A DNA stretch of 64,000 bases from Trypanosoma brucei (Eukaryota). Where the stretch lies: assembly GCA_000002445.1 (NCBI GenBank), contig CM000208.1, positions 2,464,001 to 2,528,000 of the forward strand. Reading direction: 5' to 3'. Below the pieces are notes generated by a model that saw only the letters and a program-made list of their open reading frames with translations, was not told the origin of the DNA and ran no database searches. Both the position numbers and the translations under genes were made by a program. This document shows positions 1 through 64,000 of the stretch, piece by piece; position 1 is the stretch's first letter, and each line of letters begins with the position of its first letter.

Positions 1-1097
1 AACGAACTGCAGCACAAAAGCGGTCAAGGTCTGACCACACTGCTGTTGTCTCGGTTGACCCAAGCGTTCTGAAGGCTCGTGCTTCATCTCTAGGTGAGCG
101 CATCGTTGGTGCCGCTGGCCCTTCCTTCGAGCCGTATACGGCTCCACCCTCGTGGAAGATGGCCAAAGTGTTGGTAGGCCACCGAGGCTGGGTGTGGGGT
201 GCTGCAGTAGATCCTAGCAATTCGTGGTTCGCTACAGGAGGCGGGGATGGCGTAGTTAAAGTCTGGGATCTGACCACCGGTGCGCTTAAGCTCAACCTTA
301 CTGGGCATAAGGAAGGTGTCAGAGCCCTCTCGCTCAGCACATTGTCACCGTACATGTTTACTGGTAGTGATGATCACTCGGTGAAGTGTTGGGACCTTGA
401 ACGCAACGAAATCATACGCGATTTCCACGGCCACAAAGGCTCCGTTCACTGTGTAAGCACACACCCATCGCTTGATATTGTGCTTAGCGGTGGCCGGGAT
501 AAGACCGTGCGGGTGTGGGATGTCCGTACACGCTCCTGCGTCCACCTACTGTTAGGCCACAGCGACAGTGTAATGTCCCTTGCTGTTCAGCAGGAGGATC
601 CGCAAGCGATATCTGGAGGTAGTGACGGAATGGTTTATCTGTGGGACATAGCTTCAGGTCGCGCCTTCACCCGACTCACAAGGCACAAGAAACCTGTACG
701 TGGGCTGGCACTGAGTCGGCAGAGAGTATTAGTTTCGTGTGGAGCTGACAACATTCGCGTATGGTCACTACCAACGGGGGAGTTTCTTTTCAACGCCTCC
801 ACACTGGATAACGGCAAGGAAACGAAGAAGGAGAAGGAGCAGGAACCGCAGCGTTGGAGTTGTTGTAGCGTCAGCCCGCGGAATGTGCTGGCGGTGGGAA
901 GCCAAGAAGGAAGGCTTTTGTTCTTTGACTGGTCACATCCACAGCAGGGGCCGTACCAGGCGACAAAAACGCGGTCCGTACCTGGTACTCTACCAGGGGA
1001 GGGCGGAATTAACGGCCTTGCATTCGACGCCTCCGGATCGCGATTGATTACGGCGGAAAGCGACAAGAGTGCTAAGGTGTGGCGCACGAAGGAGTAA
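1..1097 (+). CDS. WD40-repeat spliceosomal protein, PRP46/PLRG1 (pleiotropic regulator 1) homolog; 5' end truncated by the window edge. The frame is open from nt 3, and the first ATG at 159 is internal.
   Basis: Translation aligns along its length to human PLRG1 from memory (…GHxGWV…AVxPxNxWFxTG…VKxWDL…G…LKLxLTGH…VRxxxxSxxSPYxFxxxxDxxVKCWDLExNxxIRxxHGH…). It has seven WD motifs and ends with …AKVWRTKE then a stop. The reading frame is continuously open from nt 3 to 1097. Confidence 0.8.
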
Positions 1098-1403
1098 ATT
1101 CGAGTAGCAAAGCACTGGAACCCGAAAGGTTCACTTCACGTGCGAAGCTGTTGCGGTAAGAAAGGGAACGCGCCCACATGCTAATATCTTCACCGTCATT
1201 TCAATACACTAATTTGGGAGTGCTTTGTTATTACCCTGTTTCGGGAATTACCCTACTTGCCTCCACCTCCATAACAATCTTCTAGGACTGTCCGAAGGCT
1301 GTGGTGTGTTGGAGCGTAGGGAAGGTGTAAGGTAAAGGTTGAGACAGAAAGGAGACGCATTACCCCCAATACCACACGTTTATCGTGTTAGGTTCGACTG
1401 AGC

Positions 1404-2306
1404 ATGGGCGCTGCGGATTCGCCTGACTTACTGCGTGTCCTGGTAGTTGGGCATACGGGAGTTGGGAAAACGTTGTTTCTTCAGCGGCTGCACCGATCCA
1501 CGGTAGAGAGGAGAGAAGGTCCTCTGCGTGCACGGGGGCATACCGTTGGCTTCAACGTGGAGGTGATCAGCACACACCGGGAAAATAAATTCGGTTCCTC
1601 GACCCACGTAAGCGACAATGAGCGCCACATTGCGTTCGTGGAAGTTGGAGGCAACCGTAATTTTGGTCGCAGCGGCCATTTCCCCCTTAGTTTAATGACT
1701 TTCCACGGCGTGATATTTGTATATGACCACCACAATATTGAGAGTGCAACGGATTTGATGTACTGGTACGAGTACCTGAAGGGCTACGGTGCCGTAGGGA
1801 GTGGCGGCACTGCAAGGGTAATGTTAGTCGAGACAACACATATTCCTTTGACAGACGACCCGTCCTCCGCGGCCCGGGTGCTTCCAGACGAACTTCTGGG
1901 GAGCTACTTGCAAGAAAGTATCAAGAAGGCTCCCACATTTCGTGAAAAGATGTGCCACACCGTGCGGTCCCTGTTTAGACGTTGCGCGAGCGTGAGTCGA
2001 CTTTCCGTCACGGACTTTCAACCCCAGTATCTTCGCTTTCTCCCCCGTGTTGCTGTGTTTCTGCATCAGCTAATGTCCATTGTGGAGAATTTGCTGCTCT
2101 TTATTATGGCCGTTACACTTTTCGGCCCAGGGCAAAAGTCTGTTTCCTTTTGCCCTCCGTCAGTGTCCGCCGCACTACGAACGATTGAAGATGATGCGAG
2201 CGGCACCCGGACGCTGAAGCAGTGTCCCTTGTACGATCAGGGGTTGTTTGAGGCAACGGCGCTTGAGGAGGTGTTAAGTTTCTTGGGCTCGCTGAGGTCC
2301 GCGTAA
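1404..2306 (+). CDS. Divergent P-loop small-GTPase-like protein (Ras/Rab-like fold, degenerate switch motifs)
   Basis: N-terminal LRVLVVGHTGVGKTLFLQRL matches a G1/Walker A motif (GxxxxGKT). No canonical DxxGQ or NKxD motifs are visible downstream. A 300-aa ORF lies in a coding-dense + strand block. Confidence 0.45.
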   Translation: MGAADSPDLLRVLVVGHTGVGKTLFLQRLHRSTVERREGPLRARGHTVGFNVEVISTHRENKFGSSTHVSDNERHIAFVEVGGNRNFGRSGHFPLSLMTFHGVIFVYDHHNIESATDLMYWYEYLKGYGAVGSGGTARVMLVETTHIPLTDDPSSAARVLPDELLGSYLQESIKKAPTFREKMCHTVRSLFRRCASVSRLSVTDFQPQYLRFLPRVAVFLHQLMSIVENLLLFIMAVTLFGPGQKSVSFCPPSVSAALRTIEDDASGTRTLKQCPLYDQGLFEATALEEVLSFLGSLRSA

Positions 2307-2634
2307 CCTTGTGAGCTTTGCATAATTCCCCTCAGCCGCTTCATTTGTTCATCACTTCCCGTGGCTTCCAGGTCAAGTTGTTGGCGCTGCGCAGCATGCC
2401 GCTAACCGAAGTAAAGCTTTGTCGCTGTTGAGTTATCCAGGGGGCAAGTTGCTATGCGAATTTTTTTTTTACGCTTTCCCTTTTTGCACTCCTTCGACAG
2501 CTGCCGTTAAACAATAATAGCGATAGGGCAAGGAAGGGGACGAATCAGGTTTTTAGTTTTCCACTCAGGGAGGATCTTTGTCTGTACTTGAACGTTGTTG
2601 GGCACTGACCCCAGCACAGTAAAAAGTTGGTGTA

Positions 2635-5175
2635 ATGGCTGATCCCATCGCTGTTAACTTCAGGCGAGCGCGCTTTCCCAACACACCACCAGCGCAGTTA
2701 CTCACGGTTATTGTGTCGTACAGACGAGGATGTGCTCCGCTCGCCCTTTTGGCGGTCAGCCCCACAGCGCGACGGGCGGTGGAAGAGACCGGATGCGCAA
2801 TTGGTGGACTTCGTGTCATCCATAAAAACAATGACGTAAAGAAATGTGATGATGTGCGTTTTGTAGCCCCGGAAGAATTGGAGTTGGCCGCAAGTAACAA
2901 GCAAAGTCTCCAGTCTGCGGTATTTGGGTTGTGGTGGTACAAACGCTACCCGTTCACATCACTTGTGGTCGATCACGCAGGAAAGGAGAACATGCCTCTT
3001 ATAATCCGACTCAAAAAGGCACTGAACATTAAGAAGATGGTAATACTCAAGTCTGCGGTAACAAATGAAATGATGCACATCGTTTCTATGGCCCGTGATC
3101 TTGAGTCACTAACAGTACGCAACTGCTTTAGTGAGTCAGAGGCGAGCCTGTGCAGTGTGACGTCCATTCTCAACAGCCGTGCAACGAACAGGCGAGATGC
3201 GAGAACGTTTTATCTATCCGGTGTAACAAGTTTGGGGGTTTTAAGGTGCCTACGAAGCCTCACCTTGTTCGCAACACCGCTCAGTAATCAAATCATGTCG
3301 TACTTTTGCGAATGCACAAATTTGGAACGAGTTGTAGTGGATTCGTGTTGCGGTTTGGTCTCATTGGAGTGTTTTGCTGCTTTACAGCGGCTGACACATC
3401 TATCTGTATTAAATTGTACCATAACCGACGAAGGGTTACCGCCAATTAGCAAGTGTTTTTCACTGCAATATGTGATGCTTGACAACTGTATGAAACTGAG
3501 GAGTCTGAACTGTCTTGGGTCGTTGCGGAACTTGCGAACGCTAATAGTTTCGCGCAACAGGATACCTGAAGAGGGTGTTCAGGGTCTACGAAAGCTACGC
3601 GACTTGGAGGTCCTGCGATTTTCTGTCTTTAATCGTCCCACCGCCGTCGAGTTTATTTCGAGCCTTGGAAGTTTGGTTGAACTTGATCTGAGGGATAACT
3701 GGGTAGGGGACGCAGGTTGCGCCTCTTTCGTTCATTGCAGGCAGCTCCAGCAACTGAAACTTTCCTGCTGCCGCCGCGTATCGGATGTGCGGTGGCTGGC
3801 TGCGCTAACCTGCCTGCGCACGTTGGATCTCTCGCACACAAACGTGAGGAGTCGCTGGCTCGAGTCGCTGAGAGCGTGTCGTTATCTTGTGGAGCTGAAT
3901 GTCGCCTACTGTAGGGATGTAGTGGAAGTTTCGTTTCTTAGTGAGTTGCGTTTGCTGAAGCACTTGGACCTAAGTGGAACGGATATTGGAGAGCAGAATC
4001 TGGACCCCATTGGACGGTGTGAGGGGCTTACGTTCTTGTTGTTAAAAGATTGTAGTTCCGTGAAAGATTTGCACTTCTTGGAGACACTGCGGGAGTTAGT
4101 GAAACTTGACACAGAAAGGACGGGAATTATGGACGCAAACGTCTGCCAAGTGGTAGCGTGCAAAAAACTTGAATTTTTGTCTTTCCGCTACTGCCACCTA
4201 CTGACGGACGTGAAGTGCTTGGAGGGGCTGAGGAATTTGAAGACGCTGGACCTTGCGGGTACCAACGTGACAAACGAGGGAATCTCCTCCCTCCCGAAGT
4301 GTGTGTCGCTAGAGTACGTTGACGTGAGCGAGTGCTGTTTAATCACACACCTCGAGTTTCTGCGGCCACTCCCCAATTTGCAGCAAGTTGTTGCTGACCA
4401 AATGAATTTGACGGATATCGGTGGGTTGACTGGCGCTCCTTCCTTGAGAAGAGTGACCCTAAATGAGTCGAAGCGATTGGGGACGGTGGGCGAGGTGCGA
4501 TTGCCGTACCTGCAGGAACTGTCACTGAGGAAGAGCACTATTTCCAACGCCGGCATTCGCAGTCTTCTGGCATCGTGCCGCTCTTTGCAGCACCTCGACA
4601 TGCAACACTGTCATTCCGTCACCGAACTTAGTGCTCTTTCCCAATTGCCCAACCTCAGAGAACTCCTGCTGAGAAACATAAGAGTGACGGGTGAGTTCAT
4701 GACTCACATCGCCTCGTGTGTGAATTTGAGAAAGCTCCAAATGACTGAATGCGCTGATATAACGGACGTGAATTGCTTGAGCGCACTGCAGTCACTGGAG
4801 GATATCGACCTTTCGAGAACAAGTGTAACAACAGAAGGTATTAAAGGTCTTTCCAAATGTTACGCGTTAAGGAAGTTGAACTTGAGTGAGTGTCGTTACG
4901 TTACCAACGTCAACTGTCTAGGAAAGCTACCCTTTCTTCGGGAACTCCATTTAGAAAAAACAAATGTTACGGACAAGGGTATCGCTGGCTTATCAAATTG
5001 CATCCAGCTGGAAACTCTAGCGCTTACGAAGTGTAGCCGAATCACGAATGTGGAGCGGCTTCATAGCTCTTTGCCCCATCTCGAGGAATTTGATGTTTAC
5101 GGCACGTCAGTTGATAAATTCCACCGATGTCTGGGTGGAAGTCAGCGTACGCAGCATGCTTGCTCAGTTCTTTGA
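2635..5175 (+). CDS. Leucine-rich repeat protein, ESAG8-like LRRP family
   Basis: It has about 25 tandem 23-25-aa units of the form LxxLxxLRxLDLSxTxVTDEGIxxLxxCxxLxxLxLSxCxxITDVNCL. This is the kinetoplastid ESAG8/LRRP-type LRR. Confidence 0.75.
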   Translation: MADPIAVNFRRARFPNTPPAQLLTVIVSYRRGCAPLALLAVSPTARRAVEETGCAIGGLRVIHKNNDVKKCDDVRFVAPEELELAASNKQSLQSAVFGLWWYKRYPFTSLVVDHAGKENMPLIIRLKKALNIKKMVILKSAVTNEMMHIVSMARDLESLTVRNCFSESEASLCSVTSILNSRATNRRDARTFYLSGVTSLGVLRCLRSLTLFATPLSNQIMSYFCECTNLERVVVDSCCGLVSLECFAALQRLTHLSVLNCTITDEGLPPISKCFSLQYVMLDNCMKLRSLNCLGSLRNLRTLIVSRNRIPEEGVQGLRKLRDLEVLRFSVFNRPTAVEFISSLGSLVELDLRDNWVGDAGCASFVHCRQLQQLKLSCCRRVSDVRWLAALTCLRTLDLSHTNVRSRWLESLRACRYLVELNVAYCRDVVEVSFLSELRLLKHLDLSGTDIGEQNLDPIGRCEGLTFLLLKDCSSVKDLHFLETLRELVKLDTERTGIMDANVCQVVACKKLEFLSFRYCHLLTDVKCLEGLRNLKTLDLAGTNVTNEGISSLPKCVSLEYVDVSECCLITHLEFLRPLPNLQQVVADQMNLTDIGGLTGAPSLRRVTLNESKRLGTVGEVRLPYLQELSLRKSTISNAGIRSLLASCRSLQHLDMQHCHSVTELSALSQLPNLRELLLRNIRVTGEFMTHIASCVNLRKLQMTECADITDVNCLSALQSLEDIDLSRTSVTTEGIKGLSKCYALRKLNLSECRYVTNVNCLGKLPFLRELHLEKTNVTDKGIAGLSNCIQLETLALTKCSRITNVERLHSSLPHLEEFDVYGTSVDKFHRCLGGSQRTQHACSVL

Positions 5176-5986
5176 CTACCGACGCGAGACTAAATTTATT
5201 GCACCATGCTGGAGGCATGCGAGCTTGCTTTGAAACCCCTCGCTCCCCCTTCTTTGATATGTCTCTTAGCTGGAAACCCCGGCGTACTCTTGTTAGTTCG
5301 ATGTCGTTTTTTTTTTGTTACCCGTTGCGTTCATAGTTATTTTTTCTCCCCTCTCGCTGCGTGCCTCCTCGGTATGCGGGCAGTACCGTGTACATCAGCG
5401 AGCGTTGCCGGCGTGTAAACGGCAAAGCGGTAATAATCGTGTAGCGACGGTCATTTGATTTATTTCCCCTCCCCCATTTCCAAGCTGCTACGCTAACCTT
5501 TACGTGCATGTGCGTTTAGTTCGCTACGATATCCCCTTCTTCAATGGCCAACTGGCATTCAACCCGACAAAATGCGCGTTCTCGCCTAGTCAGGACGAGT
5601 GGGCGGGTTGCCTCCCCTGTTTTGCTGTTTCCCCTCCCCCTCCCTCTCTTGCCCTAACCCCAATTTAATCCCTTTCTTATCCAACTTAGCCTTGTATTGA
5701 TTTGCCCTCCTTCTTCACTCCTTCTTCCAGTGTAGTTAAGTTGATTCTTCACACAATTTGATCCCTTCAGGCGGGTAGGAAAGATTCTCAGGTCTTCGGA
5801 TTCGTACCGATTAACGCTGAACCCGTGGAGGGTTTAGGTGAGGCAAAGCGGTCAACCAGAGGCGCGGAAACGGAAGGGGGGGGGTCGGTGTGCCATTTTT
5901 TCTGCTGGCGCCCCACGCGGAGGTTTGCACATATATTTTCCTCGTATTGTTGATACTTTTCAGAAGACAGGGGGGAAAGGAGGTGC

Positions 5987-7396
5987 ATGGCCATCACGGT
6001 GCAGCTGGTTCTCGCTTCCACGGGGCATAGCCTTCCAATGACGGTGTATCAGGAAGAGACAACACCCCACACCACCTGTCAACTATCCTCGATCCCTGTG
6101 TTGCGCTCCCAGAAGGTATTCGTATCGGATCTGGTGCTTCTTATACGCAATTGCAGGTCCGCATCGATGGCAGATTGTCACCCCTCATCGGAAGGGTGGA
6201 AGTACATAGAATGCTTTGACTACACGTCGCTGCGGCCGTTGCGACCCAACGAAGCAATAGCGGACAAACAAAAACTTCTGGTCTTCACTCCGCTTTTATT
6301 GAGCGAAGCCCTACTGGAACAATACTCCTCGACTAAGGAACACTCTCATCGTACAAAGTCCAAGGTGGACATGGAAGAGGAGCGCTGGCTCAACCTCAAA
6401 CAGGCGATTGCAGCGCTTGCTGTGCCGCTGAAACTCCATCGAGAACAAATGGAACGGCAGATGGATTTATGCGTGAAGAAAGTTAACGAGACGGCCCCGC
6501 GCTTCCATGCGGCGAAAGAGGGCATAAGCCATGCCTTAGAAAAAATAAAAGACATAAAGGTTTTTAATGACCCCGATTTTTCATTGATAGCCCTTGTAGA
6601 TGCCAGTGAAATTGAGACCGCCGTTGAACAGGGAGAAGTGAAGCTTCAACGAGCGTTAAGGTACCTTAAAGAAGCGCAGACGATGGCACCGAGTGTTTTG
6701 GACGCCATTAGCAAGGAAGTTGAACTTGGAAACAGTATTCAGACAACGTCGGCTTGGCACAGTTACAAAACAACTGAGCAAGCCGATGGCTGCTCAGCCG
6801 TATCTGCGTTGATGCTGGAGGTAAAGCGAAGGGTCGACGCGGTGCGTATGATTTTGACTGATATAACGAAGATCGGGCGAAAACAGTCGGCATGTTCTCG
6901 ATACTGCGATGCTGTGCACTGCCACGTTGTGCAGAAAGAGAATAATTTGCATCAACTGCCGAAAGGGTTGGAGGTTGCACAGAGATTGATGGAGCGCCGG
7001 ATAGTTATGCGGCGCGCCATCCACCGGTTATTGGCGCCACTAGAAGATGAACATCGTTCGCTACAGCAGCATCTCCGCCAGTTCGCTGGAGATTGGGGCG
7101 ACTGCCTTCCCAAGGACCTGTTCGGGGCGGTAGCGGCGCCGCTTCCACCACTGTATCCGGTCGACGACGACGTCGCACAAAAAATGGACCGACACTTCTT
7201 TGATTTGGAAAAGGACGCGACGGAGGAATTTCTCCTCTCCGTCGGTGCCGCATCCGTTGGGCCCTCAGAGCCCTGCGCAGCACTGGAACGCAGACTGCGG
7301 GAAGTGGAAGGAGAGCTGCGGCTATGCAGAGCGGCGCTGAAGGCCACGTCCCGGGAAAAGAACAAGCTCCATACAGGAGGTGAACGGCCGAAGTAG
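5987..7396 (+). CDS. Hypothetical protein with a predicted coiled-coil C-terminus
   Basis: A 469-aa ORF preceded by a long polypyrimidine tract (5600-5730, …cccctccccctccctctcttgccc…ccttcttccag) typical of a trans-splice acceptor. No recognisable domain. Confidence 0.45.
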   Translation: MAITVQLVLASTGHSLPMTVYQEETTPHTTCQLSSIPVLRSQKVFVSDLVLLIRNCRSASMADCHPSSEGWKYIECFDYTSLRPLRPNEAIADKQKLLVFTPLLLSEALLEQYSSTKEHSHRTKSKVDMEEERWLNLKQAIAALAVPLKLHREQMERQMDLCVKKVNETAPRFHAAKEGISHALEKIKDIKVFNDPDFSLIALVDASEIETAVEQGEVKLQRALRYLKEAQTMAPSVLDAISKEVELGNSIQTTSAWHSYKTTEQADGCSAVSALMLEVKRRVDAVRMILTDITKIGRKQSACSRYCDAVHCHVVQKENNLHQLPKGLEVAQRLMERRIVMRRAIHRLLAPLEDEHRSLQQHLRQFAGDWGDCLPKDLFGAVAAPLPPLYPVDDDVAQKMDRHFFDLEKDATEEFLLSVGAASVGPSEPCAALERRLREVEGELRLCRAALKATSREKNKLHTGGERPK

Positions 7397-8486
7397 AAAG
7401 GAACCCCCCTCCCTAACAAATGAAAAAATGCAAACAGAATAGCATTACTCCACCGCAACCGTCAAAGCTTTCCCCGAGGGGCGGTGCTAGCCATATTGCT
7501 TCACATAAATACAAATGCATATATATACATATTTATTTATATTTTTCCCCCTAGTTGTTTGCGTCCCGTTTTGTTGCGGGACATGCCCATCCTTCGGTTA
7601 GAATCAGTTGGTTGCTGTGCAAACCGGGGGCGACAGGGAAGACACGGGGAACGCAGTAATAAAAGGCGCAGTCGCACAATTTGCATGGATGGGTGCTCGT
7701 ATTTCCGCTGTGGTGAGAGGGCTTGGGTAGAGTGAATTTGCCTTTAAAACGTTTTCGCTTTTCTCTCAAGTGGGCACTATTTCCATGTATATGTCAGTGC
7801 TAAATTCCTGTTCACGGTTGGAAATTAACAGGGATTGCCGCATTAGCAACGGAGATGTCGAAAGAGAGATGCAGATCATGTTTTCCCTGTCCCTCCTCGG
7901 AGTGTTGCTTCCCACATACTTTGAGTGTATCATGAGAATGTCACACTATCGTCAGTTTTCTGCATTCAAAGGGTTTAAGGCCGTACAAAAAAAAAAAATC
8001 CACCCGTAGCCGGCGTAAGATTAACTACGTGCAGCTGCGTCTCGATGTAACGTGGAAAAATGGATCGTGGTAGTTTGCGCAACTCTCTTTCCTCAAAAGA
8101 CAGAAGCGGTCGGAAACGCCCAACGAAAACCTCTCATCACAGAGTTTCGTGGAACATCTGAACAGCTGCTGCAAATTCATTTGAGTTGCTGTCTATCTCC
8201 GCCTCTCTGATTCTCATTTACCTGAATATTAGATGTGCAGAACGCACATAAGGCAACGGCACTAAGTAAGCAAGTATAGAATCTCGGAGTTATAAAGACC
8301 GACTGCCGTTGCAACAACGAGCTCCTTCAGCACGCGAATATTTGCGAGAGATGCGGGGCCGAGACTTATCAAATCAAATAAGGGGTAAGCGATCGGCATG
8401 GACAGTAGGCGAATTCCGTACAAAAGCCGTGGCAAAGCACCTTGATGGGCTACGGAAAGTACATGCTGAAGGGGGAAGAAACGAAT

Positions 8487-8523
<37 letters not shown>

Positions 8524-9085
8524 GTGAACGGTTGAGCCCCGCCGGGGGCGTATCGCTAGCGACTCGGCAGTGGTGACACCACCACCTCAACGTGGGCTCA
8601 TGCATTCCGCTACCTCGCATTTTTCGGGGGGGGGGAATCCGGGGGCCGGGAGAGGTTCCACACTCTTATGGGGAACACTGTTTTGAATTCTCCGTCTACG
8701 GCACAACCGCTAACTACGTCCTGTCAGGTCAGCGTTTTCTTCACAGCATTCCCCCCCCCCCGCCCTCCCGTCCTGGAACGAAGACTATCTCGTCGAAATC
8801 CTTATGGCTTTCCTTCCCACGCCATCTTCTTTCGCATTAAGTGCCTCACAGTTGTTCAGCTACCTCAATTTCTTAACCGCATCGAATCTCCTTCCGAGAG
8901 TGCCATTTCCCACTTCTTGACTTACACCTCACCAGACACTGCTATTAACTGAAAAAAAAAAAGTCAAACCCGGTCATTACACACTGTACCAAAAAAAAAA
9001 ATATGAAACGGCTCCCCACCTGAGCGAGAACCCTCATCATTGAATAAAAGCATCATTGAATAAAAGCAAGTGTTGCAAGACCACT
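7397..9085. other. Convergent strand-switch region (+ block meets - block), a likely pol II termination zone
   Basis: The + strand genes end at 7396 and the - strand genes start their 3' ends at 9086. The region is non-coding and low-complexity: (TA)16, a G10 run at about 8625 and a C11 run at about 8750. Confidence 0.6.
8491..8522. repeat. (TA)16 dinucleotide microsatellite
   Basis: A perfect tatata… run is seen directly in the sequence. Confidence 0.95.
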
Positions 9086-10207
9086 TTACACCATCGCAGC
9101 GACAAGCGAAATTACCAACCGAACCCTCCAATCACCATGCGAATGCACCGCCGAGTCCCCAAAAAAATTCTTTTGTCGCTTGTGTGTGAAATTCCCACAC
9201 CTTCTGATCATGTAGTCAAGAAGCCGTTTCCCGCTACCGCTCGTGTCCTTGCTTGTCGTCATATTCTTTTCCTGCAAGCTTTCCAGTGCATCCTCAACCA
9301 CTGCCAGCACCTCCTTGTTGATCTTCTGAAACTCTCCAAAAAGTTTCGCGGTCGATGTCAGGGTCGGCACTGTCTTGGTCGGGTGTTCCTCCCATACGAC
9401 ATCTGAACTGTAAGAACTTCCGCGAACTGTACCCTTTGCTCCAGAGCTGGCTTCCCCGCCCTTCTTAATGCCGAGCATCCCGTCACCCCAGGTAATGTGT
9501 TTTGTTGGCTCGATTTTGTAACCTTTATTACGGGAATCCATGTGCACAAGATAGCCCCCACCATTTCCTCCCTTCGTCAGGTGGCAGTTCGCACCACTGC
9601 TTTCCAGTGGATCGGTGTTGTTAAGCTGCAGTGCTTCATCCAACATGGTTGCAAATTCCTTTCCATCACCATCAAAACCGCCGTCTTCACTAGCCCCAGT
9701 GCCGTCGAAACTTGCCGTCCCAAAGCACCCCGTGAAGTTTTGGCGATCTTTGACACAATAGCTATTGTTATCGTTTCCCCCAATAGGCCCCACGAAAACA
9801 CTTAACATTTCATCCAGTCTCCCCGCAGCTAGTGACGCGGCTGCCACAAGTTTTGTCCCGACGTCCCACAGTTTCTTCACGAGTTTCCTTATCATCGCTT
9901 TCTTCCCTTCAAGGGTATATGTTATAAACACCTTCGCCTTGGTACACTCGAAGCCACTCGAATTACTTCTCAATACCTTCAGTTTCGCATAATTCCCCAT
10001 GTGACTCACCTTTTCCATCATCTTTTCGACCGCCTCCGTCTTAGTCAAAACATATCTGTACACGCCACTCTTCAGCATACGAGATGCACTGCAGATACCT
10101 CGCGCCGCCTCACCGGACAGCGGTCTGTTTGTTTCAGCGCTCCCGAACGAATGCAGCATAAACACCAACGCCACTAGCCCTTTTATTGTCTTCCCCATGG
10201 TTGTCAT
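9086..10207 (-). CDS. PAG4: Procyclin-associated gene family protein (ESAG6/7 transferrin-receptor-like). Fourth PAG of the array, probably PAG4.
   Basis: It has a signal-peptide-like N-terminus, then a conserved core shared with the three upstream paralogs (…AAGRLDEM/F…VF… and GGGY…WGDG… motifs). Its position is last in the EP1-EP2-PAG array. The gene name comes from the published locus order, not from sequence alone. Confidence 0.65.
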   Translation of the reverse strand: MTTMGKTIKGLVALVFMLHSFGSAETNRPLSGEAARGICSASRMLKSGVYRYVLTKTEAVEKMMEKVSHMGNYAKLKVLRSNSSGFECTKAKVFITYTLEGKKAMIRKLVKKLWDVGTKLVAAASLAAGRLDEMLSVFVGPIGGNDNNSYCVKDRQNFTGCFGTASFDGTGASEDGGFDGDGKEFATMLDEALQLNNTDPLESSGANCHLTKGGNGGGYLVHMDSRNKGYKIEPTKHITWGDGMLGIKKGGEASSGAKGTVRGSSYSSDVVWEEHPTKTVPTLTSTAKLFGEFQKINKEVLAVVEDALESLQEKNMTTSKDTSGSGKRLLDYMIRRCGNFTHKRQKNFFGDSAVHSHGDWRVRLVISLVAAMV

Positions 10208-10323
10208 ATCGCTAAAACTAACGCGAAAGGGAAAAAAATGTGATTTATCAACCCCTCTGTTATACTAATTTTCTAGATCTTTCGTGCTAACGTTTGAATA
10301 ATGGAGTAAATCACCGAAAACAT

Positions 10324-11532
10324 TTAGTCGTCCTTTCCCCAATTTCCGCCAAATATCTTCCTCCACGCCTTTCTGAACATTCTTCGGAAGAAGCTCCTCC
10401 TCCCCAACCCTCCACACAACCCAATCTCCGTCATCAGAAGGTCTTTGTCGGCATCCTTTACCTGACCTGCCGAGAGCCAATCCTGTTTAGTACGGCTATT
10501 CAGCGCGGAAACGTTTTCAATTGGAAGACTTCCTAGTCCATTCAGTATTTTCATGGCATCCGCCCTCCTCCCAATAGTTTTTTCTGTCCACTCCTCCGTG
10601 AGACTCCTATATATGTCGCCGTACTCACTTACCTGCTCTTCAAACGCCCGGTAAGCATCCATTGCTGCCCTCAGTGTGGGGACGTTTGTTGTTGGATTTT
10701 CCTCCCACATCATATCGTAACTATATGTCTCATTCCTCGTATCTCCTATGTATGCGGTTTCGCCAACTCCATCTTTCTTTACTCCAAAGATTCCATCGCC
10801 CCAAAGCAAGTTAGTCGTGAGGCTCGCGTTTCCCAGGTATCCTCCCCCCGAACTTCCGCGCACCAGCTGACACCCCTGTGACTCCCCTCCCGTGTATCTT
10901 GGGTCGTTATTGCTCAGCTTTAGGTGCCTTCTAATTGCTTCCTCCAGGTTTGCTCTGCCCTCCGCTTGTGAACCCTTTTTCTCTTCAACATCCTCTACAG
11001 AGAGGAATTCTGCAGCATCTACAGCCGTTTTCCCCCCTTGAAAACAGTCGTGAAGCTCCGCCTTAGTTGCTGCTTCACCTCGTGCACCCGCAGCGCAAGA
11101 AAAAAATTCAACCCCGTTTCTGTTATTCGGTTGCTGGAAAACACTAACGAACTCATCCAACCTCCCCGCTGCCAGCCCCGCCGCTGCTGCTAGTGATAAC
11201 CCTTTCTTCCGGACACTCGCGATCATACCGACCATCCTATCCAAACCACCCACCATGTACTTGAGAAAAAATGCCATTTTGTCGCATTCGGGTCCCGTCT
11301 CCTTCTCTTTTACAACCTTCAACTTCGCCAGCTTTACCATTTTTTCCACATCTTCCAACATCGCTTCTGAAACGTCTGTTTTCTTGACAACATACTGGTA
11401 CATTTCCTTCAACGCCTTACTCACCCCACATACGCCCTGCATTGCCTCCAACCTCAGCGCCCCTCTTTCACCAGGGCCGCCGGCACTTGCCACAGCTACG
11501 ACCGCCGCTATTGTGAATACGACCCTTATCAT
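10324..11532 (-). CDS. PAG2: Procyclin-associated gene family protein (ESAG6/7-like), probably PAG2. Start placed at the internal Met (MIRVVFTIAAVVAVASAGG…); the ORF-track start at 11664 would overlap the upstream gene.
   Basis: Paralog motifs are present (AAAGLAAGRLDEFVSVF; GGGYLGN…LWGDG). The start is chosen by alignment of the signal peptide with the paralogs. The reverse-complement ATG at 11530-11532 was verified. Confidence 0.6.
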   Translation of the reverse strand: MIRVVFTIAAVVAVASAGGPGERGALRLEAMQGVCGVSKALKEMYQYVVKKTDVSEAMLEDVEKMVKLAKLKVVKEKETGPECDKMAFFLKYMVGGLDRMVGMIASVRKKGLSLAAAAGLAAGRLDEFVSVFQQPNNRNGVEFFSCAAGARGEAATKAELHDCFQGGKTAVDAAEFLSVEDVEEKKGSQAEGRANLEEAIRRHLKLSNNDPRYTGGESQGCQLVRGSSGGGYLGNASLTTNLLWGDGIFGVKKDGVGETAYIGDTRNETYSYDMMWEENPTTNVPTLRAAMDAYRAFEEQVSEYGDIYRSLTEEWTEKTIGRRADAMKILNGLGSLPIENVSALNSRTKQDWLSAGQVKDADKDLLMTEIGLCGGLGRRSFFRRMFRKAWRKIFGGNWGKDD

Positions 11533-11653
11533 TTTCCCAGAGCCACCTAAAGAAGAAAAAGATAGAGCACATACCTGCATCCTGATGCCCAATACACTTC
11601 CACCCACCCATCCCCCTCCCCCAAAAAAATACACACATATATTAGTAAAGTGC

Positions 11654-12766
11654 TTATACCCCACAATCCTTCAACTCTTCCCCCAGAAGCCTGTCCTCCA
11701 CACGTTCCCCATCCACTTGCGCCACCCAGTCCTCCATGCTCTTTTCTTCTTCGTCATCTTCCCCCTCCGTGTTTTTATCAACAGCAGAATTTGCTTTCCT
11801 CCCAAGTGTCCCGAGATCCTCCACATACAGATTCTCCTGAACGAAACGATCTACTAAATGTTTATGCGACGCGTCGACTTTTCTTTCCAGTTCTGCAAAT
11901 AGTTTATAGTCTTTCACCACCTTTACTAGGGTGGGATTCCCTCCCGTTGGATTTTCCTCCCACACCACTGCGGTGTCATACGTTGTCGCCCGGGTGTTTC
12001 CCTTAAACCCCGTCATCTGGGATCCCGACTTGACGACACCGAGCACTCCGTCACCCCATATGATATTCTCAGAGAGATCGCCATTTCCCATATAGCCACC
12101 GCCCGCCTTCCCAACTGTAAGCTGGCATCCCAAATCCTTGCCAAAGTCGTGCCTTGGGTCACCTCCATCCACAAGCAAGCTATCGTGAAGCACGCTTTCC
12201 AAATTCATTTCGAACGGATTTTCAAAAAGGTTTTCGCCTTCTGTAATTTTGAGAGACTCCCACTCACCGCTGTCTTTGTTCTTGGCGTAGCAGCTGGGTA
12301 GCACTTCTTCAGGGAAATTCACACTTAGACCACCGATGCAAGAGTTATTCGCGTCTCTATGGGCCTGAACGAAAACGGACACCATTTCATCCAATCTTCC
12401 TGCGGCAATGCCCGCTTCTCCCACTAATCTCCTTCCAACGTCCCACAACTCGTCCACTTCCCTGACCATGTTCTGCTCATTGATTCTTACCTGTGTAAGG
12501 AATACTCTTAGTGTTCCACACTTCAGTCCTTTGTTCCATTCTGTCAATAATTTCAGTCGTACGACTTTCTGGAGCAGTTGGACTTCCTCGAGTTTTCTGT
12601 CAGCCTCCATGAGTTTCTGCTCGACGAAACCGTGCACAGCCTTTAGTTTTTTTGAGGTATTACATAACGCTTTTATTGCGGACAATTTCAAAGCTGCCCC
12701 AGCGTCCGCATGATGACAACAACCACTTACTAACGCCACTACTAAAAATGCCACTGTTCTTCGCAT
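11654..12766 (-). CDS. PAG5: Procyclin-associated gene family protein (ESAG6/7-like), probably PAG5. Start at the internal Met (MRRTVAFLVVALVSG…); the ORF extends to 12829.
   Basis: Paralog motifs are present (AGIAAGRLDEMVSVF; GGGYMGN…WGDG). The N-terminus aligns with the other PAGs from the internal Met. Confidence 0.6.
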   Translation of the reverse strand: MRRTVAFLVVALVSGCCHHADAGAALKLSAIKALCNTSKKLKAVHGFVEQKLMEADRKLEEVQLLQKVVRLKLLTEWNKGLKCGTLRVFLTQVRINEQNMVREVDELWDVGRRLVGEAGIAAGRLDEMVSVFVQAHRDANNSCIGGLSVNFPEEVLPSCYAKNKDSGEWESLKITEGENLFENPFEMNLESVLHDSLLVDGGDPRHDFGKDLGCQLTVGKAGGGYMGNGDLSENIIWGDGVLGVVKSGSQMTGFKGNTRATTYDTAVVWEENPTGGNPTLVKVVKDYKLFAELERKVDASHKHLVDRFVQENLYVEDLGTLGRKANSAVDKNTEGEDDEEEKSMEDWVAQVDGERVEDRLLGEELKDCGV

Positions 12767-12847
12767 TTGCTGAAGAAAACAAAAGATGTCTGGCACCTGC
12801 AACCCACTAAGTTTTCCCTTAAACCACACAAACTAAAAAATACGATT

Positions 12848-14002
12848 TTAAAACAACAAAAATAACAACGCGAGGGTCCTCCTGAGAGAGCCAATCCTGC
12901 CAACACCACACATCGCCATCTCCTCCAACAGCTTCTCCTCTTGCACCGTTTCTCTGTTCCCGAGCACGACGAAGGACTTCCCACTATCCTCATCTACCAC
13001 TACTGTGCTTTTATTTCCGTGGGTGCCCGTGTTCACAATAGCTTGCGCGTATTCCCAGTTCCAGTGTGCGCCGGTTTCGTGCGCCAGCTCTTCGATGTGA
13101 GTATACAAGTTCACAAATTTGCGAAGCTCTCGGTAGGCGTTTCTAAGAACGGGGACGTTGTTAACGGGGTCTTCCTCCCAAGTTACATCGTGTATTAGAA
13201 CCTCTGCACGGGTTTTTCCTGTCCCCCCAACGAATCCTCTTCCACTTCGTTTAAGGGAAATAATTCCATCTCCCCAGAGTATTCTTCTGGAGGTGCTGTT
13301 TTCGGAGAGGTAGCCGCCCCCCGGACGGGTGTTTGTTAGGTGGCAGTTTGCGCTGTGGACGTAGCGTTCCAAGGGGTTTCCACCGCCACCAGTGAGCCTA
13401 AGCAGTTCGTTCATACTCTCCCGTGTCATGTTCATTTCCTCCACCCTTTCCATGCGGTGCATATCCCCCAAAGAAATAAATTCATCCTTCTCCGAGTCAC
13501 TTAAATAGCAATTCAACAACTGATTCCGCGTCGCGTGGTGCTCGCTATTTCCTACGCAAAAATCCCCTTTCCCACTGGAATACGCGCGCCGCCACACATT
13601 TATCATTTCATCCAACCTCCCCGCCGCTATCCCTGCTGCCCCTACCGCTGAGTATCCAAGATATCTCAACCTCTTCAATTCTCTCCTCTTCACCCTATTC
13701 ACTTTACTCCCCACACGTTTCAAAAACTTCGCGATCCCCGTGCACGAGGTCCAATTGCTATTTCCCCCTTCATTTCCCCTAACCCTCACAATCTTCAACC
13801 TCACCAACTCCACCATATCCTCAAACTCCCTCACCTTCTCGGTTGCATACTTAGTTTTCGCTTGGACGAAGGCATACACCGATTTCAGCCTCTTCGACGC
13901 ATTACAGAGCGCTTCCGCAGCTCCACTCAAACTCAGTGCGCCACTGTCCGCGGAGGCGCTACCAGTAAGTACAAAAAAGGACACAATCACTAATACCTTC
14001 AT
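12848..14002 (-). CDS. PAG1: Procyclin-associated gene family protein (ESAG6/7-like), first PAG after EP2, probably PAG1. Start at the internal Met (MKVLVIVSFFVLTGSASA…); the ORF extends to 14101.
   Basis: Paralog motifs are present (AAGIAAGRLDEMINVW; GGGYLSEN…WGDG). The reverse-complement ATG at 14000-14002 was verified. It lies immediately downstream of EP2 in the transcription direction. Confidence 0.65.
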   Translation of the reverse strand: MKVLVIVSFFVLTGSASADSGALSLSGAAEALCNASKRLKSVYAFVQAKTKYATEKVREFEDMVELVRLKIVRVRGNEGGNSNWTSCTGIAKFLKRVGSKVNRVKRRELKRLRYLGYSAVGAAGIAAGRLDEMINVWRRAYSSGKGDFCVGNSEHHATRNQLLNCYLSDSEKDEFISLGDMHRMERVEEMNMTRESMNELLRLTGGGGNPLERYVHSANCHLTNTRPGGGYLSENSTSRRILWGDGIISLKRSGRGFVGGTGKTRAEVLIHDVTWEEDPVNNVPVLRNAYRELRKFVNLYTHIEELAHETGAHWNWEYAQAIVNTGTHGNKSTVVVDEDSGKSFVVLGNRETVQEEKLLEEMAMCGVGRIGSLRRTLALLFLLF

Positions 14003-15758
14003 GAGCGTGCGAACCCTATTCGCGATGGCAAAGGTCAAGCGAAAAAGGATAATCAAAGAGACCATTTTCGATGATTGATGAAACAGGAAAGACCGCGGCA
14101 AGTTGTGACGCCCCCACTTGGGGACTGGAAAATCCGCCGGGGATGCGCCTGCCAGATTCAGGCTTCAGCAACGGCAACGGCGTTAGTGTTGGCGGGGAAG
14201 GGAAGGTGCAAGGCGCCTTTTTGCAGCTGGAATTTAAAGCTTAACCGACAGCATGAAATCATCCGTGACACTGTCTTATTTCCCTCCAAAACCATTGGAT
14301 ACGCCGTGGTTGGCACACGGCCCATTGCCATCAATTGCTGAGGTGGGCTCGTGTTGCCGGCGGTGGGATCCAATGCACTATGGCGCATCAGAGAAGGAAG
14401 AGCGACCCCCCTGATACTTAGGGGGGTCAAAACAGGGTTTCCAGGCTACAAACCGTTCTTAACGCTATCCGCGACAACACGTTGGTGGGTAGGAAAGTGT
14501 CGGGTAGGGGCTTAAAAGTGAGATTGACCGATGGCAACTATTCTCGAGATGGCATAAAACCCTAACCGCACCCCGCCGACGCTTAGAAATTAGGTCCAGG
14601 AAAGAAAGTCAAGCCCGACCAAGGACCTCCTTTTCTTCGGTTTTGGCTTTGTCGAAAGGACACGAAATCGATCCACCGCGGGGCGCGCAGTGGACTTGTT
14701 ACTTATTTAACTGACTCCTAAACGAGAAAGCTCCCCTGCGGCGCGCGACGCACATCATCTCAAAGGCGATGTGGGAGAGAAAACACTGCGAGAACATATG
14801 ACCACCGACGAGCCGGTGAATGCCCCAGAAGTATTTCAAAAAATGTCACACTCTCCATTGATTGTCCCAGCATATTTCACAAAGTGGACCAAAACAGAGG
14901 GCAGTGCAGTAAATACGTAAAGTTCATGGAAACAACGCGCTTACCCTCTCCGCAGCCTCTCCTCCCCAACAGATCAAGTGGCAGCAGCTCACTCAACTGA
15001 ATCGCTCCCCTGACGAGAACAGTTAAATAAAGGCAAGGCAAAAGGCAAAACACCGCTCAGGCCTCAATTTTGAACAGTTACGGTGAACTTCCTGAAGGTG
15101 CTTTAAAGTTTCCCCGACATATTAACAAACATGATGATGCACCACCGTAGGCGAAGAAGGAATCATCACCAGGAATGTGCTTCCTTCAACCGCTGCTTCC
15201 CATGTTGCAACTCCACGGTGTCAAACGGAAGCTGAGATGGCGGAAATATCGAGGGACAAATCGCTTGAGTCATCAAAAGTCCATTTGTCTCCCATTTCTA
15301 GCCTGAGGTTTTAGAAGGAACTATTTTCCCAGTACGAAAAAAGGACAAGGCAAAAAGTTCGAAAAAAAAAAAGTTCAGTCACAAATGGAGGAGGTTGCTG
15401 TCAACCATTGCAGGAACAAGACATAGGAGAAGACCGCAAATGCAGTGGATGAATTTTTGACAAAACCATACGAATGGTTTACAGAAGAAACCGTTTGGTA
15501 GAAGCCAAGGAACACATTGACAGGCACACGCAGAAGTCTACAGGGCTGCGTGCTACCGCCGACGGTTCCGAGGCATAAAAAAAAAAATAGAACTCAAAAA
15601 AATAGGTTGAAAAAAAATATTACGTATATGCAAGTGTCCTGTCGCCAAGGGACGTCATAAAGCGGGCGCATCGCGCCAAAGGAAAGGTCAAAGAAATAAC
15701 TGGGGCCACCCTTGTTAAAAAGTTTTGACCCCCCAGAGAATTTTCTGTTTACATGAGC

Positions 15759-16148
15759 TTAGAATGCGGCAACGAGACCAACGGCCGCGATTGCAAACGG
15801 AAGAGCAACAGACTTCAGCGTTGCAGCACCAGGTTCAGGTTCAGGTTCAGGTTCCGGCTCGGGTTCCGGCTCGGGTTCAGGTTCGGGTTCAGGTTCGGGT
15901 TCAGGTTCGGGTTCAGGTTCAGGTTCAGGTTCGGGTTCGGGTTCGGGTTCGGGTTCAGGTTCAGGTTCGGGTTCAGGTTCAGGCTCAACTTCGTCCTGGA
16001 CCTTGGTTCCCTTCTCGCCTTTGCCTTTGCCTCCCTTAGTAAGACCCTTGTCTTCTGGTCCTTCAGCGGCTGCGGCAAATCCCACGCCAGCGAAGAGGTT
16101 CGCGCTGAACAGAAGAATAGCGAGCAGATAAAGGGAACGAGGTGCCAT
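15759..16148 (-). CDS. EP2: EP procyclin, non-glycosylated EP2-type. Has about 26 Glu-Pro dipeptide repeats and a GPI-anchor signal.
   Basis: The protein reads [54 protein letters not shown](EP)[24 protein letters not shown]. This is a canonical procyclin N-terminus and C-terminus. It has no N-x-T sequon before the EP tract. Confidence 0.9.
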
Positions 16149-17077
16149 TGTGAATTTTACTTCTTGGTGTAATTGAAGTCTTCAAGTTGAAAAAATGGGG
16201 AAATGGCATATATGAATGCGCAGATCAACTGGGATAACCAGCATTGCATTGCCCTCTCATCTCTGAGGTGCCTTTCATCCCTAGGGGACAATTAACCGAA
16301 ACTCGGATAAATAAATCACTCTCCCGACAAGAATAGCTCAAGAGGGGGAGAGGCAATAGAAAAGGCACAGCACTCAGCCCTTAACTGCCTGTAGTAACCG
16401 CTGCGAGCTTCCTTCCATATTCATACAAAGTCTTCAAAAGCACACACCCGTCAACCTCCAACATCGTTTCTCCAGCAGCAACGCAGCAGTGGGGGGCAGG
16501 GCAGCGAAACAACTTCAGCTGCGGGGCCCATCTGAAGCAGGGAAACACTGCACATAAAACCACCAATGAAATAAAGCAAAATGCAGACCCCTTCGCCCAA
16601 GTTGGCCGGTCTAACACTTGTTTCCCATTTCTGGCCTGAAGGTTTAGAAGGAACTATTATTCGAACCCAAAAGAAGAGAAGGCAAAAAAATTAATGAAAT
16701 AGCTCATCCAACAAATTAAAAGGCAGAGCGCCACATTCACACGCAGCACGCACAATAACACAAGGCACCAATAATAATTTTAAGATCCAAATTCAAAGGA
16801 ATGAAAAAAAATAGAAGTGAAACGCTTAAAATTATGGAATACGCAACCGAAACATCACAGAAATCTACAGGGCTGTGGGTCTCAGGCGATGGTTAATAAG
16901 ACATTAGAAAGGATGTCACCAAAAATATATAACGAAAAAATATTAAATGAATGTCCACACTGTTTTACAAGAAACAGCAGGAAACAAACACGATGCACCA
17001 TATGGAGGCGATATAAATGAAAGGAACCTTTTCAAAGGGTTTCGTTCCTCCGAGGCGCTTTACACGCTTGCATCCGC

Positions 17078-17503
17078 TTAGAATGCGGCAACGAGAGCAG
17101 CAGCCGCGACTGCAAACGGAAGTGCAACAGATTTCAGCGTTGCAGCACCAGGTTCAGGTTCAGGTTCGGGTTCAGGTTCCGGCTCGGGTTCCGGCTCGGG
17201 TTCAGGTTCAGGTTCCGGCTCGGGTTCAGGTTCGGGTTCAGGTTCAGGTTCAGGTTCAGGTTCAGGTTCAGGTTCAGGTTCGGGTTCGGGTTCGGGTTCG
17301 GGTTCAGGTTCAGGTTCAGGGTCGGGGTCAGTGCCATTGGTATCGTCGGCGCCGACCTTGGTTCCCTTCTCGCCTTTGCCTTTGCCTCCCTTAGTAAGAC
17401 CCTTGTCTTCTGGTCCTTCAGCGGCTGCGGCAAATCCCACGCCAGCGAAGAGGTTCGCGCTGAACAGAAGAATAGCGAGCAGATAAAGGGAACGAGGTGC
17501 CAT
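17078..17503 (-). CDS. EP1: EP procyclin, N-glycosylated EP1-type. Has about 28 EP repeats preceded by [12 protein letters not shown].
   Basis: The protein reads [62 protein letters not shown](EP)[24 protein letters not shown]. It matches the known EP1 sequence almost residue for residue. It is the first gene of the unit. Confidence 0.9.
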
Positions 17504-17800
17504 TGTGAATTTTACTTCTTGGTGTAATTGAAGTCTTCAAGTTGAAAAAAATGGGGAAAAGGAAAAAAAACTCGAAGGCGCGTGCAGCGATCACGAGAAC
17601 ATGTTAAACTCAGTACTCACCCGATAACCCCTATTTTCAATGCACGCCCACCCAGAGACACGGAACAGCACAAAACAACCATATCACTTCCACAAAATGG
17701 ACATTTTACACAAAATGCACTATTGACTAGTACTCAACTATACTAATAAGAGATACCTATCGGACACGATATACTGTGAAAAGGATATTAAGCTCACTAT
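17504..17800 (-). promoter_or_regulatory. Expected RNA polymerase I procyclin (EP1) promoter region plus the splice-acceptor/5' flank
   Basis: In T. brucei the procyclin promoter lies within about 250 bp upstream of the first EP gene's trans-splice site. The 5' flank 17467-17560 is duplicated verbatim upstream of EP2 (16112-16200), but the sequence beyond about 17565 is unique to EP1. Exact promoter elements were not identified by eye. Confidence 0.45.
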
Positions 17801-19205
17801 GCATCTGAAAACGCTTTCACCTCACAACCTACTGACACACACCTTTCCGCTTAACCCCAATGACAACAAAGGCTGACTGCACCTCACATCTGAGGAAGAG
17901 GTCCAGGGGAGCGGTGCCTGTTCGCGGTGCGGAATTGTTGTTTCCCCCTCTTCCTCATCCGCCCCCTCGGTTCCGTGGGCCCTGACTCCCGAAGAGTTTT
18001 CGAGAATTGTTAATAGAGAAGGGATTCGCTCACCATATTCGGAACAATACACTTGTCAGAAGTTTGGCAATCCAGTTTGGGGGCACTGAAAAGCACTTTG
18101 TGGTGAATCAGCGGCATTTAGGCCGGCAGCGGTATGTTTTGCTACGAAACACCGGGCATCGAAGAAGTCAGAAAGCCCTTCAGCACGACGGCTGATGGAG
18201 AACGCTGGTAAAGTTTTCCTTTCATGCGCCCTCAACGAGAACTAGCGGAAATTAAAACCAATTTCGGCGGATAAAGGCCCCGCAACTCGGCACATCGGCG
18301 GCGTTGGTGGGCCGACTCACCGATAAAACGAGCCGACACCTGCCACCACACACACTGGTATATGAAGGGGGCACCTCCGGTGGGCACGCAACTCCCAATG
18401 AGCTTTTGCCGTGGTGGGAACCGTGGCGCGCCTGATTGGTTGAAATTTCGTCGGCACAATGACCTGCCAGGATGCGTTGGGCTTGGTTAAGGATGTTGGC
18501 GCTTTGGGGAAACGAAGACCCACGCTCAGCGGAGCCTGAACATGGGACCACATCTGCGTGGTTTATTGGGCTGCCAAGGCCTCCGAAAGGCGAGCCCGAT
18601 CCTGGAAACGGGTGGAGCAAGTTCCTAAGAGGGTTGCTCTCCCGCGTTTCACGGCCCACTGCCTACGCGCGCAGGGTAAGTAAATTGGCTTAGACATAGC
18701 CCCCGAAAGGGGAAAAAGAAGGTCAAGGATGGCAACCGGGTTCTGTCCGTGACATTGCGAGGGACAATTGGTTGCCATGACCGGAAGGCGCCCGCCACCC
18801 ATGGGTTTCTACCCACCCCCAAATGAGGCGAGGGTTTTGCAGGCTAGGAATATCTATGATTGAATCAAATATTGCCATGCCTCCCCCCGATGTGGGACAC
18901 GCAAATGCGTTACGCTCCCCTCCCCCCCCCCCCCCGAAGGGACCGAACGCACAGCCTCCTCCACGAGGTGGAACAAAGGAAACGGTAGGACAGCAGCGGC
19001 GCACGACTACCACACAACCACTGAGCACACCGATGAGAAGCGATACGCTTGGAACATGGGGCGCACCGAAGGGAAAAAGCACTGAAGAAAAGGGCGGAGC
19101 GGGTGAATCGAAGGGCTCCCCGAATGTAAACACGCGCGCACTGAAGAACACACACCGCGACAGTTGCTCAAAGTCAGCGCGACCCGGGTGTTGCATTGCA
19201 CCTAG

Positions 19206-19372
19206 GCGCACACGCAACTCCACTGCCTCCTGTAGCAAGGCCGCGTAAGTTTGGGGGCCTCCAAGGGCAAGTCAAAACCCGTCGAGGCGGAGCCTCGGTT
19301 AGATAACGGTAACGGAACACGCTACAGCGGGTCCGGCGTCGCTACAGGAGGCAGTGGAGTTGCGTGTGCGGA
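19206..19372. repeat. Perfect 31-bp inverted repeat (gcgcacacgcaactccactgcctcctgtagc … gctacaggaggcagtggagttgcgtgtgcgg) with a spacer of about 105 bp. A potential long stem-loop inside a GC-rich island.
   Basis: The two arms (about 19207-19237 and 19340-19370) are exact reverse complements. This was seen directly and is also reflected in mirror peptides …RTRNSTASCS… on both strands. Confidence 0.85.
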
Positions 19373-22065
19373 AACCACAGTGCAGGGTGCGCAGTGGATA
19401 ATTTGTGGAAAGGCTACCATCCGCGTCCGACCACGTTGTGACGGCCGAATGGTTTCCATCACGACATGGCTGCCCACGTATCACGACGAAACCGATAAGA
19501 GATTCGCAGGGTCCAATGGAAGGAGTGAAAAAAACGGGGTGAAGATGAGGAAAGAAAGGCAACACTTACGAGCATTCCGAAATTAAAGCCCGTGATACGG
19601 AGGAGCTGTGTCAAATTGCGAATGACGGAGACGATGTTGGGATACACCTCACAGCATTAAGCTGGGGTCGCCGTTCTCACTGGCATCCCTGGATGCGATA
19701 ACAAGGAGTTGGGCCATATCGGCGAAACGCTACCAGCAATAGCCGAGCTTTAAGCAGTAAGCGAGGAAAGCTGGTGCAACCGGGAACCCACCACTGGGTG
19801 TGCGACCGGGAAGGGAAGGAAATCCGCAGCCAGTTGGAGTTGGTATTCCAATGGTCGTCGGGCTACTTGGCCACTACCACCCGTACCTCAACCGCCTCAC
19901 ACACCCAACAGCATGCACTTACTCATGCACCAAGACGCATGAATAAATGCACTGGGAAGGTAAATAAATTCAGCTTTAAAAAAAAAAGATGAGCCAGGGA
20001 GATTACGTAAAAGGGGCTCATCCGCACCTCCCGCACACCGCAAAATAATAATAATAATAACGCTATGTTAAAAAGCACAAGCAACGGAAAAGCCTCTGCT
20101 TACATTTGTTAATGCACAGGCGCAGCGCAGCGGAGAGAACCCTGCAATTCTCCATGCGCAAAATCACTGTTCAACCGAAAGGGACGACACCCCGAGTGGC
20201 GCAAGTACGGCGGCCAGGGCATGTTTACAAACATGCGTTGAGTATGGCGACTCGACAATCCCCCAAAAATTATGAAAATGGGGGGCAGCAAGACCCGCAC
20301 CCACAACCCACACGGTTTTAGAGCAAACACGCCTACAGGCATCAAAAAAAGTAAAAAAAACTGGCACAGTCATAAAAGGTCCCAGCCGACTTTCCAGCAC
20401 GTTCTCCACCTTCACCTTTGAACGTTAGAAACATTACAACGGTGATCTGTGTGACGCACCTTTGTTAAATTACCCTTAAAAGATAGACAAAAAGCGAAGG
20501 ATCATTAGCGACGTCGCAATACAACCGAGTTTCCGCAACAACCGCAACGACACCCCATTTCCACACAATGCAAAACCGAAGGCAGCACTTCCTCACCACC
20601 CTTCCGCCTCCGCACTACTTGTCATGACCCCCCGCGTTGTCGCCCCCGTAGTGATACCGCTTCCGTGATTTCAAAGGACATAAACACTTACAAAACTGGT
20701 ACAAATCCCTGCACCATCAACATGATAGTGGTTGGCATACTTTCCAACCGCTGTGGTCTGAACTCGCACTACCTTCCCAACCTCTACAATCACACAAAGG
20801 GACAAAAAAATCAGAGGTTCTACTCCAACCTACGGCGTATTCAGTACCACAGCCCAGCATCCGAAGGGACAAAACACGCACCAACAACTCGGGCACGATT
20901 TACACCGTTCCCTCGCACCGACAAGCCACACAAACACCAAATTCATTACGAAATATAACCATCCCCTCACTAATACAAGGCGAAACAATAAGCATAATCA
21001 AACAGCTGACAGACAGAAATCCACCGCAGGGCTCAATGTAAGCTAACTTCGCCCTCCCCCTCCCTCACCCTATGGCCTCAGTGTTGCCCTGTAAAACCTT
21101 CTCTGACACTAGTCAAGCAGAGGTAAAAACTAACCTAACCCTAACACTCTCACACAATGAAAGGAGAATCCGTGGGGAATTTGGGAAAAGGCAAAGCACA
21201 CACGGTAAGCAGTCGGCACAACCCCTGGCGCAAAGAAGGCGCAACTGCACGCAAACAAGGCATTCGATTCAGTACCTTCTGTAGGATATGTGGGTTGCCA
21301 TACCGTAGGCAGTTACCAGTAACAGAAACGTATGGGGAAGGAAAGAATCAAAATATAGCTAAAGCTCCTCAACGCATATATATATACATATATTACCGTT
21401 TCACAGCCAATTCATACATCACACTTAACGCTCCCTCTAAACAACGACCCCAAACAATAACATCCCCAGGTACCTCACCAACAACAACAACAACACAATT
21501 CTTAATTAGCAAATATGGCTTCAATGGAGGCAAAGGAAGAAAGGAAGGACGTACACTCCAACTGTGAGATCCCGCTCGAATCAGCTGTAGCGACGAGAGT
21601 AGTTAACGGAAGGTCGACCCAGGGACCCACATCGCATCCCTACGCTGCCGTTAACATACCCTCAAGTGAAAATTAAAAAAAAAAATGGACCAAAAGTTGA
21701 TTTCAGCAAAAGTGCGTCCGAAAGAAAGGGCACGAAACAACAAACAGAAAATAATCAGCAGCAAAATAAATACATCACATTACGTGGCTATCACTGGACA
21801 CAACCAATAGTTGGTCAGCACGTGCCAGTAGTCGATCGACAAAATACATAATAATCAGCACAGTTAGCACAGGAGAGATAATATCAGCCCTTTCACGCAA
21901 CGCATTATCCACACTCACAACACGAAACAACTACGTTGAGGACAAACGAATGGCGCCACCCAATGGCATACTCCTGCGTACATTGATCTCCACAGTGCAG
22001 CACTCATACGTAAAGACCTTCCAATCACAGTTTAAAAAAGAGGAAAATACCGCTTCTCAAATATT

Positions 22066-25000
22066 CTACACCTTGCGACCCGAGTGATTAACGAAGGTTG
22101 CGCGGTTAGTCGTAACATACATCGAAGGGTCCACATGACGGACCTGTACTGCAGGTTTCCCAATGGGACGAGGAGGACATTGTACCTCAGGCCTGATAAA
22201 CCTGTTGCGGTATTCGCTGCTTACACCTTGCATAGAAATGCTTGACTGTTTAACAGTCGGAGCAGCCTTTGGCATATAAGGTTTGCTGGCACCGTGTGCC
22301 TTGAAATCTCTATGCGCGGTACTCACGTACATATCAGCATCTACATGACAAGGGCAGGAATAACCAACATTAGGGGCCTTTTTCCACTTTGACACACGTA
22401 CTCCGTTACCAGTTGGTTGATCGCCCACAGCCGCAGCAGCACACTCAGTAGTAGCTGCAACAGCCGCAGCAGCACCTCCATTACTCTCCCCACTTGCGAC
22501 ACACTTCATATCAGTGGAGACATCAACCTTCTTTGATGTCACACCACCATCACTTTTACCTTTCACGACCTTCTTAACAACAATAGCATCAGCTACAGAT
22601 GAAGCAGTAAAGCTATGCCTCTTAGATATAACAGATTCATCACCAAAGGAAGACTCCCTACACGAACTCTTATAACAAGAAGAATCATAGCGACAATACG
22701 AATCCTTTGCAGTTGTCCTAAAGTGGCCATCATCACCACCGCGACTTGACACTTTCACAACTTCCTCACGGAGCACATCACGCTTATATGCGGCAGGGTC
22801 AATTGGTGCATACGATTCTGCAGTGGTTGAGCGGAAGTGACTGGGATCAACATGACGAGGGCCCGTTGCCTCCTCTTCCTCACGGAGCACATCACGCTTA
22901 TATGCGGCAGGGTCAATTGGCGCATACGATTCTGCAGTGGTTGAGCGGAAGTGACTGGGATCAACATGACGAGGGCCCGTTGCCTCCTCTTCCTCACGGA
23001 GCACATCACGCTTATATGCGGCAGGGTCAATTGGCGCATACGATTCTGCAGTGGTTGAGCGGAAGTGACTGGGATCAACATGACGAGGGCCCGTTACCTC
23101 CTCTTCCTCACGGAGCACATCACGCTTATATGCGGCAGGGTCAATTGGCGCATACGATTCTGCAGTGGTTGAGCGGAAGTGACTGGGATCAACATGACGA
23201 GGGCCCGTTACCTCCTCTTCCTCACGGAGCACATCACGCTTATATGCGGCAGGGTCAATTGGTGCATACGATTCTGCAGTGGTTGAGCGGAAGTGACTGG
23301 GATCAACATGACGAGGGCCCGTTACCTCCTCTTCCTCACGGAGCACATCACGCTTATATGCGGCAGGGTCAATTGGTGCATGCGATTCTGCAGTGGTTGA
23401 GCGGAAGTGACTGGGGTCAACATGACGAGGGCCCGTTACCTCCTCTTCCTCACGGAGCACATCACGCTTATATGCGGCAGGGTCAATTGGCGCATACGAT
23501 TCTGCAGTGGTTGAGCGGAAGTGACTGGGGTCAACATGACGAGGGCCCGTTACCTCCTCTTCCTCACGGAGCACATCACGCTTATATGCGGCAGGGTCAA
23601 TTGGCGCATACGATTCTGCAGTGGTTGAGCGGAAGTGACTGGGGTCAACATGACGAGGGCCCGTTACCTCCTCTTCCTCACGGAGCACATCACGCTTATA
23701 TGCGGCAGGGTCAATTGGTGCATACGATTCTGCAGTGGTTGAGCGGAAGTGACTGGGGTCAACATGACGAGGGCCCGTTACCTCCTCTTCCTCACGGAGC
23801 ACATCACGCTTATATGCGGCAGGGTCAATTGGCGCATACGATTCTGCAGTGGTTGAGCGGAAGTGACTGGGGTCAACATGACGAGGGCCCGTTACCTCCT
23901 CTTCCTCACGGAGCACATCACGCTTATATGCGGCAGGGTCAATTGGCGCATACGATTCTGCAGTGGTTGAGCGGAAGTGACTGGGGTCAACATGACGAGG
24001 GCCCGTTACCTCCTCTTCCTCACGGAGCACATCACGCTTATATGCGGCAGGGTCAATTGGCGCATACGATTCTGCAGTGGTTGAGCGGAAGTGACTGGGA
24101 TCAACATGACGAGGGCCCGTTGCCTCCTCTTCCTCACGGAGCACATCACGCTTATATGCGGCAGGGTCAATTGGCGCATACGATTCTGCAGTGGTTGAGC
24201 GGAAGTGACTGGGATCAACATGACGAGGGCCCGTTACCTCCTCTTCCTCACGGAGCACATCACGCTTATATGCGGCAGGGTCAATTGGCGCATACGATTC
24301 TGCAGTGGTTGAGCGGAAGTGACTGGGGTCAACATGACGAGGGCCCGTTACCTCCTCTTCCTCACGGAGCACATCACGCTTATATGCGGCAGGGTCAATT
24401 GGCGCATACGATTCTGCAGTGGTTGAGCGGAAGTGACTGGGATCAACATGACGAGGGCCCGTTACCTCCTCTTCCTCACGGAGCACATCACGCTTATATG
24501 CGGCAGGGTCAATTGGCGCATACGATTCTGCAGTGGTTGAGCGGAAGTGACTGGGATCAACATGACGAGGGCCCGTTACCTCCTCTTCCTCACGGAGCAC
24601 ATCACGCTTATATGCGGCAGGGTCAATTGGCGCATACGATTCTGCAGTGGTTGAGCGGAAGTGACTGGGATCAACATGACGAGGGCCCGTTACCTCCTCT
24701 TCCTCACGGAGCACATCACGCTTATATGCGGCAGGGTCAATTGGTGCATACGATTCTGCAGTGGTTGAGCGGAAGTGACTGGGGTCAACATGACGAGGGC
24801 CCGTTACCTCCTCTTCCTCACGGAGCACATCACGCTTATATGCGGCAGGGTCAATTGGTGCATACGATTCTGCAGTGGTTGAGCGGAAGTGACTGGGGTC
24901 AACATGACGAGGGCCCGTTACCTCCTCTTCCTCACGGAGCACATCACGCTTATATGCGGCAGGGTCAATTGGCGCATACGATTCTGCAGTGGTTGAGCGG

Positions 25001-28000
25001 AAGTGACTGGGGTCAACATGACGAGGGCCCGTTACCTCCTCTTCCTCACGGAGCACATCACGCTTATATGCGGCAGGGTCAATTGGCGCATACGATTCTG
25101 CAGTGGTTGAGCGGAAGTGACTGGGGTCAACATGACGAGGGCCCGTTACCTCCTCTTCCTCACGGAGCACATCACGCTTATATGCGGCAGGGTCAATTGG
25201 TGCATACGATTCTGCAGTGGTTGAGCGGAAGTGACTGGGGTCAACATGACGAGGGCCCGTTACCTCCTCTTCCTCACGGAGCACATCACGCTTATATGCG
25301 GCAGGGTCAATTGGCGCATACGATTCTGCAGTGGTTGAGCGGAAGTGACTGGGATCAACATGACGAGGGCCCGTTACCTCCTCTTCCTCACGGAGCACAT
25401 CACGCTTATATGCGGCAGGGTCAATTGGCGCATACGATTCTGCAGTGGTTGAGCGGAAGTGACTGGGATCAACATGACGAGGGCCCGTTGCCTCCTCTTC
25501 CTCACGGAGCACATCACGCTTATATGCGGCAGGGTCAATTGGCGCATACGATTCTGCAGTGGTTGAGCGGAAGTGACTGGGATCAACATGACGAGGGCCC
25601 GTTACCTCCTCTTCCTCACGGAGCACATCACGCTTATATGCGGCAGGGTCAATTGGCGCATACGATTCTGCAGTGGTTGAGCGGAAGTGACTGGGGTCAA
25701 CATGACGAGGGCCCGTTACCTCCTCTTCCTCACGGAGCACATCACGCTTATATGCGGCAGGGTCAATTGGTGCATACGATTCTGCAGTGGTTGAGCGGAA
25801 GTGACTGGGATCAACATGACGAGGGCCCGTTACCTCCTCTTCCTCACGGAGCACATCACGCTTATATGCGGCAGGGTCAATTGGTGCATACGATTCTGCA
25901 GTGGTTGAGCGGAAGTGACTGGGATCAACATGACGAGGGCCCGTTACCTCCTCTTCCTCACGGAGCACATCACGCTTATATGCGGCAGGGTCAATTGGTG
26001 CATACGATTCTGCAGTGGTTGAGCGGAAGTGACTGGGGTCAACATGACGAGGGCCCGTTACCTCCTCTTCCTCACGGAGCACATCACGCTTATATGCGGC
26101 AGGGTCAATTGGCGCATACGATTCTGCAGTGGTTGAGCGGAAGTGACTGGGATCAACATGACGAGGGCCCGTTACCTCCTCTTCCTCACGGAGCACATCA
26201 CGCTTATATGCGGCAGGGTCAATTGGTGCATACGATTCTGCAGTGGTTGAGCGGAAGTGACTGGGGTCAACATGACGAGGGCCCGTTACCTCCTCTTCCT
26301 CACGGAGCACATCACGCTTATATGCGGCAGGGTCAATTGGCGCATACGATTCTGCAGTGGTTGAGCGGAAGTGACTGGGGTCAACATGACGAGGGCCCGT
26401 TACCTCCTCTTCCTCACGGAGCACATCACGCTTATATGCGGCAGGGTCAATTGGCGCATACGATTCTGCAGTGGTTGAGCGGAAGTGACTGGGATCAACA
26501 TGACGAGGGCCCGTTACCTCCTCTTCCTCACGGAGCACATCACGCTTATATGCGGCAGGGTCAATTGGCGCATACGATTCTGCAGTGGTTGAGCGGAAGT
26601 GACTGGGATCAACATGACGAGGGCCCGTTACCTCCTCTTCCTCACGGAGCACATCACGCTTATATGCGGCAGGGTCAATTGGCGCATACGATTCTGCAGT
26701 GGTTGAGCGGAAGTGACTGGGGTCAACATGACGAGGGCCCGTTACCTCCTCTTCCTCACGGAGCACATCACGCTTATATGCGGCAGGGTCAATTGGCGCA
26801 TACGATTCTGCAGTGGTTGAGCGGAAGTGACTGGGGTCAACATGACGAGGGCCCGTTACCTCCTCTTCCTCACGGAGCACATCACGCTTATATGCGGCAG
26901 GGTCAATTGGCGCATACGATTCTGCAGTGGTTGAGCGGAAGTGACTGGGGTCAACATGACGAGGGCCCGTTACCTCCTCTTCCTCACGGAGCACATCACG
27001 CTTATATGCGGCAGGGTCAATTGGCGCATACGATTCTGCAGTGGTTGAGCGGAAGTGACTGGGATCAACATGACGAGGGCCCGTTACCTCCTCTTCCTCA
27101 CGGAGCACATCACGCTTATATGCGGCAGGGTCAATTGGCGCATACGATTCTGCAGTGGTTGAGCGGAAGTGACTGGGGTCAACATGACGAGGGCCCGTTA
27201 CCTCCTCTTCCTCACGGAGCACATCACGCTTATATGCGGCAGGGTCAATTGGCGCATACGATTCTGCAGTGGTTGAGCGGAAGTGACTGGGATCAACATG
27301 ACGAGGGCCCGTTACCTCCTCTTCCTCACGGAGCACATCACGCTTATATGCGGCAGGGTCAATTGGTGCATACGATTCTGCAGTGGTTGAGCGGAAGTGA
27401 CTGGGGTCAACATGACGAGGGCCCGTTGCCTCCTCTTCCTCACGGAGCACATCACGCTTATATGCGGCAGGGTCAATTGGCGCATACGATTCTGCAGTGG
27501 TTGAGCGGAAGTGACTGGGATCAACATGACGAGGGCCCGTTGCCTCCTCTTCCTCACGGAGCACATCACGCTTATATGCGGCAGGGTCAATTGGTGCATA
27601 CGATTCTGCAGTGGTTGAGCGGAAGTGACTGGGATCAACATGACGAGGGCCCGTTACCTCCTCTTCCTCACGGAGCACATCACGCTTATATGCGGCAGGG
27701 TCAATTGGTGCATACGATTCTGCAGTGGTTGAGCGGAAGTGACTGGGGTCAACATGACGAGGGCCCGTTACCTCCTCTTCCTCACGGAGCACATCACGCT
27801 TATATGCGGCAGGGTCAATTGGTGCATACGATTCTGCAGTGGTTGAGCGGAAGTGACTGGGGTCAACATGACGAGGGCCCGTTACCTCCTCTTCCTTACG
27901 GAGCACATCACGCTTATATGCGGCAGGGTCAATTGGTGCATACGATTCTGCAGTGGTTGAGCGGAAGTGACTGGGGTCAACATGACGAGGGCCCGTTACC

Positions 28001-28839
28001 TCCTCTTCCTCACGGAGCACATCACGCTTATATGCGGCAGGGTCAATTGGTGCATACGATTCTGCAGTGGTTGAGCGGAAGTGACTGGGATCAACATGAC
28101 GAGGGCCCGTTACCTCCTCTTCCTCACGGAGCACATCACGCTTATATGCGGCAGGGTCAATTGGTGCATACGATTCTGCAGTGGTTGAGCGGAAGTGACT
28201 GGGGTCAACATGACGAGGGCCCGTTACCTCCTCTTCCTCACGGAGCACATCACGCTTATATGCGGCAGGGTCAATTGGTGCATACGATTCTGCAGTGGTT
28301 GAGCGGAAGTGACTGGGGTCAACATGACGAGGGCCCGTTACCTCCTCTTCCTCACGGAGCACATCACGCTTATATGCGGCAGGGTCAATTGGTGCATACG
28401 ATTCTGCAGTGGTTGAGCGGAAGTGACTGGGATCAACATGACGAGGGCCCGTTACCTCCTCTTCCTCACGGAGCATATCACGCTTATATGCGGCAGGGTC
28501 AATTGGTGCATACGATTCTGCAGTGGTTGAGCGGAAGTGACTGGGATCAACATGACGAGGGCCCGTTACCTCCTCTTCCTCACGGAGCATATCACGCTTA
28601 TATGCGGCAGGGTCAATTGGTGCATACGATTCTTTCATTGTGGAAAGTATTTCTTTATAATTTTGTTTATTTGCTTTTTGTTGTTTCATATAAAGGTTTT
28701 CAGTATTGTGCGGCAAACTTTTTTTTTTGTTTTTTATGTCGATGCAATCGTAGACCTCTGCTCTTTCTTTATCTCTTTGTGGATATGGTTGCGGATCATT
28801 CCACTTATAGTCTGCTTCTAATCCCTTTGTGCCAGGCAT
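22066..28839 (-). CDS. MARP: Microtubule-associated repetitive protein (MARP-type), copy A, 2257 aa. A short unique N-terminus is followed by about 50 near-identical 38-aa repeats (SYAPIDPAAYKRDVLREEEEVTGPRHVDPSHFRSTTAE) and a unique C-terminal domain of about 250 aa.
   Basis: The 38-aa repeat of the high-molecular-weight MARP-1/2 microtubule-associated proteins of T. brucei is recognisable, and the 114-bp nucleotide periodicity is visible across 22760-28630. The gene lies in the local - strand coding direction. The equally long + strand ORF is a mirror artefact. Confidence 0.85.
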   Translation of the reverse strand: MPGTKGLEADYKWNDPQPYPQRDKERAEVYDCIDIKNKKKSLPHNTENLYMKQQKANKQNYKEILSTMKESYAPIDPAAYKRDMLREEEEVTGPRHVDPSHFRSTTAESYAPIDPAAYKRDMLREEEEVTGPRHVDPSHFRSTTAESYAPIDPAAYKRDVLREEEEVTGPRHVDPSHFRSTTAESYAPIDPAAYKRDVLREEEEVTGPRHVDPSHFRSTTAESYAPIDPAAYKRDVLREEEEVTGPRHVDPSHFRSTTAESYAPIDPAAYKRDVLREEEEVTGPRHVDPSHFRSTTAESYAPIDPAAYKRDVLRKEEEVTGPRHVDPSHFRSTTAESYAPIDPAAYKRDVLREEEEVTGPRHVDPSHFRSTTAESYAPIDPAAYKRDVLREEEEVTGPRHVDPSHFRSTTAESYAPIDPAAYKRDVLREEEEATGPRHVDPSHFRSTTAESYAPIDPAAYKRDVLREEEEATGPRHVDPSHFRSTTAESYAPIDPAAYKRDVLREEEEVTGPRHVDPSHFRSTTAESYAPIDPAAYKRDVLREEEEVTGPRHVDPSHFRSTTAESYAPIDPAAYKRDVLREEEEVTGPRHVDPSHFRSTTAESYAPIDPAAYKRDVLREEEEVTGPRHVDPSHFRSTTAESYAPIDPAAYKRDVLREEEEVTGPRHVDPSHFRSTTAESYAPIDPAAYKRDVLREEEEVTGPRHVDPSHFRSTTAESYAPIDPAAYKRDVLREEEEVTGPRHVDPSHFRSTTAESYAPIDPAAYKRDVLREEEEVTGPRHVDPSHFRSTTAESYAPIDPAAYKRDVLREEEEVTGPRHVDPSHFRSTTAESYAPIDPAAYKRDVLREEEEVTGPRHVDPSHFRSTTAESYAPIDPAAYKRDVLREEEEVTGPRHVDPSHFRSTTAESYAPIDPAAYKRDVLREEEEVTGPRHVDPSHFRSTTAESYAPIDPAAYKRDVLREEEEVTGPRHVDPSHFRSTTAESYAPIDPAAYKRDVLREEEEVTGPRHVDPSHFRSTTAESYAPIDPAAYKRDVLREEEEVTGPRHVDPSHFRSTTAESYAPIDPAAYKRDVLREEEEVTGPRHVDPSHFRSTTAESYAPIDPAAYKRDVLREEEEATGPRHVDPSHFRSTTAESYAPIDPAAYKRDVLREEEEVTGPRHVDPSHFRSTTAESYAPIDPAAYKRDVLREEEEVTGPRHVDPSHFRSTTAESYAPIDPAAYKRDVLREEEEVTGPRHVDPSHFRSTTAESYAPIDPAAYKRDVLREEEEVTGPRHVDPSHFRSTTAESYAPIDPAAYKRDVLREEEEVTGPRHVDPSHFRSTTAESYAPIDPAAYKRDVLREEEEVTGPRHVDPSHFRSTTAESYAPIDPAAYKRDVLREEEEVTGPRHVDPSHFRSTTAESYAPIDPAAYKRDVLREEEEVTGPRHVDPSHFRSTTAESYAPIDPAAYKRDVLREEEEVTGPRHVDPSHFRSTTAESYAPIDPAAYKRDVLREEEEVTGPRHVDPSHFRSTTAESYAPIDPAAYKRDVLREEEEVTGPRHVDPSHFRSTTAESYAPIDPAAYKRDVLREEEEATGPRHVDPSHFRSTTAESYAPIDPAAYKRDVLREEEEVTGPRHVDPSHFRSTTAESYAPIDPAAYKRDVLREEEEVTGPRHVDPSHFRSTTAESYAPIDPAAYKRDVLREEEEVTGPRHVDPSHFRSTTAESYAPIDPAAYKRDVLREEEEVTGPRHVDPSHFRSTTAESYAPIDPAAYKRDVLREEEEVTGPRHVDPSHFRSTTAESYAPIDPAAYKRDVLREEEEVTGPRHVDPSHFRSTTAESHAPIDPAAYKRDVLREEEEVTGPRHVDPSHFRSTTAESYAPIDPAAYKRDVLREEEEVTGPRHVDPSHFRSTTAESYAPIDPAAYKRDVLREEEEVTGPRHVDPSHFRSTTAESYAPIDPAAYKRDVLREEEEATGPRHVDPSHFRSTTAESYAPIDPAAYKRDVLREEEEATGPRHVDPSHFRSTTAESYAPIDPAAYKRDVLREEVVKVSSRGGDDGHFRTTAKDSYCRYDSSCYKSSCRESSFGDESVISKRHSFTASSVADAIVVKKVVKGKSDGGVTSKKVDVSTDMKCVASGESNGGAAAAVAATTECAAAAVGDQPTGNGVRVSKWKKAPNVGYSCPCHVDADMYVSTAHRDFKAHGASKPYMPKAAPTVKQSSISMQGVSSEYRNRFIRPEVQCPPRPIGKPAVQVRHVDPSMYVTTNRATFVNHSGRKV
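22760..28630. repeat. Tandem array of 114-bp units (MARP repeat array A)
   Basis: An exact 114-bp period is visible. Three biallelic positions per unit (ggcgca/ggtgca, gggatc/ggggtc, ccgttac/ccgttgc) occur in mosaic combinations. Confidence 0.9.
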
Positions 28840-29169
28840 CCTTCCTTTGGTATTTTTGATTCCTATTTATTGTAAGTAGTTTTTACACTTATATTTCTGA
28901 AGGTAAGATGCTTCTTTTTCTTAGGTGATTTATGGATATTGAGTAGAGAAATTATATCCTGCAGAGGGGTGTGTGGTAAATTATCTTACAGCGAATATTC
29001 TAATTTTTTTTCATCATTTGGGGTTGAGTTAGCGGATATTAAGGTATACTTTTGGTGTTCAGTCATCACAGTTCCTTGTGGAAGGTGTTACTCATGCAAA
29101 TACACGTGACGTTAGGCGTTTGAGAAACTGCCTCCTTTTCTACATCTACTGACTGGCAACCGCTGGTCG

Positions 29170-29742
29170 TTACATTTGGGTTCTCGCGCCACAGTTCCTT
29201 CCCGCGGACAACTGTCTTTGCACGTGGTGGTTTAAAATGGTGACATCCATAGCAGACTTTGTTGTGCGAAATCGGTCAACCATGGCATCATCTACTGTTG
29301 GTTGGTTTACTGGTTTGGACAGTTTCCCAGTTAGTGCAAAGCGGTCTACGCCGCTGAGCGTGTTTAACGGTTTGCAATGGTGCTTTGGCTTCCCATACCT
29401 GCTATCAATCAGGTATCGCTGTGTGGCGCCATAGTCTTTGCTTGTTGCCACCACTTCATCGACTGTTGGTAGGCCGCTTCCAAATATAAGGCTCTTCCCG
29501 AGTCCACGCTGCCGCAACATCGGCCGGACAGCTGTAACACATGGGGTAGAGTAATCAGCCTTATAAACTGAGGACGGCAGCGGAGATTGGCCGTCTACTG
29601 CGATCGTGAATTTGCCATGCGCCTCATTGATGCGTGCGTCGAACCAGTTATCTACGAGGACACCGCTGTTGTAATGGTTGTCAAAACATGGAAGAACTCG
29701 CTTGTCCCCGGTGTGCATGCTGGCGCCTGCAACCGATTCCAC
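29170..29742 (-). CDS. Hypothetical 190-aa protein, copy A. An identical copy lies at 52607-53179.
   Basis: The ORF is conserved perfectly within both copies of the duplication and sits upstream of each MARP gene. No recognisable domain. Confidence 0.5.
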   Translation of the reverse strand: MESVAGASMHTGDKRVLPCFDNHYNSGVLVDNWFDARINEAHGKFTIAVDGQSPLPSSVYKADYSTPCVTAVRPMLRQRGLGKSLIFGSGLPTVDEVVATSKDYGATQRYLIDSRYGKPKHHCKPLNTLSGVDRFALTGKLSKPVNQPTVDDAMVDRFRTTKSAMDVTILNHHVQRQLSAGRNCGARTQM

Positions 29743-30374
29743 TCACCCCAGAGCTTTGTGCTGCCTAGCACTGAGGATTCACCTAAATTACAGTGCAATC
29801 GGCTCAGTCACATGGTGTAACACGAGTGTGGTTGCGGTTCAAAGGGAATGGTGAGAGAAGAAAAAAAGTGTAAAACCCCCGTCGAGGAGATCCCACAAGG
29901 GTGGAGAGAGGAAGGAGTGGCATGTAGCCAAACTACAGGCAAGGAATACACGCAAGGCGCCTTTAATCCAGGCGGAGGCAGTTGTATACCGTCAGCGGAA
30001 CTAAACCGGCCCCACTCAAGCAGTTGATAATAAAGAAGGCAGAAGGGGAATATTTAATTACGCCTGAGGGGATCTATTTCACCCTGTGAAACGCACTGGC
30101 GGTTATCACAACATATCAGTTGTAGGCCAAGCACGAGCATCCCCAGGCCACCGTCTGTACACTTCTTCGCGAAAAACTATTTCTTCGAAATACGGTCTTC
30201 CAACGGATTATGGAGGCTCATCCTTGGTATCCTTTTTCTGATCGTACGAGCGTACGCACATCATTTGATCGGTGTGGTTGAACTGCTTCCCAACCTTCAT
30301 TCATACCTCTTCGGTTTGCCTAATAACGAGGTGAAAAAAAAAAATTGTCCATTTTCCTTCGCCCGTGCAGTTCA

Positions 30375-32156
30375 TTAAGCCGGAAGAAAGTGTATGGCTA
30401 CCGAGGCATCAAATCCAGAAGAGAGCATGACCGGGGCAACGGCGGCCAAAGACCATCCCTTGGCGGACATACTCTGCATAACAGAAAGTGCAAAAACCCA
30501 GCACTCCTTCGCATTACCAAAGTCCCCCGCCGTAGCCAACAACAGACTAATGGCGGGAGGCAGGTTTGCCTTAGTCCCAATTAGCGTTGGAGGGTGAAGA
30601 AGTAGTGCCATATACTTACTCATGTAGTGCGCAGATTCATCGAACTGCCGCTGCGACTTCACACAACTGTGCAGCGCATCCGCGATAAGACCTGAAACAG
30701 CACTCGGGGGATCCCTTGTGCAGCATGCAATTATTGCTAACACAGCACATGTTTGCTTCACGGAGCTCACGTGGCGGGACAAAGCGAATTCTGAGGCTAT
30801 TTGCCACACGGTCTCCCAGGAACCCGAAGAGAGCACAGCCGCAGCAATAGCAATAGGAAGGACCTGCGAAGTCCATTTCGGCGCCGCCTGAGCCACAGTG
30901 AGCGACATAAGCCAATTGCCCATTTTCCCCAAATCGTAAGCCATAGCAACCGCAAAGCGGTCGTTACAAGAAGGGGCGTGACGGTACGCTTCAACGCAAT
31001 TCCTCCATGTGGCGGCGAAGGGAACATGGCCCTCTAACAGAACAACATTCAACCACAAAGTGTACGTGTGGTTGTTTCTTGCAGACATTTTGGTGTACAT
31101 GGCAACCGCCTCCTTCCAAAGACCCCCCTTAGCTAAGGCAATAAGGACTTGATTTTGAACGGGAACGCACCGCTGCTCACTCAAAGGGGGCGAGAATGAT
31201 GACCTCTGATACAGGAAAAGGGAGCTTTCCCACTGGCATCCTTCGTTTAGAAGAGCCATTAGCCTTCCTAACGCCTGACACGAAATATTTTCAACCATAG
31301 GAATGACACCTCGTACTAATTCAACGGCCTGTCGCCACTGTTCCGTGGGGCAGTGCAAAAGATAATAATGGAGAGCACGCCTCGGCCAAGGCCTTCCAGT
31401 ATTACTGAATACGCGCACAAACTGGTTTACTTGTTCCCAGTTGAAGGGATCGCGCACGGCCTTCCATTGAAGCACATGTGCTGATAGCACGGCATTGCAC
31501 GTATCTTCATCGTATCCTACCATATTGTTTTCTTTAACGTGCGCGACAAGAGAGCAGGACCGGCGCCACCCCTGGCGTTGAACGGAAGCAACGCGCTCCA
31601 CTAGCTCCAGTAAATGCCCACGAGGTAAAACTTGTAACGCCTCCCGCCAATGACCGGAAGAGGTGAGCCCAACACTGAAATCAACCAAGGCATCATCTGT
31701 CAACGGAACTCCAACTCCCTGCACCTCCTTTAGAAGCAAGAGAGGAACCTCCACCCCAAGTTGAGATAACTGGGAAGACTGAAAAAGAAATCGATAGTGG
31801 TCCGCACGCAGGGGGATCCCCATAACCTGAGCCTCCACGACGCACTGCAGCTGTTCCAACGTCAGCATGTGTTGGCTGGCCTCCAAACCAGCCGCATCGT
31901 GTGCATGTGCCCGATCAGCGTCACCGTAGCATGCCAAAATAGTTTCGAGCGCCTGCGCCTTCTGCCCTGAAGTTCCATACCTCATTATTTCCCATCGTAA
32001 ACGCCGCAAAACGAGGACACTGCAAGGGTGTATAGTGTGCCCTAAGGGCCCCAGGAGATGGGCACGTGCTACCTGTCGAAAAATATCACTGCCAGTTCGC
32101 TGCTTGATGTGTGGTGGCGAAGCAATATAGGAACGCAGCGCGCTCATCCATGACAT
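30375..32156 (-). CDS. Hypothetical protein, 593 aa, alpha-helical-repeat-like
   Basis: A long ORF in the - strand polycistron. Leu/Ala-rich helical repeats; no confident family assignment. Confidence 0.45.
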   Translation of the reverse strand: MSWMSALRSYIASPPHIKQRTGSDIFRQVARAHLLGPLGHTIHPCSVLVLRRLRWEIMRYGTSGQKAQALETILACYGDADRAHAHDAAGLEASQHMLTLEQLQCVVEAQVMGIPLRADHYRFLFQSSQLSQLGVEVPLLLLKEVQGVGVPLTDDALVDFSVGLTSSGHWREALQVLPRGHLLELVERVASVQRQGWRRSCSLVAHVKENNMVGYDEDTCNAVLSAHVLQWKAVRDPFNWEQVNQFVRVFSNTGRPWPRRALHYYLLHCPTEQWRQAVELVRGVIPMVENISCQALGRLMALLNEGCQWESSLFLYQRSSFSPPLSEQRCVPVQNQVLIALAKGGLWKEAVAMYTKMSARNNHTYTLWLNVVLLEGHVPFAATWRNCVEAYRHAPSCNDRFAVAMAYDLGKMGNWLMSLTVAQAAPKWTSQVLPIAIAAAVLSSGSWETVWQIASEFALSRHVSSVKQTCAVLAIIACCTRDPPSAVSGLIADALHSCVKSQRQFDESAHYMSKYMALLLHPPTLIGTKANLPPAISLLLATAGDFGNAKECWVFALSVMQSMSAKGWSLAAVAPVMLSSGFDASVAIHFLPA

Positions 32157-32527
32157 GGCATACTAAGAACTAACAAAACTGTACCGTGAAATGCAAAAAA
32201 AAAAAAGAAAAAAAATCTGCCAATACGAACGGTTCTTCATACACTGGAAAAGAGGAGAGTAGGAAGGTATGAACAACGCAAAGTTTCTTCACGATTTCGC
32301 GACATCTCCGCACAACCACACTCTCGCCCTTAATTACCTCCACTGGCATCAAAATACGAACAAGGGGATGTGAATCAACGCTCCTATGCTCACAATGGAT
32401 ATTCAACGTTATACGAGCCTGCTGGACGAGGCGTTGAATCAACTACCACACCAAACATTCTCTTTCCTATGTCTTCTCCCGCGGTTCTCCTCTCCCTTCT
32501 CTGTTTTCACCGACGTGAGCGAATGGG

Positions 32528-33976
32528 CTACACACAGCGGCCAGAACGCGTGCGCCTCGTTTTAATGGCGGTTGATGTCGGAAATAGTTCCTCCTTAGTC
32601 CATCGCTCTGGGGCGTCACCATCCACTGGTGGGTCACTTGACTGACGGAGATGCGCCTCAACTTCATCAGAGGTTAACACAAGCACCTCCTTGGTCCGAT
32701 ACGAGTCACGGGTCCGTTGTGCCTCATAACGGTCATCCCCTGACTTCACCTTCACCCACCAACCGGCACCGAGGTGCCGCCCCACTACACTACCAGTTGC
32801 TGTGAAATCGTAAGGTGTCCCGTCCTCCCGTAGCCCACTAATAGCCACGACCCCATCATCCTCAAACAGAACCTCAACGACGCTTGAGCCACGAGTTCCA
32901 CCTCCGCTGCAGTATGAATTGTCGGCAGAGATAGAGAGCAGACCCGGCTGCTGTACAATGCACGGTGTGTCACCGGTTGGTTGATGCCCACCACACACGG
33001 CGTGAATACCACTACGGTTGAGAAACTCCACTCCACCAAGCCCCAAGTAGCGGGGACTTCCTGAAGAGGTAAGAGAGTTAACAACAACCGAGTAGGGAAC
33101 ACAGGGAAAGGGAAAAGCATACCGTCGCAGCGCCGCCCCCTCTCCACCCGCTGACCACTGTTCAAACTGCCTATTCTTGAATCTGTTCAACGTGTCAACC
33201 CACTCGTCGGCGGTTCCTTGTTGGATCATAACGTTGTGAGTTGGGGTAGACACACACTCCAATGAAGACTCTTCGTTAGGAAGAACTCCAACGTTCTCAT
33301 TGACAACAGCACCATGAACGAAAAGAACACCATCGAGAATTAACGCTATCCTCCCCCTTCTCAGGTACTCGTAGTACACACCTCCAGGAAGCGCACTATT
33401 CAGAAAACTCTGCGCCACTTCGTCATCCGACAAGGTCTGCCCACGCAGCCGTCGCAATTCCTCCCGCCGATGTTCAAAAGTTCGCGCGCCGCCCATCTTA
33501 TGGGTGAGAGCCCATTGAATCAGAGTTGTTTTACCTGTAACAGGACTTGCACTCGTCTGATGAAGAAACTGTTCGTAGGGTAGCGGATTGACTCGGTCAC
33601 TCATCTTCGCCATTACATCAGGAAATAAGAAAGCTTGCGCGGCTCTGGGAGGGAACGGGCCATTCCCCAACACTTTCATCATGGGAGAGCCGAACACCAT
33701 TTTGTTGATGTCACGGTTTCCCAGCATAAGGTGCACACGGGATGGGTATGCGTCGTGGAATGCCAGAAGTGCCTCCGCAAAGCTAATGTCGTCACCGCGA
33801 TCAAACGCATCCCCCCCGTATACAAAGTGTGACGTTGCATCCCGGAAGGAAAGAACCCCTTGATTCCACGACACCACCCTGCTTCTTTCTGCATAACGAG
33901 CAAAATATGAGAAATCACCCTCCACGTCTGTCACGTAAGCGATGCGGAGGCGTGTTCGACAGGATCGCAGCATCAA
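32528..33976 (-). CDS. Calcineurin-like metallophosphoesterase domain protein
   Basis: It has GDAFDRGDD (GDxxDRG metal-binding motif), GNRD (a GNH[DE]-like motif) and …VCGGHQP… (GH motif), in the order characteristic of the metallophosphoesterase fold. A polypurine tract on the + strand downstream (34140-34260) is the polypyrimidine tract on the coding strand. Confidence 0.6.
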   Translation of the reverse strand: MMLRSCRTRLRIAYVTDVEGDFSYFARYAERSRVVSWNQGVLSFRDATSHFVYGGDAFDRGDDISFAEALLAFHDAYPSRVHLMLGNRDINKMVFGSPMMKVLGNGPFPPRAAQAFLFPDVMAKMSDRVNPLPYEQFLHQTSASPVTGKTTLIQWALTHKMGGARTFEHRREELRRLRGQTLSDDEVAQSFLNSALPGGVYYEYLRRGRIALILDGVLFVHGAVVNENVGVLPNEESSLECVSTPTHNVMIQQGTADEWVDTLNRFKNRQFEQWSAGGEGAALRRYAFPFPCVPYSVVVNSLTSSGSPRYLGLGGVEFLNRSGIHAVCGGHQPTGDTPCIVQQPGLLSISADNSYCSGGGTRGSSVVEVLFEDDGVVAISGLREDGTPYDFTATGSVVGRHLGAGWWVKVKSGDDRYEAQRTRDSYRTKEVLVLTSDEVEAHLRQSSDPPVDGDAPERWTKEELFPTSTAIKTRRTRSGRCV

Positions 33977-35157
33977 CCCTTACGACTCCTTGTCGTGGAT
34001 CCCGTATCCCTCTTTGGCACCTGGACACGCGCACGCATAGAAAAGTAGGTGGAGTAACGATGATAATAATAGTAAGGATTCACGTCGAAAAGGGAGTTGC
34101 TCACAGGAAAGGAAACAAGAAGGGAGACGTGACGCTTTCACATCCCCAGAGAATGACGGAAAACAAGAGCAAGAGAAAAAAAAGGGGGTGGATGCGGAGG
34201 ACAGAAGGGGGATTTTAGAACACAACGGCCAAAGAAATGTGAATCACAAAAAAGTGGAGGTGGGGATCCGCAAGCCTAATGCCGATTACCTATCGCAACG
34301 GCGTGATGTTTATGTCGCCACCTTCTTTCTCTAACTGACCGAACATGACACAGCGTTGGTCCAACGCCCTCCGGTCATTTACCTTTCCTTTATTCGGTGT
34401 AGTGATGCCTATAGCAACAAATGGCGGCGTTTCCATGGAGTAATTGATTCTTGGGAAGGCTATGCCACAACACCGTACACAGTCACCACACAATGCATGA
34501 CCTTATTTTCCGCCTTGTACACGTAACAGGCGTCACTTGTTGGATTCCACATGCATGCCGACAGGGCATGAAACCCGGCGCCGGTTTTCTGTATAATAAT
34601 GCAGTGTGCAACATATTTCCTGGGGAGCGCTGCCTCTTGCGTGAGGCGCTGCACGATGTTCTCCGTGATCGACGCAACGATTCCAGGAATCTTTTCGTGT
34701 TGATACTTCGTCACTGGTGTGAAGTACCGCTCCACTACATCCTCACATATACCCCTTGCATCATCAGCTAGAGTCAACTTCTCTTTCATTATGCTGAAAC
34801 GTTACACGGCGCGGGAAGTGGGTACAAACACGTCCTTCCTTTTTTGATTCTTTATTGGTTCCAACTCACCTCCCCCAAAAGTTGGGAATTACACTTATTG
34901 GTTGAAATTACACGTAAAGAGGCGTGAAAAGAGTTAAAGCCGAGGAGAAGCACCAACAACAGCCGCCACAATGCAAAAACAAAGCAGTTTATGTACAACA
35001 CTGCATTTCACAAGCCAGGTACCTTCCGCTCTATTCTTCTACATTTCTAAGTACACACATGAGAGGAGTGATGACGCACGAAACACATCCCCCCTCACAC
35101 ACTGGCTCGTACAGGCAGAGGTGAAACCACACATACACAAAAAAGGAAGATGCATCC

Positions 35158-36831
35158 CTACTCAGGCTCTTCCATGGATATTCTCTGCAAACAACTCTTG
35201 ATGAAGCCCGCACGGCGAGGGTCGAGATCCATGGCGGTATGGTAGTACTGCACAGCCTTTCCCGGCATCCCCATAAAGTGAACGCATTTTGCAAGAGTCA
35301 CATATAGCATTGCCTCGTCAGGGCACGCCTTCGTCATCTCCAGCAGCGCTTCACGAGCCTCGGGGTAACGTCGAAGGCGGATTAACACCTCAGCCCGTTG
35401 ATGCCGGGCCCCGAGGTTTGTTGGATGCCGCTTAATTGCACTGTCATAAATGCGAAGTGCCTCAGAGAGATTCTCCTTTGAGGTGTCGCGCCGGTGGTAT
35501 GTAGCAGCATACCGGTTCATGATGCTCGGAAGCGGATTAATTTGTATTGCCTGTTTAAAGTAGTATTGCGCTTGTGGTATGTTTTCACTTCTAAAGTACA
35601 ACTCACCCAGACCGGCGTACGCATTATAGTGATTCGAGTCAATAAGGACCGCGTTCTGAAAGGATTCATACGCGTCATGCTTGCGGTCGAGGTGAAGCAG
35701 CTCGTACCCACGTAAAGTATGGGCATAAGCAAACTCACTATCCAACTGGACGGCACGATCAAGCATACAAAGCGCCTCCTTCGACTCTTTCAGCAGACTG
35801 TAAGCATTGGCCGCAACACATAACGTCACGGGTGAAACGGGCATTTCATTAATAAGTGTCTGCGAGAGGGAACCAAGGGCCCCCGTATCCTTTCGCTGCC
35901 AGAGGGCAGTACTGTAATGCACAAGCAAAGGGTCTGCCAACCTCCATGGCGCTATTTGTCGTAACCGCGCAAACTCCTTCACTGCGTTCTCTACATCACC
36001 GTCGTGAAAATACGCCATCGCCAGCGCTCCAACTGCCCAGCTGGTACTCTGCTCAGGAAACCCCTCCTGTTGAAGCGCTGCCTGTACGTCTTTGCACATA
36101 TACATCCTCTGCATAAAAGCGATGGCGGCAAAAGGCGACAAATACTGACGAACAAAATCACGCCTCGACTGCTTGCTAGACGTACTGGGGGTCTTGCTGC
36201 GACTACAAGTGACCCCAACGGGTGCGGGCCGGCGCGGTGTTTCCTCTGCGCCGGTCGGGGCTTTCGCGGAAGAGTACATATGGCACATCTCCTCCTTTGG
36301 TGTTCCCGTTATTTTGAGATATTCCTCGTACGCCACAAAGTTAAGAGGGTCTAGTATGGCGCTTCTGGCAAACGCATCATCCCCGTTACCATGCCGACCG
36401 CGTTGGCGGCAGACGCCTAACCAGTACTGCACATCAGAACAGGTGCGATGACGGTCAAGTTCATCCAACACTCGCTCCCCCTCCGCGTACCGCTGTGACA
36501 TTGCGCACGTCACCCCAAACAAATACTGGCAGTTCCACTTAGCCGTTGCATCGGGACCGCCACTAATACTCACATTGCTGCTAGAAACGCTGTTTGATGG
36601 ACTTAGGGATGGACAGTGAGTCTGCAGAAGCCGGTAGGCGGTACCCGCATCACCACTGGTCACATAGCAGTGAGCCAGCGTGTGTAATGATTCATACGTA
36701 GGTTCCAACGAATACAGCCGCTCGGCACAGAATATTGCATTGGGATATATATAGCTAGCGAGGCTCTCCTGTATAGCCTCCTTGAGACCTTGTACAACGA
36801 GAGACTTGCGGTGGTCTCTCTGAGCTGTCAT
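35158..36831 (-). CDS. CDC27: CDC27/APC3-like TPR subunit of the anaphase-promoting complex. Start at the internal Met (MTAQRDH…); the ORF extends to 36891.
   Basis: C-terminal TPR block …AYAHTLRGYELLHLDRKHDAYESFQNAVLIDSNHYNAYAGLGELYFRSENIPQAQYYFKQAIQINP… aligns with the CDC27 TPR region (…YAYTLLGHEF…RNAIRVNPRHYNAWYGLGMIY…FQKALDINP…). The N-terminal …AIFCAERLYSL matches CDC27 …AVFLAERLYA. Confidence 0.7.
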   Translation of the reverse strand: MTAQRDHRKSLVVQGLKEAIQESLASYIYPNAIFCAERLYSLEPTYESLHTLAHCYVTSGDAGTAYRLLQTHCPSLSPSNSVSSSNVSISGGPDATAKWNCQYLFGVTCAMSQRYAEGERVLDELDRHRTCSDVQYWLGVCRQRGRHGNGDDAFARSAILDPLNFVAYEEYLKITGTPKEEMCHMYSSAKAPTGAEETPRRPAPVGVTCSRSKTPSTSSKQSRRDFVRQYLSPFAAIAFMQRMYMCKDVQAALQQEGFPEQSTSWAVGALAMAYFHDGDVENAVKEFARLRQIAPWRLADPLLVHYSTALWQRKDTGALGSLSQTLINEMPVSPVTLCVAANAYSLLKESKEALCMLDRAVQLDSEFAYAHTLRGYELLHLDRKHDAYESFQNAVLIDSNHYNAYAGLGELYFRSENIPQAQYYFKQAIQINPLPSIMNRYAATYHRRDTSKENLSEALRIYDSAIKRHPTNLGARHQRAEVLIRLRRYPEAREALLEMTKACPDEAMLYVTLAKCVHFMGMPGKAVQYYHTAMDLDPRRAGFIKSCLQRISMEEPE

Positions 36832-37565
36832 TCTTCTGCCATAAAATGGACAATTCACAAGAAAAGATAGGGGGAAAGCGGGTAGAGGCACGCGTACACA
36901 TGCGCCTGTGTGCGTGCAATGCAGAGCAGTTTACGCGCACTGATGCTCGAGTGCGAATAAATTTCTTGCGGTGAAAAGATGAAGAAGGGTAAGAGACGAG
37001 CATGTTTCCCTAACCCACTGGAAAAGAAACACGTGCACGCCGTCTTCCAGCGAGTCCCTCCAGACAACACGACCATCATAGTCATCGTACTTCATTCTTA
37101 TAGGCTCCTTTCTATTTGCCGCTGCGCTCATTCAGCGAAGTAAATAATTTTTCACGCGCTAACATTTGAACCATGTTAGAACCTCAGGGTGTGAGGGGAA
37201 CGTAAAGCAAGTCTGTTTTTTTTTTTTTAAAGAGCACGACTGGTGCGTTTCGTACAGTCCATTTTCTACCCTTCGTTCACTCCACCTCGTCCCGAGCTCC
37301 TCCTGCTTCCACCCGCATCCCCCTACCCTCTCCTCTCTTTCCTCTTTTAGGTGACGGGGAAAAAAGTAAATAACCGCAGTGATGATGATAAAAAAATATA
37401 TTATTATCACACTGTTCAAACCTTCTCTTCCCTAATTTTCATCCAGAAACCGACGGTGACCCGCTCGAATGCAAATACAGTATCTGTGAACTGCACAGCG
37501 CGCACGTGACGCGCCCGATAGAACAGAAGAAAATAACAATTCTGTAAACAGGCTCCCTCCATCCT

Positions 37566-40500
37566 CTAACGACTTCTATTTGACTGAATACGAGTAATCT
37601 CTGAGTACCCCTGTGTATTACTCACTTGATAGAGCACGTCTGCATTACTGAACATCCCATCTTTTAGGGACACAAGCAGAAATTGAGAAGAAGGGAAGTG
37701 TTTCTGTAGCATATTACCGATCCCCTGTGTATGACTTGGGTCAAGTGCGGCATCCACCTCATCAAGGATGTACATTGGTGCTTGACGCACACGTAGGATC
37801 GCTAAAATGAGACACAAAGCAAGAAGAGAACGTTGGCCACCACTCAATTCTGAGAGTGACTCCCGCTCCTTTCCATTGAACAAGACCTTAACCTGAAGAC
37901 CAGAAAGGTGACCGTGCTCGTTCCTCTCCTCCCGAAGCACCGCTGCAGCGCCAGGTAAGCACGTAGAAAACAACTTTGAAAACACGTTGCTAACAACCTC
38001 CACCATGCGATCAAGAGCCCGCCACTTCTTGTCCTCAATGCCGAGTATGCATTGCTGGATAGCGTCTCTGTCCTCACCCAGCACCGACCGCTGTTGCACA
38101 AGCTCATCGTATTCCTTCTTGCGTTCTTCATAGAGGATCAGTGCTTTCTTGTTTAGTCGCTTGGACATGGTCGAGGCATTAACCTCGGCCTCGCGCAACT
38201 CCGCCAACGTTTCCTGCGTTCGTTCCCGGTCCTCAAAGTAAAATGGTCCGTCACGGGGGCCAAACAAGTGTTGCTTCTCCTCAATCCAGGTATTGCGCCT
38301 CTCAGCCTCGGATATGAGCTTCTGCAACTCTTCCAATGACTTTGAGATTTCACGTACGTCCACCTCCGCATTTTTCACAAATCCCTCCAGTGACGCCTTC
38401 TTCACCACCAGTTGCTGAAGCTCCTGCTGGGTCTCTTCGATTTCCTTCTCAATGTTCTGACGTTGCTCCTCCGCCCTACATCTCTTGTCCACAACCTCCT
38501 GTAGTGACTTACTCGTGCTTTCGAAGCTCTTCGAAGCCTCATCACGAGCCTTCGTCTGTTGATGTATCTGCTCGTGCACCTCCACCAGTTTCTGCTCGAT
38601 ATCCGCTGCAGTTTGCGTCATTTCCGCTTCCACTCGCTCGAACTCCGCAGACCCTGATTCTTCCTCATGCACAAGGGCTGCGCACCGCTTTTGCGCTGCA
38701 CTCAGCTGCTCTTGCAGATCCTTGCGTACCTTGTCGGAGTCTAGATTCGCATACTTCTCCAAACGAGCTCTGCGTTCCTGAAGATCGTTTAGCATCGTTG
38801 TGAGTGCCTCATACTTTTGTCGCTCCTCCTTAAGTGAAGCCTGCAGCTCTTTCGATAGTCCCTCTTCTTCGTTTTCCACAAGCTGGAGCTTATGGGTGGC
38901 TATGCTTACCGCCTCCTCCGCCTTCGCATGCTCCTGAATCAGTGACCTATGTTCCCTAAGTTGAGCGTGTAAGCCTTCAAGTTCTTTTTCACGCTTCTCC
39001 ATCGTCACCCGTAGCGCCTCTACTGGGGCCTTACGCTTTTTATAAATAAGAACATCGGCAAATACGTTGCGTATATGTTTTTTTGACCCACCCGTCATGA
39101 GCCCCTTGGGCTCTACTACCTCACCGTCAAGCGTCACAGCCTTGCAGCGCACAGCAGAGCCATATGCAAGCTCTTGCGCCAGCTCCAACGTGGAACAAAT
39201 AAAAAAATTGCCAAAAACATAATCGGCGATGACACGATGCGCCTCATCCTTGACAACAGTAAGGTCCTTTGCGACAGCAACGAAGCCATTCATGCGATTG
39301 GCCATTCGCTTAGCTTCCTCCAGTTGGGAGTCGCTTATGCTTTTCGGCTGCGTAAGTGTGTTGAGTGGGAGAAAGGCTGTACGCTGGCGCAGTCCATGGC
39401 GTATAATCCGCTCGGCGACAATGTCGCTCGTGACAACCACACGCATCAGTTGTGACTGTGCACCTACTGTTAGGGCTATTGCGTATTTTTCCTCCTGAGG
39501 TGAGACAAGCTCCACGACGCGGCCCCAAATGTACTGCTCAATACCGGCGCAAGCACGCCGGTCGTATTCCAGATCAAGGCCACGCCCACCTGAACCGCCA
39601 CCTTGAGCCGACTCGCGTAGCATCGCATCATTGGCCTTCCAGTGCTCTGCCTTCAGGCGTGCAACCTCCTCTTGGAGGGCACGTGCCTGTTCTTCCAGTG
39701 GCTTGACATTGATATACCGTTTGGTGACAGAGTCAAGACAGTCCTGCGCAGACCTCAGCTCATTTCTAAGCCTGATAACCGTCCTCTCGCGGGCCTCTGA
39801 CTTCTCGGCCACAGATTTCTGTTGGTGTTCCAATTCCCTGATACGCTCCTCTCGCCGCCGCGCTTCTGCACTACTTTTAATGACCTGTCGTTCAATATCA
39901 GCCCTCTCCTCCTCCAGGGACATGCCAGACGCGCCGGCCCGAACACCCGAACCGTTTAACTGCAGCGACCGCTTCAATTTGGCGATGTTTTCTTTCTGCT
40001 CGTGAATGTTTCGAATCAGCTTCTCCCGTTGCTCTTGATACGCCTCAAACTGCTGCGCGCGACTCTTCTGCTGCTGTTTTTCCTCTTCGAGCTTCCGGGA
40101 CGCATCAGCTAGCTTCTTCAGGACCTTATCTAACCTTTCCAACTGTGCCTCCTCACGAGCCAACTGCAACTTCAAAGTACTCTCCTCTTCATGTAGCGCC
40201 ATGGCAGCCTCGGCGGGAGCTGCAAGAGTTGACTGCAACTGCATCAAGCGCTGTGTTGTCTCATCCTCAACGGAGGGAAAACTTCGCAACTGCTCCTTAG
40301 CCGCTGCTGTGTCGGACAGTAGTGACGTCCGGCGGGTACTCAACTCCCCTCGCCGCTTCCTGTGCTCCTCGTACTCAAAAGCTATACGAAACTTCCGCAT
40401 CTCCTCAATACCCTCACTCAATTGCACATACCGCTCATACTCCTCCTGGTCCGCTTTCATTGCGCGGAGCATAGGGCCTATTTGGGTCTCTAGGTTGGCA

Positions 40501-41093
40501 TCTATTTCCTCCATCTTTTTCTCCTTACTTCGTATCAAACTCTCAGCCGTTCGGCGACGGTGATCAAATGCTTTTGTCCCCACAGCCTCTTCGATAAGAG
40601 AAAGGATGTCCTCTGACCGCATGCCAATGAGTTTGTGCACGGTTCCCTGAAGCACCATAAAATGTGGATTGTCCACATTAAGGCTTATACTCTCAAAGAA
40701 GCGCTTGACTTTGCTTTGCACAGACACCGTATTGTTCAAGAAAAATTGTTGCTTGCCGCCGAGTTTGATCTGTCGCCCAACAGTAATAGTTGGATATTCC
40801 TCACAACTGTAGCCCGGTGGTGCGGTGCGAGGGTCATCGTTGATAAATTCGATTGTCACACGCGCCGCATGAACACCCGTTGTACCGGCACGGAATATAA
40901 GCTCACGCGGGTCCTCCGCCCTGACACGCTTGAGGTTTGTGATGCCCATCACAAAGCAAATTGCGTCGAATATGTTTGACTTGCCGCTTCCATTGAGACC
41001 CGTGATGGCGTTGAAATGCGGACTCAGATCATCAATAACCTTTCGGTGGGCATACGACTTGAATCCATCTATGACAATGCTCTTCACGCGCAT
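37566..41093 (-). CDS. SMC2: Structural maintenance of chromosomes protein SMC2 (condensin). Start at the internal Met (MRVKSIVIDGFKSYA…); the ORF extends to 41276.
   Basis: N-terminal Walker A head MRVKSIVIDGFKSYAHRKVI…FNAITGLNGSGKSNIFDAICFVMGI matches SMC2. It also has long coiled coils, a hinge, and a C-terminal signature LSGGQRSLLALCLILAIL plus Walker B (YILDEVDAALD). Confidence 0.85.
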   Translation of the reverse strand: MRVKSIVIDGFKSYAHRKVIDDLSPHFNAITGLNGSGKSNIFDAICFVMGITNLKRVRAEDPRELIFRAGTTGVHAARVTIEFINDDPRTAPPGYSCEEYPTITVGRQIKLGGKQQFFLNNTVSVQSKVKRFFESISLNVDNPHFMVLQGTVHKLIGMRSEDILSLIEEAVGTKAFDHRRRTAESLIRSKEKKMEEIDANLETQIGPMLRAMKADQEEYERYVQLSEGIEEMRKFRIAFEYEEHRKRRGELSTRRTSLLSDTAAAKEQLRSFPSVEDETTQRLMQLQSTLAAPAEAAMALHEEESTLKLQLAREEAQLERLDKVLKKLADASRKLEEEKQQQKSRAQQFEAYQEQREKLIRNIHEQKENIAKLKRSLQLNGSGVRAGASGMSLEEERADIERQVIKSSAEARRREERIRELEHQQKSVAEKSEARERTVIRLRNELRSAQDCLDSVTKRYINVKPLEEQARALQEEVARLKAEHWKANDAMLRESAQGGGSGGRGLDLEYDRRACAGIEQYIWGRVVELVSPQEEKYAIALTVGAQSQLMRVVVTSDIVAERIIRHGLRQRTAFLPLNTLTQPKSISDSQLEEAKRMANRMNGFVAVAKDLTVVKDEAHRVIADYVFGNFFICSTLELAQELAYGSAVRCKAVTLDGEVVEPKGLMTGGSKKHIRNVFADVLIYKKRKAPVEALRVTMEKREKELEGLHAQLREHRSLIQEHAKAEEAVSIATHKLQLVENEEEGLSKELQASLKEERQKYEALTTMLNDLQERRARLEKYANLDSDKVRKDLQEQLSAAQKRCAALVHEEESGSAEFERVEAEMTQTAADIEQKLVEVHEQIHQQTKARDEASKSFESTSKSLQEVVDKRCRAEEQRQNIEKEIEETQQELQQLVVKKASLEGFVKNAEVDVREISKSLEELQKLISEAERRNTWIEEKQHLFGPRDGPFYFEDRERTQETLAELREAEVNASTMSKRLNKKALILYEERKKEYDELVQQRSVLGEDRDAIQQCILGIEDKKWRALDRMVEVVSNVFSKLFSTCLPGAAAVLREERNEHGHLSGLQVKVLFNGKERESLSELSGGQRSLLALCLILAILRVRQAPMYILDEVDAALDPSHTQGIGNMLQKHFPSSQFLLVSLKDGMFSNADVLYQVSNTQGYSEITRIQSNRSR

Positions 41094-42980
41094 ACTTCGA
41101 CTGTATGTGTGTTGCGCGTACAAGAGTATGATAAATAATATAGGAAGGAAAGACAGGGATAGAGATTTGGTGGGAATCAAACGATGAAATTGGTAACACA
41201 AGGATAGGGAAGCATAGACAGACGCATGACTATGGGGTTTGGGTATTCCCGAGGCGGTGGTGAGAATTTTGTGCACTCCTGCTGAAGGATGCTACACCTC
41301 GTTGCTGCGTATTTACGTATATTTGTTGTAAGCATCTGCCGTCACACGTCAAACCATTCAATTCTTGCCCTTTAATTCTGTTATGTCACGCGAACAAACG
41401 CAAGGCGCTCCCACACACCCACTCTCATTCATATCTCTCTCCATTGCCTCATCACTTTCATTATTTTCTTGTCGCTGAGTTGGTTGGTCGGGCGTAAAGA
41501 TGAAGGTGGACTGAAATAGCAATGGTGGGAAGTTGGTGTGACTGTGCACACAACTTCCATTGAAGCGTTTCAGCATTTAGAAAAAAAGGACAAGGGGTGG
41601 GGAAAAAAAGAAAAAGTGAACTGAAGTGAAGTAACGTGAAGTAAACAAGCTGCAAACTTCAACCTGCAATACAACAACAGATGCCAGCAAACCCCGTTCT
41701 GCAATTTGTCTTTCCCACTTCATCCTAATGAACTCACCTCATTCGTCTGCCGCCGTATGACCCCGACGTTACCATCAATGTTATTGTTATCATATTATTC
41801 ACCGCCATCGGCCCCCCACCCCAACACGCCTCCCAAACTCAGTAACAGTATCGCCCGTCACACACACGAACCGCATGATACAGCAACTTTTACCCATTGG
41901 TTTTGTATTCCTTTTTGATATTTACCCCCAACCGTCGTGTTACTCGTTACCGCGGACAGAGCAAATATCACGGTAATAACAACAAAAACGAAAATGCCGA
42001 AGGTGCAAAATAAAAGGTTATTGTCGTCGTCGCCGTTTCCCCACTTTTGAGCCCCATTTTATTTTTTGTTTTGTCTTCCTCCTTTCACCTGAAGGAAGAA
42101 ACCGAATAATTAATCGAAAGAACAATAAAATTGAAAAGAAAAAAGTTTTAAAAGCGCGATTGGCATCCTTTTCTCTCCAGCACCGCGCCTGCAAACGCAC
42201 AAAAAAGGAAAAACCGAAAAAAAAACGGAATTCTGGAGAAGAAAATGTCGCTACTTTATGTGGGTCACACTTTTGCAACAGTGTAAAGCAGTAGCCCGAC
42301 ACGAAAAAGCTAACTTTAAAAAAAAAAAAGTTACCTTGATTTCCCACCTCCACTTCTACCTTCCATCATTTCCCTCCTCATAATCCTCTCATGAACACAT
42401 CCATTTCCTTTCCTGTATCTCCTCTGTGACATCATCAGTATCATTATTACTGCTACCGCCGTCGTTATAATTTAGTCTCATTTTCAGCATTTCGCTTACT
42501 CACCCGCAAGAAGGCAAATGCCGTTAGCATTGTCCGGATGAAGTGAGCTCAGGAGGGAAATCACGGAGGAACAGGAAGAGGAGGAAGCTCAGGAATGGGG
42601 AAATCAAGAGGTAAGAACAGTTTTGCAAAAACTTTAAGAAAGGATAACGGCTACCAATAATCAAAACAACACAAGCAATCGCAACTGTGGATGGTGTTCA
42701 TAAACACAAACACACAGAAAAATGAAAGAAAAAAGCAACAAAAAACTGAAAAGAAACCTGTTAACCAGCAGAATTTTTTGTTCCATACCACCACCACGTG
42801 ACCTTCGATAACGCAACACACGACCGGTGACCAGCGTGATGTGAAGAAGGTGAAAAAAGAAACCAAGCAGATGCCGAGAAGGGACACACGTATAAGTGAA
42901 GAAAAAAAAGGAGCTGAAGTGGCGTGGACAGAAGGAGATAAGGGGGGTCTCAACATTCGGTCTCCACCTAACACGCACAG

Positions 42981-44801
42981 TCAAAACGTAAGAAATGGAT
43001 GTTTCAAAAGTTCCTCAGCCTCTGGGCGCTTCTTCGGATCTCGAATAAAGCACAATTCAAGGAAGCTCATCAGTTGCGGATCCAGATTATCCGGTATCTC
43101 CGTGGGGAGACCAGTCGAGTGCGCTATCTTATACACGGCAGCCCACATAGAATTGCACTCTGGCCACGGCGGCTTCCCGGTTAGCATCTCAACTACAGTA
43201 CACCCAACCGACCAAATGTCGCTCTTCATCCCGTAACCTCCAGCCTCGCCTTTGATAACTTCGGGCGCCATCCAATATGGCGTTCCAACCATCGTTTCAC
43301 AACCATGCGTTTTACTACATACATCATCAATAGTTTTGCTGCAACCGAAGTCTGCTAGTTTAATTATACCCTCCAGTGATACCAAAACGTTGTCCCCCTT
43401 GATGTCCCGGTGCACAATGCCACAGTCGTGAAGATACTTCACTCCGCACACTATCTGAAAGGTCCACTGTCGAACAGTGGGGAGAGGAATGGTTTTGAAC
43501 TTCTTCACGAAGCCGTTGAGGGAACCTCCACTTACAAATTCCATAAATATATTGAGCGTATTTTTCTCCCTGTCTTCCTGGCATCCATGATACTGAACAA
43601 TATTTGGGTGATTAAGACGCTTCATCAGGGCAATTTCATTGCGCAACTTGTCCATTTCGCTCCTGCTGGAAATGGATCCAAGCTCGATAACTTTACAGCA
43701 TACCGTACGCCCGTTTGTAAGTAGAGCCTCATACACTGCTCCAAAACTGCCTTTTCCAACAATCTTCAGCTGCCTCCAACCCTCCAAGTCCGCATCACTG
43801 AGAAACAGACGTTCCCGCCGCACCAGTGCGGTCTTCTCACTGGGGTTACCAGAAATATCGTTACCGTGTTCTACATTAGAAACCACGTTTGGATCATTCA
43901 CATCAAAGTCGCCATTGTGGCTGCCATACATACTGCAGTCGTCGATGCTCCCCAAGGAATTCAGCGTCCCGGGGTTATTGGATGTCCTTGAATCCGACGG
44001 GAAAAGACCCTCTCCGAGCATACGCAACTTCTCGGGGTCTAAACCCTCACAGACAGACAAATCAAGGGTACCGACAAAAGTCTCTATATCCGCAACGACT
44101 GCCTTATGGATTGCCTGAGTGTGGTCATGCTCGCCGTTGATGAAAACGCCAGCAAACCAATCACCATTCGCTAACCACTCGCAACCCTTTCCATGCTTGA
44201 CGCCATCTTTGAAAGAACCCACATACTTTGCACCATCCGCCCAGACATATGTCCCATTTCCATTGGGTTTGTCATTTGCAAAATCCCCCTCGTACACGTC
44301 ACCGTTGACACTGGTAATAACCCCTTTGCCCTCCTTCACGTTGTTTACAAACGTACCCTGAAAAACAACACCATTTGCCTCTATAAGCGTACCCTGCCCG
44401 TGACGAGCGTTCGCAAACCACTCGCCTTCGTAAACGTCGCCGCCAACGTACTCCATTTTCCCCCATCCCTGCCGCATGTCGTCAACCCACTCTCCAGAAT
44501 AAGTTCCGGTTTTGTCACTTAACACTCCGAACCCGTGTTGCACACCACACCTATACTCGCCCTCGTAGCGATCACCATCAGCCCACATGTACACTCCGCG
44601 GCCGTCTATGACATCATCCAGCCATCCTCCCACATACTCGTCACCACTGACCCAACGAGCCCGGCCAAAACCAGACATCCGCCCCTCCTCATCAACAGTT
44701 CCTATATAATATCCCTCCTCAAAGTCAATGCGAGTCTGCTTCCCTTGAGGTCCATCACCCTCGCAGTCACTCACAGAACCATGAGATTCTTGTGTACTCA
44801 T
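42981..44801 (-). CDS. Protein kinase with N-terminal MORN repeats (STE-like Ser/Thr kinase). Start at the internal Met (MSTQESHGS…); the ORF extends to 44831.
   Basis: It has about eight MORN units (YxGxWxxDxxxGxG; for example YEGEWFANARHGQGTL, YEGDFANDKPNGNGTY). The kinase domain follows: GKGSFGAVYEA (Gly loop), VCCK (VAIK-like), HRDIKGDNVLV, DFG, GTPYWMAPEV. Confidence 0.8.
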   Translation of the reverse strand: MSTQESHGSVSDCEGDGPQGKQTRIDFEEGYYIGTVDEEGRMSGFGRARWVSGDEYVGGWLDDVIDGRGVYMWADGDRYEGEYRCGVQHGFGVLSDKTGTYSGEWVDDMRQGWGKMEYVGGDVYEGEWFANARHGQGTLIEANGVVFQGTFVNNVKEGKGVITSVNGDVYEGDFANDKPNGNGTYVWADGAKYVGSFKDGVKHGKGCEWLANGDWFAGVFINGEHDHTQAIHKAVVADIETFVGTLDLSVCEGLDPEKLRMLGEGLFPSDSRTSNNPGTLNSLGSIDDCSMYGSHNGDFDVNDPNVVSNVEHGNDISGNPSEKTALVRRERLFLSDADLEGWRQLKIVGKGSFGAVYEALLTNGRTVCCKVIELGSISSRSEMDKLRNEIALMKRLNHPNIVQYHGCQEDREKNTLNIFMEFVSGGSLNGFVKKFKTIPLPTVRQWTFQIVCGVKYLHDCGIVHRDIKGDNVLVSLEGIIKLADFGCSKTIDDVCSKTHGCETMVGTPYWMAPEVIKGEAGGYGMKSDIWSVGCTVVEMLTGKPPWPECNSMWAAVYKIAHSTGLPTEIPDNLDPQLMSFLELCFIRDPKKRPEAEELLKHPFLTF

Positions 44802-45958
44802 CACCAAAAAAAACAACTTCACACAAAACAAAGAATAAGCTCCTTGGCAACGCTACCACAAAAGAATAAGTACAGAATACAAAAAAAAAAGAGCGAAAAA
44901 GCTGTAGCGAAATCCACCGCAGGGCTCAATGTAAGCTAACTTCGCCCTCCCCCTCCCTCACCCTATGGCCTCAGTGTTGCCCTGTAAAACCTTCTCTGAC
45001 ACTAGTCAAGCAGAGGTAAAAACTAACCTAACCCTAACACTCTCACACAATGAAAGGAGAATCCGTGGGGAATTTGGGAAAAGGCAAAGCACACACGGTA
45101 AGCAGTCGGCACAACCCCTGGCGCAAAGAAGGCGCAACTGCACGCAAACAAGGCATTCGATTCAGTACCTTCTGTAGGATATGTGGGTTGCCATACCGTA
45201 GGCAGTTACCAGTAACAGAAACGTATGGGGAAGGAAAGAATCAAAATATAGCTAAAGCTCCTCAACGCATATATATATATATATATTACCGTTTCACAGC
45301 CAATTCATACATCACACTTAACGCTCCCTCTAAACAACGACCCCAAACAATAACATCCCCAGGTACCTCACCAACAACAACAACAACACAATTCTTAATT
45401 AGCAAATATGGCTTCAATGGAGGCAAAGGAAGAAAGGAAGGACGTACACTCCAACTGTGAGATCCCGCTCGAATCAGCTGTAGCGACGAGAGTAGTTAAC
45501 GGAAGGTCGACCCAGGGACCCACATCGCATCCCTACGCTGCCGTTAACATACCCTCAAGTGAAAATTAAAAAAAAAAATGGACCAAAAGTTGATTTCAGC
45601 AAAAGTGCGTCCGAAAGAAAGGGCACGAAACAACAAACAGAAAATAATCAGCAGCAAAATAAATACATCACATTACGTGGCTATCACTGGACACAACCAA
45701 TAGTTGGTCAGCACGTGCCAGTAGTCGATCGACAAAATACATAATAATCAGCACAGTTAGCACAGGAGAGATAATATCAGCCCTTTCACGCAACGCATTA
45801 TCCACACTCACAACACGAAACAACTACGTTGAGGACAAACGAATGGCGCCACCCAATGGCATACTCCTGCGTACATTGATCTCCACAGTGCAGCACTCAT
45901 ACGTAAAGACCTTCCAATCACAGTTTAAAAAAGAGGAAAATACCGCTTCTCAAATATT

Positions 45959-48900
45959 CTACACCTTGCGACCCGAGTGATTAACGAAGGTTGCGCGGTT
46001 AGTCGTAACATACATCGAAGGGTCCACATGACGGACCTGTACTGCAGGTTTCCCAATGGGACGAGGAGGACATTGTACCTCAGGCCTGATAAACCTGTTG
46101 CGGTATTCGCTGCTTACACCTTGCATAGAAATGCTTGACTGTTTAACAGTCGGAGCAGCCTTTGGCATATAAGGTTTGCTGGCACCGTGTGCCTTGAAAT
46201 CTCTATGCGCGGTACTCACGTACATATCAGCATCTACATGACAAGGGCAGGAATAACCAACATTAGGGGCCTTTTTCCACTTTGACACACGTACTCCGTT
46301 ACCAGTTGGTTGATCGCCCACAGCCGCAGCAGCACACTCAGTAGTAGCTGCAACAGCCGCAGCAGCACCTCCATTACTCTCCCCACTTGCGACACACTTC
46401 ATATCAGTGAAGACATCAACCTTCTTGGATGTCACACCACCATCACTTTTACCTTTCACGACCTTCTTAACAACAATAGCATCAGCTTCAGATGAAGCAG
46501 TAAAGCTATGCCTCATAGACATAACAGATTCATCACCAAAGGAAGACTCCCTACACGAACTCTTATAACAAGAAGAATCATAGCGACAATACGAATCCTT
46601 TGCAGTTGTCCTAAAGTGGCCATCATCACCACCGCGACGTGACACTTTCACAACTTCCTCACGGAGCACATCACGCTTATATGCGGCAGGGTCAATTGGC
46701 GCATACGATTCTGCAGTGGTTGAGCGGGAGTGACTGGGATCAACATGACGAGGGCCCGTTACCTCCTCTTCCTCACGGAGCACATCACGCTTATATGCGG
46801 CAGGGTCAATTGGCGCATACGATTCTGCAGTGGTTGAGCGGAAGTGACTGGGGTCAACATGACGAGGGCCCGTTACCTCCTCTTCCTCACGGAGCACATC
46901 ACGCTTATATGCGGCAGGGTCAATTGGCGCATACGATTCTGCAGTGGTTGAGCGGAAGTGACTGGGATCAACATGACGAGGGCCCGTTGCCTCCTCTTCC
47001 TCACGGAGCACATCACGCTTATATGCGGCAGGGTCAATTGGCGCATACGATTCTGCAGTGGTTGAGCGCAAGTGACTGGGATCAACATGACGAGGGCCCG
47101 TTGCCTCCTCTTCCTCACGGAGCACATCACGCTTATATGCGGCAGGGTCAATTGGCGCATACGATTCTGCAGTGGTTGAGCGGAAGTGACTGGGATCAAC
47201 ATGACGAGGGCCCGTTGCCTCCTCTTCCTCACGGAGCACATCACGCTTATATGCGGCAGGGTCAATTGGCGCATACGATTCTGCAGTGGTTGAGCGGAAG
47301 TGACTGGGATCAACATGACGAGGGCCCGTTGCCTCCTCTTCCTCACGGAGCACATCACGCTTATATGCGGCAGGGTCAATTGGCGCATACGATTCTGCAG
47401 TGGTTGAGCGGAAGTGACTGGGATCAACATGACGAGGGCCCGTTACCTCCTCTTCCTCACGGAGCACATCACGCTTATATGCGGCAGGGTCAATTGGTGC
47501 ATACGATTCTGCAGTGGTTGAGCGGAAGTGACTGGGGTCAACATGACGAGGGCCCGTTACCTCCTCTTCCTCACGGAGCACATCACGCTTATATGCGGCA
47601 GGGTCAATTGGCGCATACGATTCTGCAGTGGTTGAGCGGAAGTGACTGGGATCAACATGACGAGGGCCCGTTACCTCCTCTTCCTCACGGAGCACATCAC
47701 GCTTATATGCGGCAGGGTCAATTGGTGCATACGATTCTGCAGTGGTTGAGCGGAAGTGACTGGGATCAACATGACGAGGGCCCGTTACCTCCTCTTCCTC
47801 ACGGAGCACATCACGCTTATATGCGGCAGGGTCAATTGGTGCATACGATTCTGCAGTGGTTGAGCGGAAGTGACTGGGGTCAACATGACGAGGGCCCGTT
47901 ACCTCCTCTTCCTCACGGAGCACATCACGCTTATATGCGGCAGGGTCAATTGGTGCATACGATTCTGCAGTGGTTGAGCGGAAGTGACTGGGGTCAACAT
48001 GACGAGGGCCCGTTACCTCCTCTTCCTCACGGAGCACATCACGCTTATATGCGGCAGGGTCAATTGGCGCATACGATTCTGCAGTGGTTGAGCGGAAGTG
48101 ACTGGGATCAACATGACGAGGGCCCGTTACCTCCTCTTCCTCACGGAGCACATCACGCTTATATGCGGCAGGGTCAATTGGCGCATACGATTCTGCAGTG
48201 GTTGAGCGGAAGTGACTGGGATCAACATGACGAGGGCCCGTTACCTCCTCTTCCTCACGGAGCACATCACGCTTATATGCGGCAGGGTCAATTGGCGCAT
48301 ACGATTCTGCAGTGGTTGAGCGGAAGTGACTGGGGTCAACATGACGAGGGCCCGTTACCTCCTCTTCCTCACGGAGCACATCACGCTTATATGCGGCAGG
48401 GTCAATTGGCGCATACGATTCTGCAGTGGTTGAGCGGAAGTGACTGGGGTCAACATGACGAGGGCCCGTTACCTCCTCTTCCTCACGGAGCACATCACGC
48501 TTATATGCGGCAGGGTCAATTGGCGCATACGATTCTGCAGTGGTTGAGCGGAAGTGACTGGGGTCAACATGACGAGGGCCCGTTACCTCCTCTTCCTCAC
48601 GGAGCACATCACGCTTATATGCGGCAGGGTCAATTGGCGCATACGATTCTGCAGTGGTTGAGCGGAAGTGACTGGGGTCAACATGACGAGGGCCCGTTAC
48701 CTCCTCTTCCTCACGGAGCACATCACGCTTATATGCGGCAGGGTCAATTGGTGCATACGATTCTGCAGTGGTTGAGCGGAAGTGACTGGGGTCAACATGA
48801 CGAGGGCCCGTTACCTCCTCTTCCTCACGGAGCACATCACGCTTATATGCGGCAGGGTCAATTGGCGCATACGATTCTGCAGTGGTTGAGCGGAAGTGAC

Positions 48901-51900
48901 TGGGGTCAACATGACGAGGGCCCGTTACCTCCTCTTCCTCACGGAGCACATCACGCTTATATGCGGCAGGGTCAATTGGCGCATACGATTCTGCAGTGGT
49001 TGAGCGGAAGTGACTGGGATCAACATGACGAGGGCCCGTTACCTCCTCTTCCTCACGGAGCACATCACGCTTATATGCGGCAGGGTCAATTGGTGCATAC
49101 GATTCTGCAGTGGTTGAGCGGAAGTGACTGGGGTCAACATGACGAGGGCCCGTTACCTCCTCTTCCTCACGGAGCACATCACGCTTATATGCGGCAGGGT
49201 CAATTGGCGCATACGATTCTGCAGTGGTTGAGCGGAAGTGACTGGGATCAACATGACGAGGGCCCGTTACCTCCTCTTCCTCACGGAGCACATCACGCTT
49301 ATATGCGGCAGGGTCAATTGGCGCATACGATTCTGCAGTGGTTGAGCGGAAGTGACTGGGGTCAACATGACGAGGGCCCGTTACCTCCTCTTCCTCACGG
49401 AGCACATCACGCTTATATGCGGCAGGGTCAATTGGTGCATACGATTCTGCAGTGGTTGAGCGGAAGTGACTGGGGTCAACATGACGAGGGCCCGTTACCT
49501 CCTCTTCCTCACGGAGCACATCACGCTTATATGCGGCAGGGTCAATTGGTGCATACGATTCTGCAGTGGTTGAGCGGAAGTGACTGGGATCAACATGACG
49601 AGGGCCCGTTGCCTCCTCTTCCTCACGGAGCACATCACGCTTATATGCGGCAGGGTCAATTGGCGCATACGATTCTGCAGTGGTTGAGCGGAAGTGACTG
49701 GGATCAACATGACGAGGGCCCGTTACCTCCTCTTCCTCACGGAGCACATCACGCTTATATGCGGCAGGGTCAATTGGTGCATACGATTCTGCAGTGGTTG
49801 AGCGGAAGTGACTGGGGTCAACATGACGAGGGCCCGTTGCCTCCTCTTCCTCACGGAGCACATCACGCTTATATGCGGCAGGGTCAATTGGCGCATACGA
49901 TTCTGCAGTGGTTGAGCGGAAGTGACTGGGATCAACATGACGAGGGCCCGTTACCTCCTCTTCCTCACGGAGCACATCACGCTTATATGCGGCAGGGTCA
50001 ATTGGCGCATACGATTCTGCAGTGGTTGAGCGGAAGTGACTGGGATCAACATGACGAGGGCCCGTTACCTCCTCTTCCTCACGGAGCACATCACGCTTAT
50101 ATGCGGCAGGGTCAATTGGCGCATACGATTCTTCAGTGGTTGAGCGGAAGTGACTGGGATCAACATGACGAGGGCCCGTTACCTCCTCTTCCTCACGGAG
50201 CACATCACGCTTATATGCGGCAGGGTCAATTGGTGCATACGATTCTGCAGTGGTTGAGCGGAAGTGACTGGGATCAACATGACGAGGGCCCGTTACCTCC
50301 TCTTCCTCACGGAGCACATCACGCTTATATGCGGCAGGGTCAATTGGTGCATGCGATTCTGCAGTGGTTGAGCGGAAGTGACTGGGGTCAACATGACGAG
50401 GGCCCGTTACCTCCTCTTCCTCACGGAGCACATCACGCTTATATGCGGCAGGGTCAATTGGTGCATACGATTCTGCAGTGGTTGAGCGGAAGTGACTGGG
50501 GTCAACATGACGAGGGCCCGTTACCTCCTCTTCCTCACGGAGCACATCACGCTTATATGCGGCAGGGTCAATTGGCGCATACGATTCTGCAGTGGTTGAG
50601 CGGAAGTGACTGGGGTCAACATGACGAGGGCCCGTTACCTCCTCTTCCTCACGGAGCACATCACGCTTATATGCGGCAGGGTCAATTGGCGCATACGATT
50701 CTGCAGTGGTTGAGCGGAAGTGACTGGGGTCAACATGACGAGGGCCCGTTACCTCCTCTTCCTCACGGAGCACATCACGCTTATATGCGGCAGGGTCAAT
50801 TGGCGCATACGATTCTGCAGTGGTTGAGCGGAAGTGACTGGGGTCAACATGACGAGGGCCCGTTACCTCCTCTTCCTCACGGAGCACATCACGCTTATAT
50901 GCGGCAGGGTCAATTGGCGCATACGATTCTGCAGTGGTTGAGCGGAAGTGACTGGGATCAACATGACGAGGGCCCGTTACCTCCTCTTCCTCACGGAGCA
51001 CATCACGCTTATATGCGGCAGGGTCAATTGGTGCATACGATTCTGCAGTGGTTGAGCGGAAGTGACTGGGGTCAACATGACGAGGGCCCGTTACCTCCTC
51101 TTCCTCACGGAGCACATCACGCTTATATGCGGCAGGGTCAATTGGCGCATACGATTCTGCAGTGGTTGAGCGGAAGTGACTGGGATCAACATGACGAGGG
51201 CCCGTTACCTCCTCTTCCTCACGGAGCACATCACGCTTATATGCGGCAGGGTCAATTGGTGCATACGATTCTGCAGTGGTTGAGCGGAAGTGACTGGGGT
51301 CAACATGACGAGGGCCCGTTGCCTCCTCTTCCTCACGGAGCACATCACGCTTATATGCGGCAGGGTCAATTGGCGCATACGATTCTGCAGTGGTTGAGCG
51401 GAAGTGACTGGGATCAACATGACGAGGGCCCGTTGCCTCCTCTTCCTCACGGAGCACATCACGCTTATATGCGGCAGGGTCAATTGGTGCATACGATTCT
51501 GCAGTGGTTGAGCGGAAGTGACTGGGATCAACATGACGAGGGCCCGTTACCTCCTCTTCCTCACGGAGCACATCACGCTTATATGCGGCAGGGTCAATTG
51601 GTGCATACGATTCTGCAGTGGTTGAGCGGAAGTGACTGGGGTCAACATGACGAGGGCCCGTTACCTCCTCTTCCTCACGGAGCACATCACGCTTATATGC
51701 GGCAGGGTCAATTGGTGCATACGATTCTGCAGTGGTTGAGCGGAAGTGACTGGGGTCAACATGACGAGGGCCCGTTACCTCCTCTTCCTCACGGAGCACA
51801 TCACGCTTATATGCGGCAGGGTCAATTGGTGCATACGATTCTGCAGTGGTTGAGCGGAAGTGACTGGGATCAACATGACGAGGGCCCGTTACCTCCTCTT

Positions 51901-52276
51901 CCTCACGGAGCATATCACGCTTATATGCGGCAGGGTCAATTGGTGCATACGATTCTGCAGTGGTTGAGCGGAAGTGACTGGGATCAACATGACGAGGGCC
52001 CGTTACCTCCTCTTCCTCACGGAGCATATCACGCTTATATGCGGCAGGGTCAATTGGTGCATACGATTCTTTCATTGTGGAAAGTATTTCTTTATAATTT
52101 TGTTTATTTGCTTTTTGTTGTTTCATATAAAGGTTTTCAGTATTGTGCGGCAAACTTTTTTTTTTGTTTTTTATGTCGATGCAATCGTAGACCTCTGCTC
52201 TTTCTTTATCTCTTTGTGGATATGGTTGCGGATCATTCCACTTATAGTCTGCTTCTAATCCCTTTGTGCCAGGCAT
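45959..52276 (-). CDS. MARP: Microtubule-associated repetitive protein (MARP-type), copy B, 2105 aa, about 46-47 repeats of 38 aa
   Basis: Same architecture and termini as copy A. The unique C-terminal domain differs at a few residues (for example …SRRGGDDGH…, …MSMRHSF…, …SSEADAIV…). Confidence 0.85.
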   Translation of the reverse strand: MPGTKGLEADYKWNDPQPYPQRDKERAEVYDCIDIKNKKKSLPHNTENLYMKQQKANKQNYKEILSTMKESYAPIDPAAYKRDMLREEEEVTGPRHVDPSHFRSTTAESYAPIDPAAYKRDMLREEEEVTGPRHVDPSHFRSTTAESYAPIDPAAYKRDVLREEEEVTGPRHVDPSHFRSTTAESYAPIDPAAYKRDVLREEEEVTGPRHVDPSHFRSTTAESYAPIDPAAYKRDVLREEEEVTGPRHVDPSHFRSTTAESYAPIDPAAYKRDVLREEEEATGPRHVDPSHFRSTTAESYAPIDPAAYKRDVLREEEEATGPRHVDPSHFRSTTAESYAPIDPAAYKRDVLREEEEVTGPRHVDPSHFRSTTAESYAPIDPAAYKRDVLREEEEVTGPRHVDPSHFRSTTAESYAPIDPAAYKRDVLREEEEVTGPRHVDPSHFRSTTAESYAPIDPAAYKRDVLREEEEVTGPRHVDPSHFRSTTAESYAPIDPAAYKRDVLREEEEVTGPRHVDPSHFRSTTAESYAPIDPAAYKRDVLREEEEVTGPRHVDPSHFRSTTAESYAPIDPAAYKRDVLREEEEVTGPRHVDPSHFRSTTAESYAPIDPAAYKRDVLREEEEVTGPRHVDPSHFRSTTAESHAPIDPAAYKRDVLREEEEVTGPRHVDPSHFRSTTAESYAPIDPAAYKRDVLREEEEVTGPRHVDPSHFRSTTEESYAPIDPAAYKRDVLREEEEVTGPRHVDPSHFRSTTAESYAPIDPAAYKRDVLREEEEVTGPRHVDPSHFRSTTAESYAPIDPAAYKRDVLREEEEATGPRHVDPSHFRSTTAESYAPIDPAAYKRDVLREEEEVTGPRHVDPSHFRSTTAESYAPIDPAAYKRDVLREEEEATGPRHVDPSHFRSTTAESYAPIDPAAYKRDVLREEEEVTGPRHVDPSHFRSTTAESYAPIDPAAYKRDVLREEEEVTGPRHVDPSHFRSTTAESYAPIDPAAYKRDVLREEEEVTGPRHVDPSHFRSTTAESYAPIDPAAYKRDVLREEEEVTGPRHVDPSHFRSTTAESYAPIDPAAYKRDVLREEEEVTGPRHVDPSHFRSTTAESYAPIDPAAYKRDVLREEEEVTGPRHVDPSHFRSTTAESYAPIDPAAYKRDVLREEEEVTGPRHVDPSHFRSTTAESYAPIDPAAYKRDVLREEEEVTGPRHVDPSHFRSTTAESYAPIDPAAYKRDVLREEEEVTGPRHVDPSHFRSTTAESYAPIDPAAYKRDVLREEEEVTGPRHVDPSHFRSTTAESYAPIDPAAYKRDVLREEEEVTGPRHVDPSHFRSTTAESYAPIDPAAYKRDVLREEEEVTGPRHVDPSHFRSTTAESYAPIDPAAYKRDVLREEEEVTGPRHVDPSHFRSTTAESYAPIDPAAYKRDVLREEEEVTGPRHVDPSHFRSTTAESYAPIDPAAYKRDVLREEEEVTGPRHVDPSHFRSTTAESYAPIDPAAYKRDVLREEEEVTGPRHVDPSHFRSTTAESYAPIDPAAYKRDVLREEEEVTGPRHVDPSHFRSTTAESYAPIDPAAYKRDVLREEEEVTGPRHVDPSHFRSTTAESYAPIDPAAYKRDVLREEEEVTGPRHVDPSHFRSTTAESYAPIDPAAYKRDVLREEEEATGPRHVDPSHFRSTTAESYAPIDPAAYKRDVLREEEEATGPRHVDPSHFRSTTAESYAPIDPAAYKRDVLREEEEATGPRHVDPSHLRSTTAESYAPIDPAAYKRDVLREEEEATGPRHVDPSHFRSTTAESYAPIDPAAYKRDVLREEEEVTGPRHVDPSHFRSTTAESYAPIDPAAYKRDVLREEEEVTGPRHVDPSHSRSTTAESYAPIDPAAYKRDVLREEVVKVSRRGGDDGHFRTTAKDSYCRYDSSCYKSSCRESSFGDESVMSMRHSFTASSEADAIVVKKVVKGKSDGGVTSKKVDVFTDMKCVASGESNGGAAAAVAATTECAAAAVGDQPTGNGVRVSKWKKAPNVGYSCPCHVDADMYVSTAHRDFKAHGASKPYMPKAAPTVKQSSISMQGVSSEYRNRFIRPEVQCPPRPIGKPAVQVRHVDPSMYVTTNRATFVNHSGRKV
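46650..52065. repeat. Tandem array of 114-bp units (MARP repeat array B)
   Basis: 114-bp period with the same three variant positions as array A. Confidence 0.9.
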
Positions 52277-52606
52277 CCTTCCTTTGGTATTTTTGATTCC
52301 TATTTATTGTAAGTAGTTTTTACACTTATATTTCTGAAGGTAAGATGCTTCTTTTTCTTAGGTGATTTATGGATATTGAGTAGAGAAATTATATCCTGCA
52401 GAGGGGTGTGTGGTAAATTATCTTACAGCGAATATTCTAATTTTTTTTCATCATTTGGGGTTGAGTTAGCGGATATTAAGGTATACTTTTGGTGTTCAGT
52501 CATCACAGTTCCTTGTGGAAGGTGTTACTCATGCAAATACACGTGACGTTAGGCGTTTGAGAAACTGCCTCCTTTTCTACATCTACTGACTGGCAACCGC
52601 TGGTCG

Positions 52607-53179
52607 TTACATTTGGGTTCTCGCGCCACAGTTCCTTCCCGCGGACAACTGTCTTTGCACGTGGTGGTTTAAAATGGTGACATCCATAGCAGACTTTGTT
52701 GTGCGAAATCGGTCAACCATGGCATCATCTACTGTTGGTTGGTTTACTGGTTTGGACAGTTTCCCAGTTAGTGCAAAGCGGTCTACGCCGCTGAGCGTGT
52801 TTAACGGTTTGCAATGGTGCTTTGGCTTCCCATACCTGCTATCAATCAGGTATCGCTGTGTGGCGCCATAGTCTTTGCTTGTTGCCACAACTTCATCGAC
52901 TGTTGGTAGGCCGCTTCCAAATATAAGGCTCTTCCCGAGTCCACGCTGCCGCAACATCGGCCGGACAGCTGTAACACATGGGGTAGAGTAATCAGCCTTA
53001 TAAACTGAGGACGGCAGCGGAGATTGGCCGTCTACTGCGATCGTGAATTTGCCATGCGCCTCATTGATGCGTGCGTCGAACCAGTTATCTACGAGGACAC
53101 CGCTGTTGTAATGGTTGTCAAAACATGGAAGAACTCGCTTGTCCCCGGTGTGCATGCTGGCGCCTGCAACCGATTCCAC
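52607..53179 (-). CDS. Hypothetical 190-aa protein, copy B (identical to 29170-29742)
   Basis: Identical ORF in the duplicated segment. Confidence 0.5.
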   Translation of the reverse strand: MESVAGASMHTGDKRVLPCFDNHYNSGVLVDNWFDARINEAHGKFTIAVDGQSPLPSSVYKADYSTPCVTAVRPMLRQRGLGKSLIFGSGLPTVDEVVATSKDYGATQRYLIDSRYGKPKHHCKPLNTLSGVDRFALTGKLSKPVNQPTVDDAMVDRFRTTKSAMDVTILNHHVQRQLSAGRNCGARTQM

Positions 53180-53511
53180 TCACCCCAGAGCTTTGTGCTG
53201 CCTAGCACTGAGGATTCACCTAAATTACAGTGCAATCGGCTCAGTCACATGGTGTAACACGAGTGTGGTTGCGGTTCAAAGGGAATGGTGAGAGAAGAAA
53301 AAAAGTGTAAAGCCCCCGTCGAGGAGATCCCACAAGGGTGGAGAGAGGAAGGAGTGGCATGTAGCCAAACTACAGGCAAGGAATACACACTTGAGTACTA
53401 ATGCACAAGTTATAGGGAGACTTTCGTTTTTACCCTAACCCTTATCTTGGGTGTCGCAAGGGCGGAGAAAAGTTTATCCCTTTTTTGGTTCACAGCCTTT
53501 CTGTCCTTACT

Positions 53512-55074
53512 TTATTCCCCTGCCATGCTGGTTTCTTCCGGTGAGTCATTTCGATCTCGCTTTGTGGGTTTTCTTACCCCTTTGGTTTGTGTGCCTGCTT
53601 CCCCTGCAAGGAGATTTGGCAGGTGTTTGCCCACTTGCATCTTATCTCGCTTGTTTGGAGTAGCCGCAAACGCTCCATTCTTAGTTTTTTTCTGTTTTAC
53701 CTGTCTAATAACCTTCTTCGCTGCTGCATGCGCCTTCAAAGTTTCCACACGTTCTCCAAACTGATCCTCGATCTGCAATTTCGCTTGTACCTTAGCACTG
53801 GAGACCTCATCAAGGATCTTTAACACATCTTTTTCACCCACACCCTTTACCTTCCAGAGTTCTAAGGTACACTGAAGCTTTTTCTCCAGTCGTTTCACAA
53901 GGCTCACATCATTTTCCGTTATAAGTGCAACGGAGAGACCCTTCCTTCCGGCACGGGCTGTACGACCCACACGGTGTAAATAAGTAGAGGACTGCTTTGG
54001 AAGGTCATAATGTACAACAGCACCAACTGCGGGAATGTCCAAACCTCGACTGGCGATATCGGTGGCAACCAAAACGCGGGCAATGCCCAGCTTAAAGGTG
54101 GCTAAGTTATCAATTCGATGCTTCTGCGATATTATAGAGTTCAGGCTACAAACAGGAAAACCGAGGAGCTGCAAGGTAAGCCTAACAATCTCACACCGCA
54201 TACACGAGTTGGCAAAAATGATGGTTGTCTGATCCGATCCCACACTCCTGAGCGCTGCAACAAGGTAGGCTAACTTTACCATGTTGGGAATGAAGAGATA
54301 TGTTTGCCTTAGTGAGTCGGCCACAGTGTATGAAGTACCAACGGAGTTCCCACTGCCACTCGATTCGTTGTCAGACTTACGTGCTACATCTGGCATATTC
54401 ATCACAGTGTTGGTGGCGTGCACCTCGAGTTGGCCCGCAGCATCGGAGATACCAAGGCGTTCCAACCATCCTCCCTTTTCAACGCGTACAAGGTGTTGCT
54501 CCAGCGTAGCGGTGAAGAGAAGAGTGCGTCGGGTGGGGCGTGGTGGTTGTAGCAGTTCAACAACATCCGAAACATCCCCCTCCATATCATCGGTTGTGAG
54601 CCGGTCAGCCTCATCGAGCACGAGAAAGCGGAGATGTGAAAAGGCCTTGCGAGCTTCCGGAAAGGTTCCAAGAAGAAATTTGAGGCGACCAGGTGTTGCA
54701 ACAACAACATGTGGCCGACCGTGCAACACGCTCACCTGCTGCTCATGGGGTACACCACCAATGGCAAGGGCGGCACGAATATGGAGGGGGGCGCCAAGCG
54801 CTACAAATTGATCCAATATCTGGTACGCAAGCTCACGAGACGGCGTCAGCACAAGAGCGAAAACACCATAAGGGTCCTCCGCCAATATCTGGAGTAACGG
54901 AAGAACAAAAGCCGCTGTCTTACCGCTTCCAGTGGCCGCACCCCCAACAACACACTTCCCAGCGAGTATAGAAGGGATGCAAAGCTTTTGTATCGGGGTG
55001 GGATGGTGTAGCGCCATGTAAGCGCACTGCTTCGATAACCATTGGTGCACGCCCAGTGCTTCGAACTCGCTCAT
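53512..55074 (-). CDS. DEAD-box ATP-dependent RNA helicase, DDX49/Dbp8-like. Start at the internal Met (MSEFEALG…).
   Basis: It has a Q-motif region, GSGKTAAF (motif I), PSRELA (Ia), DEAD (II), SAT (III) and HRVGRTARAGR (VI). The N-terminus MSEFEALGVHQWLSKQC…PTPIQKLCIPSIL closely matches DDX49 (MAEFSELGLAQWLVEQC…PTPVQLGCIPAIL). Confidence 0.8.
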   Translation of the reverse strand: MSEFEALGVHQWLSKQCAYMALHHPTPIQKLCIPSILAGKCVVGGAATGSGKTAAFVLPLLQILAEDPYGVFALVLTPSRELAYQILDQFVALGAPLHIRAALAIGGVPHEQQVSVLHGRPHVVVATPGRLKFLLGTFPEARKAFSHLRFLVLDEADRLTTDDMEGDVSDVVELLQPPRPTRRTLLFTATLEQHLVRVEKGGWLERLGISDAAGQLEVHATNTVMNMPDVARKSDNESSGSGNSVGTSYTVADSLRQTYLFIPNMVKLAYLVAALRSVGSDQTTIIFANSCMRCEIVRLTLQLLGFPVCSLNSIISQKHRIDNLATFKLGIARVLVATDIASRGLDIPAVGAVVHYDLPKQSSTYLHRVGRTARAGRKGLSVALITENDVSLVKRLEKKLQCTLELWKVKGVGEKDVLKILDEVSSAKVQAKLQIEDQFGERVETLKAHAAAKKVIRQVKQKKTKNGAFAATPNKRDKMQVGKHLPNLLAGEAGTQTKGVRKPTKRDRNDSPEETSMAGE

Positions 55075-56027
55075 GGCCTCTCCCTCTCCCTTTCCCTTTT
55101 TCCTCCACAACTCCTGCTGTTGCTGTTTGTTCCTTTTGGGCGCGTGGCGGAGCTCAACTCACTACCTTTTGGCGATGACCACGGTCGGTGTTGGTGAACA
55201 CAACAAACGGAATTTTTTCCTGAAAAAAAAAGAGGGAAAGAAGAAGTGAAGAGCGGAGGAACAACACACAGAGAGCCGAGATAGATATAAAAAAAAATGA
55301 CACACACGTGAGCACGCCACCAACACCATCATGGATGCCAGTGCCTTCCTGGCGTTTCTCCCCGCACTTCCGTCACACGTGCACGTACGCGTGTCTCATT
55401 GTGATATATTGTTTTTGTGGCAGTTCGCGCACGGCGGGTTCGACTGCCTCACTTTCTTCTCCCGATTACTGTCAAATTTTGTTTCGGTTGCATCCTTTGC
55501 TTCCACACACGCCTTTTCACATCTCCCCTCCTGGCCTTCTTCGGTCCTCTCACGGGGAAAACAGGTTTGTTTGGATGTTTTTCTCGCACCTCACAGATAT
55601 GGGCGGGTGCTTAGAAGTGAAAAATGCTCACGAGATCATTGGGCAGAGGATGAGAAGGGCGAACAAATGTAAAAATAGAAATAAATAAGAAAGAAAAGAT
55701 TTTGTCTTCCGAACAAACCCAGTGCAACCATCAATGCGGGGTGAGGTAGAAATAAAAGAAGGGGAAAAGAAAAATAAAAGGAACACAAATAGGAGGAAGC
55801 GAGAACGGACCTCCTTGGCAAGGCATTAGCTCACTCCCACCGGTAATGGAATCGAAACAGCAAATTACGCAAGGTCGCTTCCATACCACATGCGCCGGAC
55901 GGTTTAAAGAACCATCCGGTAAAACCTCACGTGCGCCTCCTACGCGTCCCTTTCAAGTGTGTGCCAAACCGCCGCGGTCCTTTGTATTGACCCTTATCAC
56001 ACGCACAACGTATCGCCCACTCTATGC

Positions 56028-57551
<1,524 letters not shown>

Positions 57552-57883
57552 TTATCACGGATGTATAGACGAGTGGATGGATGTTAGCGTCAGTAGGTTA
57601 GCGTCAGCGATTACCTTCTAGTGATAAAATGGAGTTGTAGAAATGGAAACGCGGAAAAGTTGACGGTGGTGGTGATGGTGGTTCCCCAGGAGCGTCCCAA
57701 AAACACACACGGAGCCACGGGAAACAACAGATAGTAATGAAGGGGTGGGTACGCCGATGAGCATCTTTAGTCCCTCCCCCGTTGCTGCCAACCATCTCTC
57801 CATCAACACTTGATGTTTGAAAACTCAAACGTTTATTGGATAAATAAACGAACGAACAAAAGAGGAAAGGGGGAGACGACGAC

Positions 57884-58864
57884 TTACTTGAAGACGCCAC
57901 GAGGCATCTTGGGACCATTCAACGGGAACGGGGTAATATCCTCGAAGTATCTCACGTGAAACTCATTGGCACGGTCTTGCACCGCTCGCACAGCACCCTG
58001 TCGACCGTTATAGAAGCCCATCACACGAACTACCAGCTCCACTTTCTCACCGCGACCCATTGGGCGCCCTTCGCTCGCCCGCATCTCACGCAATTTTGGG
58101 AGTAAATCGTTAAGGTACATGCTGGTCACTTGGTGACCGTTGTCGGTGGAGCCCTCGCTTCGGAAACCGCGATCGCCACCCTTCAGTCCTCTGTTACCAG
58201 CCGTATACGTATTCAGGATACGTTTTCCCTCGTAGGTGTAGGCAACCGCATATGTGTTACGTCGCCGCGAAACAAGGTAGAGGAAAACCATGTCACTGGT
58301 ATACCTCGGCATTTCCCCCCACATGTCAAGTTGGCTGTAATCTACTGGTCCCTGCGTCATTTCACTGTTTTTTACGAGAGAATAACCAAAACGAGTCTTG
58401 AAATAGTCTCCCCCAAGGACGCGGGGAGGAGGCACGGCTCCATCATTGCTGATTGCATGTTCACTTGTCTCTTCAGGGCAACTGCGAGCCTTCATGCGAT
58501 GCTCCTCCTCCTTTTCATACCACATACGCTCATTGAAGACGCGCTGGTGCTGCATCACATCATTCTCTGCGAGCTGCCGCATCTCCTCCCTGATCGACTC
58601 CTCGCTGCTTCGTGCTGACATATTCCGCCAATCCATCTGTGGAAGCTGCGGGGAAATAAAGGAATGAGCCTGGCCGGAAGCGTTATCAACATCTTGCTGC
58701 GTCAGTCGGTCATTAGTAGACCGAATCAGAAAATGGTTGAAATACTGTTGGCCGCCTTGTTGTGGTTTCAAAAGCATAGGAACACGACGGTACTTGTCAG
58801 GGAACATGCCAGCCCGTGGTCGGGGTTTTCCCCGACGTAAGAAGGTGACTGATTTCTGCATCAT
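57884..58864 (-). CDS. Hypothetical protein, 326 aa
   Basis: An ORF in the polycistron with no recognisable domain. Confidence 0.4.
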   Translation of the reverse strand: MMQKSVTFLRRGKPRPRAGMFPDKYRRVPMLLKPQQGGQQYFNHFLIRSTNDRLTQQDVDNASGQAHSFISPQLPQMDWRNMSARSSEESIREEMRQLAENDVMQHQRVFNERMWYEKEEEHRMKARSCPEETSEHAISNDGAVPPPRVLGGDYFKTRFGYSLVKNSEMTQGPVDYSQLDMWGEMPRYTSDMVFLYLVSRRRNTYAVAYTYEGKRILNTYTAGNRGLKGGDRGFRSEGSTDNGHQVTSMYLNDLLPKLREMRASEGRPMGRGEKVELVVRVMGFYNGRQGAVRAVQDRANEFHVRYFEDITPFPLNGPKMPRGVFK

Positions 58865-59196
58865 TTCTGTATTGCAGTAAACGGATGCTAACCTCTACCA
58901 CAACAGTGCACAAGAAAATTGTTTACATATTTATTCAACAACCGAGATGAGGGAAGGGAAAAGAGTGTGGTTGAGTTAGACAAGGTTGAAAAATACAGAA
59001 CACAAGTGCAAACAGCGAATTCGAACACAACCAATTTGTCAGTCAAAGAGGAATTGGAGAAAAGCACATTTATACAGGCTTCCGCAAACTTCACATATAC
59101 AGAAATTAACGACAGCCCCCCCTTCGCCCCTTGGCTCCCTTGAAACTACCATATTCTCAACGAACGAGGTTCCCCTCACTAACTGGAGGAAATAAA

Positions 59197-61332
59197 CTAA
59201 ACACCGCGCAGTTGGTATTTGCCACCCATCTGCAGAATAACGCCAGCCTCATTCAGCTGGTAAACCATAGCATTCGCATCTCGACAGCCCGCTTCTTCAC
59301 ATGCGGCGAGCACTGTGCGGTGCGACAGGGCATTCACGCCCGTACGACATACCTCACCCTTGAGGGCATCAAGTATCTTCTCACGCTGAGTCATTTTTTT
59401 AGCAGCAGCACCTGTGCACGTAGGCTGCCTACGACCAAAATTATGAGAACCAAAACATCGCTTCATTAGTTCCACCGCATATCTGGCATCTTCAGCAGTA
59501 ACTTCGTGACGCAATTCGACCTTTGCGCGAGCCTCCGAGACTCGAATGAGTGCTTGAAGGAAGCGCGGAGTGACGGCCAACTCACCCATTGCAGCTTCAG
59601 CACGGCGCTGTAGGTAGTATGCTTTAAGAACATCACACGCCTCCTGTCGAAGCGAGGGATGGCAGTTATGTCGACAAAAAGCTATAAAGCGCTGAACCGT
59701 CTCAAGCGGAAGCGGGGGGCCACTAGTTTTTGCCACCGTACGGGATCCACCACCTTTTACGCACCGGTGCAACTGCAACACGTGATCCGAAAGAGAGCGG
59801 GAAGCGTCAGCCGACGGGCTCCGCATGCAAATCACAATGTCAAAGCGCGTAAATAGCGCAGGAGACAGGTTAAGGTTTGCTGGTATGGACTTTGTATCAT
59901 CGAAGCGCCCCCCTATGGGGTTTCCCGCGGTGAGAATCGCCGTATGCACAGGCACCGAAAATACCATACCAGCCTTAGCCATCGAAACAGACTCCTGTTC
60001 CATGACCTCAAGAAGGGCATTATGCTCAGGAACCCCTTTGTCAATCTCGTCAATGCATGTTATGCCGCCGTCGCCGTGCACAACAGCACCCGCCTCAAAC
60101 GAGGTTTCACCGGTTGTGGGGTCCCTCGACAGCGTTAAGGTCAAACCACACGACGAAGAAGTATGAGCACAGACGAAGGAACTGCGTGGGGCGACAGTGC
60201 AGGCCGCACGCAGCAATTGCGACTTGCCGAGACCGGGATCCCCCACAATTAGCAAATGTATGTTGCTGCGGGTGCGCTTCTTCATCGCAGTGCCTCCCAC
60301 CACAGCCAGTATAATCGCCTCTTTCACATGTTCAAGCCCAAAAATAGATGGTGCAAGTGAGCCGCACAGCATGGAGAACCATTGCGGGTTGCGGACCATT
60401 TCGTAAAAACGCCCACTCTCCTCCAACGAGTCTATCGTCTGCATGGGCCCTCGAACGGCGCTGTGCCGGCTGTTCTCGACAAAGCAGGCCCGAACAGCAA
60501 TTTGCTGCGTAGCATTCGTCCGTCCTTCCCCACGTCTTGCACACAGAACGCCGCAAACAACAACGTGCTCACCGACTGTTGCTATATTTATCCAGATACC
60601 ACGTAAATCAACAACAATCATATTGTGTATGCCACTACCCACAGTGGATCCATCGTAAGACTCAGTCTGTTCCTGTACCTTTAGCAACTGCACCTCCTCG
60701 CACTCACCCCTCTCCAGCAATGGAGCCCAATTGTAACCGCGACATCGACCACTGCAACGGCCAGGATAAACCAAGACCCCATCCTCCGTTGGCGCCTTGA
60801 CAACTGCTGCACACAAGTTACACCTGTATGTCATCTCAACGCAGGTTACTCGTGGGGGGCTCATTCGCACAACAGTGCCGCGCACAGTTACCAGCTTCCC
60901 AAGCAACGAGGCTCCCAAAGTATCAAAAGGCGTCGCGCAGCCGTCATCGCCAATTACAATGCACAGCAACCGCCATGAACCCAACTCGCCTATTTGACGG
61001 TTCTTCTGATGTTGCTGGAAATAAAGCACAGCTTTAAAGAACTCCAGTAATGGGATGACAAGCCGGGGTTGCCCTACAACGGCATTTCGCATTGGCGTCT
61101 CCATCATGTCAATGCGCAGATCAACGGTGAAGGTAAAGATTGCGAGCTTCAAACAGGGCATGTGTTCTTTGGAGGCGGAGGACGAACGTATTTGTAACGG
61201 GGCAAGAAACCCCGCAAAAAGACGCCACATTTCACCAACAGCGTCCTCATCGTACGATAAGGGCGCCAGGTGTGAGCAATGAACGGCCCAAAGCACCTTT
61301 ACCGCTTCCTGTGGAACGCCATTCATCGACAT
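59197..61332 (-). CDS. MCM-family AAA+ ATPase (MCM8/9-like, shorter than MCM2-7)
   Basis: It has Walker A IHLLIVGDPGLGKSQLL, Walker B GITCIDEIDK, sensor/arginine finger …ALFTRFDIVI…, and an upstream Cys cluster (C…C…C..C) consistent with an MCM zinc finger. A C-terminal helical/winged-helix-like tail is present. Confidence 0.7.
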   Translation of the reverse strand: MSMNGVPQEAVKVLWAVHCSHLAPLSYDEDAVGEMWRLFAGFLAPLQIRSSSASKEHMPCLKLAIFTFTVDLRIDMMETPMRNAVVGQPRLVIPLLEFFKAVLYFQQHQKNRQIGELGSWRLLCIVIGDDGCATPFDTLGASLLGKLVTVRGTVVRMSPPRVTCVEMTYRCNLCAAVVKAPTEDGVLVYPGRCSGRCRGYNWAPLLERGECEEVQLLKVQEQTESYDGSTVGSGIHNMIVVDLRGIWINIATVGEHVVVCGVLCARRGEGRTNATQQIAVRACFVENSRHSAVRGPMQTIDSLEESGRFYEMVRNPQWFSMLCGSLAPSIFGLEHVKEAIILAVVGGTAMKKRTRSNIHLLIVGDPGLGKSQLLRAACTVAPRSSFVCAHTSSSCGLTLTLSRDPTTGETSFEAGAVVHGDGGITCIDEIDKGVPEHNALLEVMEQESVSMAKAGMVFSVPVHTAILTAGNPIGGRFDDTKSIPANLNLSPALFTRFDIVICMRSPSADASRSLSDHVLQLHRCVKGGGSRTVAKTSGPPLPLETVQRFIAFCRHNCHPSLRQEACDVLKAYYLQRRAEAAMGELAVTPRFLQALIRVSEARAKVELRHEVTAEDARYAVELMKRCFGSHNFGRRQPTCTGAAAKKMTQREKILDALKGEVCRTGVNALSHRTVLAACEEAGCRDANAMVYQLNEAGVILQMGGKYQLRGV

Positions 61333-61633
61333 CCCTTCTACATCAGAAAATGATTTGGTTGGTATTTGATATATGTGTTGTACATATCTGCATGCAGGTG
61401 CGTGTTTTTTTTAATATGCCCACGCAAACAACAGAGAGGTAACTAGCGGTACAACACTACGCCGCAAACTCTGCGTAGGCACGTAACAATTATGAAGAAA
61501 CTTTTAGCTTTTTGGCAGTACCACGCAGTAGTGGTATTGGAAACAAAACCCTCCCAAAACGCCTCTTCTCACGCAACCCAGACCCGCCACAAAACACACT
61601 GCAGGCCACCACACAAAGCGCGACGTTAAAAGC

Positions 61634-62035
61634 TCAGAGAAGATCCTTCTCCTTTAGAAGCTTAGTCAGTTGGCCACTGAGAAGCATACCCTTACAAACA
61701 TCATAGCCACCAACGAGGTCACCGTCAATGTACAACTGAGGGTACGTTGGCCAGTCGCTATATATCTTCAGTCCCTCGCACACCTCATCGTCCTCCAGAA
61801 TGTTGTAAAAGCTATACTTCACGCCTAGTTGATGCATCATATCCACCATTTTCACCGTAAACCCGCAGCGAGGCTCCTGGGGCGTGCCCGTAAGGAAAAT
61901 GACAATCCGATCCTCAGCGATAATCCTGCGTATTGCCGCCGCAAGTTCAGGTTTAACCTGATCTGGAGCACGGTTCGGTAGCGTGCAACGCAGGAAAGCG
62001 GGACTGGATGCAAAAATGCGGCGCAGCATGGGCAC
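61634..62035 (-). CDS. Monothiol (1-Cys) glutaredoxin with a CGFT active site, probably 1-C-Grx2 type
   Basis: …TGTPQEPRCGFTVKMVDMMHQLGVKYSFYNILEDDEVCEGLKIYSDWPTYPQLYIDGDLVGGYD… matches the Grx5/monothiol Grx signature (CGFS-like motif, WPTxPQLY(I/V)xGE). A targeting-sequence-like N-terminus is present. Confidence 0.75.
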   Translation of the reverse strand: MPMLRRIFASSPAFLRCTLPNRAPDQVKPELAAAIRRIIAEDRIVIFLTGTPQEPRCGFTVKMVDMMHQLGVKYSFYNILEDDEVCEGLKIYSDWPTYPQLYIDGDLVGGYDVCKGMLLSGQLTKLLKEKDLL

Positions 62036-62250
62036 CTAATTCTCTGCCTTCAGGACAAATCAGTAACGAGAGAGGATCCACATGAAGGTGAAATAGAGCA
62101 GTTAAAACAGGTACTTATTCGCCCTCCGCATCAAAGAAACCGGGGCTCGTGGGGGGAGGGGGGGAAGTTATCCCATTGCAAAAGCGTTAAGCACCCAGCG
62201 GATAACCTCAACCAAATTCGGTGCCGCCAGGGGGACCGGTCGAACACTGC

Positions 62251-63288
62251 TTAACCGCTCTTCCCCAGGGCATTGCCAACAACATGAAGTGTGTTACTTT
62301 CAAACAAAAGACCAGCCGGGCTGAACTGAGGAAATAGAAAACGAGGAGGCGACGGAAATGACCTGCAGGTAACGGTACCGTTAACGCACCGCAAAAATAT
62401 AAACTTCCTCCCCAGAAGCATGGCCCACACATCTCTACCATTACTCGTCATCATCACCGTATGAACACCTAGGTTCTCACTAAAATCCCTTGCGTCAGCA
62501 CAACCACTGATGCGCTGAATCCACAATGGCCCACCGGTGTAACGCGCGTCGTGCAGGAAAACGGTACCGCAACCCGTCGCCACAGCATACAACGGGGACC
62601 CGCTTCCACCTCCCTGCACTGCCTCGAGAGGTCCAACTCCCTCCGGGATCTTCATTTGAAGTTGGGCCTCGCCGTGTGAATCAAAGGTGAATAAAGTGTC
62701 ACGCGAGGACGCGACAAACCCCCCGGCACAGAAATGAGGATATTGCTGTCGATGCAAATCCAGCTTGTCGACGTTGGGGCGCAGACTCATCTTCCACGCC
62801 GTCGCATATTCGAAGGAAGTTCCCCACATCACACCCGTCTCCCCCTTACGAACGCAAACAGCATCCGCCCCACCACCACCGTTGCCACACAAAGGCACAA
62901 CCTTGCTCACATAAACCCCCCTCTCCCACGGTTCACCAACAAATATGGTACTGCAGTCCCCACTACTACCTTTGGTATTGTCGGTAGCATACAGTGGAAC
63001 ACTGTGCAGCGTCACAGTTGAAGCTGCATCAGCGAGCGCAAGCACCGCACGGTTCCCAGAGTGGGGTACGTAACCCGCACCATCTGTTAGCAGTCGGTGA
63101 TGCTGCGGAAAAAATCTATGGACAGTGACGGCCCCACCAGAAACCGACGCCGAACATGCCTTGTCGTGTCCAACCAGCAACAGTGAGGGTTGTGAAGAGT
63201 CACGACAAAAAGATATTGCATCAACGCATACGAGCGGGAATGAGCATACAGTGGCACACGCAGGGATGGCTGTAATGTCGAGCATCAC
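62251..63288 (-). CDS. Hypothetical protein, 345 aa
   Basis: The last ORF of the - strand block in the window. No confident domain call. Confidence 0.4.
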   Translation of the reverse strand: MMLDITAIPACATVCSFPLVCVDAISFCRDSSQPSLLLVGHDKACSASVSGGAVTVHRFFPQHHRLLTDGAGYVPHSGNRAVLALADAASTVTLHSVPLYATDNTKGSSGDCSTIFVGEPWERGVYVSKVVPLCGNGGGGADAVCVRKGETGVMWGTSFEYATAWKMSLRPNVDKLDLHRQQYPHFCAGGFVASSRDTLFTFDSHGEAQLQMKIPEGVGPLEAVQGGGSGSPLYAVATGCGTVFLHDARYTGGPLWIQRISGCADARDFSENLGVHTVMMTSNGRDVWAMLLGRKFIFLRCVNGTVTCRSFPSPPRFLFPQFSPAGLLFESNTLHVVGNALGKSG

Positions 63289-64000
63289 CCGTCGCCATGA
63301 AGGACCACCACCTTCACGTACGGCAAATGTGCAACTAGATTCGAGAATTAGAAAAAAAAAAAAAAAGTGGCAAGCAGACTAATTTGTAGGGCACCAACGA
63401 ATGACGAGTAAAATAAACAGAAGGGAATACAACAACCGACCTCGGGGAGCGGTAACGTATTTTAAGAGGATGCACACAGGAAACCCAGACACACTTGCCA
63501 CACCGATCACCGCCAAAGTACATACGCGCATAAAGGTATGAACTGTCGTCTGTGAAAAGGCCAAATAAGAGGCCGTTCACAGAAGACTAGAGTTGTTGCA
63601 AACACCGTCAGCCACTCCAATTCAGTGCACCAGAGGAGCAAAAGCAAAAAAAACGACAACAGGCCGACATATCACTTATCGCCTGTGCGTTAAGAACAGA
63701 AATCACCATGTAACATCGCCATGGCTGAACCAAGGGGGAATTGAGAAATCAAATATGCTGAGTGACAAACAACGCCGACTGCTTCAGAGAGGAGCACAGT
63801 CCGTTATGCATCACTTATTATCTCCTGGGGGCCTACCGTCTGAGTCGACGTGGTTACTGATGCGGACCCCATTGCCACCTGTGGCTGAGAGACCAACAGA
63901 AACCTTGAAACTGTCGTATAGGAGCCACTGCAAAGCTGTCAACGCTCCCGTCATCATCATACGGAGCTCAACGCCTTTCCACAGCCCACTCCACCCAAGT

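Follow-up and report, generated by a model that had tools for sequence, protein, structure and literature searches.

Which procyclin locus is carried by the 64 kb of DNA analysed here (the window), and where does its transcription unit begin and end? The procyclin locus is the maker of the insect-stage surface coat. A sequence-only reading of the window had placed within 9086-17800, on the minus strand, an EP1-type and an EP2-type procyclin gene followed by four ESAG6/7-like PAG genes, and had described the whole as a Pol I unit embedded between Pol II polycistrons. All six genes were found at this place and on this strand, and we are almost certain that this is the EP/PAG1 procyclin expression site on chromosome 10 of Trypanosoma brucei brucei TREU927. 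Nothing that we found contradicts this identity. The genes and their neighbours are as follows, in minus-strand transcription order (gene coordinates include the stop codon).

22066-28839, minus strand: MARP gene, the same-strand upstream neighbour, with 51.5 copies of a 114-bp (38-aa) unit
17078-17503, minus strand: EP1 procyclin gene, ORF of 141 aa; PF05887, 232 bits
15759-16148, minus strand: EP2 procyclin gene, ORF of 129 aa; PF05887, 226 bits
12848-14065, minus strand: PAG1 major ORF, 405 aa; exact match to EAN78417/XP_823245; PF00913
11654-12766, minus strand: PAG5 ORF, 370 aa; exact match to EAN78416; between PAG1 and PAG2* as in the literature map
10324-11580, minus strand: PAG2* ORF, 418 aa, 1257 nt; exact match to EAN78415
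9086-10207, minus strand: PAG4 ORF, 373 aa; exact match to EAN78414/XP_823242
7397-9085, minus strand: 'T region', tail of the Pol I unit and convergent strand-switch zone, with small ORFs only
5987-7396, plus strand: GU2, last gene of a convergent Pol II polycistron; exact match to EAN78413

Gene order, flanks and extent of the unit

PAG1, PAG5, PAG2*, PAG4 and GU2 match, residue for residue, the consecutive GenBank entries EAN78417 to EAN78413 from TREU927 chromosome 10. Because they match named TREU927 proteins exactly, the four large PAG ORFs are real and not chance ORFs. The order proposed for comparison by the sequence-only reading (EP1, EP2, PAG1, PAG5, PAG2, PAG4) was thereby recovered, with all four PAGs identical to chromosome 10 entries. 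Neither a lack of procyclin genes nor matches to the ESAG6/7 of a bloodstream expression site, both of which would have told against it, was seen. We take the EP1-PAG4 gene block to be Tb927.10.10210-10260 of TREU927 chromosome 10. Maps of the EP/PAG1 locus by Haenni et al. 2009 (PMC2731899) and Reynolds et al. 2016 (PMC4721609, S8 Fig legend) show the same gene order, flanked by MARP on the upstream side and by the T region and GU2 on the downstream side. The third PAG is the PAG2* variant (PAG2 in GenBank), and its ORF equals in length the 1257 nt given for PAG2* in PMC2731899. PAG5 is the literature name of a gene that GenBank labels 'PAG1 polypeptide, putative'; its protein, EAN78416, was found in TREU927 only.

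The neighbours are also those that had been proposed: convergent plus-strand genes ending in GU2, a name taken from the cluster member AAG59624, and a minus-strand MARP gene upstream, the last of a long Pol II polycistron on that strand. MARPs are built of 38-aa repeats (PMC2289396), and MARP is placed upstream of EP/PAG1 in PMC2731899. Between PAG4 and GU2, the T region contains a (TA)~16 tract and runs of G/C homopolymer, and no ORF above 94 aa was found within 7397-9085. T transcripts and the GU2 mRNA share an overlap of 700 nt, and in strain 427 Pol I transcription runs on for about a further 2.5 kb (PMC2731899). The interval 9086-17800 has the right location but not the right boundaries, since 9086 is simply the PAG4 stop codon and 17800 falls inside a block, shared with the chromosome 6 locus, that reaches 18177; the procyclin unit is wider and takes in the T region (7397-9085). 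Similarly, the Pol II neighbours of the proposed 'embedded' unit stand, but a clean embedding does not, given the published antisense overlap with the convergent Pol II unit via the T region.

The EP and PAG genes

Both EP ORFs belong to the procyclin/PARP family. They score above the cut-off of 100 bits for the Pfam profile PF05887 (Trypan_PARP), which the matches span completely, and they encode a signal peptide, an acidic dipeptide repeat and a hydrophobic GPI-signal tail. The EP1 protein starts with a signal peptide and ends in a hydrophobic GPI signal at the C-terminus; between the two are an NGT glycosylation sequon and DPDP plus 28 EP dipeptides, and its ORF has a single N-x-T sequon, at residue 56. 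In EP2, KVQDEV is followed by 26 EP dipeptides and the N-glycosylation sequon is absent. The distinction drawn earlier between an EP1-type gene and an EP2-type gene with VQDEV therefore holds, resting on the NGT sequon in the one and VQDEV without a sequon in the other. An EP3 type for the EP1 gene was ruled out by comparison with T. b. gambiense chromosome 6 (L002) and DAL972 chromosome 10 (L003). Published isoform definitions have EP1 and EP3 as N-glycosylated (PMC4339879), and we read the same source, in which the wording of the relevant sentence is garbled, as stating that EP2 and GPEET are not. A search of the protein collection with EP1 returned no EP-type procyclin, only GPEET, 'procyclin A-alpha' and low-complexity matches, and the exact EP1 and EP2 proteins are absent from the collection searched, which seems to be without EP procyclins.

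All four PAG ORFs score 30-60 bits with PF00913, the VSG A-type domain, for which the cut-off is 22 bits. A profile made from the four PAGs matches both subunits of the solved transferrin receptor 6SOY, ESAG7 (6SOY_B) at E=1.6e-35 and ESAG6 (6SOY_A) at E=5e-32, bearing out the description of the PAGs as ESAG6/7-like; PAG2* alone matches ESAG7 and ESAG6 at E=7e-18 and 3e-17. The motifs AAGRLDE, GGGY, WGDG and WEE.P are invariant. With significant homology, conserved cysteines and shared motifs, the PAGs are members of the ESAG6/ESAG7 family. We know of no transferrin binding or receptor function reported for PAGs, which are reportedly dispensable for tsetse transmission.

Transcription of the array and its control elements

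The non-coding elements of the unit, and one site within PAG1, are located as follows.

17851-18177, minus strand: upstream block common to the chromosome 6 GPEET/PAG3 locus, 96.9% identity
17537-17850, minus strand: zone in which the Pol I procyclin promoter and transcription start are expected; 94-99% identity to the sequence preceding GPEET2 on chromosome 6
17504-17536, minus strand: EP1 splice-acceptor AG (17535-17536) and 31-nt 5'UTR (17504-17534), the AG being the first past the polypyrimidine tract
16864-16875, minus strand: conserved CAGCCCTGTAGA core of the EP1 3'UTR stem-loop, one of two copies in 64 kb
15537-15548, minus strand: conserved CAGCCCTGTAGA core of the EP2 3'UTR stem-loop, the same core as in EP1
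14066-15320, minus strand: long 5'UTR of PAG1, with the splice AG at 15321-15322 after a polypyrimidine tract
13608-13624, minus strand: PAG1 side of a crossover, a 17-nt identity encoding AAGRLDE, with its partner site at 11153-11169 in PAG2*

The procyclin promoter reportedly spans about 250 bp (literature including PMC6562600, Sherman 1991 and Brown 1992). A polypyrimidine tract at 17541-17570 follows the expected promoter and start within the 17537-17850 zone, and the match of a published primer, which its source places 'upstream of the 5'UTR of EP1', falls at about 17725-17751. The EP1 splice acceptor was assigned by the rule for spliced-leader addition in PMC2731899, and EP2 is preceded, at 16149-16206, by the same sequence as the EP1 splice/5'UTR segment. 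In the 3'UTRs, CAGCCCTGTAGA is present once per EP gene and nowhere else in the 64 kb, two occurrences against 0.01 expected. Folding prediction places it in a hairpin loop, on a stem that has one sequence in EP1 and another in EP2, and it is the known '16-mer' regulatory element.

The PAG1 5'UTR, here about 1.25 kb with small upstream ORFs of 24-76 aa, has a published length of 1264 nt, and its 'Mid' part is a Pol I attenuator (PMC2731899). Its first part (14769-15320) is common to PAG3, with 97.5% identity to chromosome 6 ending at the PAG3 ORF start. Homology to PAG3 stops within the first 552-640 nt of the PAG1 5'UTR, in agreement with PMC2731899 (~640 nt).

Homology to T. b. gambiense chromosome 6 starts sharply at about 18177, and the block at 17851-18177 marks the 5' edge of the paralogous duplication between chromosomes 10 and 6. 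Identity between the two chromosomes is higher here (96.9%) than in the presumed promoter zone (94.1%), which lies downstream of it, or in the procyclin 3'UTRs (89-91%). These 327 bp are a candidate functional boundary element, a suggestion we consider doubtful; such an element may halt Pol II arriving from the MARP polycistron, insulate the Pol I promoter or aid replication activity, the last having once been reported for the PARP promoter region. Alternatively, the block was simply carried along by duplication or gene conversion.

Sequence alone does not reveal which polymerase is at work; Pol I transcription of the array is documented by published work: nascent RNA and run-on analysis of the EP/PAG1 locus (PMC2731899), Pol I ChIP-seq on the TREU927 chromosome 10 procyclin locus (PMC10250216) and further Pol I and promoter literature (PMC4721609, for the locus map; PMC6562600). 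According to this literature, RNA polymerase I starts at a promoter, about 250 bp long and immediately 5' of the EP1 splice acceptor, and generates a single polycistronic precursor. The individual mRNAs are released from it by polyadenylation and by trans-splicing, which adds the capped spliced leader, and it is because of these two steps that Pol I transcripts can be used as mRNAs. The EP1 and EP2 mRNAs are abundant in procyclic forms, their stage-specific stability and translation being set, according to the same body of work, by 3'UTR elements that include the conserved stem-loop. Sequences in the PAG1 5'UTR and ORF reportedly attenuate Pol I, so that PAG mRNAs are about 100-fold rarer. In the same literature, the transcription that is left crosses the T region and enters the convergent Pol II unit, where sense and antisense transcription then overlap.

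Alternative identities and comparison with known loci

The features that give the locus its resemblance to other trypanosome loci also allow it to be told apart from them. Transcription of the array mainly by Pol II read-through from the MARP polycistron, with the Pol I assignment invalid for this copy, would suit the head-to-tail arrangement of the MARP unit and the EP genes, and no terminator is recognisable from the sequence of 18177-22066; we nonetheless regard it as highly improbable, as the published run-on, nascent RNA and ChIP-seq data for TREU927 chromosome 10 show Pol I and the ~670 bp upstream of EP1 are 94-99% identical to the chromosome 6 procyclin locus. By the literature, alpha-amanitin-resistant run-on signal and RPA1 occupancy from about 17.6 kb onwards already refute it. 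That same similarity to chromosome 6 extends over a 3.4-kb block, from 18177 down to 14769, which, the first coding region excepted, has 89-99% identity to the T. b. gambiense sequence and would be expected if the locus were that of GPEET/PAG3 on chromosome 6. Gene content and flanks refute this identity, to which we attach a negligible probability: the first gene has EP and not GPEET repeats, PAG3 and GRESAG2.1 are absent, homology ends at 14769 and 18177, and the upstream flank is MARP here as opposed to HpHbR on chromosome 6.

The allelic EP/PAG2 form, in which a chimeric PAG2 directly follows the procyclins and PAG1 and PAG5 are absent, shares the MARP, PAG4, T region and GU2 flanks and is present on T. 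b. gambiense DAL972 chromosome 10. It is very unlikely to be the form in the window, which carries 2.42 kb missing from L003 (13608 down to 11188: the 3' portion of PAG1, the whole of PAG5 and the 5' portion of PAG2*), and it is refuted by complete PAG1 and PAG5 ORFs whose proteins are identical to TREU927 entries. The T. b. gambiense PAG2 tracks PAG1 up to the 17-nt AAGRLDE identity and PAG2* thereafter, and PAG1 and PAG2 diverge at ORF nt 457, in agreement with PMC2731899 (1721-1264). Finally, the matches of the ORFs to the VSG A-type Pfam domain and to ESAG6/7 structures might point to a bloodstream VSG expression site or its remnant, a reading with scarcely any probability left. The ORFs are exact PAG proteins distant from ESAG6/7, with a minority of identical residues in the PAG2* alignment, and the position is chromosome-internal, with housekeeping genes on both sides (e.g. 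SMC2 and trypanothione reductase). The only tandem arrays found in the window are the EP and MARP repeats; therefore there are no 70-bp repeats. Membership of such a site, defined by ESAG7/6 proper, 70-bp repeats, a VSG gene and a telomere-proximal position, is refuted.

The region is thus the EP/PAG1 site, a locus already known, published over more than 30 years and now textbook knowledge; nothing new was found, and re-finding it adds no knowledge of the site as such. Its identity does place the window on chromosome 10 of TREU927, where it runs from the GU2 side of the procyclin locus past trypanothione reductase, and this placement aids the reading of all other findings from the same window. 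The locus is itself of biological interest for the attenuation inside the unit and the overlapping convergent transcription.

Of the known systems, the ESAG6/ESAG7 transferrin receptor genes share with the PAGs a homologous fold family and Pol I co-transcription with a major surface-coat gene, the PAGs being distant, non-telomeric paralogues with very low expression. [quoted passage not shown] The EP/PAG2 locus of DAL972 is collinear with the window at 96-99% identity and alike in its flanks, its first gene (EP1), PAG4, the T region and GU2, but it lacks the 2.42 kb, carries a single chimeric PAG2 where the window has PAG1, PAG5 and PAG2*, and has an EP3-type second procyclin gene where EP2 stands here. 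EP repeat numbers (28 EP plus DPDP in EP1 and 26 EP in EP2, compared with 30 or 25 and 25 in strain 427, PMC4339879) differ slightly, by ordinary strain variation. Against the published EP/PAG1 site (König 1989; Koenig-Martin 1992; Liniger 2001; Haenni 2006, 2009) there is no substantive difference: every tested feature is alike, from the gene order, the exact PAG and GU2 proteins and the PAG2* ORF length to the PAG1 5'UTR layout, the T region, MARP and GU2.

Gene order and identity of the locus

The sequence-only reading had placed two EP procyclin genes at the head of four ESAG6/7-like PAG genes, all on the minus strand at 9086-17800. That observation is confirmed by an ORF scan, Pfam and exact protein matches of the PAGs, and its interpretation as the EP/PAG1 locus is supported.

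Genes of the locus and its flanks (EP genes from an ORF scan of 7-20 kb; PAG ORFs run from the ATG and include the stop codon)
22066-28839, minus: MARP, nearest upstream gene; 51.5 copies of a 114-bp unit, each encoding 38 aa
17078-17503, minus: EP1, 141 aa, MAPRSLYLL... then (EP)28
15759-16148, minus: EP2, 129 aa, ...KVQDEV(EP)26GAATLK...
12848-14065, minus: PAG1, 405 aa; exact match EAN78417 / XP_823245, 'PAG1', T. b. brucei TREU927
11654-12766, minus: PAG5, 370 aa; exact match EAN78416, 'PAG1 polypeptide, putative'
10324-11580, minus: PAG2*, 418 aa; exact match EAN78415, named PAG2
9086-10207, minus: PAG4, 373 aa; exact match EAN78414, named PAG4
7397-9085, downstream of PAG4: T region, no ORF >94 aa; (TA)~16 tract, G/C homopolymer runs
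5987-7396, plus: GU2, 469 aa; exact match EAN78413, 'hypothetical protein'

The five matching entries lie on one contig of 4,054,025 bp, with consecutive accessions in the order of the window. Further exact matches follow upstream on the minus strand: EAN78423 and EAN78424 (both hypothetical proteins), EAN78426 (APC3/TPR), EAN78427 (SMC2), EAN78428 (protein kinase), EAN78431 (DEAD-box helicase) and EAN78432 (trypanothione reductase). Such exact, consecutive and collinear matches identify the window as TREU927 chromosome 10, so that the locus does pin down the organism, as had been proposed. The PAG5 entry is the sole member of its cluster and comes from TREU927 only, while AAG59624 (469 aa), in the same cluster as EAN78413, carries the name 'GU2'.

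The gene order is exactly that of the published EP/PAG1 map, MARP-EP1-EP2-PAG1-PAG5-PAG2*-PAG4-T region-GU2, with GU2 on the opposite strand (PMC2731899; PMC4721609, S8 Fig legend). The PAG2* ORF, running from 11580 down to 10324, spans 1257 nt, in agreement with its published 1257 bases, and the gaps of 81, 73 (or 121) and 116 nt between successive PAGs agree with the 'extremely short 3'UTRs' described for these genes (PMC2731899).

All four PAGs match the VSG A-type domain PF00913 and are linked by invariant cysteines and by the motifs AAGRLDE, GGGY, WGDG and WEE.P, with PAG5, PAG2* and PAG4 only 26-32% identical to PAG1. Their likeness to ESAG6/7 is borne out by comparison with the solved transferrin-receptor subunits of PDB 6SOY: a four-PAG profile reaches E=1.6e-35 (ESAG7) and 5e-32 (ESAG6), and PAG2* alone 7e-18 and 3e-17, respectively. 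Self-comparison of the window revealed no near-identical DNA between any of the four, in agreement with the published finding that a common 5' half links PAG1 to PAG2, not to PAG2*. A homology search with PAG1, limited by its word index, returned two proteins only. PAG1's 90% cluster also holds EAN78123, a truncated PAG1-like protein of 206 aa encoded elsewhere on TREU927 chromosome 10, which fits published reports of PAG-like sequences scattered over strand-switch regions.

Both procyclins match the whole PF05887 profile (procyclic acidic repetitive protein) at 232 bits (EP1) and 226 bits (EP2), the cut-off being 100 bits, and Tandem Repeats Finder detects 30.5 and 26.3 copies of a 6-bp unit beneath their EP repeats. 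The proposed typing also stands: within the pair an N-x-T sequon occurs in EP1 only, and EP2 carries VQDEV without one. This pattern is in line with PMC4339879, which defines EP1 and EP3 as N-glycosylated isoforms, if a garbled sentence on EP2 is taken, as here, to mean 'not glycosylated'. EP3 as the first gene was considered and ruled out, since the EP3-type segment read in the T. b. gambiense loci differs from it; the first gene is therefore EP1. Neither EP protein nor either MARP protein has an exact match in the protein collection, which seems to lack EP procyclins; the EP1 homology search yielded GPEET and 'procyclin A-alpha' besides spurious low-complexity hits to bacterial proteins, with no EP entries.

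Non-coding elements of the unit

Non-coding features (minus strand)
17541-17570: polypyrimidine tract before EP1, read from sequence
17535-17536: EP1 splice-acceptor AG, the first past the tract, leaving a 31-nt 5'UTR
16864-16875: CAGCCCTGTAGA in the EP1 3'UTR, sequence match
15537-15548: CAGCCCTGTAGA in the EP2 3'UTR, sequence match
about 14066-15320: PAG1 5'UTR, containing upstream ORFs of 24-76 aa

The 58 nt ahead of EP1 recur ahead of EP2. The two EP 3'UTRs are dissimilar apart from CAGCCCTGTAGA, which occurs exactly twice in the 64 kb against 0.01 expected and lies in both within the loop of a predicted hairpin, on stems that differ in sequence between EP1 and EP2. We take this hairpin to be the '16-mer' stem-loop known to be conserved in procyclin mRNAs (Hehl 1994, Furger 1997).

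A stretch of 1693 nt separates the EP2 stop codon from the PAG1 ATG. Each EP gene is followed by a polypyrimidine tract and then by an element of ~45 nt (AATAGTTCCTTCTAAA..CTCAGGC.AGAAATGGGA; 16615-16660 after EP1 and 15282-15325 after EP2, minus strand), so that the region between EP1 and EP2 holds a counterpart of the beginning of the PAG1 5'UTR. The T region contains a (TA)~16 microsatellite, with C10 and G11 runs nearby on the minus-strand reading (8490-8522, 8626-8635, 8751-8761); a (TA)n tract is likewise present downstream of GRESAG2.1 (15380-15405) in the T. b. gambiense DAL972 chromosome 6 locus (L002). Rfam at gathering threshold gave no matches in the whole 64 kb.

Searches of the literature outside the classic promoter papers yielded no sequence-level description of where Pol I starts or of the promoter domains, and in a text search with 12-mers of the promoter zone the sole match was a genotyping primer that lies upstream of the EP1 5'UTR. 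A three-way alignment upstream of EP1 shows 94-99% identity, too alike to resolve promoter elements.

Neighbours and unit boundaries

Large ORFs are all on the minus strand at 22-63 kb and all on the plus strand at 0.1-7.4 kb, which makes the EP/PAG array the last part of a long run of minus-strand genes that faces a convergent one. Both neighbours are as had been predicted: GU2 is convergent and MARP, of the family defined by 38-aa repeats (PMC2289396), lies upstream on the same strand. A second MARP copy lies at 45959-52276: the segments 21016-29951 and 44909-53388 form a duplication, 99% identical, of MARP and ~1 kb on each side. The two 114-bp arrays hold 51.5 and 47.5 units, and among the six unrelated genes that separate the segments are those for SMC2, a protein kinase and an APC3/TPR protein. 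Trypanothione reductase, a drug target, is encoded at 56028-57506 (minus strand); its product, exactly matching EAN78432, differs from structures 2WOI and 6RB5 at the ends only.

The polymerase type is not readable from DNA, and Pol I transcription is taken from the published record. Procyclin units are transcribed by Pol I (PMC2731899), as mapped by ChIP-seq and nascent RNA-seq over EP/PAG on TREU927 chromosome 10 (PMC10250216), and CITFA is required (PMC6562600). PAG mRNAs are 100-500-fold scarcer than procyclin mRNAs, and Pol I elongation is lowered by the PAG1 'Mid' 5'UTR and ORF (PMC2731899). The overlap between T-region transcripts and GU2 mRNA amounts to 700 nt, and in strain 427 transcription continues about 2.5 kb past this overlap (PMC2731899); when TbMex67 is compromised, read-through extends up to the opposing Pol II start site (PMC10250216). 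Antisense transcription by Pol II extends from GU2 to EP1, and the locus is H3.V-dependent (PMC4721609). The description of a unit embedded between Pol II polycistrons is thus right, but on the published record its 3' end and the convergent unit overlap instead of lying side by side. The six genes do lie within 9086-17800, but these boundaries are too narrow and should be widened to about 7397-18177.

Between the procyclin block and the MARP duplication lie 2.8 kb of unique sequence (18177-21016, minus strand) without convincing ORFs, with a minus strand rich in T and a high GC fraction (0.55) at 18-20 kb. The DAL972 annotation places here a 111-aa hypothetical ORF that looks spurious (4996-5331 of the chromosome 10 locus, L003). 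Pol II arriving from the MARP unit would need to end here or else run into the Pol I promoter.

Comparison with related procyclin loci

The EP/PAG1 locus is already known and intensively studied, and here it serves as an anchor by which the window is identified. Loci of T. equiperdum and T. b. gambiense were compared. L002 differs in gene content, carrying GPEET2, EP3, PAG3 and GRESAG2.1 with HpHbR upstream, and its homology to the window is confined to 18177 down to 14769. The onset is sharp, at ~18177, and lies 674 bp ahead of the EP1 ATG; the other edge falls ~550 nt into the PAG1 5'UTR, at the start of the PAG3 ORF, as published (PMC2731899).

Identity to the chromosome 6 locus
17851-18177: 96.9%
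17596-17850: 94.1%
17504-17595: 98.9%
3'UTRs and intergenic regions: 89-91%
PAG1 5'UTR, first part: 97.5%

The 327 bp at 17851-18177 (minus strand), upstream of the presumed promoter zone, are thus closer to chromosome 6 than are that zone (94.1%) and the 3'UTRs (89-91%).

In the DAL972 chromosome 10 locus the second procyclin gene is of EP3 type, not EP2 (127 aa; L003 6683-8297), and its protein is identical to the chromosome 6 EP3, which could reflect gene conversion between loci or assembly collapse. This locus is of the EP/PAG2 form, with one chimeric PAG2. Its collinearity with the window runs from 24000 down to 13608 and resumes from 11188 down to 315, which makes the window longer by 2.42 kb; the extra sequence covers the 3' portion of PAG1, the whole of PAG5 and the 5' portion of PAG2*. 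The polymorphism was already known (PMC2731899), and we only place its junction on the window. It falls inside a 17-nt identity (13608-13624 / 11153-11169, minus strand; L003 10423-10458) encoding AAGRLDE, invariant in the PAG/ESAG6-7 family. Published mRNA coordinates put the PAG1/PAG2 divergence at 1721 and the ORF start at 1264 (PMC2731899), and the breakpoint in the window lies at the same position, 457 nt into the ORF.

What the first reader, a model, noticed from the sequence alone, without database searches (positions are those of the whole stretch)
18250..19700. GC-rich island with a 31-bp perfect inverted repeat and a C14/G14 tract just upstream of the procyclin promoter
Between the MARP 3' flank and the EP1 promoter lies a roughly 1.4 kb region that is unusually GC-rich for trypanosome intergenic DNA. 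It has only short ORFs on both strands with no codon-bias look. It contains a perfect 31-bp inverted repeat (arms at about 19207-19237 and 19340-19370, about 105-nt loop) and a C14 run at 18922-18935. Inverted repeats are rare by chance (about 4^-31). Candidate functions are a hairpin ncRNA or siRNA source (T. brucei has RNAi) or a pol II terminator or boundary shielding the pol I promoter from read-through. It could also be a degenerate gene or retroelement fragment.
Basis: seen in the sequence. Interest (0 to 1): 0.6.

Follow-up and report, generated by a model that had tools for sequence, protein, structure and literature searches.

The report
Spacer where Pol II stops before procyclin
The GC-rich stretch with a hairpin and a G/C run is real, but it is fast-evolving non-coding DNA at an already-described boundary in Trypanosoma brucei, where RNA polymerase II winds down just before the polymerase-I procyclin genes, and nothing shows that the hairpin or the run does anything.

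Summary
Window 18250-19700 is 57.1% GC, the richest 1.45-kb stretch in the 64 kb. The perfect inverted repeat is 30 bp (19207-19236/19341-19370), or 35 of 37 bp when extended, and shuffles give at most 16 bp. C14 sits at 18922-18935. The window is T. brucei TREU927 chromosome 10. All relevant genes are on the minus strand, in the order MARP, island, procyclin promoter, EP1. The island contains the annotated ORF Tb10.6k15.0010 (= Tb927.10.10270 by gene order). It does not look coding: codon usage is not gene-like, the frame is broken in T. b. gambiense, and no homologue or Pfam domain was found. It diverges 3.1% between haplotypes, against 0.8% in MARP coding sequence. It begins about 75 bp beyond the edge of the procyclin cassette shared with chromosome 6, whose promoter has no such island upstream. 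Published data fit a Pol II termination zone. The transcript is scarce, untranslated and RBP33-bound, rises 3.6-fold when base J is lost, and lies within 10 kb of H3.V and J. PNUTS or PP1-1 knockdown lets Pol II read through into EP1. No evidence supports an siRNA hairpin, a retroelement or a gene relic. The boundary reading is supported only at locus level.

The parts
18250..19700 (-). GC-rich non-coding island. It is the last stretch of the Pol II unit before the procyclin cassette.
   Evidence: 57.1% GC, 99.5th percentile. No coding signature. 3.1% divergence between haplotypes. Unique within the window.
19207..19243 (.). Left arm of the inverted repeat (perfect part 19207-19236).
   Evidence: Folds.
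19334..19370 (.). Right arm of the inverted repeat (perfect part 19341-19370).
   Evidence: In the equiperdum/gambiense haplotype there are changes at 19335, 19340 and 19369, and about 30 contiguous pairs are still kept.
18917..18935 (-). Homopolymer tract: C14 on the plus strand (18922-18935), which reads G14-A-G4 on the sense (minus) strand and fits a G-quadruplex motif.
   Evidence: It is G14 in T. b. equiperdum and G13 in T. b. gambiense.
18723..19196 (-). Annotated ORF Tb10.6k15.0010 (= Tb927.10.10270 by gene order), 157 aa, most likely not translated.
   Evidence: Exact match to XP_823248.1. It is 155 aa in equiperdum and frame-shifted to 111 aa in gambiense, where it is labelled 'unlikely'. 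No homologues. 5 synonymous and 8 non-synonymous changes. Not detected by ribosome profiling, per the RBP33 table.
17369..18174 (-). Upstream part of the procyclin cassette shared with the chromosome 6 GPEET locus. It contains the Pol I promoter, and the homology ends sharply at about 18175.
   Evidence: 95% identity to L003 9330-10134. Junction alignment. The promoter position inside this block (about 17630-17900) is my estimate from published promoter mapping and was not tested here.
17078..17503 (-). EP1 procyclin gene.
   Evidence: EP-repeat ORF. EP1 = Tb10.6k15.0020.
19808..19822 (-). Polypyrimidine tract on the sense strand just upstream of the island. It is a candidate trans-splice signal for the island RNA.
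   Evidence: Its role is inferred.
18705..18722 (-). Polypyrimidine tract immediately after the ORF stop codon. It is a candidate signal for RNA processing.
   Evidence: Its role is inferred.
20060..21148 (-). Published non-coding transcript Tb10.NT.119 (1088 nt), lying between MARP and the island.
   Evidence: Kolev 2010 supplement, chr10 v4 2,485,148->2,484,060. Window coordinate + 2,464,000 = v4 coordinate.
21016..22065 (-). MARP 3' flank, duplicated at 99.9% identity downstream of the second MARP copy (44909-45993).
22066..28839 (-). MARP gene (114-bp repeats), the last protein-coding gene of the Pol II unit.
   Evidence: Literature.

Best explanation
The island is non-coding spacer DNA at the tail of a long minus-strand Pol II transcription unit. 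It lies between the last real gene (MARP) and the Pol I procyclin cassette, inside the zone where Pol II is attenuated and terminated.

Shown by sequence:
- It starts about 75 bp outside the cassette that chromosomes 6 and 10 share.
- It has no coding signature and no relatives.
- It diverges as fast as any non-coding DNA at the locus.

Shown by published experiments:
- Pol II normally stops somewhere between MARP and EP1 in bloodstream forms, and this depends on base J and the PNUTS/PP1 complex.
- The RNA annotated over the island (Tb927.10.10270) is scarce, not ribosome-associated and enriched with the nuclear surveillance protein RBP33.
- That RNA rises when base J is removed.

Inferred:
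- The splice acceptor that MARP needs for its own polyadenylation forces production of downstream junk RNAs (Tb10.NT.119, then the island RNA), which are made at low level and degraded.
- The 30-37 bp hairpin, which ends 10 nt upstream of the ORF's ATG, and the G13-14 run are products of local mutation (fold-back or template switching, and replication slippage). They have no demonstrated function, although the hairpin would in any case block translation of the ORF.
For: Layout and identity.
Single copy in the window; the MARP duplication ends at 21016.
Cassette homology with chromosome 6 ends at 18174, and there is no island upstream of the chromosome 6 promoter.
Not coding: codon score is at or below 0, against +0.10 to +0.22 for real genes, with no GC dip at codon position 2. 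The frame is broken by G-run length change. 8 of 13 substitutions are non-synonymous. There are no homologues or domains, and the four phmmer hits are repeat-inflated noise.
No constraint: 3.1% divergence, against 1.5% in the neighbouring spacer (p = 0.005-0.008) and 0.8% in MARP coding sequence.
No counterpart in the T. melophagium syntenic locus.
Literature:
- Pol II terminates just upstream of Pol I genes.
- PNUTS or PP1-1 knockdown gives BMH-21-insensitive readthrough into EP/PAG1.
- Tb427.10.10270 goes from 4.0 to 14.3 RPKM on J loss (P = 0.001) and lies within 10 kb of H3.V and J.
- RBP33 RIP enrichment is log2 2.68; the transcript is detected in the Kolev transcriptome and not detected by ribosome profiling.
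- RBP33 depletion raises RNA at the EP1 Pol I/Pol II boundary.
- Tb10.NT.119 lies at 21148->20060.
Long G/C runs recur in non-coding DNA of this locus and vary in length between subspecies.
Against: - A 30-bp perfect inverted repeat is far beyond chance, and both haplotypes keep about 30 contiguous pairs and a G run of at least 13. 'Neutral by-product' is therefore an assumption, not a result.
- Only two effective haplotypes were available, so conservation and covariation tests have almost no power.
- The high GC content is unexplained.
- The published termination data have kilobase resolution at best (10 kb for the H3.V and J flags). They do not show that termination happens in the island rather than upstream or downstream of it.
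- The identity Tb10.6k15.0010 = Tb927.10.10270 = Tb427.10.10270 rests on gene order, not on a direct cross-reference.
Confidence: 0.65

Rival explanations
1. The sequence features are active cis-elements of the boundary. The sense-strand G14-A-G4 tract (G-quadruplex or R-loop prone), the very stable hairpin in the nascent RNA and the GC-rich DNA would slow or stall Pol II, or nucleate H3.V and base J chromatin. Pol II would then terminate before it reaches the Pol I promoter.
For: - The island lies in an interval where Pol II termination has been shown experimentally.
- The hairpin and a G run of at least 13 persist in both haplotypes despite 3% divergence around them.
- The G tract fits a G4 motif on the non-template (sense) strand.
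- Two of the three stem substitutions preserve pairing only in minus-strand RNA, the strand that is transcribed.
Against: - The chromosome 6 procyclin promoter has the same kind of upstream Pol II unit but no island, hairpin or similar sequence.
- The island evolves faster than the adjacent spacer.
- About half of random transitions would preserve RNA pairing anyway, so two of three means nothing.
- Long G/C runs are common in non-coding DNA at this locus and change length freely.
- No sequence determinant of termination is known in T. brucei.
- RBP33 shows no sequence specificity.
Confidence: 0.15
2. The hairpin is a Dicer (DCL2) substrate. It would yield one or a few siRNAs, or a microRNA-like RNA, acting on this locus or in trans.
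For: - T. brucei has RNAi, and the island is transcribed.
- The stem (30-37 bp, about -100 kcal/mol) is long enough for one 24-26 nt duplex.
- The neighbouring convergent region (Tschudi CTU41) produces DCL2-dependent siRNAs and may or may not extend over the island.
Against: - The systematic survey found siRNA-producing inverted repeats of 422 bp to 10 kb only. The chromosome 10 one is at 0.47 Mb, no chromosome 10 locus appears in the 'miscellaneous' list, and no miRNAs were found.
- There is no Rfam family match.
- The hairpin has no known target elsewhere in the window.
Confidence: 0.05
3. The island is the decayed remnant of a gene, or of an ingi, RIME, SLACS or DIRE retroelement, or of other captured DNA. 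That would explain its coding-like GC content.
For: - Its GC content is nearer to coding than to intergenic DNA.
- One minus-strand frame has only 4 stop codons in 346 codons from 19289 to 18252, fewer than composition predicts by my estimate.
Against: - No Pfam domain in any of six frames.
- No homologue for either long ORF in 5.8 billion or 1.8 billion proteins.
- No codon-position GC pattern.
- No poly(A) tail or target-site duplication is visible.
- No second copy in the window, in chromosome 6 or in the other loci held.
Confidence: 0.07
4. Tb927.10.10270 is a genuine T. brucei-specific protein-coding gene of 157 aa.
For: It is annotated in TREU927 and T. b. equiperdum, and the transcript has been detected.
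Against: - The frame is lost in T. b. gambiense through G-run slippage.
- Codon usage is not gene-like.
- Most substitutions are non-synonymous.
- There are no homologues.
- It is not detected by ribosome profiling.
- A hairpin of about -100 kcal/mol ends 10 nt upstream of the ATG.
Confidence: 0.03

Closest known systems
Pol II termination regions at the ends of T. brucei polycistronic units, marked by H3.V, H4.V and base J and dependent on PNUTS-JBP3-Wdr82/PP1. The specific case is the Pol II-to-Pol I boundary upstream of EP/PAG1, called 'cSSR 10.7' by Kieft 2024.
   Same: It occupies the same place: downstream of the last Pol II gene and upstream of the Pol I promoter. Its transcript behaves like other RNAs beyond a J-dependent attenuation site. 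It is scarce, rises on J loss, lies within 10 kb of H3.V and J, and readthrough into EP1 follows PNUTS or PP1-1 knockdown.
   Different: Those studies define a zone, not a sequence. No role has been reported for the GC-rich block, the hairpin or the G run, and I did not test one.
RBP33-bound non-productive Pol II transcripts ('hypothetical' or 'unlikely' ORF RNAs near the ends of transcription units).
   Same: Tb927.10.10270 is in the RBP33 RIP list. It is low in abundance and not translated, and the EP1 boundary is named as a site of increased RNA on RBP33 loss.
   Different: RBP33 binding shows no sequence specificity, so membership says nothing about the hairpin or the G run.
siRNA-producing long inverted repeats of T. 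brucei (IR1-IR7, Tschudi 2012).
   Same: It is an inverted repeat with near-perfect arms in transcribed DNA.
   Different: The arms are 30-37 bp, against 422-10,011 bp. It is not in the published list, and no small-RNA data were examined.
Upstream spacer or boundary elements of other T. brucei Pol I units (50-bp repeat arrays upstream of VSG expression-site promoters, rDNA spacer). This comparison is from my own knowledge.
   Same: It is non-coding DNA directly upstream of a Pol I promoter, separating it from neighbouring transcription.
   Different: It is not repetitive, shows no sequence similarity to anything tested, and is absent from the other procyclin locus.

Membership tests
T. brucei Pol II termination region | Lies at the end of a Pol II polycistronic unit, next to a convergent unit or a unit transcribed by another polymerase. 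| tested here: met
   On the minus strand the order is MARP, island, Pol I procyclin cassette. The literature gives the same layout.
T. brucei Pol II termination region | Enriched in H3.V, H4.V and base J. | tested here: inconclusive
   Reynolds 2016 Table S1 flags Tb427.10.10270 as within 10 kb of both H3.V and J. That resolution is too coarse to place the marks on the island, and ChIP tracks are not available in these tools.
T. brucei Pol II termination region | Downstream RNA increases when J, PNUTS or PP1-1 is removed (readthrough). | tested here: met
   From published data, not from my own experiment. The island transcript rises 3.6-fold on DMOG treatment. EP1 rises 4-fold and is BMH-21-insensitive on PP1-1 knockdown. 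PNUTS knockdown is covered.
T. brucei Pol II termination region | A defined cis-acting terminator sequence. | not testable with these tools
   None is known for T. brucei Pol II, so neither the hairpin nor the G run can be scored against a consensus.
siRNA-producing long inverted repeats (Tschudi 2012) | Near-identical arms hundreds to thousands of bp long. | tested here: not met
   The arms are 30 bp perfect, or 37 bp with 2 mismatches, against 422-10,011 bp.
siRNA-producing long inverted repeats (Tschudi 2012) | Argonaute-bound 22-25 nt RNAs map to the repeat. | not testable with these tools
   The locus is not listed among IR1-IR7 or the miscellaneous loci. CTU41 may or may not include it. 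Read-level data are not available.
ingi/RIME/SLACS/DIRE retroelement fragment | Reverse transcriptase or endonuclease coding remnants. | tested here: not met
   A six-frame Pfam scan of 17900-20100 gave no family except one sub-threshold DUF hit (E = 0.12).
ingi/RIME/SLACS/DIRE retroelement fragment | Nucleotide similarity to element consensus sequences, and multiple genomic copies. | not testable with these tools
   No T. brucei genome or repeat library can be searched here. Within the sequences held there is no second copy, and no paralogous ORF appears in the protein database.
Protein-coding gene | Reading frame kept among close relatives, gene-like codon usage, and homologues. | tested here: not met
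   The frame is shifted in gambiense. The codon score is at or below 0. There are 8 non-synonymous and 5 synonymous changes. No homologues were found.
Known structured RNA families (Rfam), tRNA | Match to a covariance model, or a tRNA fold. | tested here: not met
   No Rfam hit at gathering threshold in the window, and none at E <= 5 in 17500-22100. No tRNA was found.
Miniature inverted-repeat transposable element | Terminal inverted repeats flanked by a target-site duplication, with multiple copies. | tested here: not met
   The flanks ACCTAGG and GAAACCA share no direct repeat. There is no other copy in the window or the loci held.

The most novel reading that the evidence does not exclude
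The stable nascent-RNA hairpin, together with the sense-strand G14 run, is the hitherto undefined cis-signal that makes Pol II pause and terminate (or that seeds H3.V and base J) in front of the chromosome 10 procyclin promoter. It would be the first sequence-defined Pol II terminator for a trypanosome polycistronic unit.
Probability: 0.08. Interest if true: 0.65.

Novelty: already known. Interest (0 to 1): 0.2.

Why it matters
How Pol II terminates in trypanosomes is still unknown at the sequence level. The MARP-to-EP1 boundary is one of the few places where a termination failure has a clear read-out: a silent Pol I locus becomes transcribed by Pol II. If the hairpin or the G run contributed, this short, single-copy interval would be a convenient test-bed. 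As the evidence stands, the island is ordinary. It is an annotated but non-coding 'hypothetical' ORF region in an already-described termination zone. The practical gain is to flag Tb927.10.10270 as very probably not a gene.

Tried and rejected
- Exact look-ups of the EP1 and EP2 proteins to fetch other strains found nothing on record. TREU927 itself is not in the contig index.
Run on the exact 135-aa ORF, it gave four weak hits that are tandem-repeat proteins matching different query segments. I rejected these as compositional.
- The six-frame Pfam scan was negative.
- Rfam at gathering and lenient thresholds, and the tRNA scan, were negative.
- Synteny outside T. brucei: the only non-brucei homologue of the 469-aa gene at 5987-7396 (presumed GU2) was in T. 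melophagium. Its locus has a different gene order downstream and no similarity to the island, so it is uninformative.
- My first reading, that the homopolymer is 6-7 nt shorter in other subspecies, was an alignment artefact. The tract is G14/G13 there.
- I recalled that strand-specific G runs mark Pol II start regions (Siegel 2009). The paper is not held, two searches did not retrieve a supporting statement, and the G4 paper had nothing on boundaries. I left this as an unverified recollection and did not use it.
- The ISWI and MCM-BP papers contained nothing specific on the region upstream of EP1.
- The MITE idea was rejected because there is no target-site duplication and no other copy.
- Mapping Tschudi's CTU41 onto the window failed because I do not know the v4-to-v5 coordinate offset.
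Full report
**What the window is.** The 157-aa ORF at 18723-19196 on the minus strand is an exact match to T. brucei brucei TREU927 hypothetical protein Tb10.6k15.0010 (XP_823248.1). Poly(A) sites published for EP1 and EP2 fit window coordinate + 2,464,000 exactly, so the window is chromosome 10 (v4) 2,464,001-2,528,000. The CAGGTT hexamer arrays at 15830-15987 and 17149-17331 read GAACCT (Glu-Pro) on the minus strand. The EP procyclin ORFs (15759-16148, 17078-17503), four PAG-sized ORFs (9086-14101) and two MARP genes with 114-bp repeats (22066-28839, 45959-52276) are all on the minus strand. Transcription therefore runs MARP, then the island, then the procyclin promoter, then EP1, EP2 and the PAGs. 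It meets plus-strand genes (159-7396) at a convergent region. This is the published EP/PAG1 layout.

**Checking the observation.** The stretch 18250-19700 is 57.1% GC, at the 99.5th percentile of 1450-bp windows, and CpG is not depleted (observed/expected 0.96). MARP repeats are 55.4% GC, ordinary coding sequences 52-53% and the neighbouring spacers 45-49%, so the excess is real but modest. The inverted repeat is real. Its perfect part is 30 bp (19207-19236 / 19341-19370), not 31, and the extended arms match at 35 of 37 positions. It is the only substantial inverted repeat in 64 kb. Chance expectation is 3-6e-11, and block-shuffled sequences give longest stems of 11-16 bp. Both strands fold strongly, at -108 and -102 kcal/mol with z-scores of -9.7 and -8.8. 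C14 at 18922-18935 is confirmed, and on the sense strand it reads G14-A-G4.

**Is it coding or a relic?** Real genes in the window score +0.10 to +0.22 per codon in frame and show a GC dip at codon position 2. The island's best frame scores about 0 and shows no dip. The annotated ORF has no relatives outside its own T. brucei cluster among 5.8 billion proteins. The second long ORF (135 aa), searched with HMMER against 1.8 billion representatives, gave four weak hits. All four are tandem-repeat proteins that match different parts of the query through repeated stretches, so I treat them as noise. Six-frame translation of 17900-20100 hits no Pfam family. There is no Rfam family and no tRNA. The island has no second copy in the window, and no similarity to the chromosome 6 locus or to the T. 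melophagium syntenic locus.

**Comparison with other subspecies.** I fetched the orthologous loci of T. b. equiperdum (L001) and T. b. gambiense (L002). These two share one haplotype. Measured against TREU927, divergence is as follows:
- the island: 3.1%
- the adjacent unique spacer (19701-21015): 1.5% (Fisher p = 0.005-0.008 against the island)
- the MARP 3' flank: 2.3-3.0%
- the cassette upstream region: 3.1-3.4%
- MARP coding sequence: 0.8%

There is therefore no sign of purifying selection. Within the ORF, 8 of 13 substitutions are non-synonymous. The homopolymer is G14-A-G4 in TREU927, G14 in equiperdum and G13 in gambiense, which makes the ORF 157, 155 and 111 aa respectively. In gambiense the frame is shifted and the ORF is annotated 'hypothetical protein, unlikely'. 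The hairpin is present in both haplotypes with about 30 contiguous pairs. Four substitutions fall in the stem region. Two preserve pairing in minus-strand RNA (G.U to A-U, and C-G to U.G), one lies in a bulge, and one breaks the second outermost pair. About half of random transitions would preserve RNA pairing, so this carries no weight with only two haplotypes.

**Relation to the procyclin cassette.** The chromosome 6 GPEET locus (L003) is 95% identical to chromosome 10 from the procyclin genes upstream to window 18174. Homology then stops abruptly. The island begins about 75 bp beyond that junction, so it is chromosome-10-specific flank and not part of the duplicated promoter cassette. The 9 kb upstream of the chromosome 6 promoter has no GC-rich block (43-52% GC) and no long inverted repeat. 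Whatever the island does, the procyclin promoter does not generally require it.

**What published experiments say about this spot.**
- Reviews state that Pol II terminates just upstream of Pol I-transcribed genes. H3.V, H4.V and base J mark such regions, no mechanism or sequence signal is known, and RBP33 is implicated.
- Kieft et al. 2020 and 2024 show that the chromosome 10 EP/PAG1 unit lies immediately downstream of a Pol II unit. PNUTS or PP1-1 knockdown in bloodstream forms lets Pol II read through into it. [quoted passage not shown]
- EP1 is Tb10.6k15.0020 and PAG4 is Tb427.10.10210. By gene order, the island ORF Tb10.6k15.0010 is therefore Tb927.10.10270.
- In Reynolds 2016 Table S1, Tb427.10.10270 rises from 4.0 to 14.3 RPKM when base J is depleted (3.6-fold, P = 0.001). 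It is flagged as within 10 kb of both H3.V and J.
- In the RBP33 RIP-seq table, Tb927.10.10270 is enriched (470 and 494 reads against 75 in the input, log2 2.68). It is detected in the Kolev transcriptome and not detected by ribosome profiling.
- Kolev 2010 also lists a novel minus-strand transcript, Tb10.NT.119, at window 21,148->20,060. Its 5' end lies inside the MARP 3' flank that is duplicated downstream of the second MARP copy. That duplication ends at 21016/44909, only 78 bp from the ATG of the next gene in copy 2.

**Interpretation.** In trypanosomes, polyadenylation of one gene is coupled to trans-splicing of whatever lies downstream (introduction). MARP copy 1 therefore carries a splice acceptor that has no gene behind it. 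The result is a series of low-level, non-coding, processed RNAs: Tb10.NT.119 and then the island RNA. They are made by Pol II that is being attenuated in a J-, H3.V- and PNUTS/PP1-dependent zone, are bound by RBP33 and are presumably degraded. Sense-strand polypyrimidine tracts at 19822-19808 and 18722-18705 are plausible processing signals, though this is an inference. The hairpin ends 10 nt upstream of the ORF's ATG, and such a structure would block scanning ribosomes, which is consistent with the absence of ribosome footprints. I regard the hairpin as a product of a fold-back or template-switch mutation, and the G run as a slippage-prone homopolymer. G or C runs of 10-14 recur in non-coding DNA at this locus and vary in length between subspecies. 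These last points are inferences and have not been shown.

**siRNA idea.** The systematic survey of T. brucei siRNA sources found seven inverted repeats of 422 bp to 10 kb. The chromosome 10 one is at 0.47 Mb. No chromosome 10 locus is in the 'miscellaneous' class, and no miRNAs were found. A convergent-unit entry, CTU41 (v5 2,504,000-2,518,000; 5,778 reads, DCL2-dependent), probably corresponds to the PAG/GU2 overlap next door. At 14 kb it is about as long as the whole span from the end of the 469-aa gene at 7396 to the MARP stop at 22066, so it might include the island. I could not resolve the coordinate offset.

**Verdict.** The siRNA and relic-gene ideas have no support. The region and its behaviour are already described in the literature, and the hairpin is an undescribed curiosity. 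Interest is low (0.2). The residual novel reading, that the hairpin and G run act as a cis-terminator, has a probability of about 0.08.

Noticed in passing
22066-28839 and 45959-52276 (also 29170-29742 / 52607-53179, and 21016-22100 / 44909-45993): There are two MARP genes with 114-bp repeats (51.5 and 47.5 copies). Each lies in a duplicated block that includes an upstream 190-aa ORF and a 1085-bp 3' flank at 99.9% identity. The duplication ends at 21016/44909, only 78 bp from the ATG of the next gene in copy 2.
   Followed up: partly
20060-21148 (minus strand): The published non-coding transcript Tb10.NT.119 (Kolev 2010) maps here. Its 5' end falls in the duplicated MARP flank, which suggests an 'orphan' splice acceptor inherited from the duplication.
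   Followed up: partly
21052-21070 (minus strand): A second G-quadruplex-type motif, GGGTGAGGGAGGGGGAGGG, lies on the sense strand close to the end of the MARP-flank duplication and to the start of Tb10.NT.119.
   Followed up: no
8488-8527, 8626-8635, 8751-8761; L001 14646-14742 and 18039-18048; L002 14570-14582 and 17838-17976: The convergent strand-switch region carries a G10 run, a C11 run and an (AT)n palindrome. Comparable G/C runs of 10-14 occur downstream of EP2 and in the switch region of the other subspecies, with different lengths. Long G/C homopolymers therefore seem to be a recurrent, unstable feature of non-coding DNA at this locus.
   Followed up: partly
about 18175 (L003 about 9330): There is a sharp breakpoint of homology between the chromosome 10 EP and chromosome 6 GPEET procyclin loci, about 670 bp upstream of the EP1 ATG. 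It marks the upstream edge of the duplicated procyclin cassette.
   Followed up: yes
21250-21499: This is a local divergence hotspot between TREU927 and the other subspecies, with 30 differing alignment columns in 250 bp. It probably coincides with a (TA)n microsatellite, whose equivalent in the second copy lies at 45264-45293.
   Followed up: no
17563-18174: The region upstream of EP1 that contains the Pol I promoter differs by 3.1-3.4% between TREU927 and the equiperdum/gambiense haplotype, as much as the island does. This suggests two old allelic lineages of the whole locus, possibly the EP/PAG1 and EP/PAG2 alleles known from the literature.
   Followed up: no
L004 (T. melophagium JAJSEB010000060.1): The 469-aa gene at 5987-7396 (presumed GU2) has only one non-brucei homologue in the database (42% identity, T. 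melophagium). There, three upstream genes are syntenic, but further plus-strand genes follow it, so the convergent region lies elsewhere.
   Followed up: partly

What the first reader, a model, noticed from the sequence alone, without database searches (positions are those of the whole stretch)
21018..53387. Direct segmental duplication of about 8.5-8.9 kb carrying a MARP gene and a 190-aa gene, separated by about 15 kb with five unrelated genes
21018-29950 and 44911-53387 are near-identical in flanks, the 190-aa ORF, the MARP termini and about 1 kb of 3' flank. They differ by four repeat units and a handful of point differences in the MARP C-terminal domain. Such high identity implies recent duplication or ongoing gene conversion. 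Because the 5' upstream regions and 3' flanks are duplicated too, both MARP copies probably share mRNA processing signals. This is a hotspot for unequal recombination, which could delete or triplicate the 15-kb block containing SMC2, CDC27 and the kinase. It is also a likely assembly-collapse site.
Basis: seen in the sequence. Interest (0 to 1): 0.6.

Follow-up and report, generated by a model that had tools for sequence, protein, structure and literature searches.

The report
Known MARP gene pair, partly misassembled
The window holds the two known Trypanosoma brucei MARP cytoskeleton-gene loci, each next to a copy of a small flagellar gene; the duplication is real and long annotated, but the near-perfect identity of the repeat cores is most likely an error of this old assembly version.

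Summary
Observation confirmed. Windows 21016-29951 (8936 bp) and 44909-53388 (8480 bp) are direct copies, 99.3% identical, and differ in length by four 114-bp units.

The window is GenBank T. b. brucei TREU927 chromosome 10, just upstream of the EP/PAG1 procyclin locus. Each copy carries FAP95/MC6 (182 aa, a flagellar microtubule inner protein) and a MARP gene. These correspond to Tb927.10.10290/10280 and Tb927.10.10370/10360. Six genes lie between the copies, not five.

The duplication is old and shared. T. b. gambiense DAL972 and T. b. equiperdum IVM-t1 have both copies with the same outer boundaries. In those genomes only two flanking blocks (1.0 kb and 1.8 kb) are near-identical. Variants in the blocks sort by strain and never by locus, which indicates gene conversion.

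Between the blocks, copy A holds MARP-2. Copy B holds MARP-1 (different N-terminus, repeats 50% identical) in DAL972, IVM-t1 and T. equiperdum OVI. In this window copy B carries a MARP-2-type core, and no MARP-1 sequence exists anywhere.

Later literature gives Tb927.10.10360 as 3196 aa and 374 kDa, which fits MARP-1 composition. Proteomics against the current reference separates the two MARPs. The core identity is therefore most likely an artefact of a superseded assembly (about 0.72). A real cassette conversion in TREU927 remains possible (about 0.15). Known genes; low novelty.

The parts
21016..29951 (-). Duplicated unit, copy A (locus A, next to the EP/PAG1 procyclin locus); corresponds to Tb927.10.10280 + Tb927.10.10290
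   Evidence: Self-BLAST and boundary check. Collinear with T. b. equiperdum IVM-t1 locus L005 and DAL972 L004.
44909..53388 (-). Duplicated unit, copy B (locus B, between the DEAD-box helicase and the MORN kinase; the ancestral position); corresponds to Tb927.10.10360 + Tb927.10.10370
   Evidence: Synteny DEAD helicase - MC6 homologue - MAP - MORN kinase - SMC2 - CDC27 in T. grayi and T. theileri.
29170..29718 (-).
   Evidence: Protein identical to copy B and to TREU927 EAN78422.1/EAN78430.1. Matches PDB 9e2g_1G / 9e5c 'FAP95/MC6' over 1-182 at E 7e-125. MC6 = Tb927.10.10370 in PMC10460401 Supplementary Data 2.
52607..53155 (-). FAP95/MC6 gene, copy B (182 aa)
22066..28839 (-). MARP-2 gene at locus A (2257 aa, 254.6 kDa): 69-aa N-terminal domain, 51.5 x 38-aa repeats, about 230-aa C-terminal domain
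   Evidence: A 2257-aa TREU927 'putative MAP' is listed in PMC12114266 Table 4. A MARP2 probe lies upstream of EP/PAG1 (PMC2731899).
45959..52276 (-). MARP ORF at locus B (2105 aa, 237.5 kDa) with a MARP-2-type N-terminus and repeats. It sits where other genomes, and apparently the current reference, have MARP-1.
   Evidence: Tb10.406.0560 is given as 237.4 kDa, pI 5.2 in PMC3282761. Locus B is MARP-1 in DAL972, IVM-t1 and OVI.
22761..28633 (-). 114-bp tandem array of copy A, 51.5 units, 99% internal identity
   Evidence: TRF; unit typing.
46654..52070 (-). 114-bp tandem array of copy B, 47.5 units. It has the same unit-variant pool as A in near-equal proportions, but the interior order is random relative to A.
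28954..29951 (-). Upstream homology block of copy A (998 bp: 233 bp 5' flank, MC6 gene, 216 bp 3' of it). It is also duplicated in other Trypanozoon genomes. Its copy-B counterpart is 52391-53388.
   Evidence: 99.9% identical between A and B in IVM-t1 and 99.8% in DAL972. Variants sort by strain, not by locus.
21016..22807 (-). Downstream homology block of copy A (about 1.79 kb: end of the last repeat, C-terminal domain, 1050-bp 3' flank). It is also duplicated in other genomes. Its copy-B counterpart is 44909-46699.
   Evidence: 99.2-99.4% identical between A and B in IVM-t1. About 25 sites sort by strain and none by locus. The hybrid last repeat is visible in DAL972 P0017.
46700..52390 (-). 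Core of copy B that disagrees with other genomes: 115 bp upstream of the ATG, the N-terminal domain and the repeat array. It is MARP-2-type here and MARP-1-type elsewhere. This is the suspected misassembled or superseded segment.
   Evidence: Homology to IVM-t1 locus B breaks at 52391 and resumes at about 46699. No MARP-1 motif occurs in any frame of the window.
29952..44908 (-). Unique 14,957-bp spacer with six genes: 593-aa hypothetical (30375-32156), 481-aa metallophosphoesterase-like (32528-33973), Tctex dynein light chain (34460-34789), CDC27/APC3 (35158-36831), SMC2 (37566-41093), MORN-repeat protein kinase (42981-44801)
   Evidence: Pfam. Exact matches to TREU927 EAN78423-EAN78428, with their names.

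Best explanation
The window is the GenBank (2005-era) sequence of T. b. brucei TREU927 chromosome 10. It spans the two MARP loci that end the RNA polymerase II unit upstream of the EP/PAG1 procyclin locus.

A two-gene cassette is genuinely present twice in direct orientation, about 15 kb apart. The cassette holds FAP95/MC6, a flagellar microtubule inner protein, followed by a microtubule-associated repetitive protein (MARP). Locus B, between the DEAD-box helicase and the MORN kinase, is the ancestral site. Locus A is a derived copy found in the T. brucei group.

The homology that is really conserved is two blocks: about 1.0 kb around MC6, and about 1.8 kb covering the MARP C-terminal domain and 3' flank. 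Gene conversion between the loci keeps these blocks at or above 99% identity within every strain. This step is shown by the strain-wise, not locus-wise, sorting of variants.

Between the blocks the loci normally differ. A encodes MARP-2, whose repeat resembles the ancestral type. B encodes MARP-1, which has an unrelated N-terminus and a repeat 50% identical to MARP-2.

In this window the B core is a second MARP-2-type array. I infer that this is an assembly artefact of this reference version. MARP-2 reads, possibly from the second allele, were joined through the identical flanking blocks into locus B, with array interiors that could not be ordered. The segment has since been superseded by a MARP-1-type model. 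The unit counts (51.5 and 47.5) are therefore not reliable either.
For: Identity of the window:
- Nine window proteins match TREU927 accessions exactly and in order (EAN78423-78428, 78431, 78433, 78434).
- ORF sizes of 2257 and 2105 aa equal the TREU927 'putative MAP' entries in PMC12114266 Table 4.
- EP1 and EP2 procyclin genes lie at 17078-17503 and 15759-16148, and MARP sits upstream of EP/PAG1 (PMC2731899).

Real, old duplication:
- MC6 is annotated twice in TREU927 and in DAL972.
- The outer boundaries are the same in DAL972 and IVM-t1.

Concerted evolution of the flanks:
- In the 1.0-kb and 1.8-kb blocks, 927 A+B share about 30 alleles against DAL972 and IVM-t1 A+B. No site separates A from B across strains.

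Locus B is MARP-1 elsewhere:
- DAL972, with contigs anchored in unique sequence on both sides.
- IVM-t1.
- T. equiperdum OVI.
- The repeat matches the MARP-1 motif, whose strings occur in Hemphill 1992. Repeat identity is 19/38, as reported for MARP-1 versus MARP-2.

The window has no MARP-1 motif in any frame.

The reference was revised:
- Tb10.406.0560 is 237.4 kDa in a 2012 paper, equal to window copy B.
- By 2020, Tb927.10.10360 is given as 3196 aa and 374 kDa, and Tb927.10.10280 as 267 kDa.
- 374 kDa over 3196 aa is 117 Da per residue. That fits MARP-1 units (118.1), not MARP-2 units (113.4, which would give about 361 kDa).
- Proteomics against the TriTrypDB 927 database quantifies 'Tb927.10.10280', 'Tb927.10.10360' and 'Tb10.v4.0052;Tb927.10.10280' as separate groups. 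That would not happen if both proteins shared the same repeats.

Array interiors look unordered:
- The same nine shared unit types occur in near-equal numbers in A and B, out of 13 types seen in total.
- Only the first nine units are collinear. The remainder is indistinguishable from a shuffle.

DAL972:
- DAL972 contigs were ordered against 927 (PMC2854126).
- A MARP-2-type contig sits between two N-gaps inside its MARP-1 gene. This is what copying a wrong reference layout would produce.
Against: - No reads and no TriTrypDB or Lister 427 sequence could be examined. The revision is inferred from published protein sizes and proteomic grouping.
- Neither repeat type reproduces 3196 aa with a whole number of units.
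- Copy B carries private substitutions in the C-terminal domain (22517, 22534, 22622, 22627 equivalents) that are contiguous with MARP-2-type units. Those reads therefore came from a real MARP-2-type gene end, either an allele of locus A or a true locus B.
- The NCBI TREU927 protein set, as listed in PMC12114266 Table 4, shows four MARP-2-like proteins and no obvious MARP-1-type one.
- The flanking homology (1.0 kb and 1.8 kb) would allow a genuine cassette replacement.
Confidence: 0.72

Rival explanations
1. Real cassette conversion in TREU927. A gene-conversion or double-crossover event used the 1.0-kb and 1.8-kb flanking homology blocks to replace the MARP-1 core at locus B with a copy of the MARP-2 core, on one or both haplotypes. 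On this view the window is correct for at least one haplotype.
For: - The flanking blocks demonstrably undergo conversion in every strain and are long enough for homologous replacement of a heterologous core.
- The N-terminal region and the first nine units are identical between A and B apart from a 4-unit indel.
- Copy B has its own private C-terminal substitutions joined to MARP-2-type units.
- No MARP-1-type TREU927 protein appears in the BLASTP list of PMC12114266.
Against: - Published size and mass of Tb927.10.10360 (3196 aa, 374 kDa) fit MARP-1 composition.
- TriTrypDB-927-based proteomics separates the two MARPs.
- Three other Trypanozoon genomes keep MARP-1 at B.
- The interior unit order is random between A and B, which is unexpected for a recent copy of a whole array.
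Confidence: 0.15
2. Recent whole-unit duplication. The 8.5-kb unit was copied recently in this lineage, and the high identity reflects the young age of the copy.
For: 99.3% identity over the whole unit with sharp boundaries.
Against: - Both loci, with the same outer boundaries, exist in T. b. gambiense DAL972 and T. b. equiperdum IVM-t1. The duplication therefore predates strain divergence.
- The cores there have diverged to 50% amino-acid identity.
- Flank variants sort by strain, which needs conversion rather than youth.
Confidence: 0.03
3. The second copy as a whole is an assembly artefact, and there is only one MARP / MC6 locus.
For: Highly repetitive region. Repeat counts differ between reference versions.
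Against: - Each copy is anchored in different unique neighbours.
- Both loci appear in the gap-free IVM-t1 chromosome record, in DAL972 and in part in T. equiperdum OVI contigs.
- Two MARP proteins were characterised experimentally (Affolter 1994, as cited).
Confidence: 0.01

Closest known systems
[quoted passage not shown]
   Same: [quoted passage not shown]
- C-terminal domains are about 97% identical between the copies.
- Located upstream of the EP/PAG1 procyclin locus.
- Copy A matches MARP-2 in every respect tested.
   Different: In this window the locus-B gene has MARP-2-type N-terminus and repeats instead of the MARP-1 type (EEVTTDMRHVDESHFLTTTHEAYKPIDPSEYRQKRTVG) found at that locus in DAL972, IVM-t1 and OVI. 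Sizes (254.6 and 237.5 kDa) differ from those now quoted (267 and 374 kDa).
FAP95/MC6, a doublet-microtubule inner protein of the T. brucei flagellum (PDB 9e2g, 9e5c; MC6 = Tb927.10.10370 in Shimogawa et al. 2023, PMC10460401)
   Same: The 182-aa product of both copies matches the PDB chain end to end at E 7e-125. Proteomics reports a shared group 'Tb927.10.10370;Tb927.10.10290'.
   Different: Nothing different in the protein. I did not find a published statement that it forms a conserved gene pair with MARP.
Concerted evolution of dispersed paralogues by gene conversion in trypanosomes (general phenomenon; compare the segmental duplications catalogued for T. b. brucei versus T. b. gambiense in PMC2854126)
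   Same: Paralogous blocks share strain-private variants and lack locus-specific ones.
   Different: Conversion here is confined to two flanking blocks around a core that has diverged to about 52% DNA identity. The MARP pair is not in the parts of that paper's species-specific duplication table returned by my term search, and the terms 'MARP' and 'microtubule-associated' do not occur in its main text.
T. cruzi antigen 36 / MAP and other trypanosomatid 38-aa-repeat MAPs (T. grayi, T. theileri, T. congolense)
   Same: - Same 38-aa period and the same PRHVDP..HFRSTT...PIDP.AYKR motif.
- Same conserved C-terminal domain.
- Same neighbours at locus B.
   Different: Outgroups show one locus within the stretch seen, with MARP-2-like repeats. 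The second locus and the diverged MARP-1 repeat are seen only in the T. brucei group.

Membership tests
MARP family (T. brucei microtubule-associated repetitive proteins) | Long tandem array of highly conserved 38-aa (114-bp) repeats | tested here: met
   TRF finds period 114, with 51.5 and 47.5 copies at 98-99% matches. Translations show 38-aa units.
MARP family (T. brucei microtubule-associated repetitive proteins) | Short non-repetitive N- and C-terminal domains; C-terminal domain nearly identical between the two paralogues | tested here: met
   69-aa N-terminus and about 230-aa C-terminus. There are 5 amino-acid differences in the unique C-terminal part. The literature gives 95%.
MARP family (T. 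brucei microtubule-associated repetitive proteins) | Binding to subpellicular microtubules through the repeats and the C-terminal domain | not testable with these tools
   Known from Hemphill 1992 (abstract) and Affolter 1994 as cited. No solved structure matches the C-terminal domain.
MARP-2 specifically (copy A) | MARP-2-type repeat, and position immediately upstream of the EP/PAG1 procyclin locus | tested here: met
   EP1 and EP2 lie 3.5 kb downstream. A MARP2 probe in the upstream Pol II unit is described in PMC2731899. Collinear with the IVM-t1 and DAL972 locus A arrays.
MARP-1 specifically (copy B, as Tb927.10.10360 is named in the literature) | MARP-1 repeat (…MRHVDESHFLTTTHEAYKPIDPSEYRQKRTVG…), about 50% identical to the MARP-2 repeat, and an unrelated N-terminal domain | tested here: not met
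   No MARP-1 motif or N-terminus occurs in any of the six frames of the window. Copy B is MARP-2-type throughout. MARP-1 is present at this locus in DAL972, IVM-t1 and OVI.
Segmental duplication homogenised by gene conversion (concerted evolution) | Duplication present in several lineages with the same boundaries | tested here: met
   Same outer boundaries in DAL972 and IVM-t1. MC6 is annotated twice in 927 and DAL972.
Segmental duplication homogenised by gene conversion (concerted evolution) | Paralogues within a genome share lineage-specific variants, and there are no locus-specific fixed differences | tested here: met
   Upstream block: 5-6 sites. Downstream block: about 25 sites. All sort by strain and none by locus. 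Caveat: the DAL972 consensus may mix reads from both loci. IVM-t1 has no gaps in this region.
Segmental duplication homogenised by gene conversion (concerted evolution) | Homogenisation extends over the whole unit, including the repeat core | tested here: not met
   This holds only in this window. In IVM-t1, DAL972 and OVI the cores are MARP-1 versus MARP-2, with 52% DNA identity per unit.
Assembly artefact at a long near-perfect tandem repeat | Disagreement with independent assemblies and with later versions of the same reference | tested here: met
   Three other genomes differ at the locus-B core. Published sizes changed from 237.4 to 374 kDa and from 254.6 to 267 kDa. The current reference separates the two proteins in proteomics.
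Assembly artefact at a long near-perfect tandem repeat | Read-level evidence: depth, spanning reads, mis-paired clones | not testable with these tools
FAP95/MC6 microtubule inner protein | Sequence identity to the protein modelled in the T. brucei doublet-microtubule structure | tested here: met
   PDB 9e2g_1G / 9e5c match residues 1-182 to 1-182 at E 7e-125. MC6 = Tb927.10.10370.

The most novel reading that the evidence does not exclude
In TREU927, on at least one haplotype, a single conversion tract of at least 5.7 kb anchored in the 1.0-kb and 1.8-kb flanking homology blocks has replaced the MARP-1 core at the ancestral locus with the MARP-2 core. This would be a natural 'cassette swap' of a heterologous repeat array, mechanistically like VSG gene conversion. 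Strains would then differ in whether they have MARP-1 at all.
Probability: 0.13. Interest if true: 0.45.

Novelty: already known. Interest (0 to 1): 0.2.

Why it matters
The biology is mostly bookkeeping. The two MARP genes and the two MC6 copies are annotated and have been studied.

The practical value is a warning. In the GenBank TREU927 chromosome 10 record, the gene at the MARP-1 locus reads as a second MARP-2, and the repeat counts of both genes are unreliable. Work that relies on this record would be misled. That includes primer, RNAi or tagging design, peptide databases, copy-number calls, and reference-guided scaffolding. The DAL972 record appears to show the scaffolding effect.

Two smaller points may interest trypanosome cell biologists:
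- A flagellar microtubule inner protein gene and a subpellicular microtubule-binding protein gene form a conserved gene pair that was duplicated together.
- Gene conversion keeps the flanks of the two loci identical while the repeat cores have diverged to 50%. The diverged MARP-1 sits at the ancestral locus.

Tried and rejected
- Exact look-up of the window's 182-aa protein and of the TREU927 copy in the contig index found nothing. The TREU927 genome is not readable through that tool.
- Exact look-up of both window MARP proteins, the IVM-t1 MARP-1 and the DAL972 MARP-2 found none in the protein collection. Long repetitive proteins seem to be absent from it.
- Two homology searches aimed at MARP-1 and MARP-2 proteins returned only four short proteins. 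The TREU927 4119-aa (Tb10.v4.0053) and 4880-aa entries could not be retrieved or typed.
- The body text of Hemphill 1992 is indexed for search but not readable.
- Searches for old gene IDs and for MARP peptides in main texts gave only one useful hit.
- The paper behind PDB 9e2g/9e5c is not in the library.
- I looked for decayed homology or microhomology outside the duplication boundaries and found none above shuffles.
- Unit typing of the IVM-t1 array failed because single-base indels break the register.
- I tried to reproduce 3196 aa with whole numbers of units. Neither repeat type fits exactly, so I rely on mass per residue instead.
- I considered and rejected a recent duplication and a wholly artefactual second copy (see rivals).

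Full report
**1. The observation**

A self-BLAST of the window gives two direct copies, 21016-29951 (8936 bp) and 44909-53388 (8480 bp). Base-by-base comparison shows sharp boundaries. The 1745-bp left flank has 7 mismatches and the 1318-bp right flank has 2. The length difference of 456 bp equals four 114-bp units.

Tandem Repeats Finder reports 114-bp arrays of 51.5 units (22761-28633) and 47.5 units (46654-52070) at 98-99% internal identity. The best gapped alignment has 62 mismatches in 8480 bp (99.27%). There is no similarity beyond the boundaries above what shuffles give.

**2. What the genes are**

All genes in this part of the window are on the minus strand. Each unit holds two genes.

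- The first is an ORF of 190 aa counted from a GTG. Its ATG-initiated product of 182 aa is identical in both copies.
- The second is a large ORF (2257 aa in A, 2105 aa in B). It consists of a 69-aa N-terminal domain, 38-aa repeats (…SYAPIDPAAYKRDVLREEEEVTGPRHVDPSHFRSTTAE…) and a C-terminal domain of about 230 aa.

Nine proteins of the window are exact matches, in consecutive order, to TREU927 GenBank accessions. These are EAN78423 to EAN78428, EAN78431, EAN78433 and EAN78434. Several of them are private to TREU927. The 182-aa protein is EAN78422.1 and EAN78430.1. The sizes 2257 and 2105 aa are those of the TREU927 'putative microtubule-associated protein' entries listed in PMC12114266 Table 4. 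The window is therefore the GenBank TREU927 chromosome 10 record (4,054,025 bp).

Downstream of copy A lie the EP1 (17078-17503) and EP2 (15759-16148) procyclin genes and four PAG-like ORFs. This is the EP/PAG1 locus. PMC2731899 places MARP (probe 'MARP2') in the Pol II unit just upstream of it.

The literature calls Tb927.10.10280 MARP-2 (BBP268, TbKHAP3) and Tb927.10.10360 MARP-1 (TbKHAP2).

The 182-aa protein matches PDB chains 9e2g_1G and 9e5c, 'FAP95/MC6', end to end at E 7e-125. MC6 is Tb927.10.10370 in Supplementary Data 2 of PMC10460401, where a shared protein group 'Tb927.10.10370;Tb927.10.10290' also appears. So the duplicated cassette is a flagellar microtubule inner protein gene plus a MARP gene.

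The spacer holds six genes, not five:

- a 593-aa hypothetical protein
- a 481-aa metallophosphoesterase-like protein
- a Tctex-type dynein light chain
- CDC27/APC3
- SMC2
- a MORN-repeat protein kinase

**3. Other genomes**

The exact-sequence look-up of the MC6 protein brought in four loci:

- both loci of T. b. gambiense DAL972 (L004 = A, L003 = B)
- locus B of T. b. equiperdum IVM-t1 (L002)
- locus B of T. equiperdum OVI (L001)

The 593-aa neighbour brought in IVM-t1 locus A (L005).

Locus A in IVM-t1 and DAL972 is collinear with window copy A. IVM-t1 has a MARP-2 array of 53.5 units there.

Locus B is different in all three genomes. After the MC6 gene the sequence matches the window for only 216 bp. 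Then comes a different upstream region, a different N-terminus (MYEKKKQQVYKNNKDEQ…) and a different 38-aa repeat (EEVTTDMRHVDESHFLTTTHEAYKPIDPSEYRQKRTVG). Homology resumes inside the last repeat ('…PIDP|AAYKRD…') and runs through the C-terminal domain and 3' flank.

That repeat is the MARP-1 repeat. Its strings occur in Hemphill 1992. It is 19/38 identical to the MARP-2 repeat, which matches the '~50%' in the literature.

The window contains no MARP-1 motif or N-terminus in any frame.

**4. What is truly duplicated, and how it is maintained**

In IVM-t1 the A and B loci share two blocks:

- a 999-bp upstream block at 99.9% identity
- a downstream block of 347 + 1426 bp at 99.2-99.4% identity

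The outer boundaries are the same as in the window. Nothing is shared in between.

I aligned these blocks from 927 A and B, DAL972 A and B, IVM-t1 A and B, and OVI B. Variable sites sort by strain. For example, about 25 downstream sites read 927_A = 927_B, different from DAL_A = IVM_A = IVM_B. None sorts by locus. The duplication predates these strains, so this pattern is the signature of continuing gene conversion between the two loci.

Within 927, the differences between A and B are private singletons on one copy or the other. In the C-terminal coding part, five are non-synonymous and one is synonymous.

**5. Direction of the duplication**

T. grayi and T. theileri have the following order: MCM - uS11m-like - trypanothione reductase - DEAD helicase - MC6 homologue (42-43% identity) - MAP - MORN kinase - SMC2 - CDC27. 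Locus B is therefore the ancestral position.

Only one MC6 homologue was recovered from T. congolense. Its accession number places it at locus B (weak evidence).

Outgroup repeats (T. grayi, T. theileri, T. congolense) are MARP-2-like. The derived locus A therefore keeps the ancestral-type repeat, and the ancestral locus B carries the diverged MARP-1. This point is an inference.

**6. Why copy B's core in this window is probably not real**

a) Three other genomes have MARP-1 at locus B. In DAL972 it is anchored in unique sequence on both sides.

b) The reference has evidently changed.
- A 2012 paper lists Tb10.406.0560 at 237.4 kDa, pI 5.2. That is window copy B, at 237.5 kDa and pI 5.28.
- Papers from 2020 give Tb927.10.10360 as 3196 aa and 374 kDa, and Tb927.10.10280 as 267 kDa. 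Window copy A is 254.6 kDa.
- Adding three MARP-2 units to copy A gives 267.6 kDa.
- 374 kDa over 3196 aa is 117.0 Da per residue. MARP-1 units weigh 118.1 Da per residue and MARP-2 units 113.4.
- A 3196-aa MARP-2-type protein would weigh about 361 kDa. A MARP-1-type protein would weigh about 375 kDa.

c) Proteomics searched against the TriTrypDB 927 database quantifies 'Tb927.10.10280', 'Tb927.10.10360' and 'Tb10.v4.0052;Tb927.10.10280' as separate, abundant groups. That is not expected if both proteins had the same repeats and N-terminus, as they do in the window.

d) The two arrays use the same pool of unit variants in near-equal numbers (8:7, 8:8, 16:14, 9:5, 4:4 and so on). They are collinear only for the first nine units, about 1 kb from the unique anchor, apart from the 4-unit indel. 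After that the order is no better than random: 52 mismatches against 48.8 +/- 4.5 in 5000 shuffles. This is what an unresolvable array assembled from short reads looks like. Fast unequal exchange in real arrays could also produce it.

[quoted passage not shown] In that record, a MARP-2-type contig sits between two 100-N gaps in the middle of the MARP-1 gene at locus B. This is what copying a reference with a MARP-2-type core at B would produce.

**7. What speaks against the artefact reading**

- I could not read TREU927 reads, the TriTrypDB sequence or Lister 427.
- Neither repeat type gives exactly 3196 aa.
- Copy B's private C-terminal substitutions are contiguous with MARP-2-type units. Those reads came from a genuine MARP-2-type gene end, perhaps the second allele of locus A.
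- The NCBI TREU927 protein list in PMC12114266 shows no obvious MARP-1-type entry.
- The flanking blocks would allow a real replacement of the core by conversion.

I therefore keep a real cassette conversion in TREU927, possibly heterozygous, at about 0.15.

**8.

*Shared processing signals.* The duplicated 233 bp upstream of the MC6 ATG contain pyrimidine tracts, and the 1050-bp MARP 3' flank is shared. The pyrimidine tract that follows the unit at locus B (upstream of the kinase) is outside the duplication and is absent at locus A. In trypanosomes, polyadenylation is coupled to the downstream splice signal (established knowledge). The two MARP mRNAs therefore need not end alike.

*Recombination hotspot.* This is plausible in principle. 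In real genomes the homology is probably only 1.0 and 1.8 kb rather than 8.5 kb. All four genomes examined retain the spacer, which holds SMC2 and CDC27. The idea was not tested further.

**9. Verdict**

The feature is the known MARP-2 / MARP-1 gene pair, each preceded by a copy of FAP95/MC6. It is a dispersed duplication shared across the T. brucei group, and gene conversion homogenises its flanks. The full-length near-identity seen here is most likely a property of this superseded assembly version, not of the organism. Novelty is low. The useful outcome is a caution about this record, plus the small observation of flank-only concerted evolution around a diverged repeat core.

Noticed in passing
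window 15759-16148 (-), 17078-17503 (-); also (CAGGTT)n at 15830-15987 and 17149-17331: The hexamer repeats are the Glu-Pro repeats of two EP procyclin genes. They are EP2-like (129 aa) and EP1-like (141 aa, with an NGT glycosylation site). This marks the Pol I EP/PAG1 locus about 3.5 kb downstream of copy A.
   Followed up: partly
window 9086-10207, 10324-11664, 11654-12829, 12848-14101 (all -); 5987-7396 (+): Four related ORFs downstream of the procyclin genes look like procyclin-associated genes (PAGs). Plus-strand genes end at about 7400, so a convergent strand-switch region lies at roughly 7400-9086, as described for EP/PAG1 in PMC2731899.
   Followed up: no
window 29170-29718 and 52607-53155 (-): The duplicated small gene encodes FAP95/MC6, a flagellar doublet-microtubule inner protein with a solved structure (PDB 9e2g, 9e5c). 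Its position directly upstream of the MAP/MARP gene is conserved in T. grayi and T. theileri. Two microtubule-binding proteins of different compartments therefore form a conserved gene pair.
   Followed up: partly
window 34460-34789 (-): A 109-aa Tctex-type dynein light chain gene (EAN78425.1) lies between the 481-aa gene and CDC27.
   Followed up: yes
window 22746-28859 (+) and 46639-52296 (+): Long antisense ORFs of 2037 and 1885 aa run through the repeat arrays. They are open only because the 114-bp unit has no stop codon in that reverse frame. They are not genes.
   Followed up: partly
L003 12979-13078 and 20170-20269 (DAL972 chromosome 10, FN554973.1): In the T. b. gambiense DAL972 record, a 7.1-kb MARP-2-type contig is placed between two 100-N gaps inside the MARP-1 gene. 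This splits it into 'hypothetical, unlikely' fragments of 725 and 416 aa plus a 2245-aa 'fragment'. It is probably a side effect of ordering contigs against TREU927.
   Followed up: partly
L002 11142-12250 and L005 13527-19597 (T. b. equiperdum IVM-t1, CM010681.1): IVM-t1 has only 9.7 MARP-1 units (679-aa protein), probably collapsed. It also has a 33-bp deletion in the C-terminal domain of locus B. Its 53.5-unit MARP-2 array has single-base indels that break the frame, and no gene was called there.
   Followed up: no
PMC10460401 supplementary data (Tb927.10.10370 versus Tb927.10.10290): Proteomics lists a group 'Tb927.10.10370' alone as well as 'Tb927.10.10370;Tb927.10.10290'. The two MC6 models in the current reference therefore seem not to be identical, although the two window copies encode identical proteins.
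   Followed up: no
window 22517-22746 versus 46410-46639: Six of the seven left-flank differences between the copies cluster in the 230 bp of C-terminal coding sequence next to the array, and five are non-synonymous. The 1050-bp 3' flank has a single difference.
   Followed up: partly
window 57884-58864 (-): The 326-aa 'hypothetical protein' EAN78433.1 falls in the same 90%-identity cluster as mitoribosomal protein uS11m (PDB 6SG9 chain CK).
   Followed up: no
PMC12114266 Table 4 (TREU927 proteins Tb10.v4.0053, 4119 aa, and 'MAP 2', 4880 aa): NCBI holds two further, much longer MARP-2-like TREU927 proteins from unplaced or other records. This is a further sign that the MARP arrays of this strain were never resolved in that assembly. 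I could not retrieve them.
   Followed up: no

What the first reader, a model, noticed from the sequence alone, without database searches (positions are those of the whole stretch)
22760..28630. MARP 114-bp arrays are mosaics of three biallelic sites, pointing to concerted evolution by gene conversion
Each 114-bp unit varies almost only at three positions. At the protein level these are V/A in EEEE[V/A]TGP plus two synonymous changes. Together they give up to eight haplotypes, arranged in non-periodic order that differs between arrays A and B. The two 5'-most units of both arrays share a private variant (gagcatatcacg). Edge units are anchored while the interior is shuffled, which is classic for unequal crossover and conversion. 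The repeat count (about 50 versus about 46) is therefore probably polymorphic. The array is in frame for its entire length on the opposite strand as well; that is a repeat artefact.
Basis: seen in the sequence. Interest (0 to 1): 0.5.

Follow-up and report, generated by a model that had tools for sequence, protein, structure and literature searches.

The report
MARP repeat arrays: three-site mosaic
The two long 114-bp repeat arrays are the coding repeats of a known trypanosome microtubule-binding protein (MARP). Their units do differ almost only at three recurring sites, an ordinary signature of repeats kept alike by recombination, but unit order, unit count and the placement of the second array may partly reflect genome assembly.

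Summary
Array A (22761-28633) has 51 full units and array B (46654-52070) has 47. Of 111 minor-allele instances, 103 fall at unit positions 47, 86 and 108. Seven of the eight possible haplotypes occur, with no higher-order period.

The coding strand is minus. The window is Trypanosoma brucei TREU927 chromosome 10, and array A lies upstream of the EP procyclin genes. The unit is the MARP-2 type.

Arrays from T. b. gambiense DAL972 and T. b. equiperdum IVM-t1 show the marks of concerted evolution:
- a difference fixed across all units (position 11);
- reversed allele frequencies at position 108;
- shared polymorphic sites;
- copy numbers from 36 to 56 or more.

Three corrections apply:
- A and B share unit order significantly, and their first 13 gene-5' units are collinear.
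- Only the gene-5' edge is shared between A and B.
- Gene conversion cannot be separated from unequal exchange.

The main caveat concerns array B. It sits at the locus the literature calls MARP-1, which has a different repeat in two other strains. B may therefore be a misplaced allele or misassembly, and unit order and count in Sanger-era assemblies can be arbitrary.

Verdict: real and ordinary, already known in kind.

The parts
22761..28633 (-). Array A: 51 full 114-bp units plus a 59-nt truncated unit at the gene-5' end. Each unit encodes the 38-aa repeat EVTGPRHVDPSHFRSTTAESYAPIDPAAYKRDVLREEE (MARP-2 type).
   Evidence: TRF; unit table; frame.
22066..28839 (-). MARP gene A (2257 aa, 254.6 kDa), at the position of Tb927.10.10280 / MARP-2. 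It has a 69-aa N-terminal domain, the array, and a ~230-aa C-terminal domain that contains decayed repeat units.
   Evidence: ORF; termini; molecular weight; degenerate units in the C-terminus; it lies upstream of the EP procyclin genes.
46654..52070 (-). Array B: 47 full units plus a 59-nt truncated unit. It has the same unit type and the same allele frequencies as A.
45959..52276 (-). MARP gene B (2105 aa, 237.5 kDa), at the position of Tb927.10.10360, next to the MORN kinase. Its N-terminus is identical to A. Its C-terminal domain differs from A at 5 residues, 2 of which match MARP-1 orthologues.
21016..29951 (.). Segmental duplication, copy A (gene plus flanks). The 3' side is 99.39% identical to copy B and the 5' side 99.87%.
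   Evidence: Self-BLAST with the arrays masked.
44909..53388 (.). Segmental duplication, copy B. The same flank boundaries exist in IVM-t1, where the interior is MARP-1.
28461..28633 (-). Gene-5' edge of array A: the last full unit plus the truncated unit. Both carry 16T (Val to Met, KRDML).
51898..52070 (-). Gene-5' edge of array B, carrying the same private Val-to-Met variant.
26637..28574 (-). Block of array A (17 units) collinear with B 50530-52011 (13 units). The two differ by one 4-unit indel (about 27891-28346) and one difference at site 47 (27139 C versus 51032 T).
   Evidence: Unit-level alignments.
50530..52011 (-). Block of array B collinear with the gene-5' third of array A.
22647..22760 (-). 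Decayed repeat unit immediately 3' of array A (47 of 114 bases match the consensus; protein ...GDDGHFRTTAKDSYCRYDSSCYK...). The B equivalent is 46540-46653.
22746..28859 (+). Spurious antisense ORF of 2037 aa across array A (the B equivalent is 46639-52296). It is open only because the 114-bp unit has no stop codon in that frame.
   Evidence: Six of 7 common variants are non-synonymous in this frame (and direct reading).

Best explanation
The arrays are the coding minisatellites of the Trypanosoma brucei microtubule-associated repetitive protein, MARP-2 type. Each 114-bp unit encodes one 38-aa microtubule-binding repeat.

Homologous recombination between misaligned units keeps the units nearly identical. 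The likely processes are unequal sister-chromatid or allelic exchange, replication slippage and short-tract conversion. Purifying selection on the peptide acts alongside them.

A few old variants persist and are carried from unit to unit. Most are silent third-position changes; one is a Val/Ala change in the poorly conserved acidic linker. This produces a non-periodic mosaic of recombinant haplotypes. It also produces drifting variant frequencies, occasional fixation across the whole array, changes in copy number, and diverged or decayed units at the array margins.

Shown here: the mosaic, the recombinant haplotypes, homogeneity within a genome against divergence between strains, whole-unit indels, and edge divergence. 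Inferred: the molecular process and its continuing activity.
For: - **Concentration of variants.** 103 of 111 variant instances fall at 3 positions.
- **Recombinant haplotypes.** All four allele combinations occur for every site pair, with r2 at most 0.10 over 22-61 bp.
- **Fixed difference between strains.** Position 11 is G in 98/98 TREU927 units, A in 92/92 DAL972 units and A in 52/53 IVM-t1 units. The single IVM-t1 exception is the 3'-most unit.
- **Shifted frequencies.** Position 108 is A in 86% of TREU927 units but G in at least 94% elsewhere. Sites 47 and 86 are polymorphic in more than one strain.
- **Divergence.** Mean unit difference is 1.3-1.5 within TREU927, 1.39 between A and B, and 3.2-3.6 between strains. 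Flanks are about 1% diverged.
- **Events between A and B.** Whole-unit indels, plus a single difference in the 13-unit collinear block that falls exactly on polymorphic site 47.
- **Local clustering.** Runs tests give P=0.0075 for site 47 in array A, and P=0.025 (A) and 0.012 (B) for site 108.
- **Edge effects.** The truncated 5' unit carries 47T in all five arrays, including IVM-t1 where T is absent from the interior. There are edge-private variants (16T in TREU927; 8G+104T in DAL972 and IVM-t1) and decayed units in the C-terminal domain.
- **Selection.** Six of 7 common variants are silent, and all 6 rare TREU927 variants change an amino acid.
- **Precedent.** Concerted evolution with gene conversion is documented for T. 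brucei tandem gene arrays (PMC1855330).
Against: - Unit order and unit number come from assemblies in which they may be arbitrary. The DAL972 paper says so explicitly (PMC2854126).
- The IVM-t1 array is riddled with 1-bp homopolymer deletions.
- No direct measurement of exchange exists.
- The identical allele frequencies in A and B are equally expected if both arrays were built from one pool of reads.
- The sites are not in full equilibrium: 108G is tied to 86A in the adjacent unit 14 times out of 14. Part of the mosaic may therefore reflect a few large blocks rather than frequent short conversions.
Confidence: 0.75

Rival explanations
1. Assembly product. The three-site variation among units is real. 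However, the unit order, the counts of 51.5 and 47.5, and above all the placement of a MARP-2-type N-terminus and array at the B locus come from assembling short Sanger reads. Those reads derive from several near-identical arrays (two alleles, two loci) flanked by 1-1.75 kb of 99-99.9% identical sequence. On this reading B would be the second MARP-2 allele, or a chimera, and the true B locus would carry MARP-1.
For: - MARP-1's published repeat contains HVDESHF and PIDPSEYRQK, and is not the window unit.
- Tb927.10.10360 is called MARP-1. It is reported as 374 kDa, with repeats about 50% identical to those of Tb927.10.10280 (267-268 kDa). The window encodes 237.5 and 254.6 kDa, with identical repeats and identical N-termini.
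- In IVM-t1 and DAL972 the gene next to the kinase has a different N-terminus (MYEKKKQQ...) and MARP-1 units.
- DAL972 shows a MARP-2 contig sitting between gaps inside MARP-1. Its contigs were ordered against TREU927.
- A and B have indistinguishable allele frequencies and no array-specific common variant.
- The rare 52G unit sits in the same local context about 27 units apart in the two arrays.
Against: - B has its own singletons (60T, 74C, 75G).
- B has six B-specific differences in the first 250 bp of the C-terminal domain, directly abutting MARP-2 units and so within one read length.
- Two of those differences match MARP-1 orthologues, as expected for a true chimera at the B locus.
- All units are exactly 114 bp with no ambiguous bases.
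- I could not inspect reads or the current TriTrypDB sequence.
Confidence: 0.5
2. Real interlocus replacement. In TREU927, gene conversion or double crossover used the conserved 5' flank (about 1 kb) and 3' flank (about 1.75 kb) to overwrite the interior of the MARP-1 locus with MARP-2 sequence. The two arrays then diverged through unit indels and patch conversions.
For: - The duplication boundaries are the same as in IVM-t1, where the interiors differ.
- The flanks are homogenised between loci in every strain, so interlocus exchange clearly occurs.
- B's C-terminal domain keeps MARP-1-like residues 14 bp from the array.
- The 5' third of A and B is collinear, with the discrete differences expected after a recent copy event.
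Against: It has the same conflicts with the literature as above: reported sizes, ~50% repeat identity, and distinct N-termini for these gene IDs. There is no independent TREU927 data. Two other strains keep MARP-1 at this locus.
Confidence: 0.3
3. Recurrent mutation. Positions 47, 86 and 108 are hypermutable and mutated independently in many units, with no exchange between units.
For: All three changes are transitions. Position 47 is a C in a CpG on the + strand (direct reading of the unit).
Against: - Minor-allele counts of 40, 49 and 14 compare with at most 2 at any other position, other CpGs included.
- The same sites segregate in other strains at very different frequencies, and position 11 is fixed differently.
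- Alleles cluster spatially, and blocks of units are shared between arrays.
Confidence: 0.02
4. One-off amplification. The array expanded recently from a small set of already recombinant founder units and has been static since, so there is no continuing homogenisation.
For: Only 13 distinct 114-mers exist among 98 units. The A and B allele frequencies are alike.
Against: - No higher-order period, which block amplification would leave.
- Different copy numbers and different majority haplotypes occur in three strains that are only about 1% diverged in the flanks.
- A derived variant (11A) is fixed throughout the interior but not at the IVM-t1 edge unit.
Confidence: 0.1

Closest known systems
MARP-2 (Tb927.10.10280, TbKHAP3, BBP268) of Trypanosoma brucei
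   Same: It has 38-aa / 114-bp near-identical tandem repeats with short non-repetitive N- and C-terminal domains. It lies directly upstream of the EP/PAG1 procyclin locus on chromosome 10. The flanking proteins are identical to TREU927 entries.
   Different: The window's gene A encodes 254.6 kDa, against 267-268 kDa reported for this gene ID, so the array length differs between sequence versions. The three-site haplotype mosaic did not appear in the papers I could search.
MARP-1 (Tb927.10.10360, TbKHAP2) of Trypanosoma brucei
   Same: Gene B has the same chromosomal position, next to the MORN-kinase gene. It shares the conserved C-terminal domain, and two B-specific residues (Ser to Arg, Val to Glu) match MARP-1 orthologues.
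   Different: The MARP-1 unit is GEEVTTDMRHVDESHFLTTTHEAYKPIDPSEYRQKRTV, with an N-terminus beginning MYEKKKQQ. The window's gene B has MARP-2 units and the MARP-2 N-terminus, and encodes 237.5 kDa rather than 374 kDa.
Concerted evolution of tandem gene arrays in T. brucei (Jackson 2007, PMC1855330)
   Same: Homogenisation occurs within a genome, with allelic and ectopic gene conversion invoked. Concern about misassembly is raised explicitly.
   Different: That work concerns arrays of whole genes. This is an intragenic, in-frame 114-bp repeat. MARP is not mentioned there.
38-aa-repeat microtubule-associated proteins of other trypanosomes (T. cruzi, T. theileri, T. grayi)
   Same: They share the core motif PRHVDP.HFRSTTQ.AY.P.DPSAYKR and a conserved C-terminal domain. 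The T. grayi protein also alternates V and A at the same linker position.
   Different: They are only 36-37% identical overall. The database entries are short (321-439 aa), probably from collapsed arrays, with more diverged units.
Coding minisatellites in general, such as yeast FLO1, human MUC1 and Plasmodium CSP repeats (from my own knowledge)
   Same: These are in-frame tandem repeats with variable copy number, unit mosaics and diverged edge units, evolving by unequal exchange and conversion.
   Different: The MARP unit is unusually long and unusually uniform: about 1.2% mean difference over 5-6 kb.

Membership tests
MARP (microtubule-associated repetitive protein) genes of T. brucei | A long tandem array of 38-aa (114-bp) near-identical repeats in one ORF | tested here: met
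   51.5 and 47.5 copies at 98-99% matches with no indels. The minus-strand ORFs are 2257 and 2105 aa.
MARP (microtubule-associated repetitive protein) genes of T. brucei | Location upstream of the EP/PAG1 procyclin locus on chromosome 10 (MARP-2) | tested here: met
   EP procyclin ORFs lie at 17078-17503 and 15759-16148 on the same strand, downstream of gene A. PAG4, GU2 and the other neighbours are identical to TREU927 proteins. PMC2731899 places MARP upstream of EP/PAG1.
MARP (microtubule-associated repetitive protein) genes of T. brucei | Repeat sequence of the MARP-1 type (HVDESHF...PIDPSEYRQK) | tested here: not met
   The window unit is HVDPSHF...PIDPAAYKRD in both arrays. The MARP-1 strings occur in the MARP-1 paper and in the IVM-t1 and DAL972 B-locus genes. 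Both window arrays are therefore MARP-2 type.
MARP (microtubule-associated repetitive protein) genes of T. brucei | Microtubule binding by the repeats and the C-terminal domain | not testable with these tools
   Known from the literature only (abstract of PMC2289396; preprint).
Concerted evolution of a tandem array | Units more alike within a genome than between genomes, with differences fixed across all units | tested here: met
   Mean differences are 1.3-1.5 within TREU927 and 3.2-3.6 between strains. Position 11 is G in 98/98 units versus A in 92/92 and 52/53.
Concerted evolution of a tandem array | Recombinant unit haplotypes (four-gamete test) and shared polymorphic sites | tested here: met
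   All site pairs show all four combinations, with r2 at most 0.10. Sites 47, 86 and 108 also segregate in DAL972, and sites 86 and 108 in IVM-t1.
Concerted evolution of a tandem array | Copy-number variation between arrays and strains | tested here: inconclusive
   Counts are 51.5, 47.5, 36.5, at least 56, and 53.5. However, assembled counts can be arbitrary, and one array ends at a gap.
Concerted evolution of a tandem array | Edge units escape homogenisation | tested here: met
   16T occurs only in the two 5'-most units. 47T is in the truncated edge unit of all five arrays. 8G+104T marks the first unit of DAL972-A and IVM-t1-A. The IVM-t1 3'-most unit keeps 11G. Decayed units lie in the C-terminal domain.
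Gene conversion specifically (as opposed to unequal crossover or slippage) | Non-reciprocal short patches transferred without change of register or copy number | tested here: inconclusive
   One single-site difference at polymorphic site 47 lies inside an otherwise identical 13-unit block, which is suggestive. Whole-unit indels dominate the A-B differences, and the order may be assembly-dependent.

The most novel reading that the evidence does not exclude
In strain TREU927 the MARP-1 locus (Tb927.10.10360) truly carries a MARP-2 N-terminus and a 47-unit MARP-2 array. An interlocus conversion of about 6.5 kb between paralogues 24 kb apart, primed by their homogenised flanks, would have overwritten it. 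On this reading the strain has two MARP-2 genes and no MARP-1, and concerted evolution acts across loci as well as within arrays.
Probability: 0.3. Interest if true: 0.4.

Novelty: already known. Interest (0 to 1): 0.2.

Why it matters
- **For trypanosome work.** The MARP arrays in this reference sequence should not be trusted for unit order, unit number or paralogue identity. This affects tagging and RNAi design, assignment of proteomic peptides (MARP1/2 peptides are already reported ambiguously), and the use of MARP repeats as diagnostic antigens.
- **For evolution.** The array is a clean example of concerted evolution in a coding minisatellite. Its three markers all fit within one short read, so haplotype frequencies could be measured in hundreds of isolates without any assembly.
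- **What it does not do.** It opens no new question about mechanism.

Tried and rejected
- **Exact-protein look-ups.** Look-ups of gene A, the SMC ORF from its GTG start, and the kinase found no encoding contig. The source was identified instead through cluster look-ups.
- **Homologue searches.** Two searches returned only 3-4 proteins. They missed the long repetitive MARPs, including the DAL972 2245-aa protein, which is absent from the collection. No TREU927 MARP sequence could be retrieved for comparison.
- **XP_823257.1 residue ranges.** I tried the ranges quoted in PMC12921242 (K112-M149, E378-E427) to infer which repeat type that RefSeq protein has. Neither type fits and the paper prints no peptide sequence, so I dropped this line.
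- **OVI contig.** The T. equiperdum OVI contig breaks at both arrays. Its first 40 nt belong to the part of the last unit shared by MARP-1 and MARP-2, so it says nothing about array type.
- **5' flank.** It carries no locus-diagnostic sites; both A-B differences are private to A. It cannot show whether B's interior is real.
- **Other searches.** Pfam has no family for the repeat. The repeat finder on the whole window only restated the array. The body text of the 1992 MARP-1 paper is not readable here, only searchable.
- **Recurrent-mutation reading.** Considered and rejected; see the rival explanations.

Full report
**What is there**

Tandem Repeats Finder reports two 114-bp arrays: A at 22761-28633 (51.5 copies) and B at 46654-52070 (47.5 copies). 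Both show 98-99% matches and no indels.

Cutting them in register gives 51 and 47 full units. Variation is concentrated at three unit positions (+ strand phase from 22761):

| Position | Array A | Array B |
|---|---|---|
| 47 | C30/T21 | C28/T19 |
| 86 | G26/A25 | A24/G23 |
| 108 | A45/G6 | A39/G8 |

Only eight further variant instances exist, at positions 7, 16, 52, 60, 74 and 75. With 103 of 111 minor-allele instances on 3 of 114 positions, independent random mutation is excluded.

Seven of the eight haplotypes occur: CAA 26, CGA 23, TGA 23, TAA 12, CAG 9, TGG 3, TAG 2. CGG is absent.

**Coding strand**

The unit is open in one frame on each strand. The minus frame gives EVTGPRHVDPSHFRSTTAESYAPIDPAAYKRDVLREEE. 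It continues into real N- and C-terminal domains, giving ORFs 22066-28839 (2257 aa) and 45959-52276 (2105 aa).

On that frame position 47 is GCG/GCA (Ala), position 86 is GAC/GAT (Asp) and position 108 is GTA/GCA (Val/Ala).

Taking all variants that are common in any strain, 6 of 7 are silent on the minus frame and only 1 of 7 on the plus frame (and direct reading). Homologues from T. cruzi, T. theileri and T. grayi match the minus-frame peptide.

**Identity of the locus**

Nine flanking window proteins are identical to T. b. brucei TREU927 chromosome 10 entries. Four of them match TREU927 alone.

Two EP procyclin genes lie downstream of gene A on the same strand. PAG4 and GU2 follow. This matches the published map, in which a MARP gene precedes the EP/PAG1 locus (PMC2731899).

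MARP proteins consist of tandem 38-aa microtubule-binding repeats (PMC2289396 abstract). The strings HVDESHF and PIDPSEYRQK occur in the MARP-1 paper. The window unit is therefore the other type, MARP-2. No Pfam family covers it.

**Evidence for concerted evolution**

I retrieved three more MARP-2 arrays:
- DAL972 A locus, 36 units (L009).
- A DAL972 contig of 56 units, bounded by a gap (L001).
- IVM-t1 A locus, 53 units (L005). This is a long-read-type sequence with many 1-bp homopolymer deletions.

| Feature | TREU927 | DAL972 | IVM-t1 |
|---|---|---|---|
| Position 11 | G in 98/98 | A in 92/92 | A in 52/53 |
| Position 108 | A in 86% | G in at least 94% | G in at least 94% |
| Site 47 | polymorphic | polymorphic | C only in interior units |
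| Site 86 | polymorphic | polymorphic | polymorphic |
| Sites 2, 8, 104 | invariant | polymorphic | polymorphic |

Mean pairwise unit difference is 1.33-1.50 within TREU927, 1.39 between A and B, 3.6 against DAL972 and 3.2 against IVM-t1. Flanking DNA is about 1% diverged.

Within TREU927, every pair of the three sites shows all four allele combinations, with r2 at most 0.10. Units have therefore exchanged segments.

Equilibrium is not complete. A G at position 108 is followed, on the + strand, by A at position 86 of the next unit in 14 of 14 cases (r=-0.42, P=1.4e-5). That matches the majority haplotype of the other strains, so this variant seems to travel in tracts of about one unit or more.

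Alleles also cluster locally. Runs tests give P=0.0075 for site 47 in A, and P=0.025 and 0.012 for site 108. No higher-order period exists at lags 1-12.

**Edges**

GAGCATATCACG occurs exactly four times, in the last full unit and the truncated unit at the gene-5' end of each array. It changes Val to Met.

Other edge effects:
- The truncated 5' unit carries 47T in all five arrays, even in IVM-t1 where T is absent from the interior.
- The first full unit of DAL972-A and IVM-t1-A shares a private 8G+104T pair.
- The 3'-most IVM-t1 unit keeps 11G.
- The C-terminal domain contains decayed copies of the unit.

Edge escape is therefore real. Between A and B, however, only the 5' edge is shared. The 3'-terminal units differ.

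**A versus B**

The arrays lie in a segmental duplication, 21016-29951 versus 44909-53388. The flanks are 99.39% and 99.87% identical.

An affine unit-level alignment scores 8.0, against -12.6 +/- 4.0 for shuffles; none of 500 shuffles reached it. The first 13 gene-5' units of B equal A units 1-2 and 7-17, apart from a 4-unit indel and one difference that falls exactly on polymorphic site 47. Further in, the alignment needs many whole-unit indels.

The rare 52G unit appears in both arrays in the same local context but about 27 units apart.

The differences are mostly whole-unit gains and losses, with one conversion-like patch. Conversion cannot be separated from unequal exchange on this evidence.

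**The main caveat**

Gene B sits next to the MORN kinase, at the position of Tb927.10.10360. The literature calls that gene MARP-1: 374 kDa, with repeats about 50% identical to MARP-2 and C-termini 95% identical. Tb927.10.10280 is reported as MARP-2 at 267-268 kDa.

The window encodes 237.5 and 254.6 kDa, with identical repeats and identical N-termini.

In IVM-t1 the kinase-proximal gene has a different N-terminus (MYEKKKQQ...) and MARP-1 units. Yet its 5' and 3' flank homologies to the A locus have exactly the same boundaries as in the window.

In DAL972 the same locus has MARP-1 5' and 3' parts, with a MARP-2 contig lying between two gaps. Those contigs were ordered against TREU927. [quoted passage not shown]

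Array B is therefore one of two things:
- a misplaced second allele or a chimeric assembly (my estimate about 0.5);
- a genuine interlocus replacement in TREU927 (about 0.3).

In favour of a real B:
- it has its own singletons;
- it has six B-specific differences within 250 bp of the array, two of which match MARP-1 orthologues;
- these lie within one read length of MARP-2 units.

The 5' flank is uninformative. I could not obtain reads or the current TriTrypDB sequence.

Whichever is true, the unit haplotypes are robust, because all three sites lie within 62 bp. The order, the count and the 'between copies' comparison are not.

**Verdict**

Its reading as concerted evolution is well supported and is strengthened by the cross-strain data. 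Several points need correcting:
- the specific mechanism is not resolved;
- the 'anchored edges' claim is only half right;
- the arrays are not independently ordered;
- the assembly may be responsible for part of the picture.

The gene family and its near-identical repeats have been known since 1988-1994, and concerted evolution of repeats is textbook. The finding is real but ordinary. The only mildly novel thread is the MARP-2-type array at the MARP-1 locus.

Noticed in passing
window 45959-53388 (gene B and flanks); L003 6813-8852; L001 566-2636 and 9928-11251: Gene B occupies the locus the literature calls MARP-1 (Tb927.10.10360), but it carries the MARP-2 N-terminus and MARP-2 units. In IVM-t1 and DAL972 the gene at this position has a different N-terminus (MYEKKKQQ...) and MARP-1 units. 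This is either a real interlocus replacement or an assembly artefact.
   Followed up: partly
window 46400-46640 (equivalent to A coordinates 22517-22746): The C-terminal domain of gene B differs from A at 5 residues within about 80 aa, just 3' of the array. S>R and V>E match MARP-1 orthologues. I>M, K>M and S>F are private to B, and a sixth B-private nucleotide difference was not checked for coding effect. The next 1.1 kb is identical between A and B.
   Followed up: partly
window 15759-16148 and 17078-17503 (minus strand): Two EP procyclin genes (129 and 141 aa). The CAGGTT hexamer arrays at 15830-15987 and 17149-17331 are their (Glu-Pro)n coding repeats. The two genes are 89% identical over about 450-480 bp (15757-16203 versus 17076-17559).
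   Followed up: yes
window 7396-9086: A convergent strand switch lies between GU2 (5987-7396, +) and PAG4 (9086-10207, -), with an (AT)18 tract at 8485-8522. This corresponds to the procyclin-locus strand-switch region studied in PMC2731899.
   Followed up: no
window 29170-29742 and 52607-53179 (minus strand): A 190-aa ORF lies inside the duplicated 5' flank of each MARP gene. It is annotated as a 182-aa hypothetical protein in DAL972 and IVM-t1. It is kept 99.9% identical between the two loci in every strain examined.
   Followed up: no
L005 13527-19597 (IVM-t1 A-locus array): About half of the 53 units are 113 bp or shorter because of single-base deletions in homopolymer runs. These are typical uncorrected long-read errors. 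No gene is called there. In contrast, the MARP-1 array in the same assembly (L003) is clean but has only 9.7 units.
   Followed up: partly
P0048 (T. grayi MAP homologue): Its repeats alternate EEEVGPRHVDP and EEEAGPRHVDP. This is a V/A alternation at the same linker position as the T. brucei Val/Ala site.
   Followed up: no
window arrays A and B, + strand positions 108 of unit i and 86 of unit i+1: The strongest association among markers is across a unit boundary, 92 bp apart (14 of 14, P=1.4e-5). It is stronger than between sites 22 bp apart in the same unit. The conventional unit phase therefore hides the real haplotype block.
   Followed up: partly
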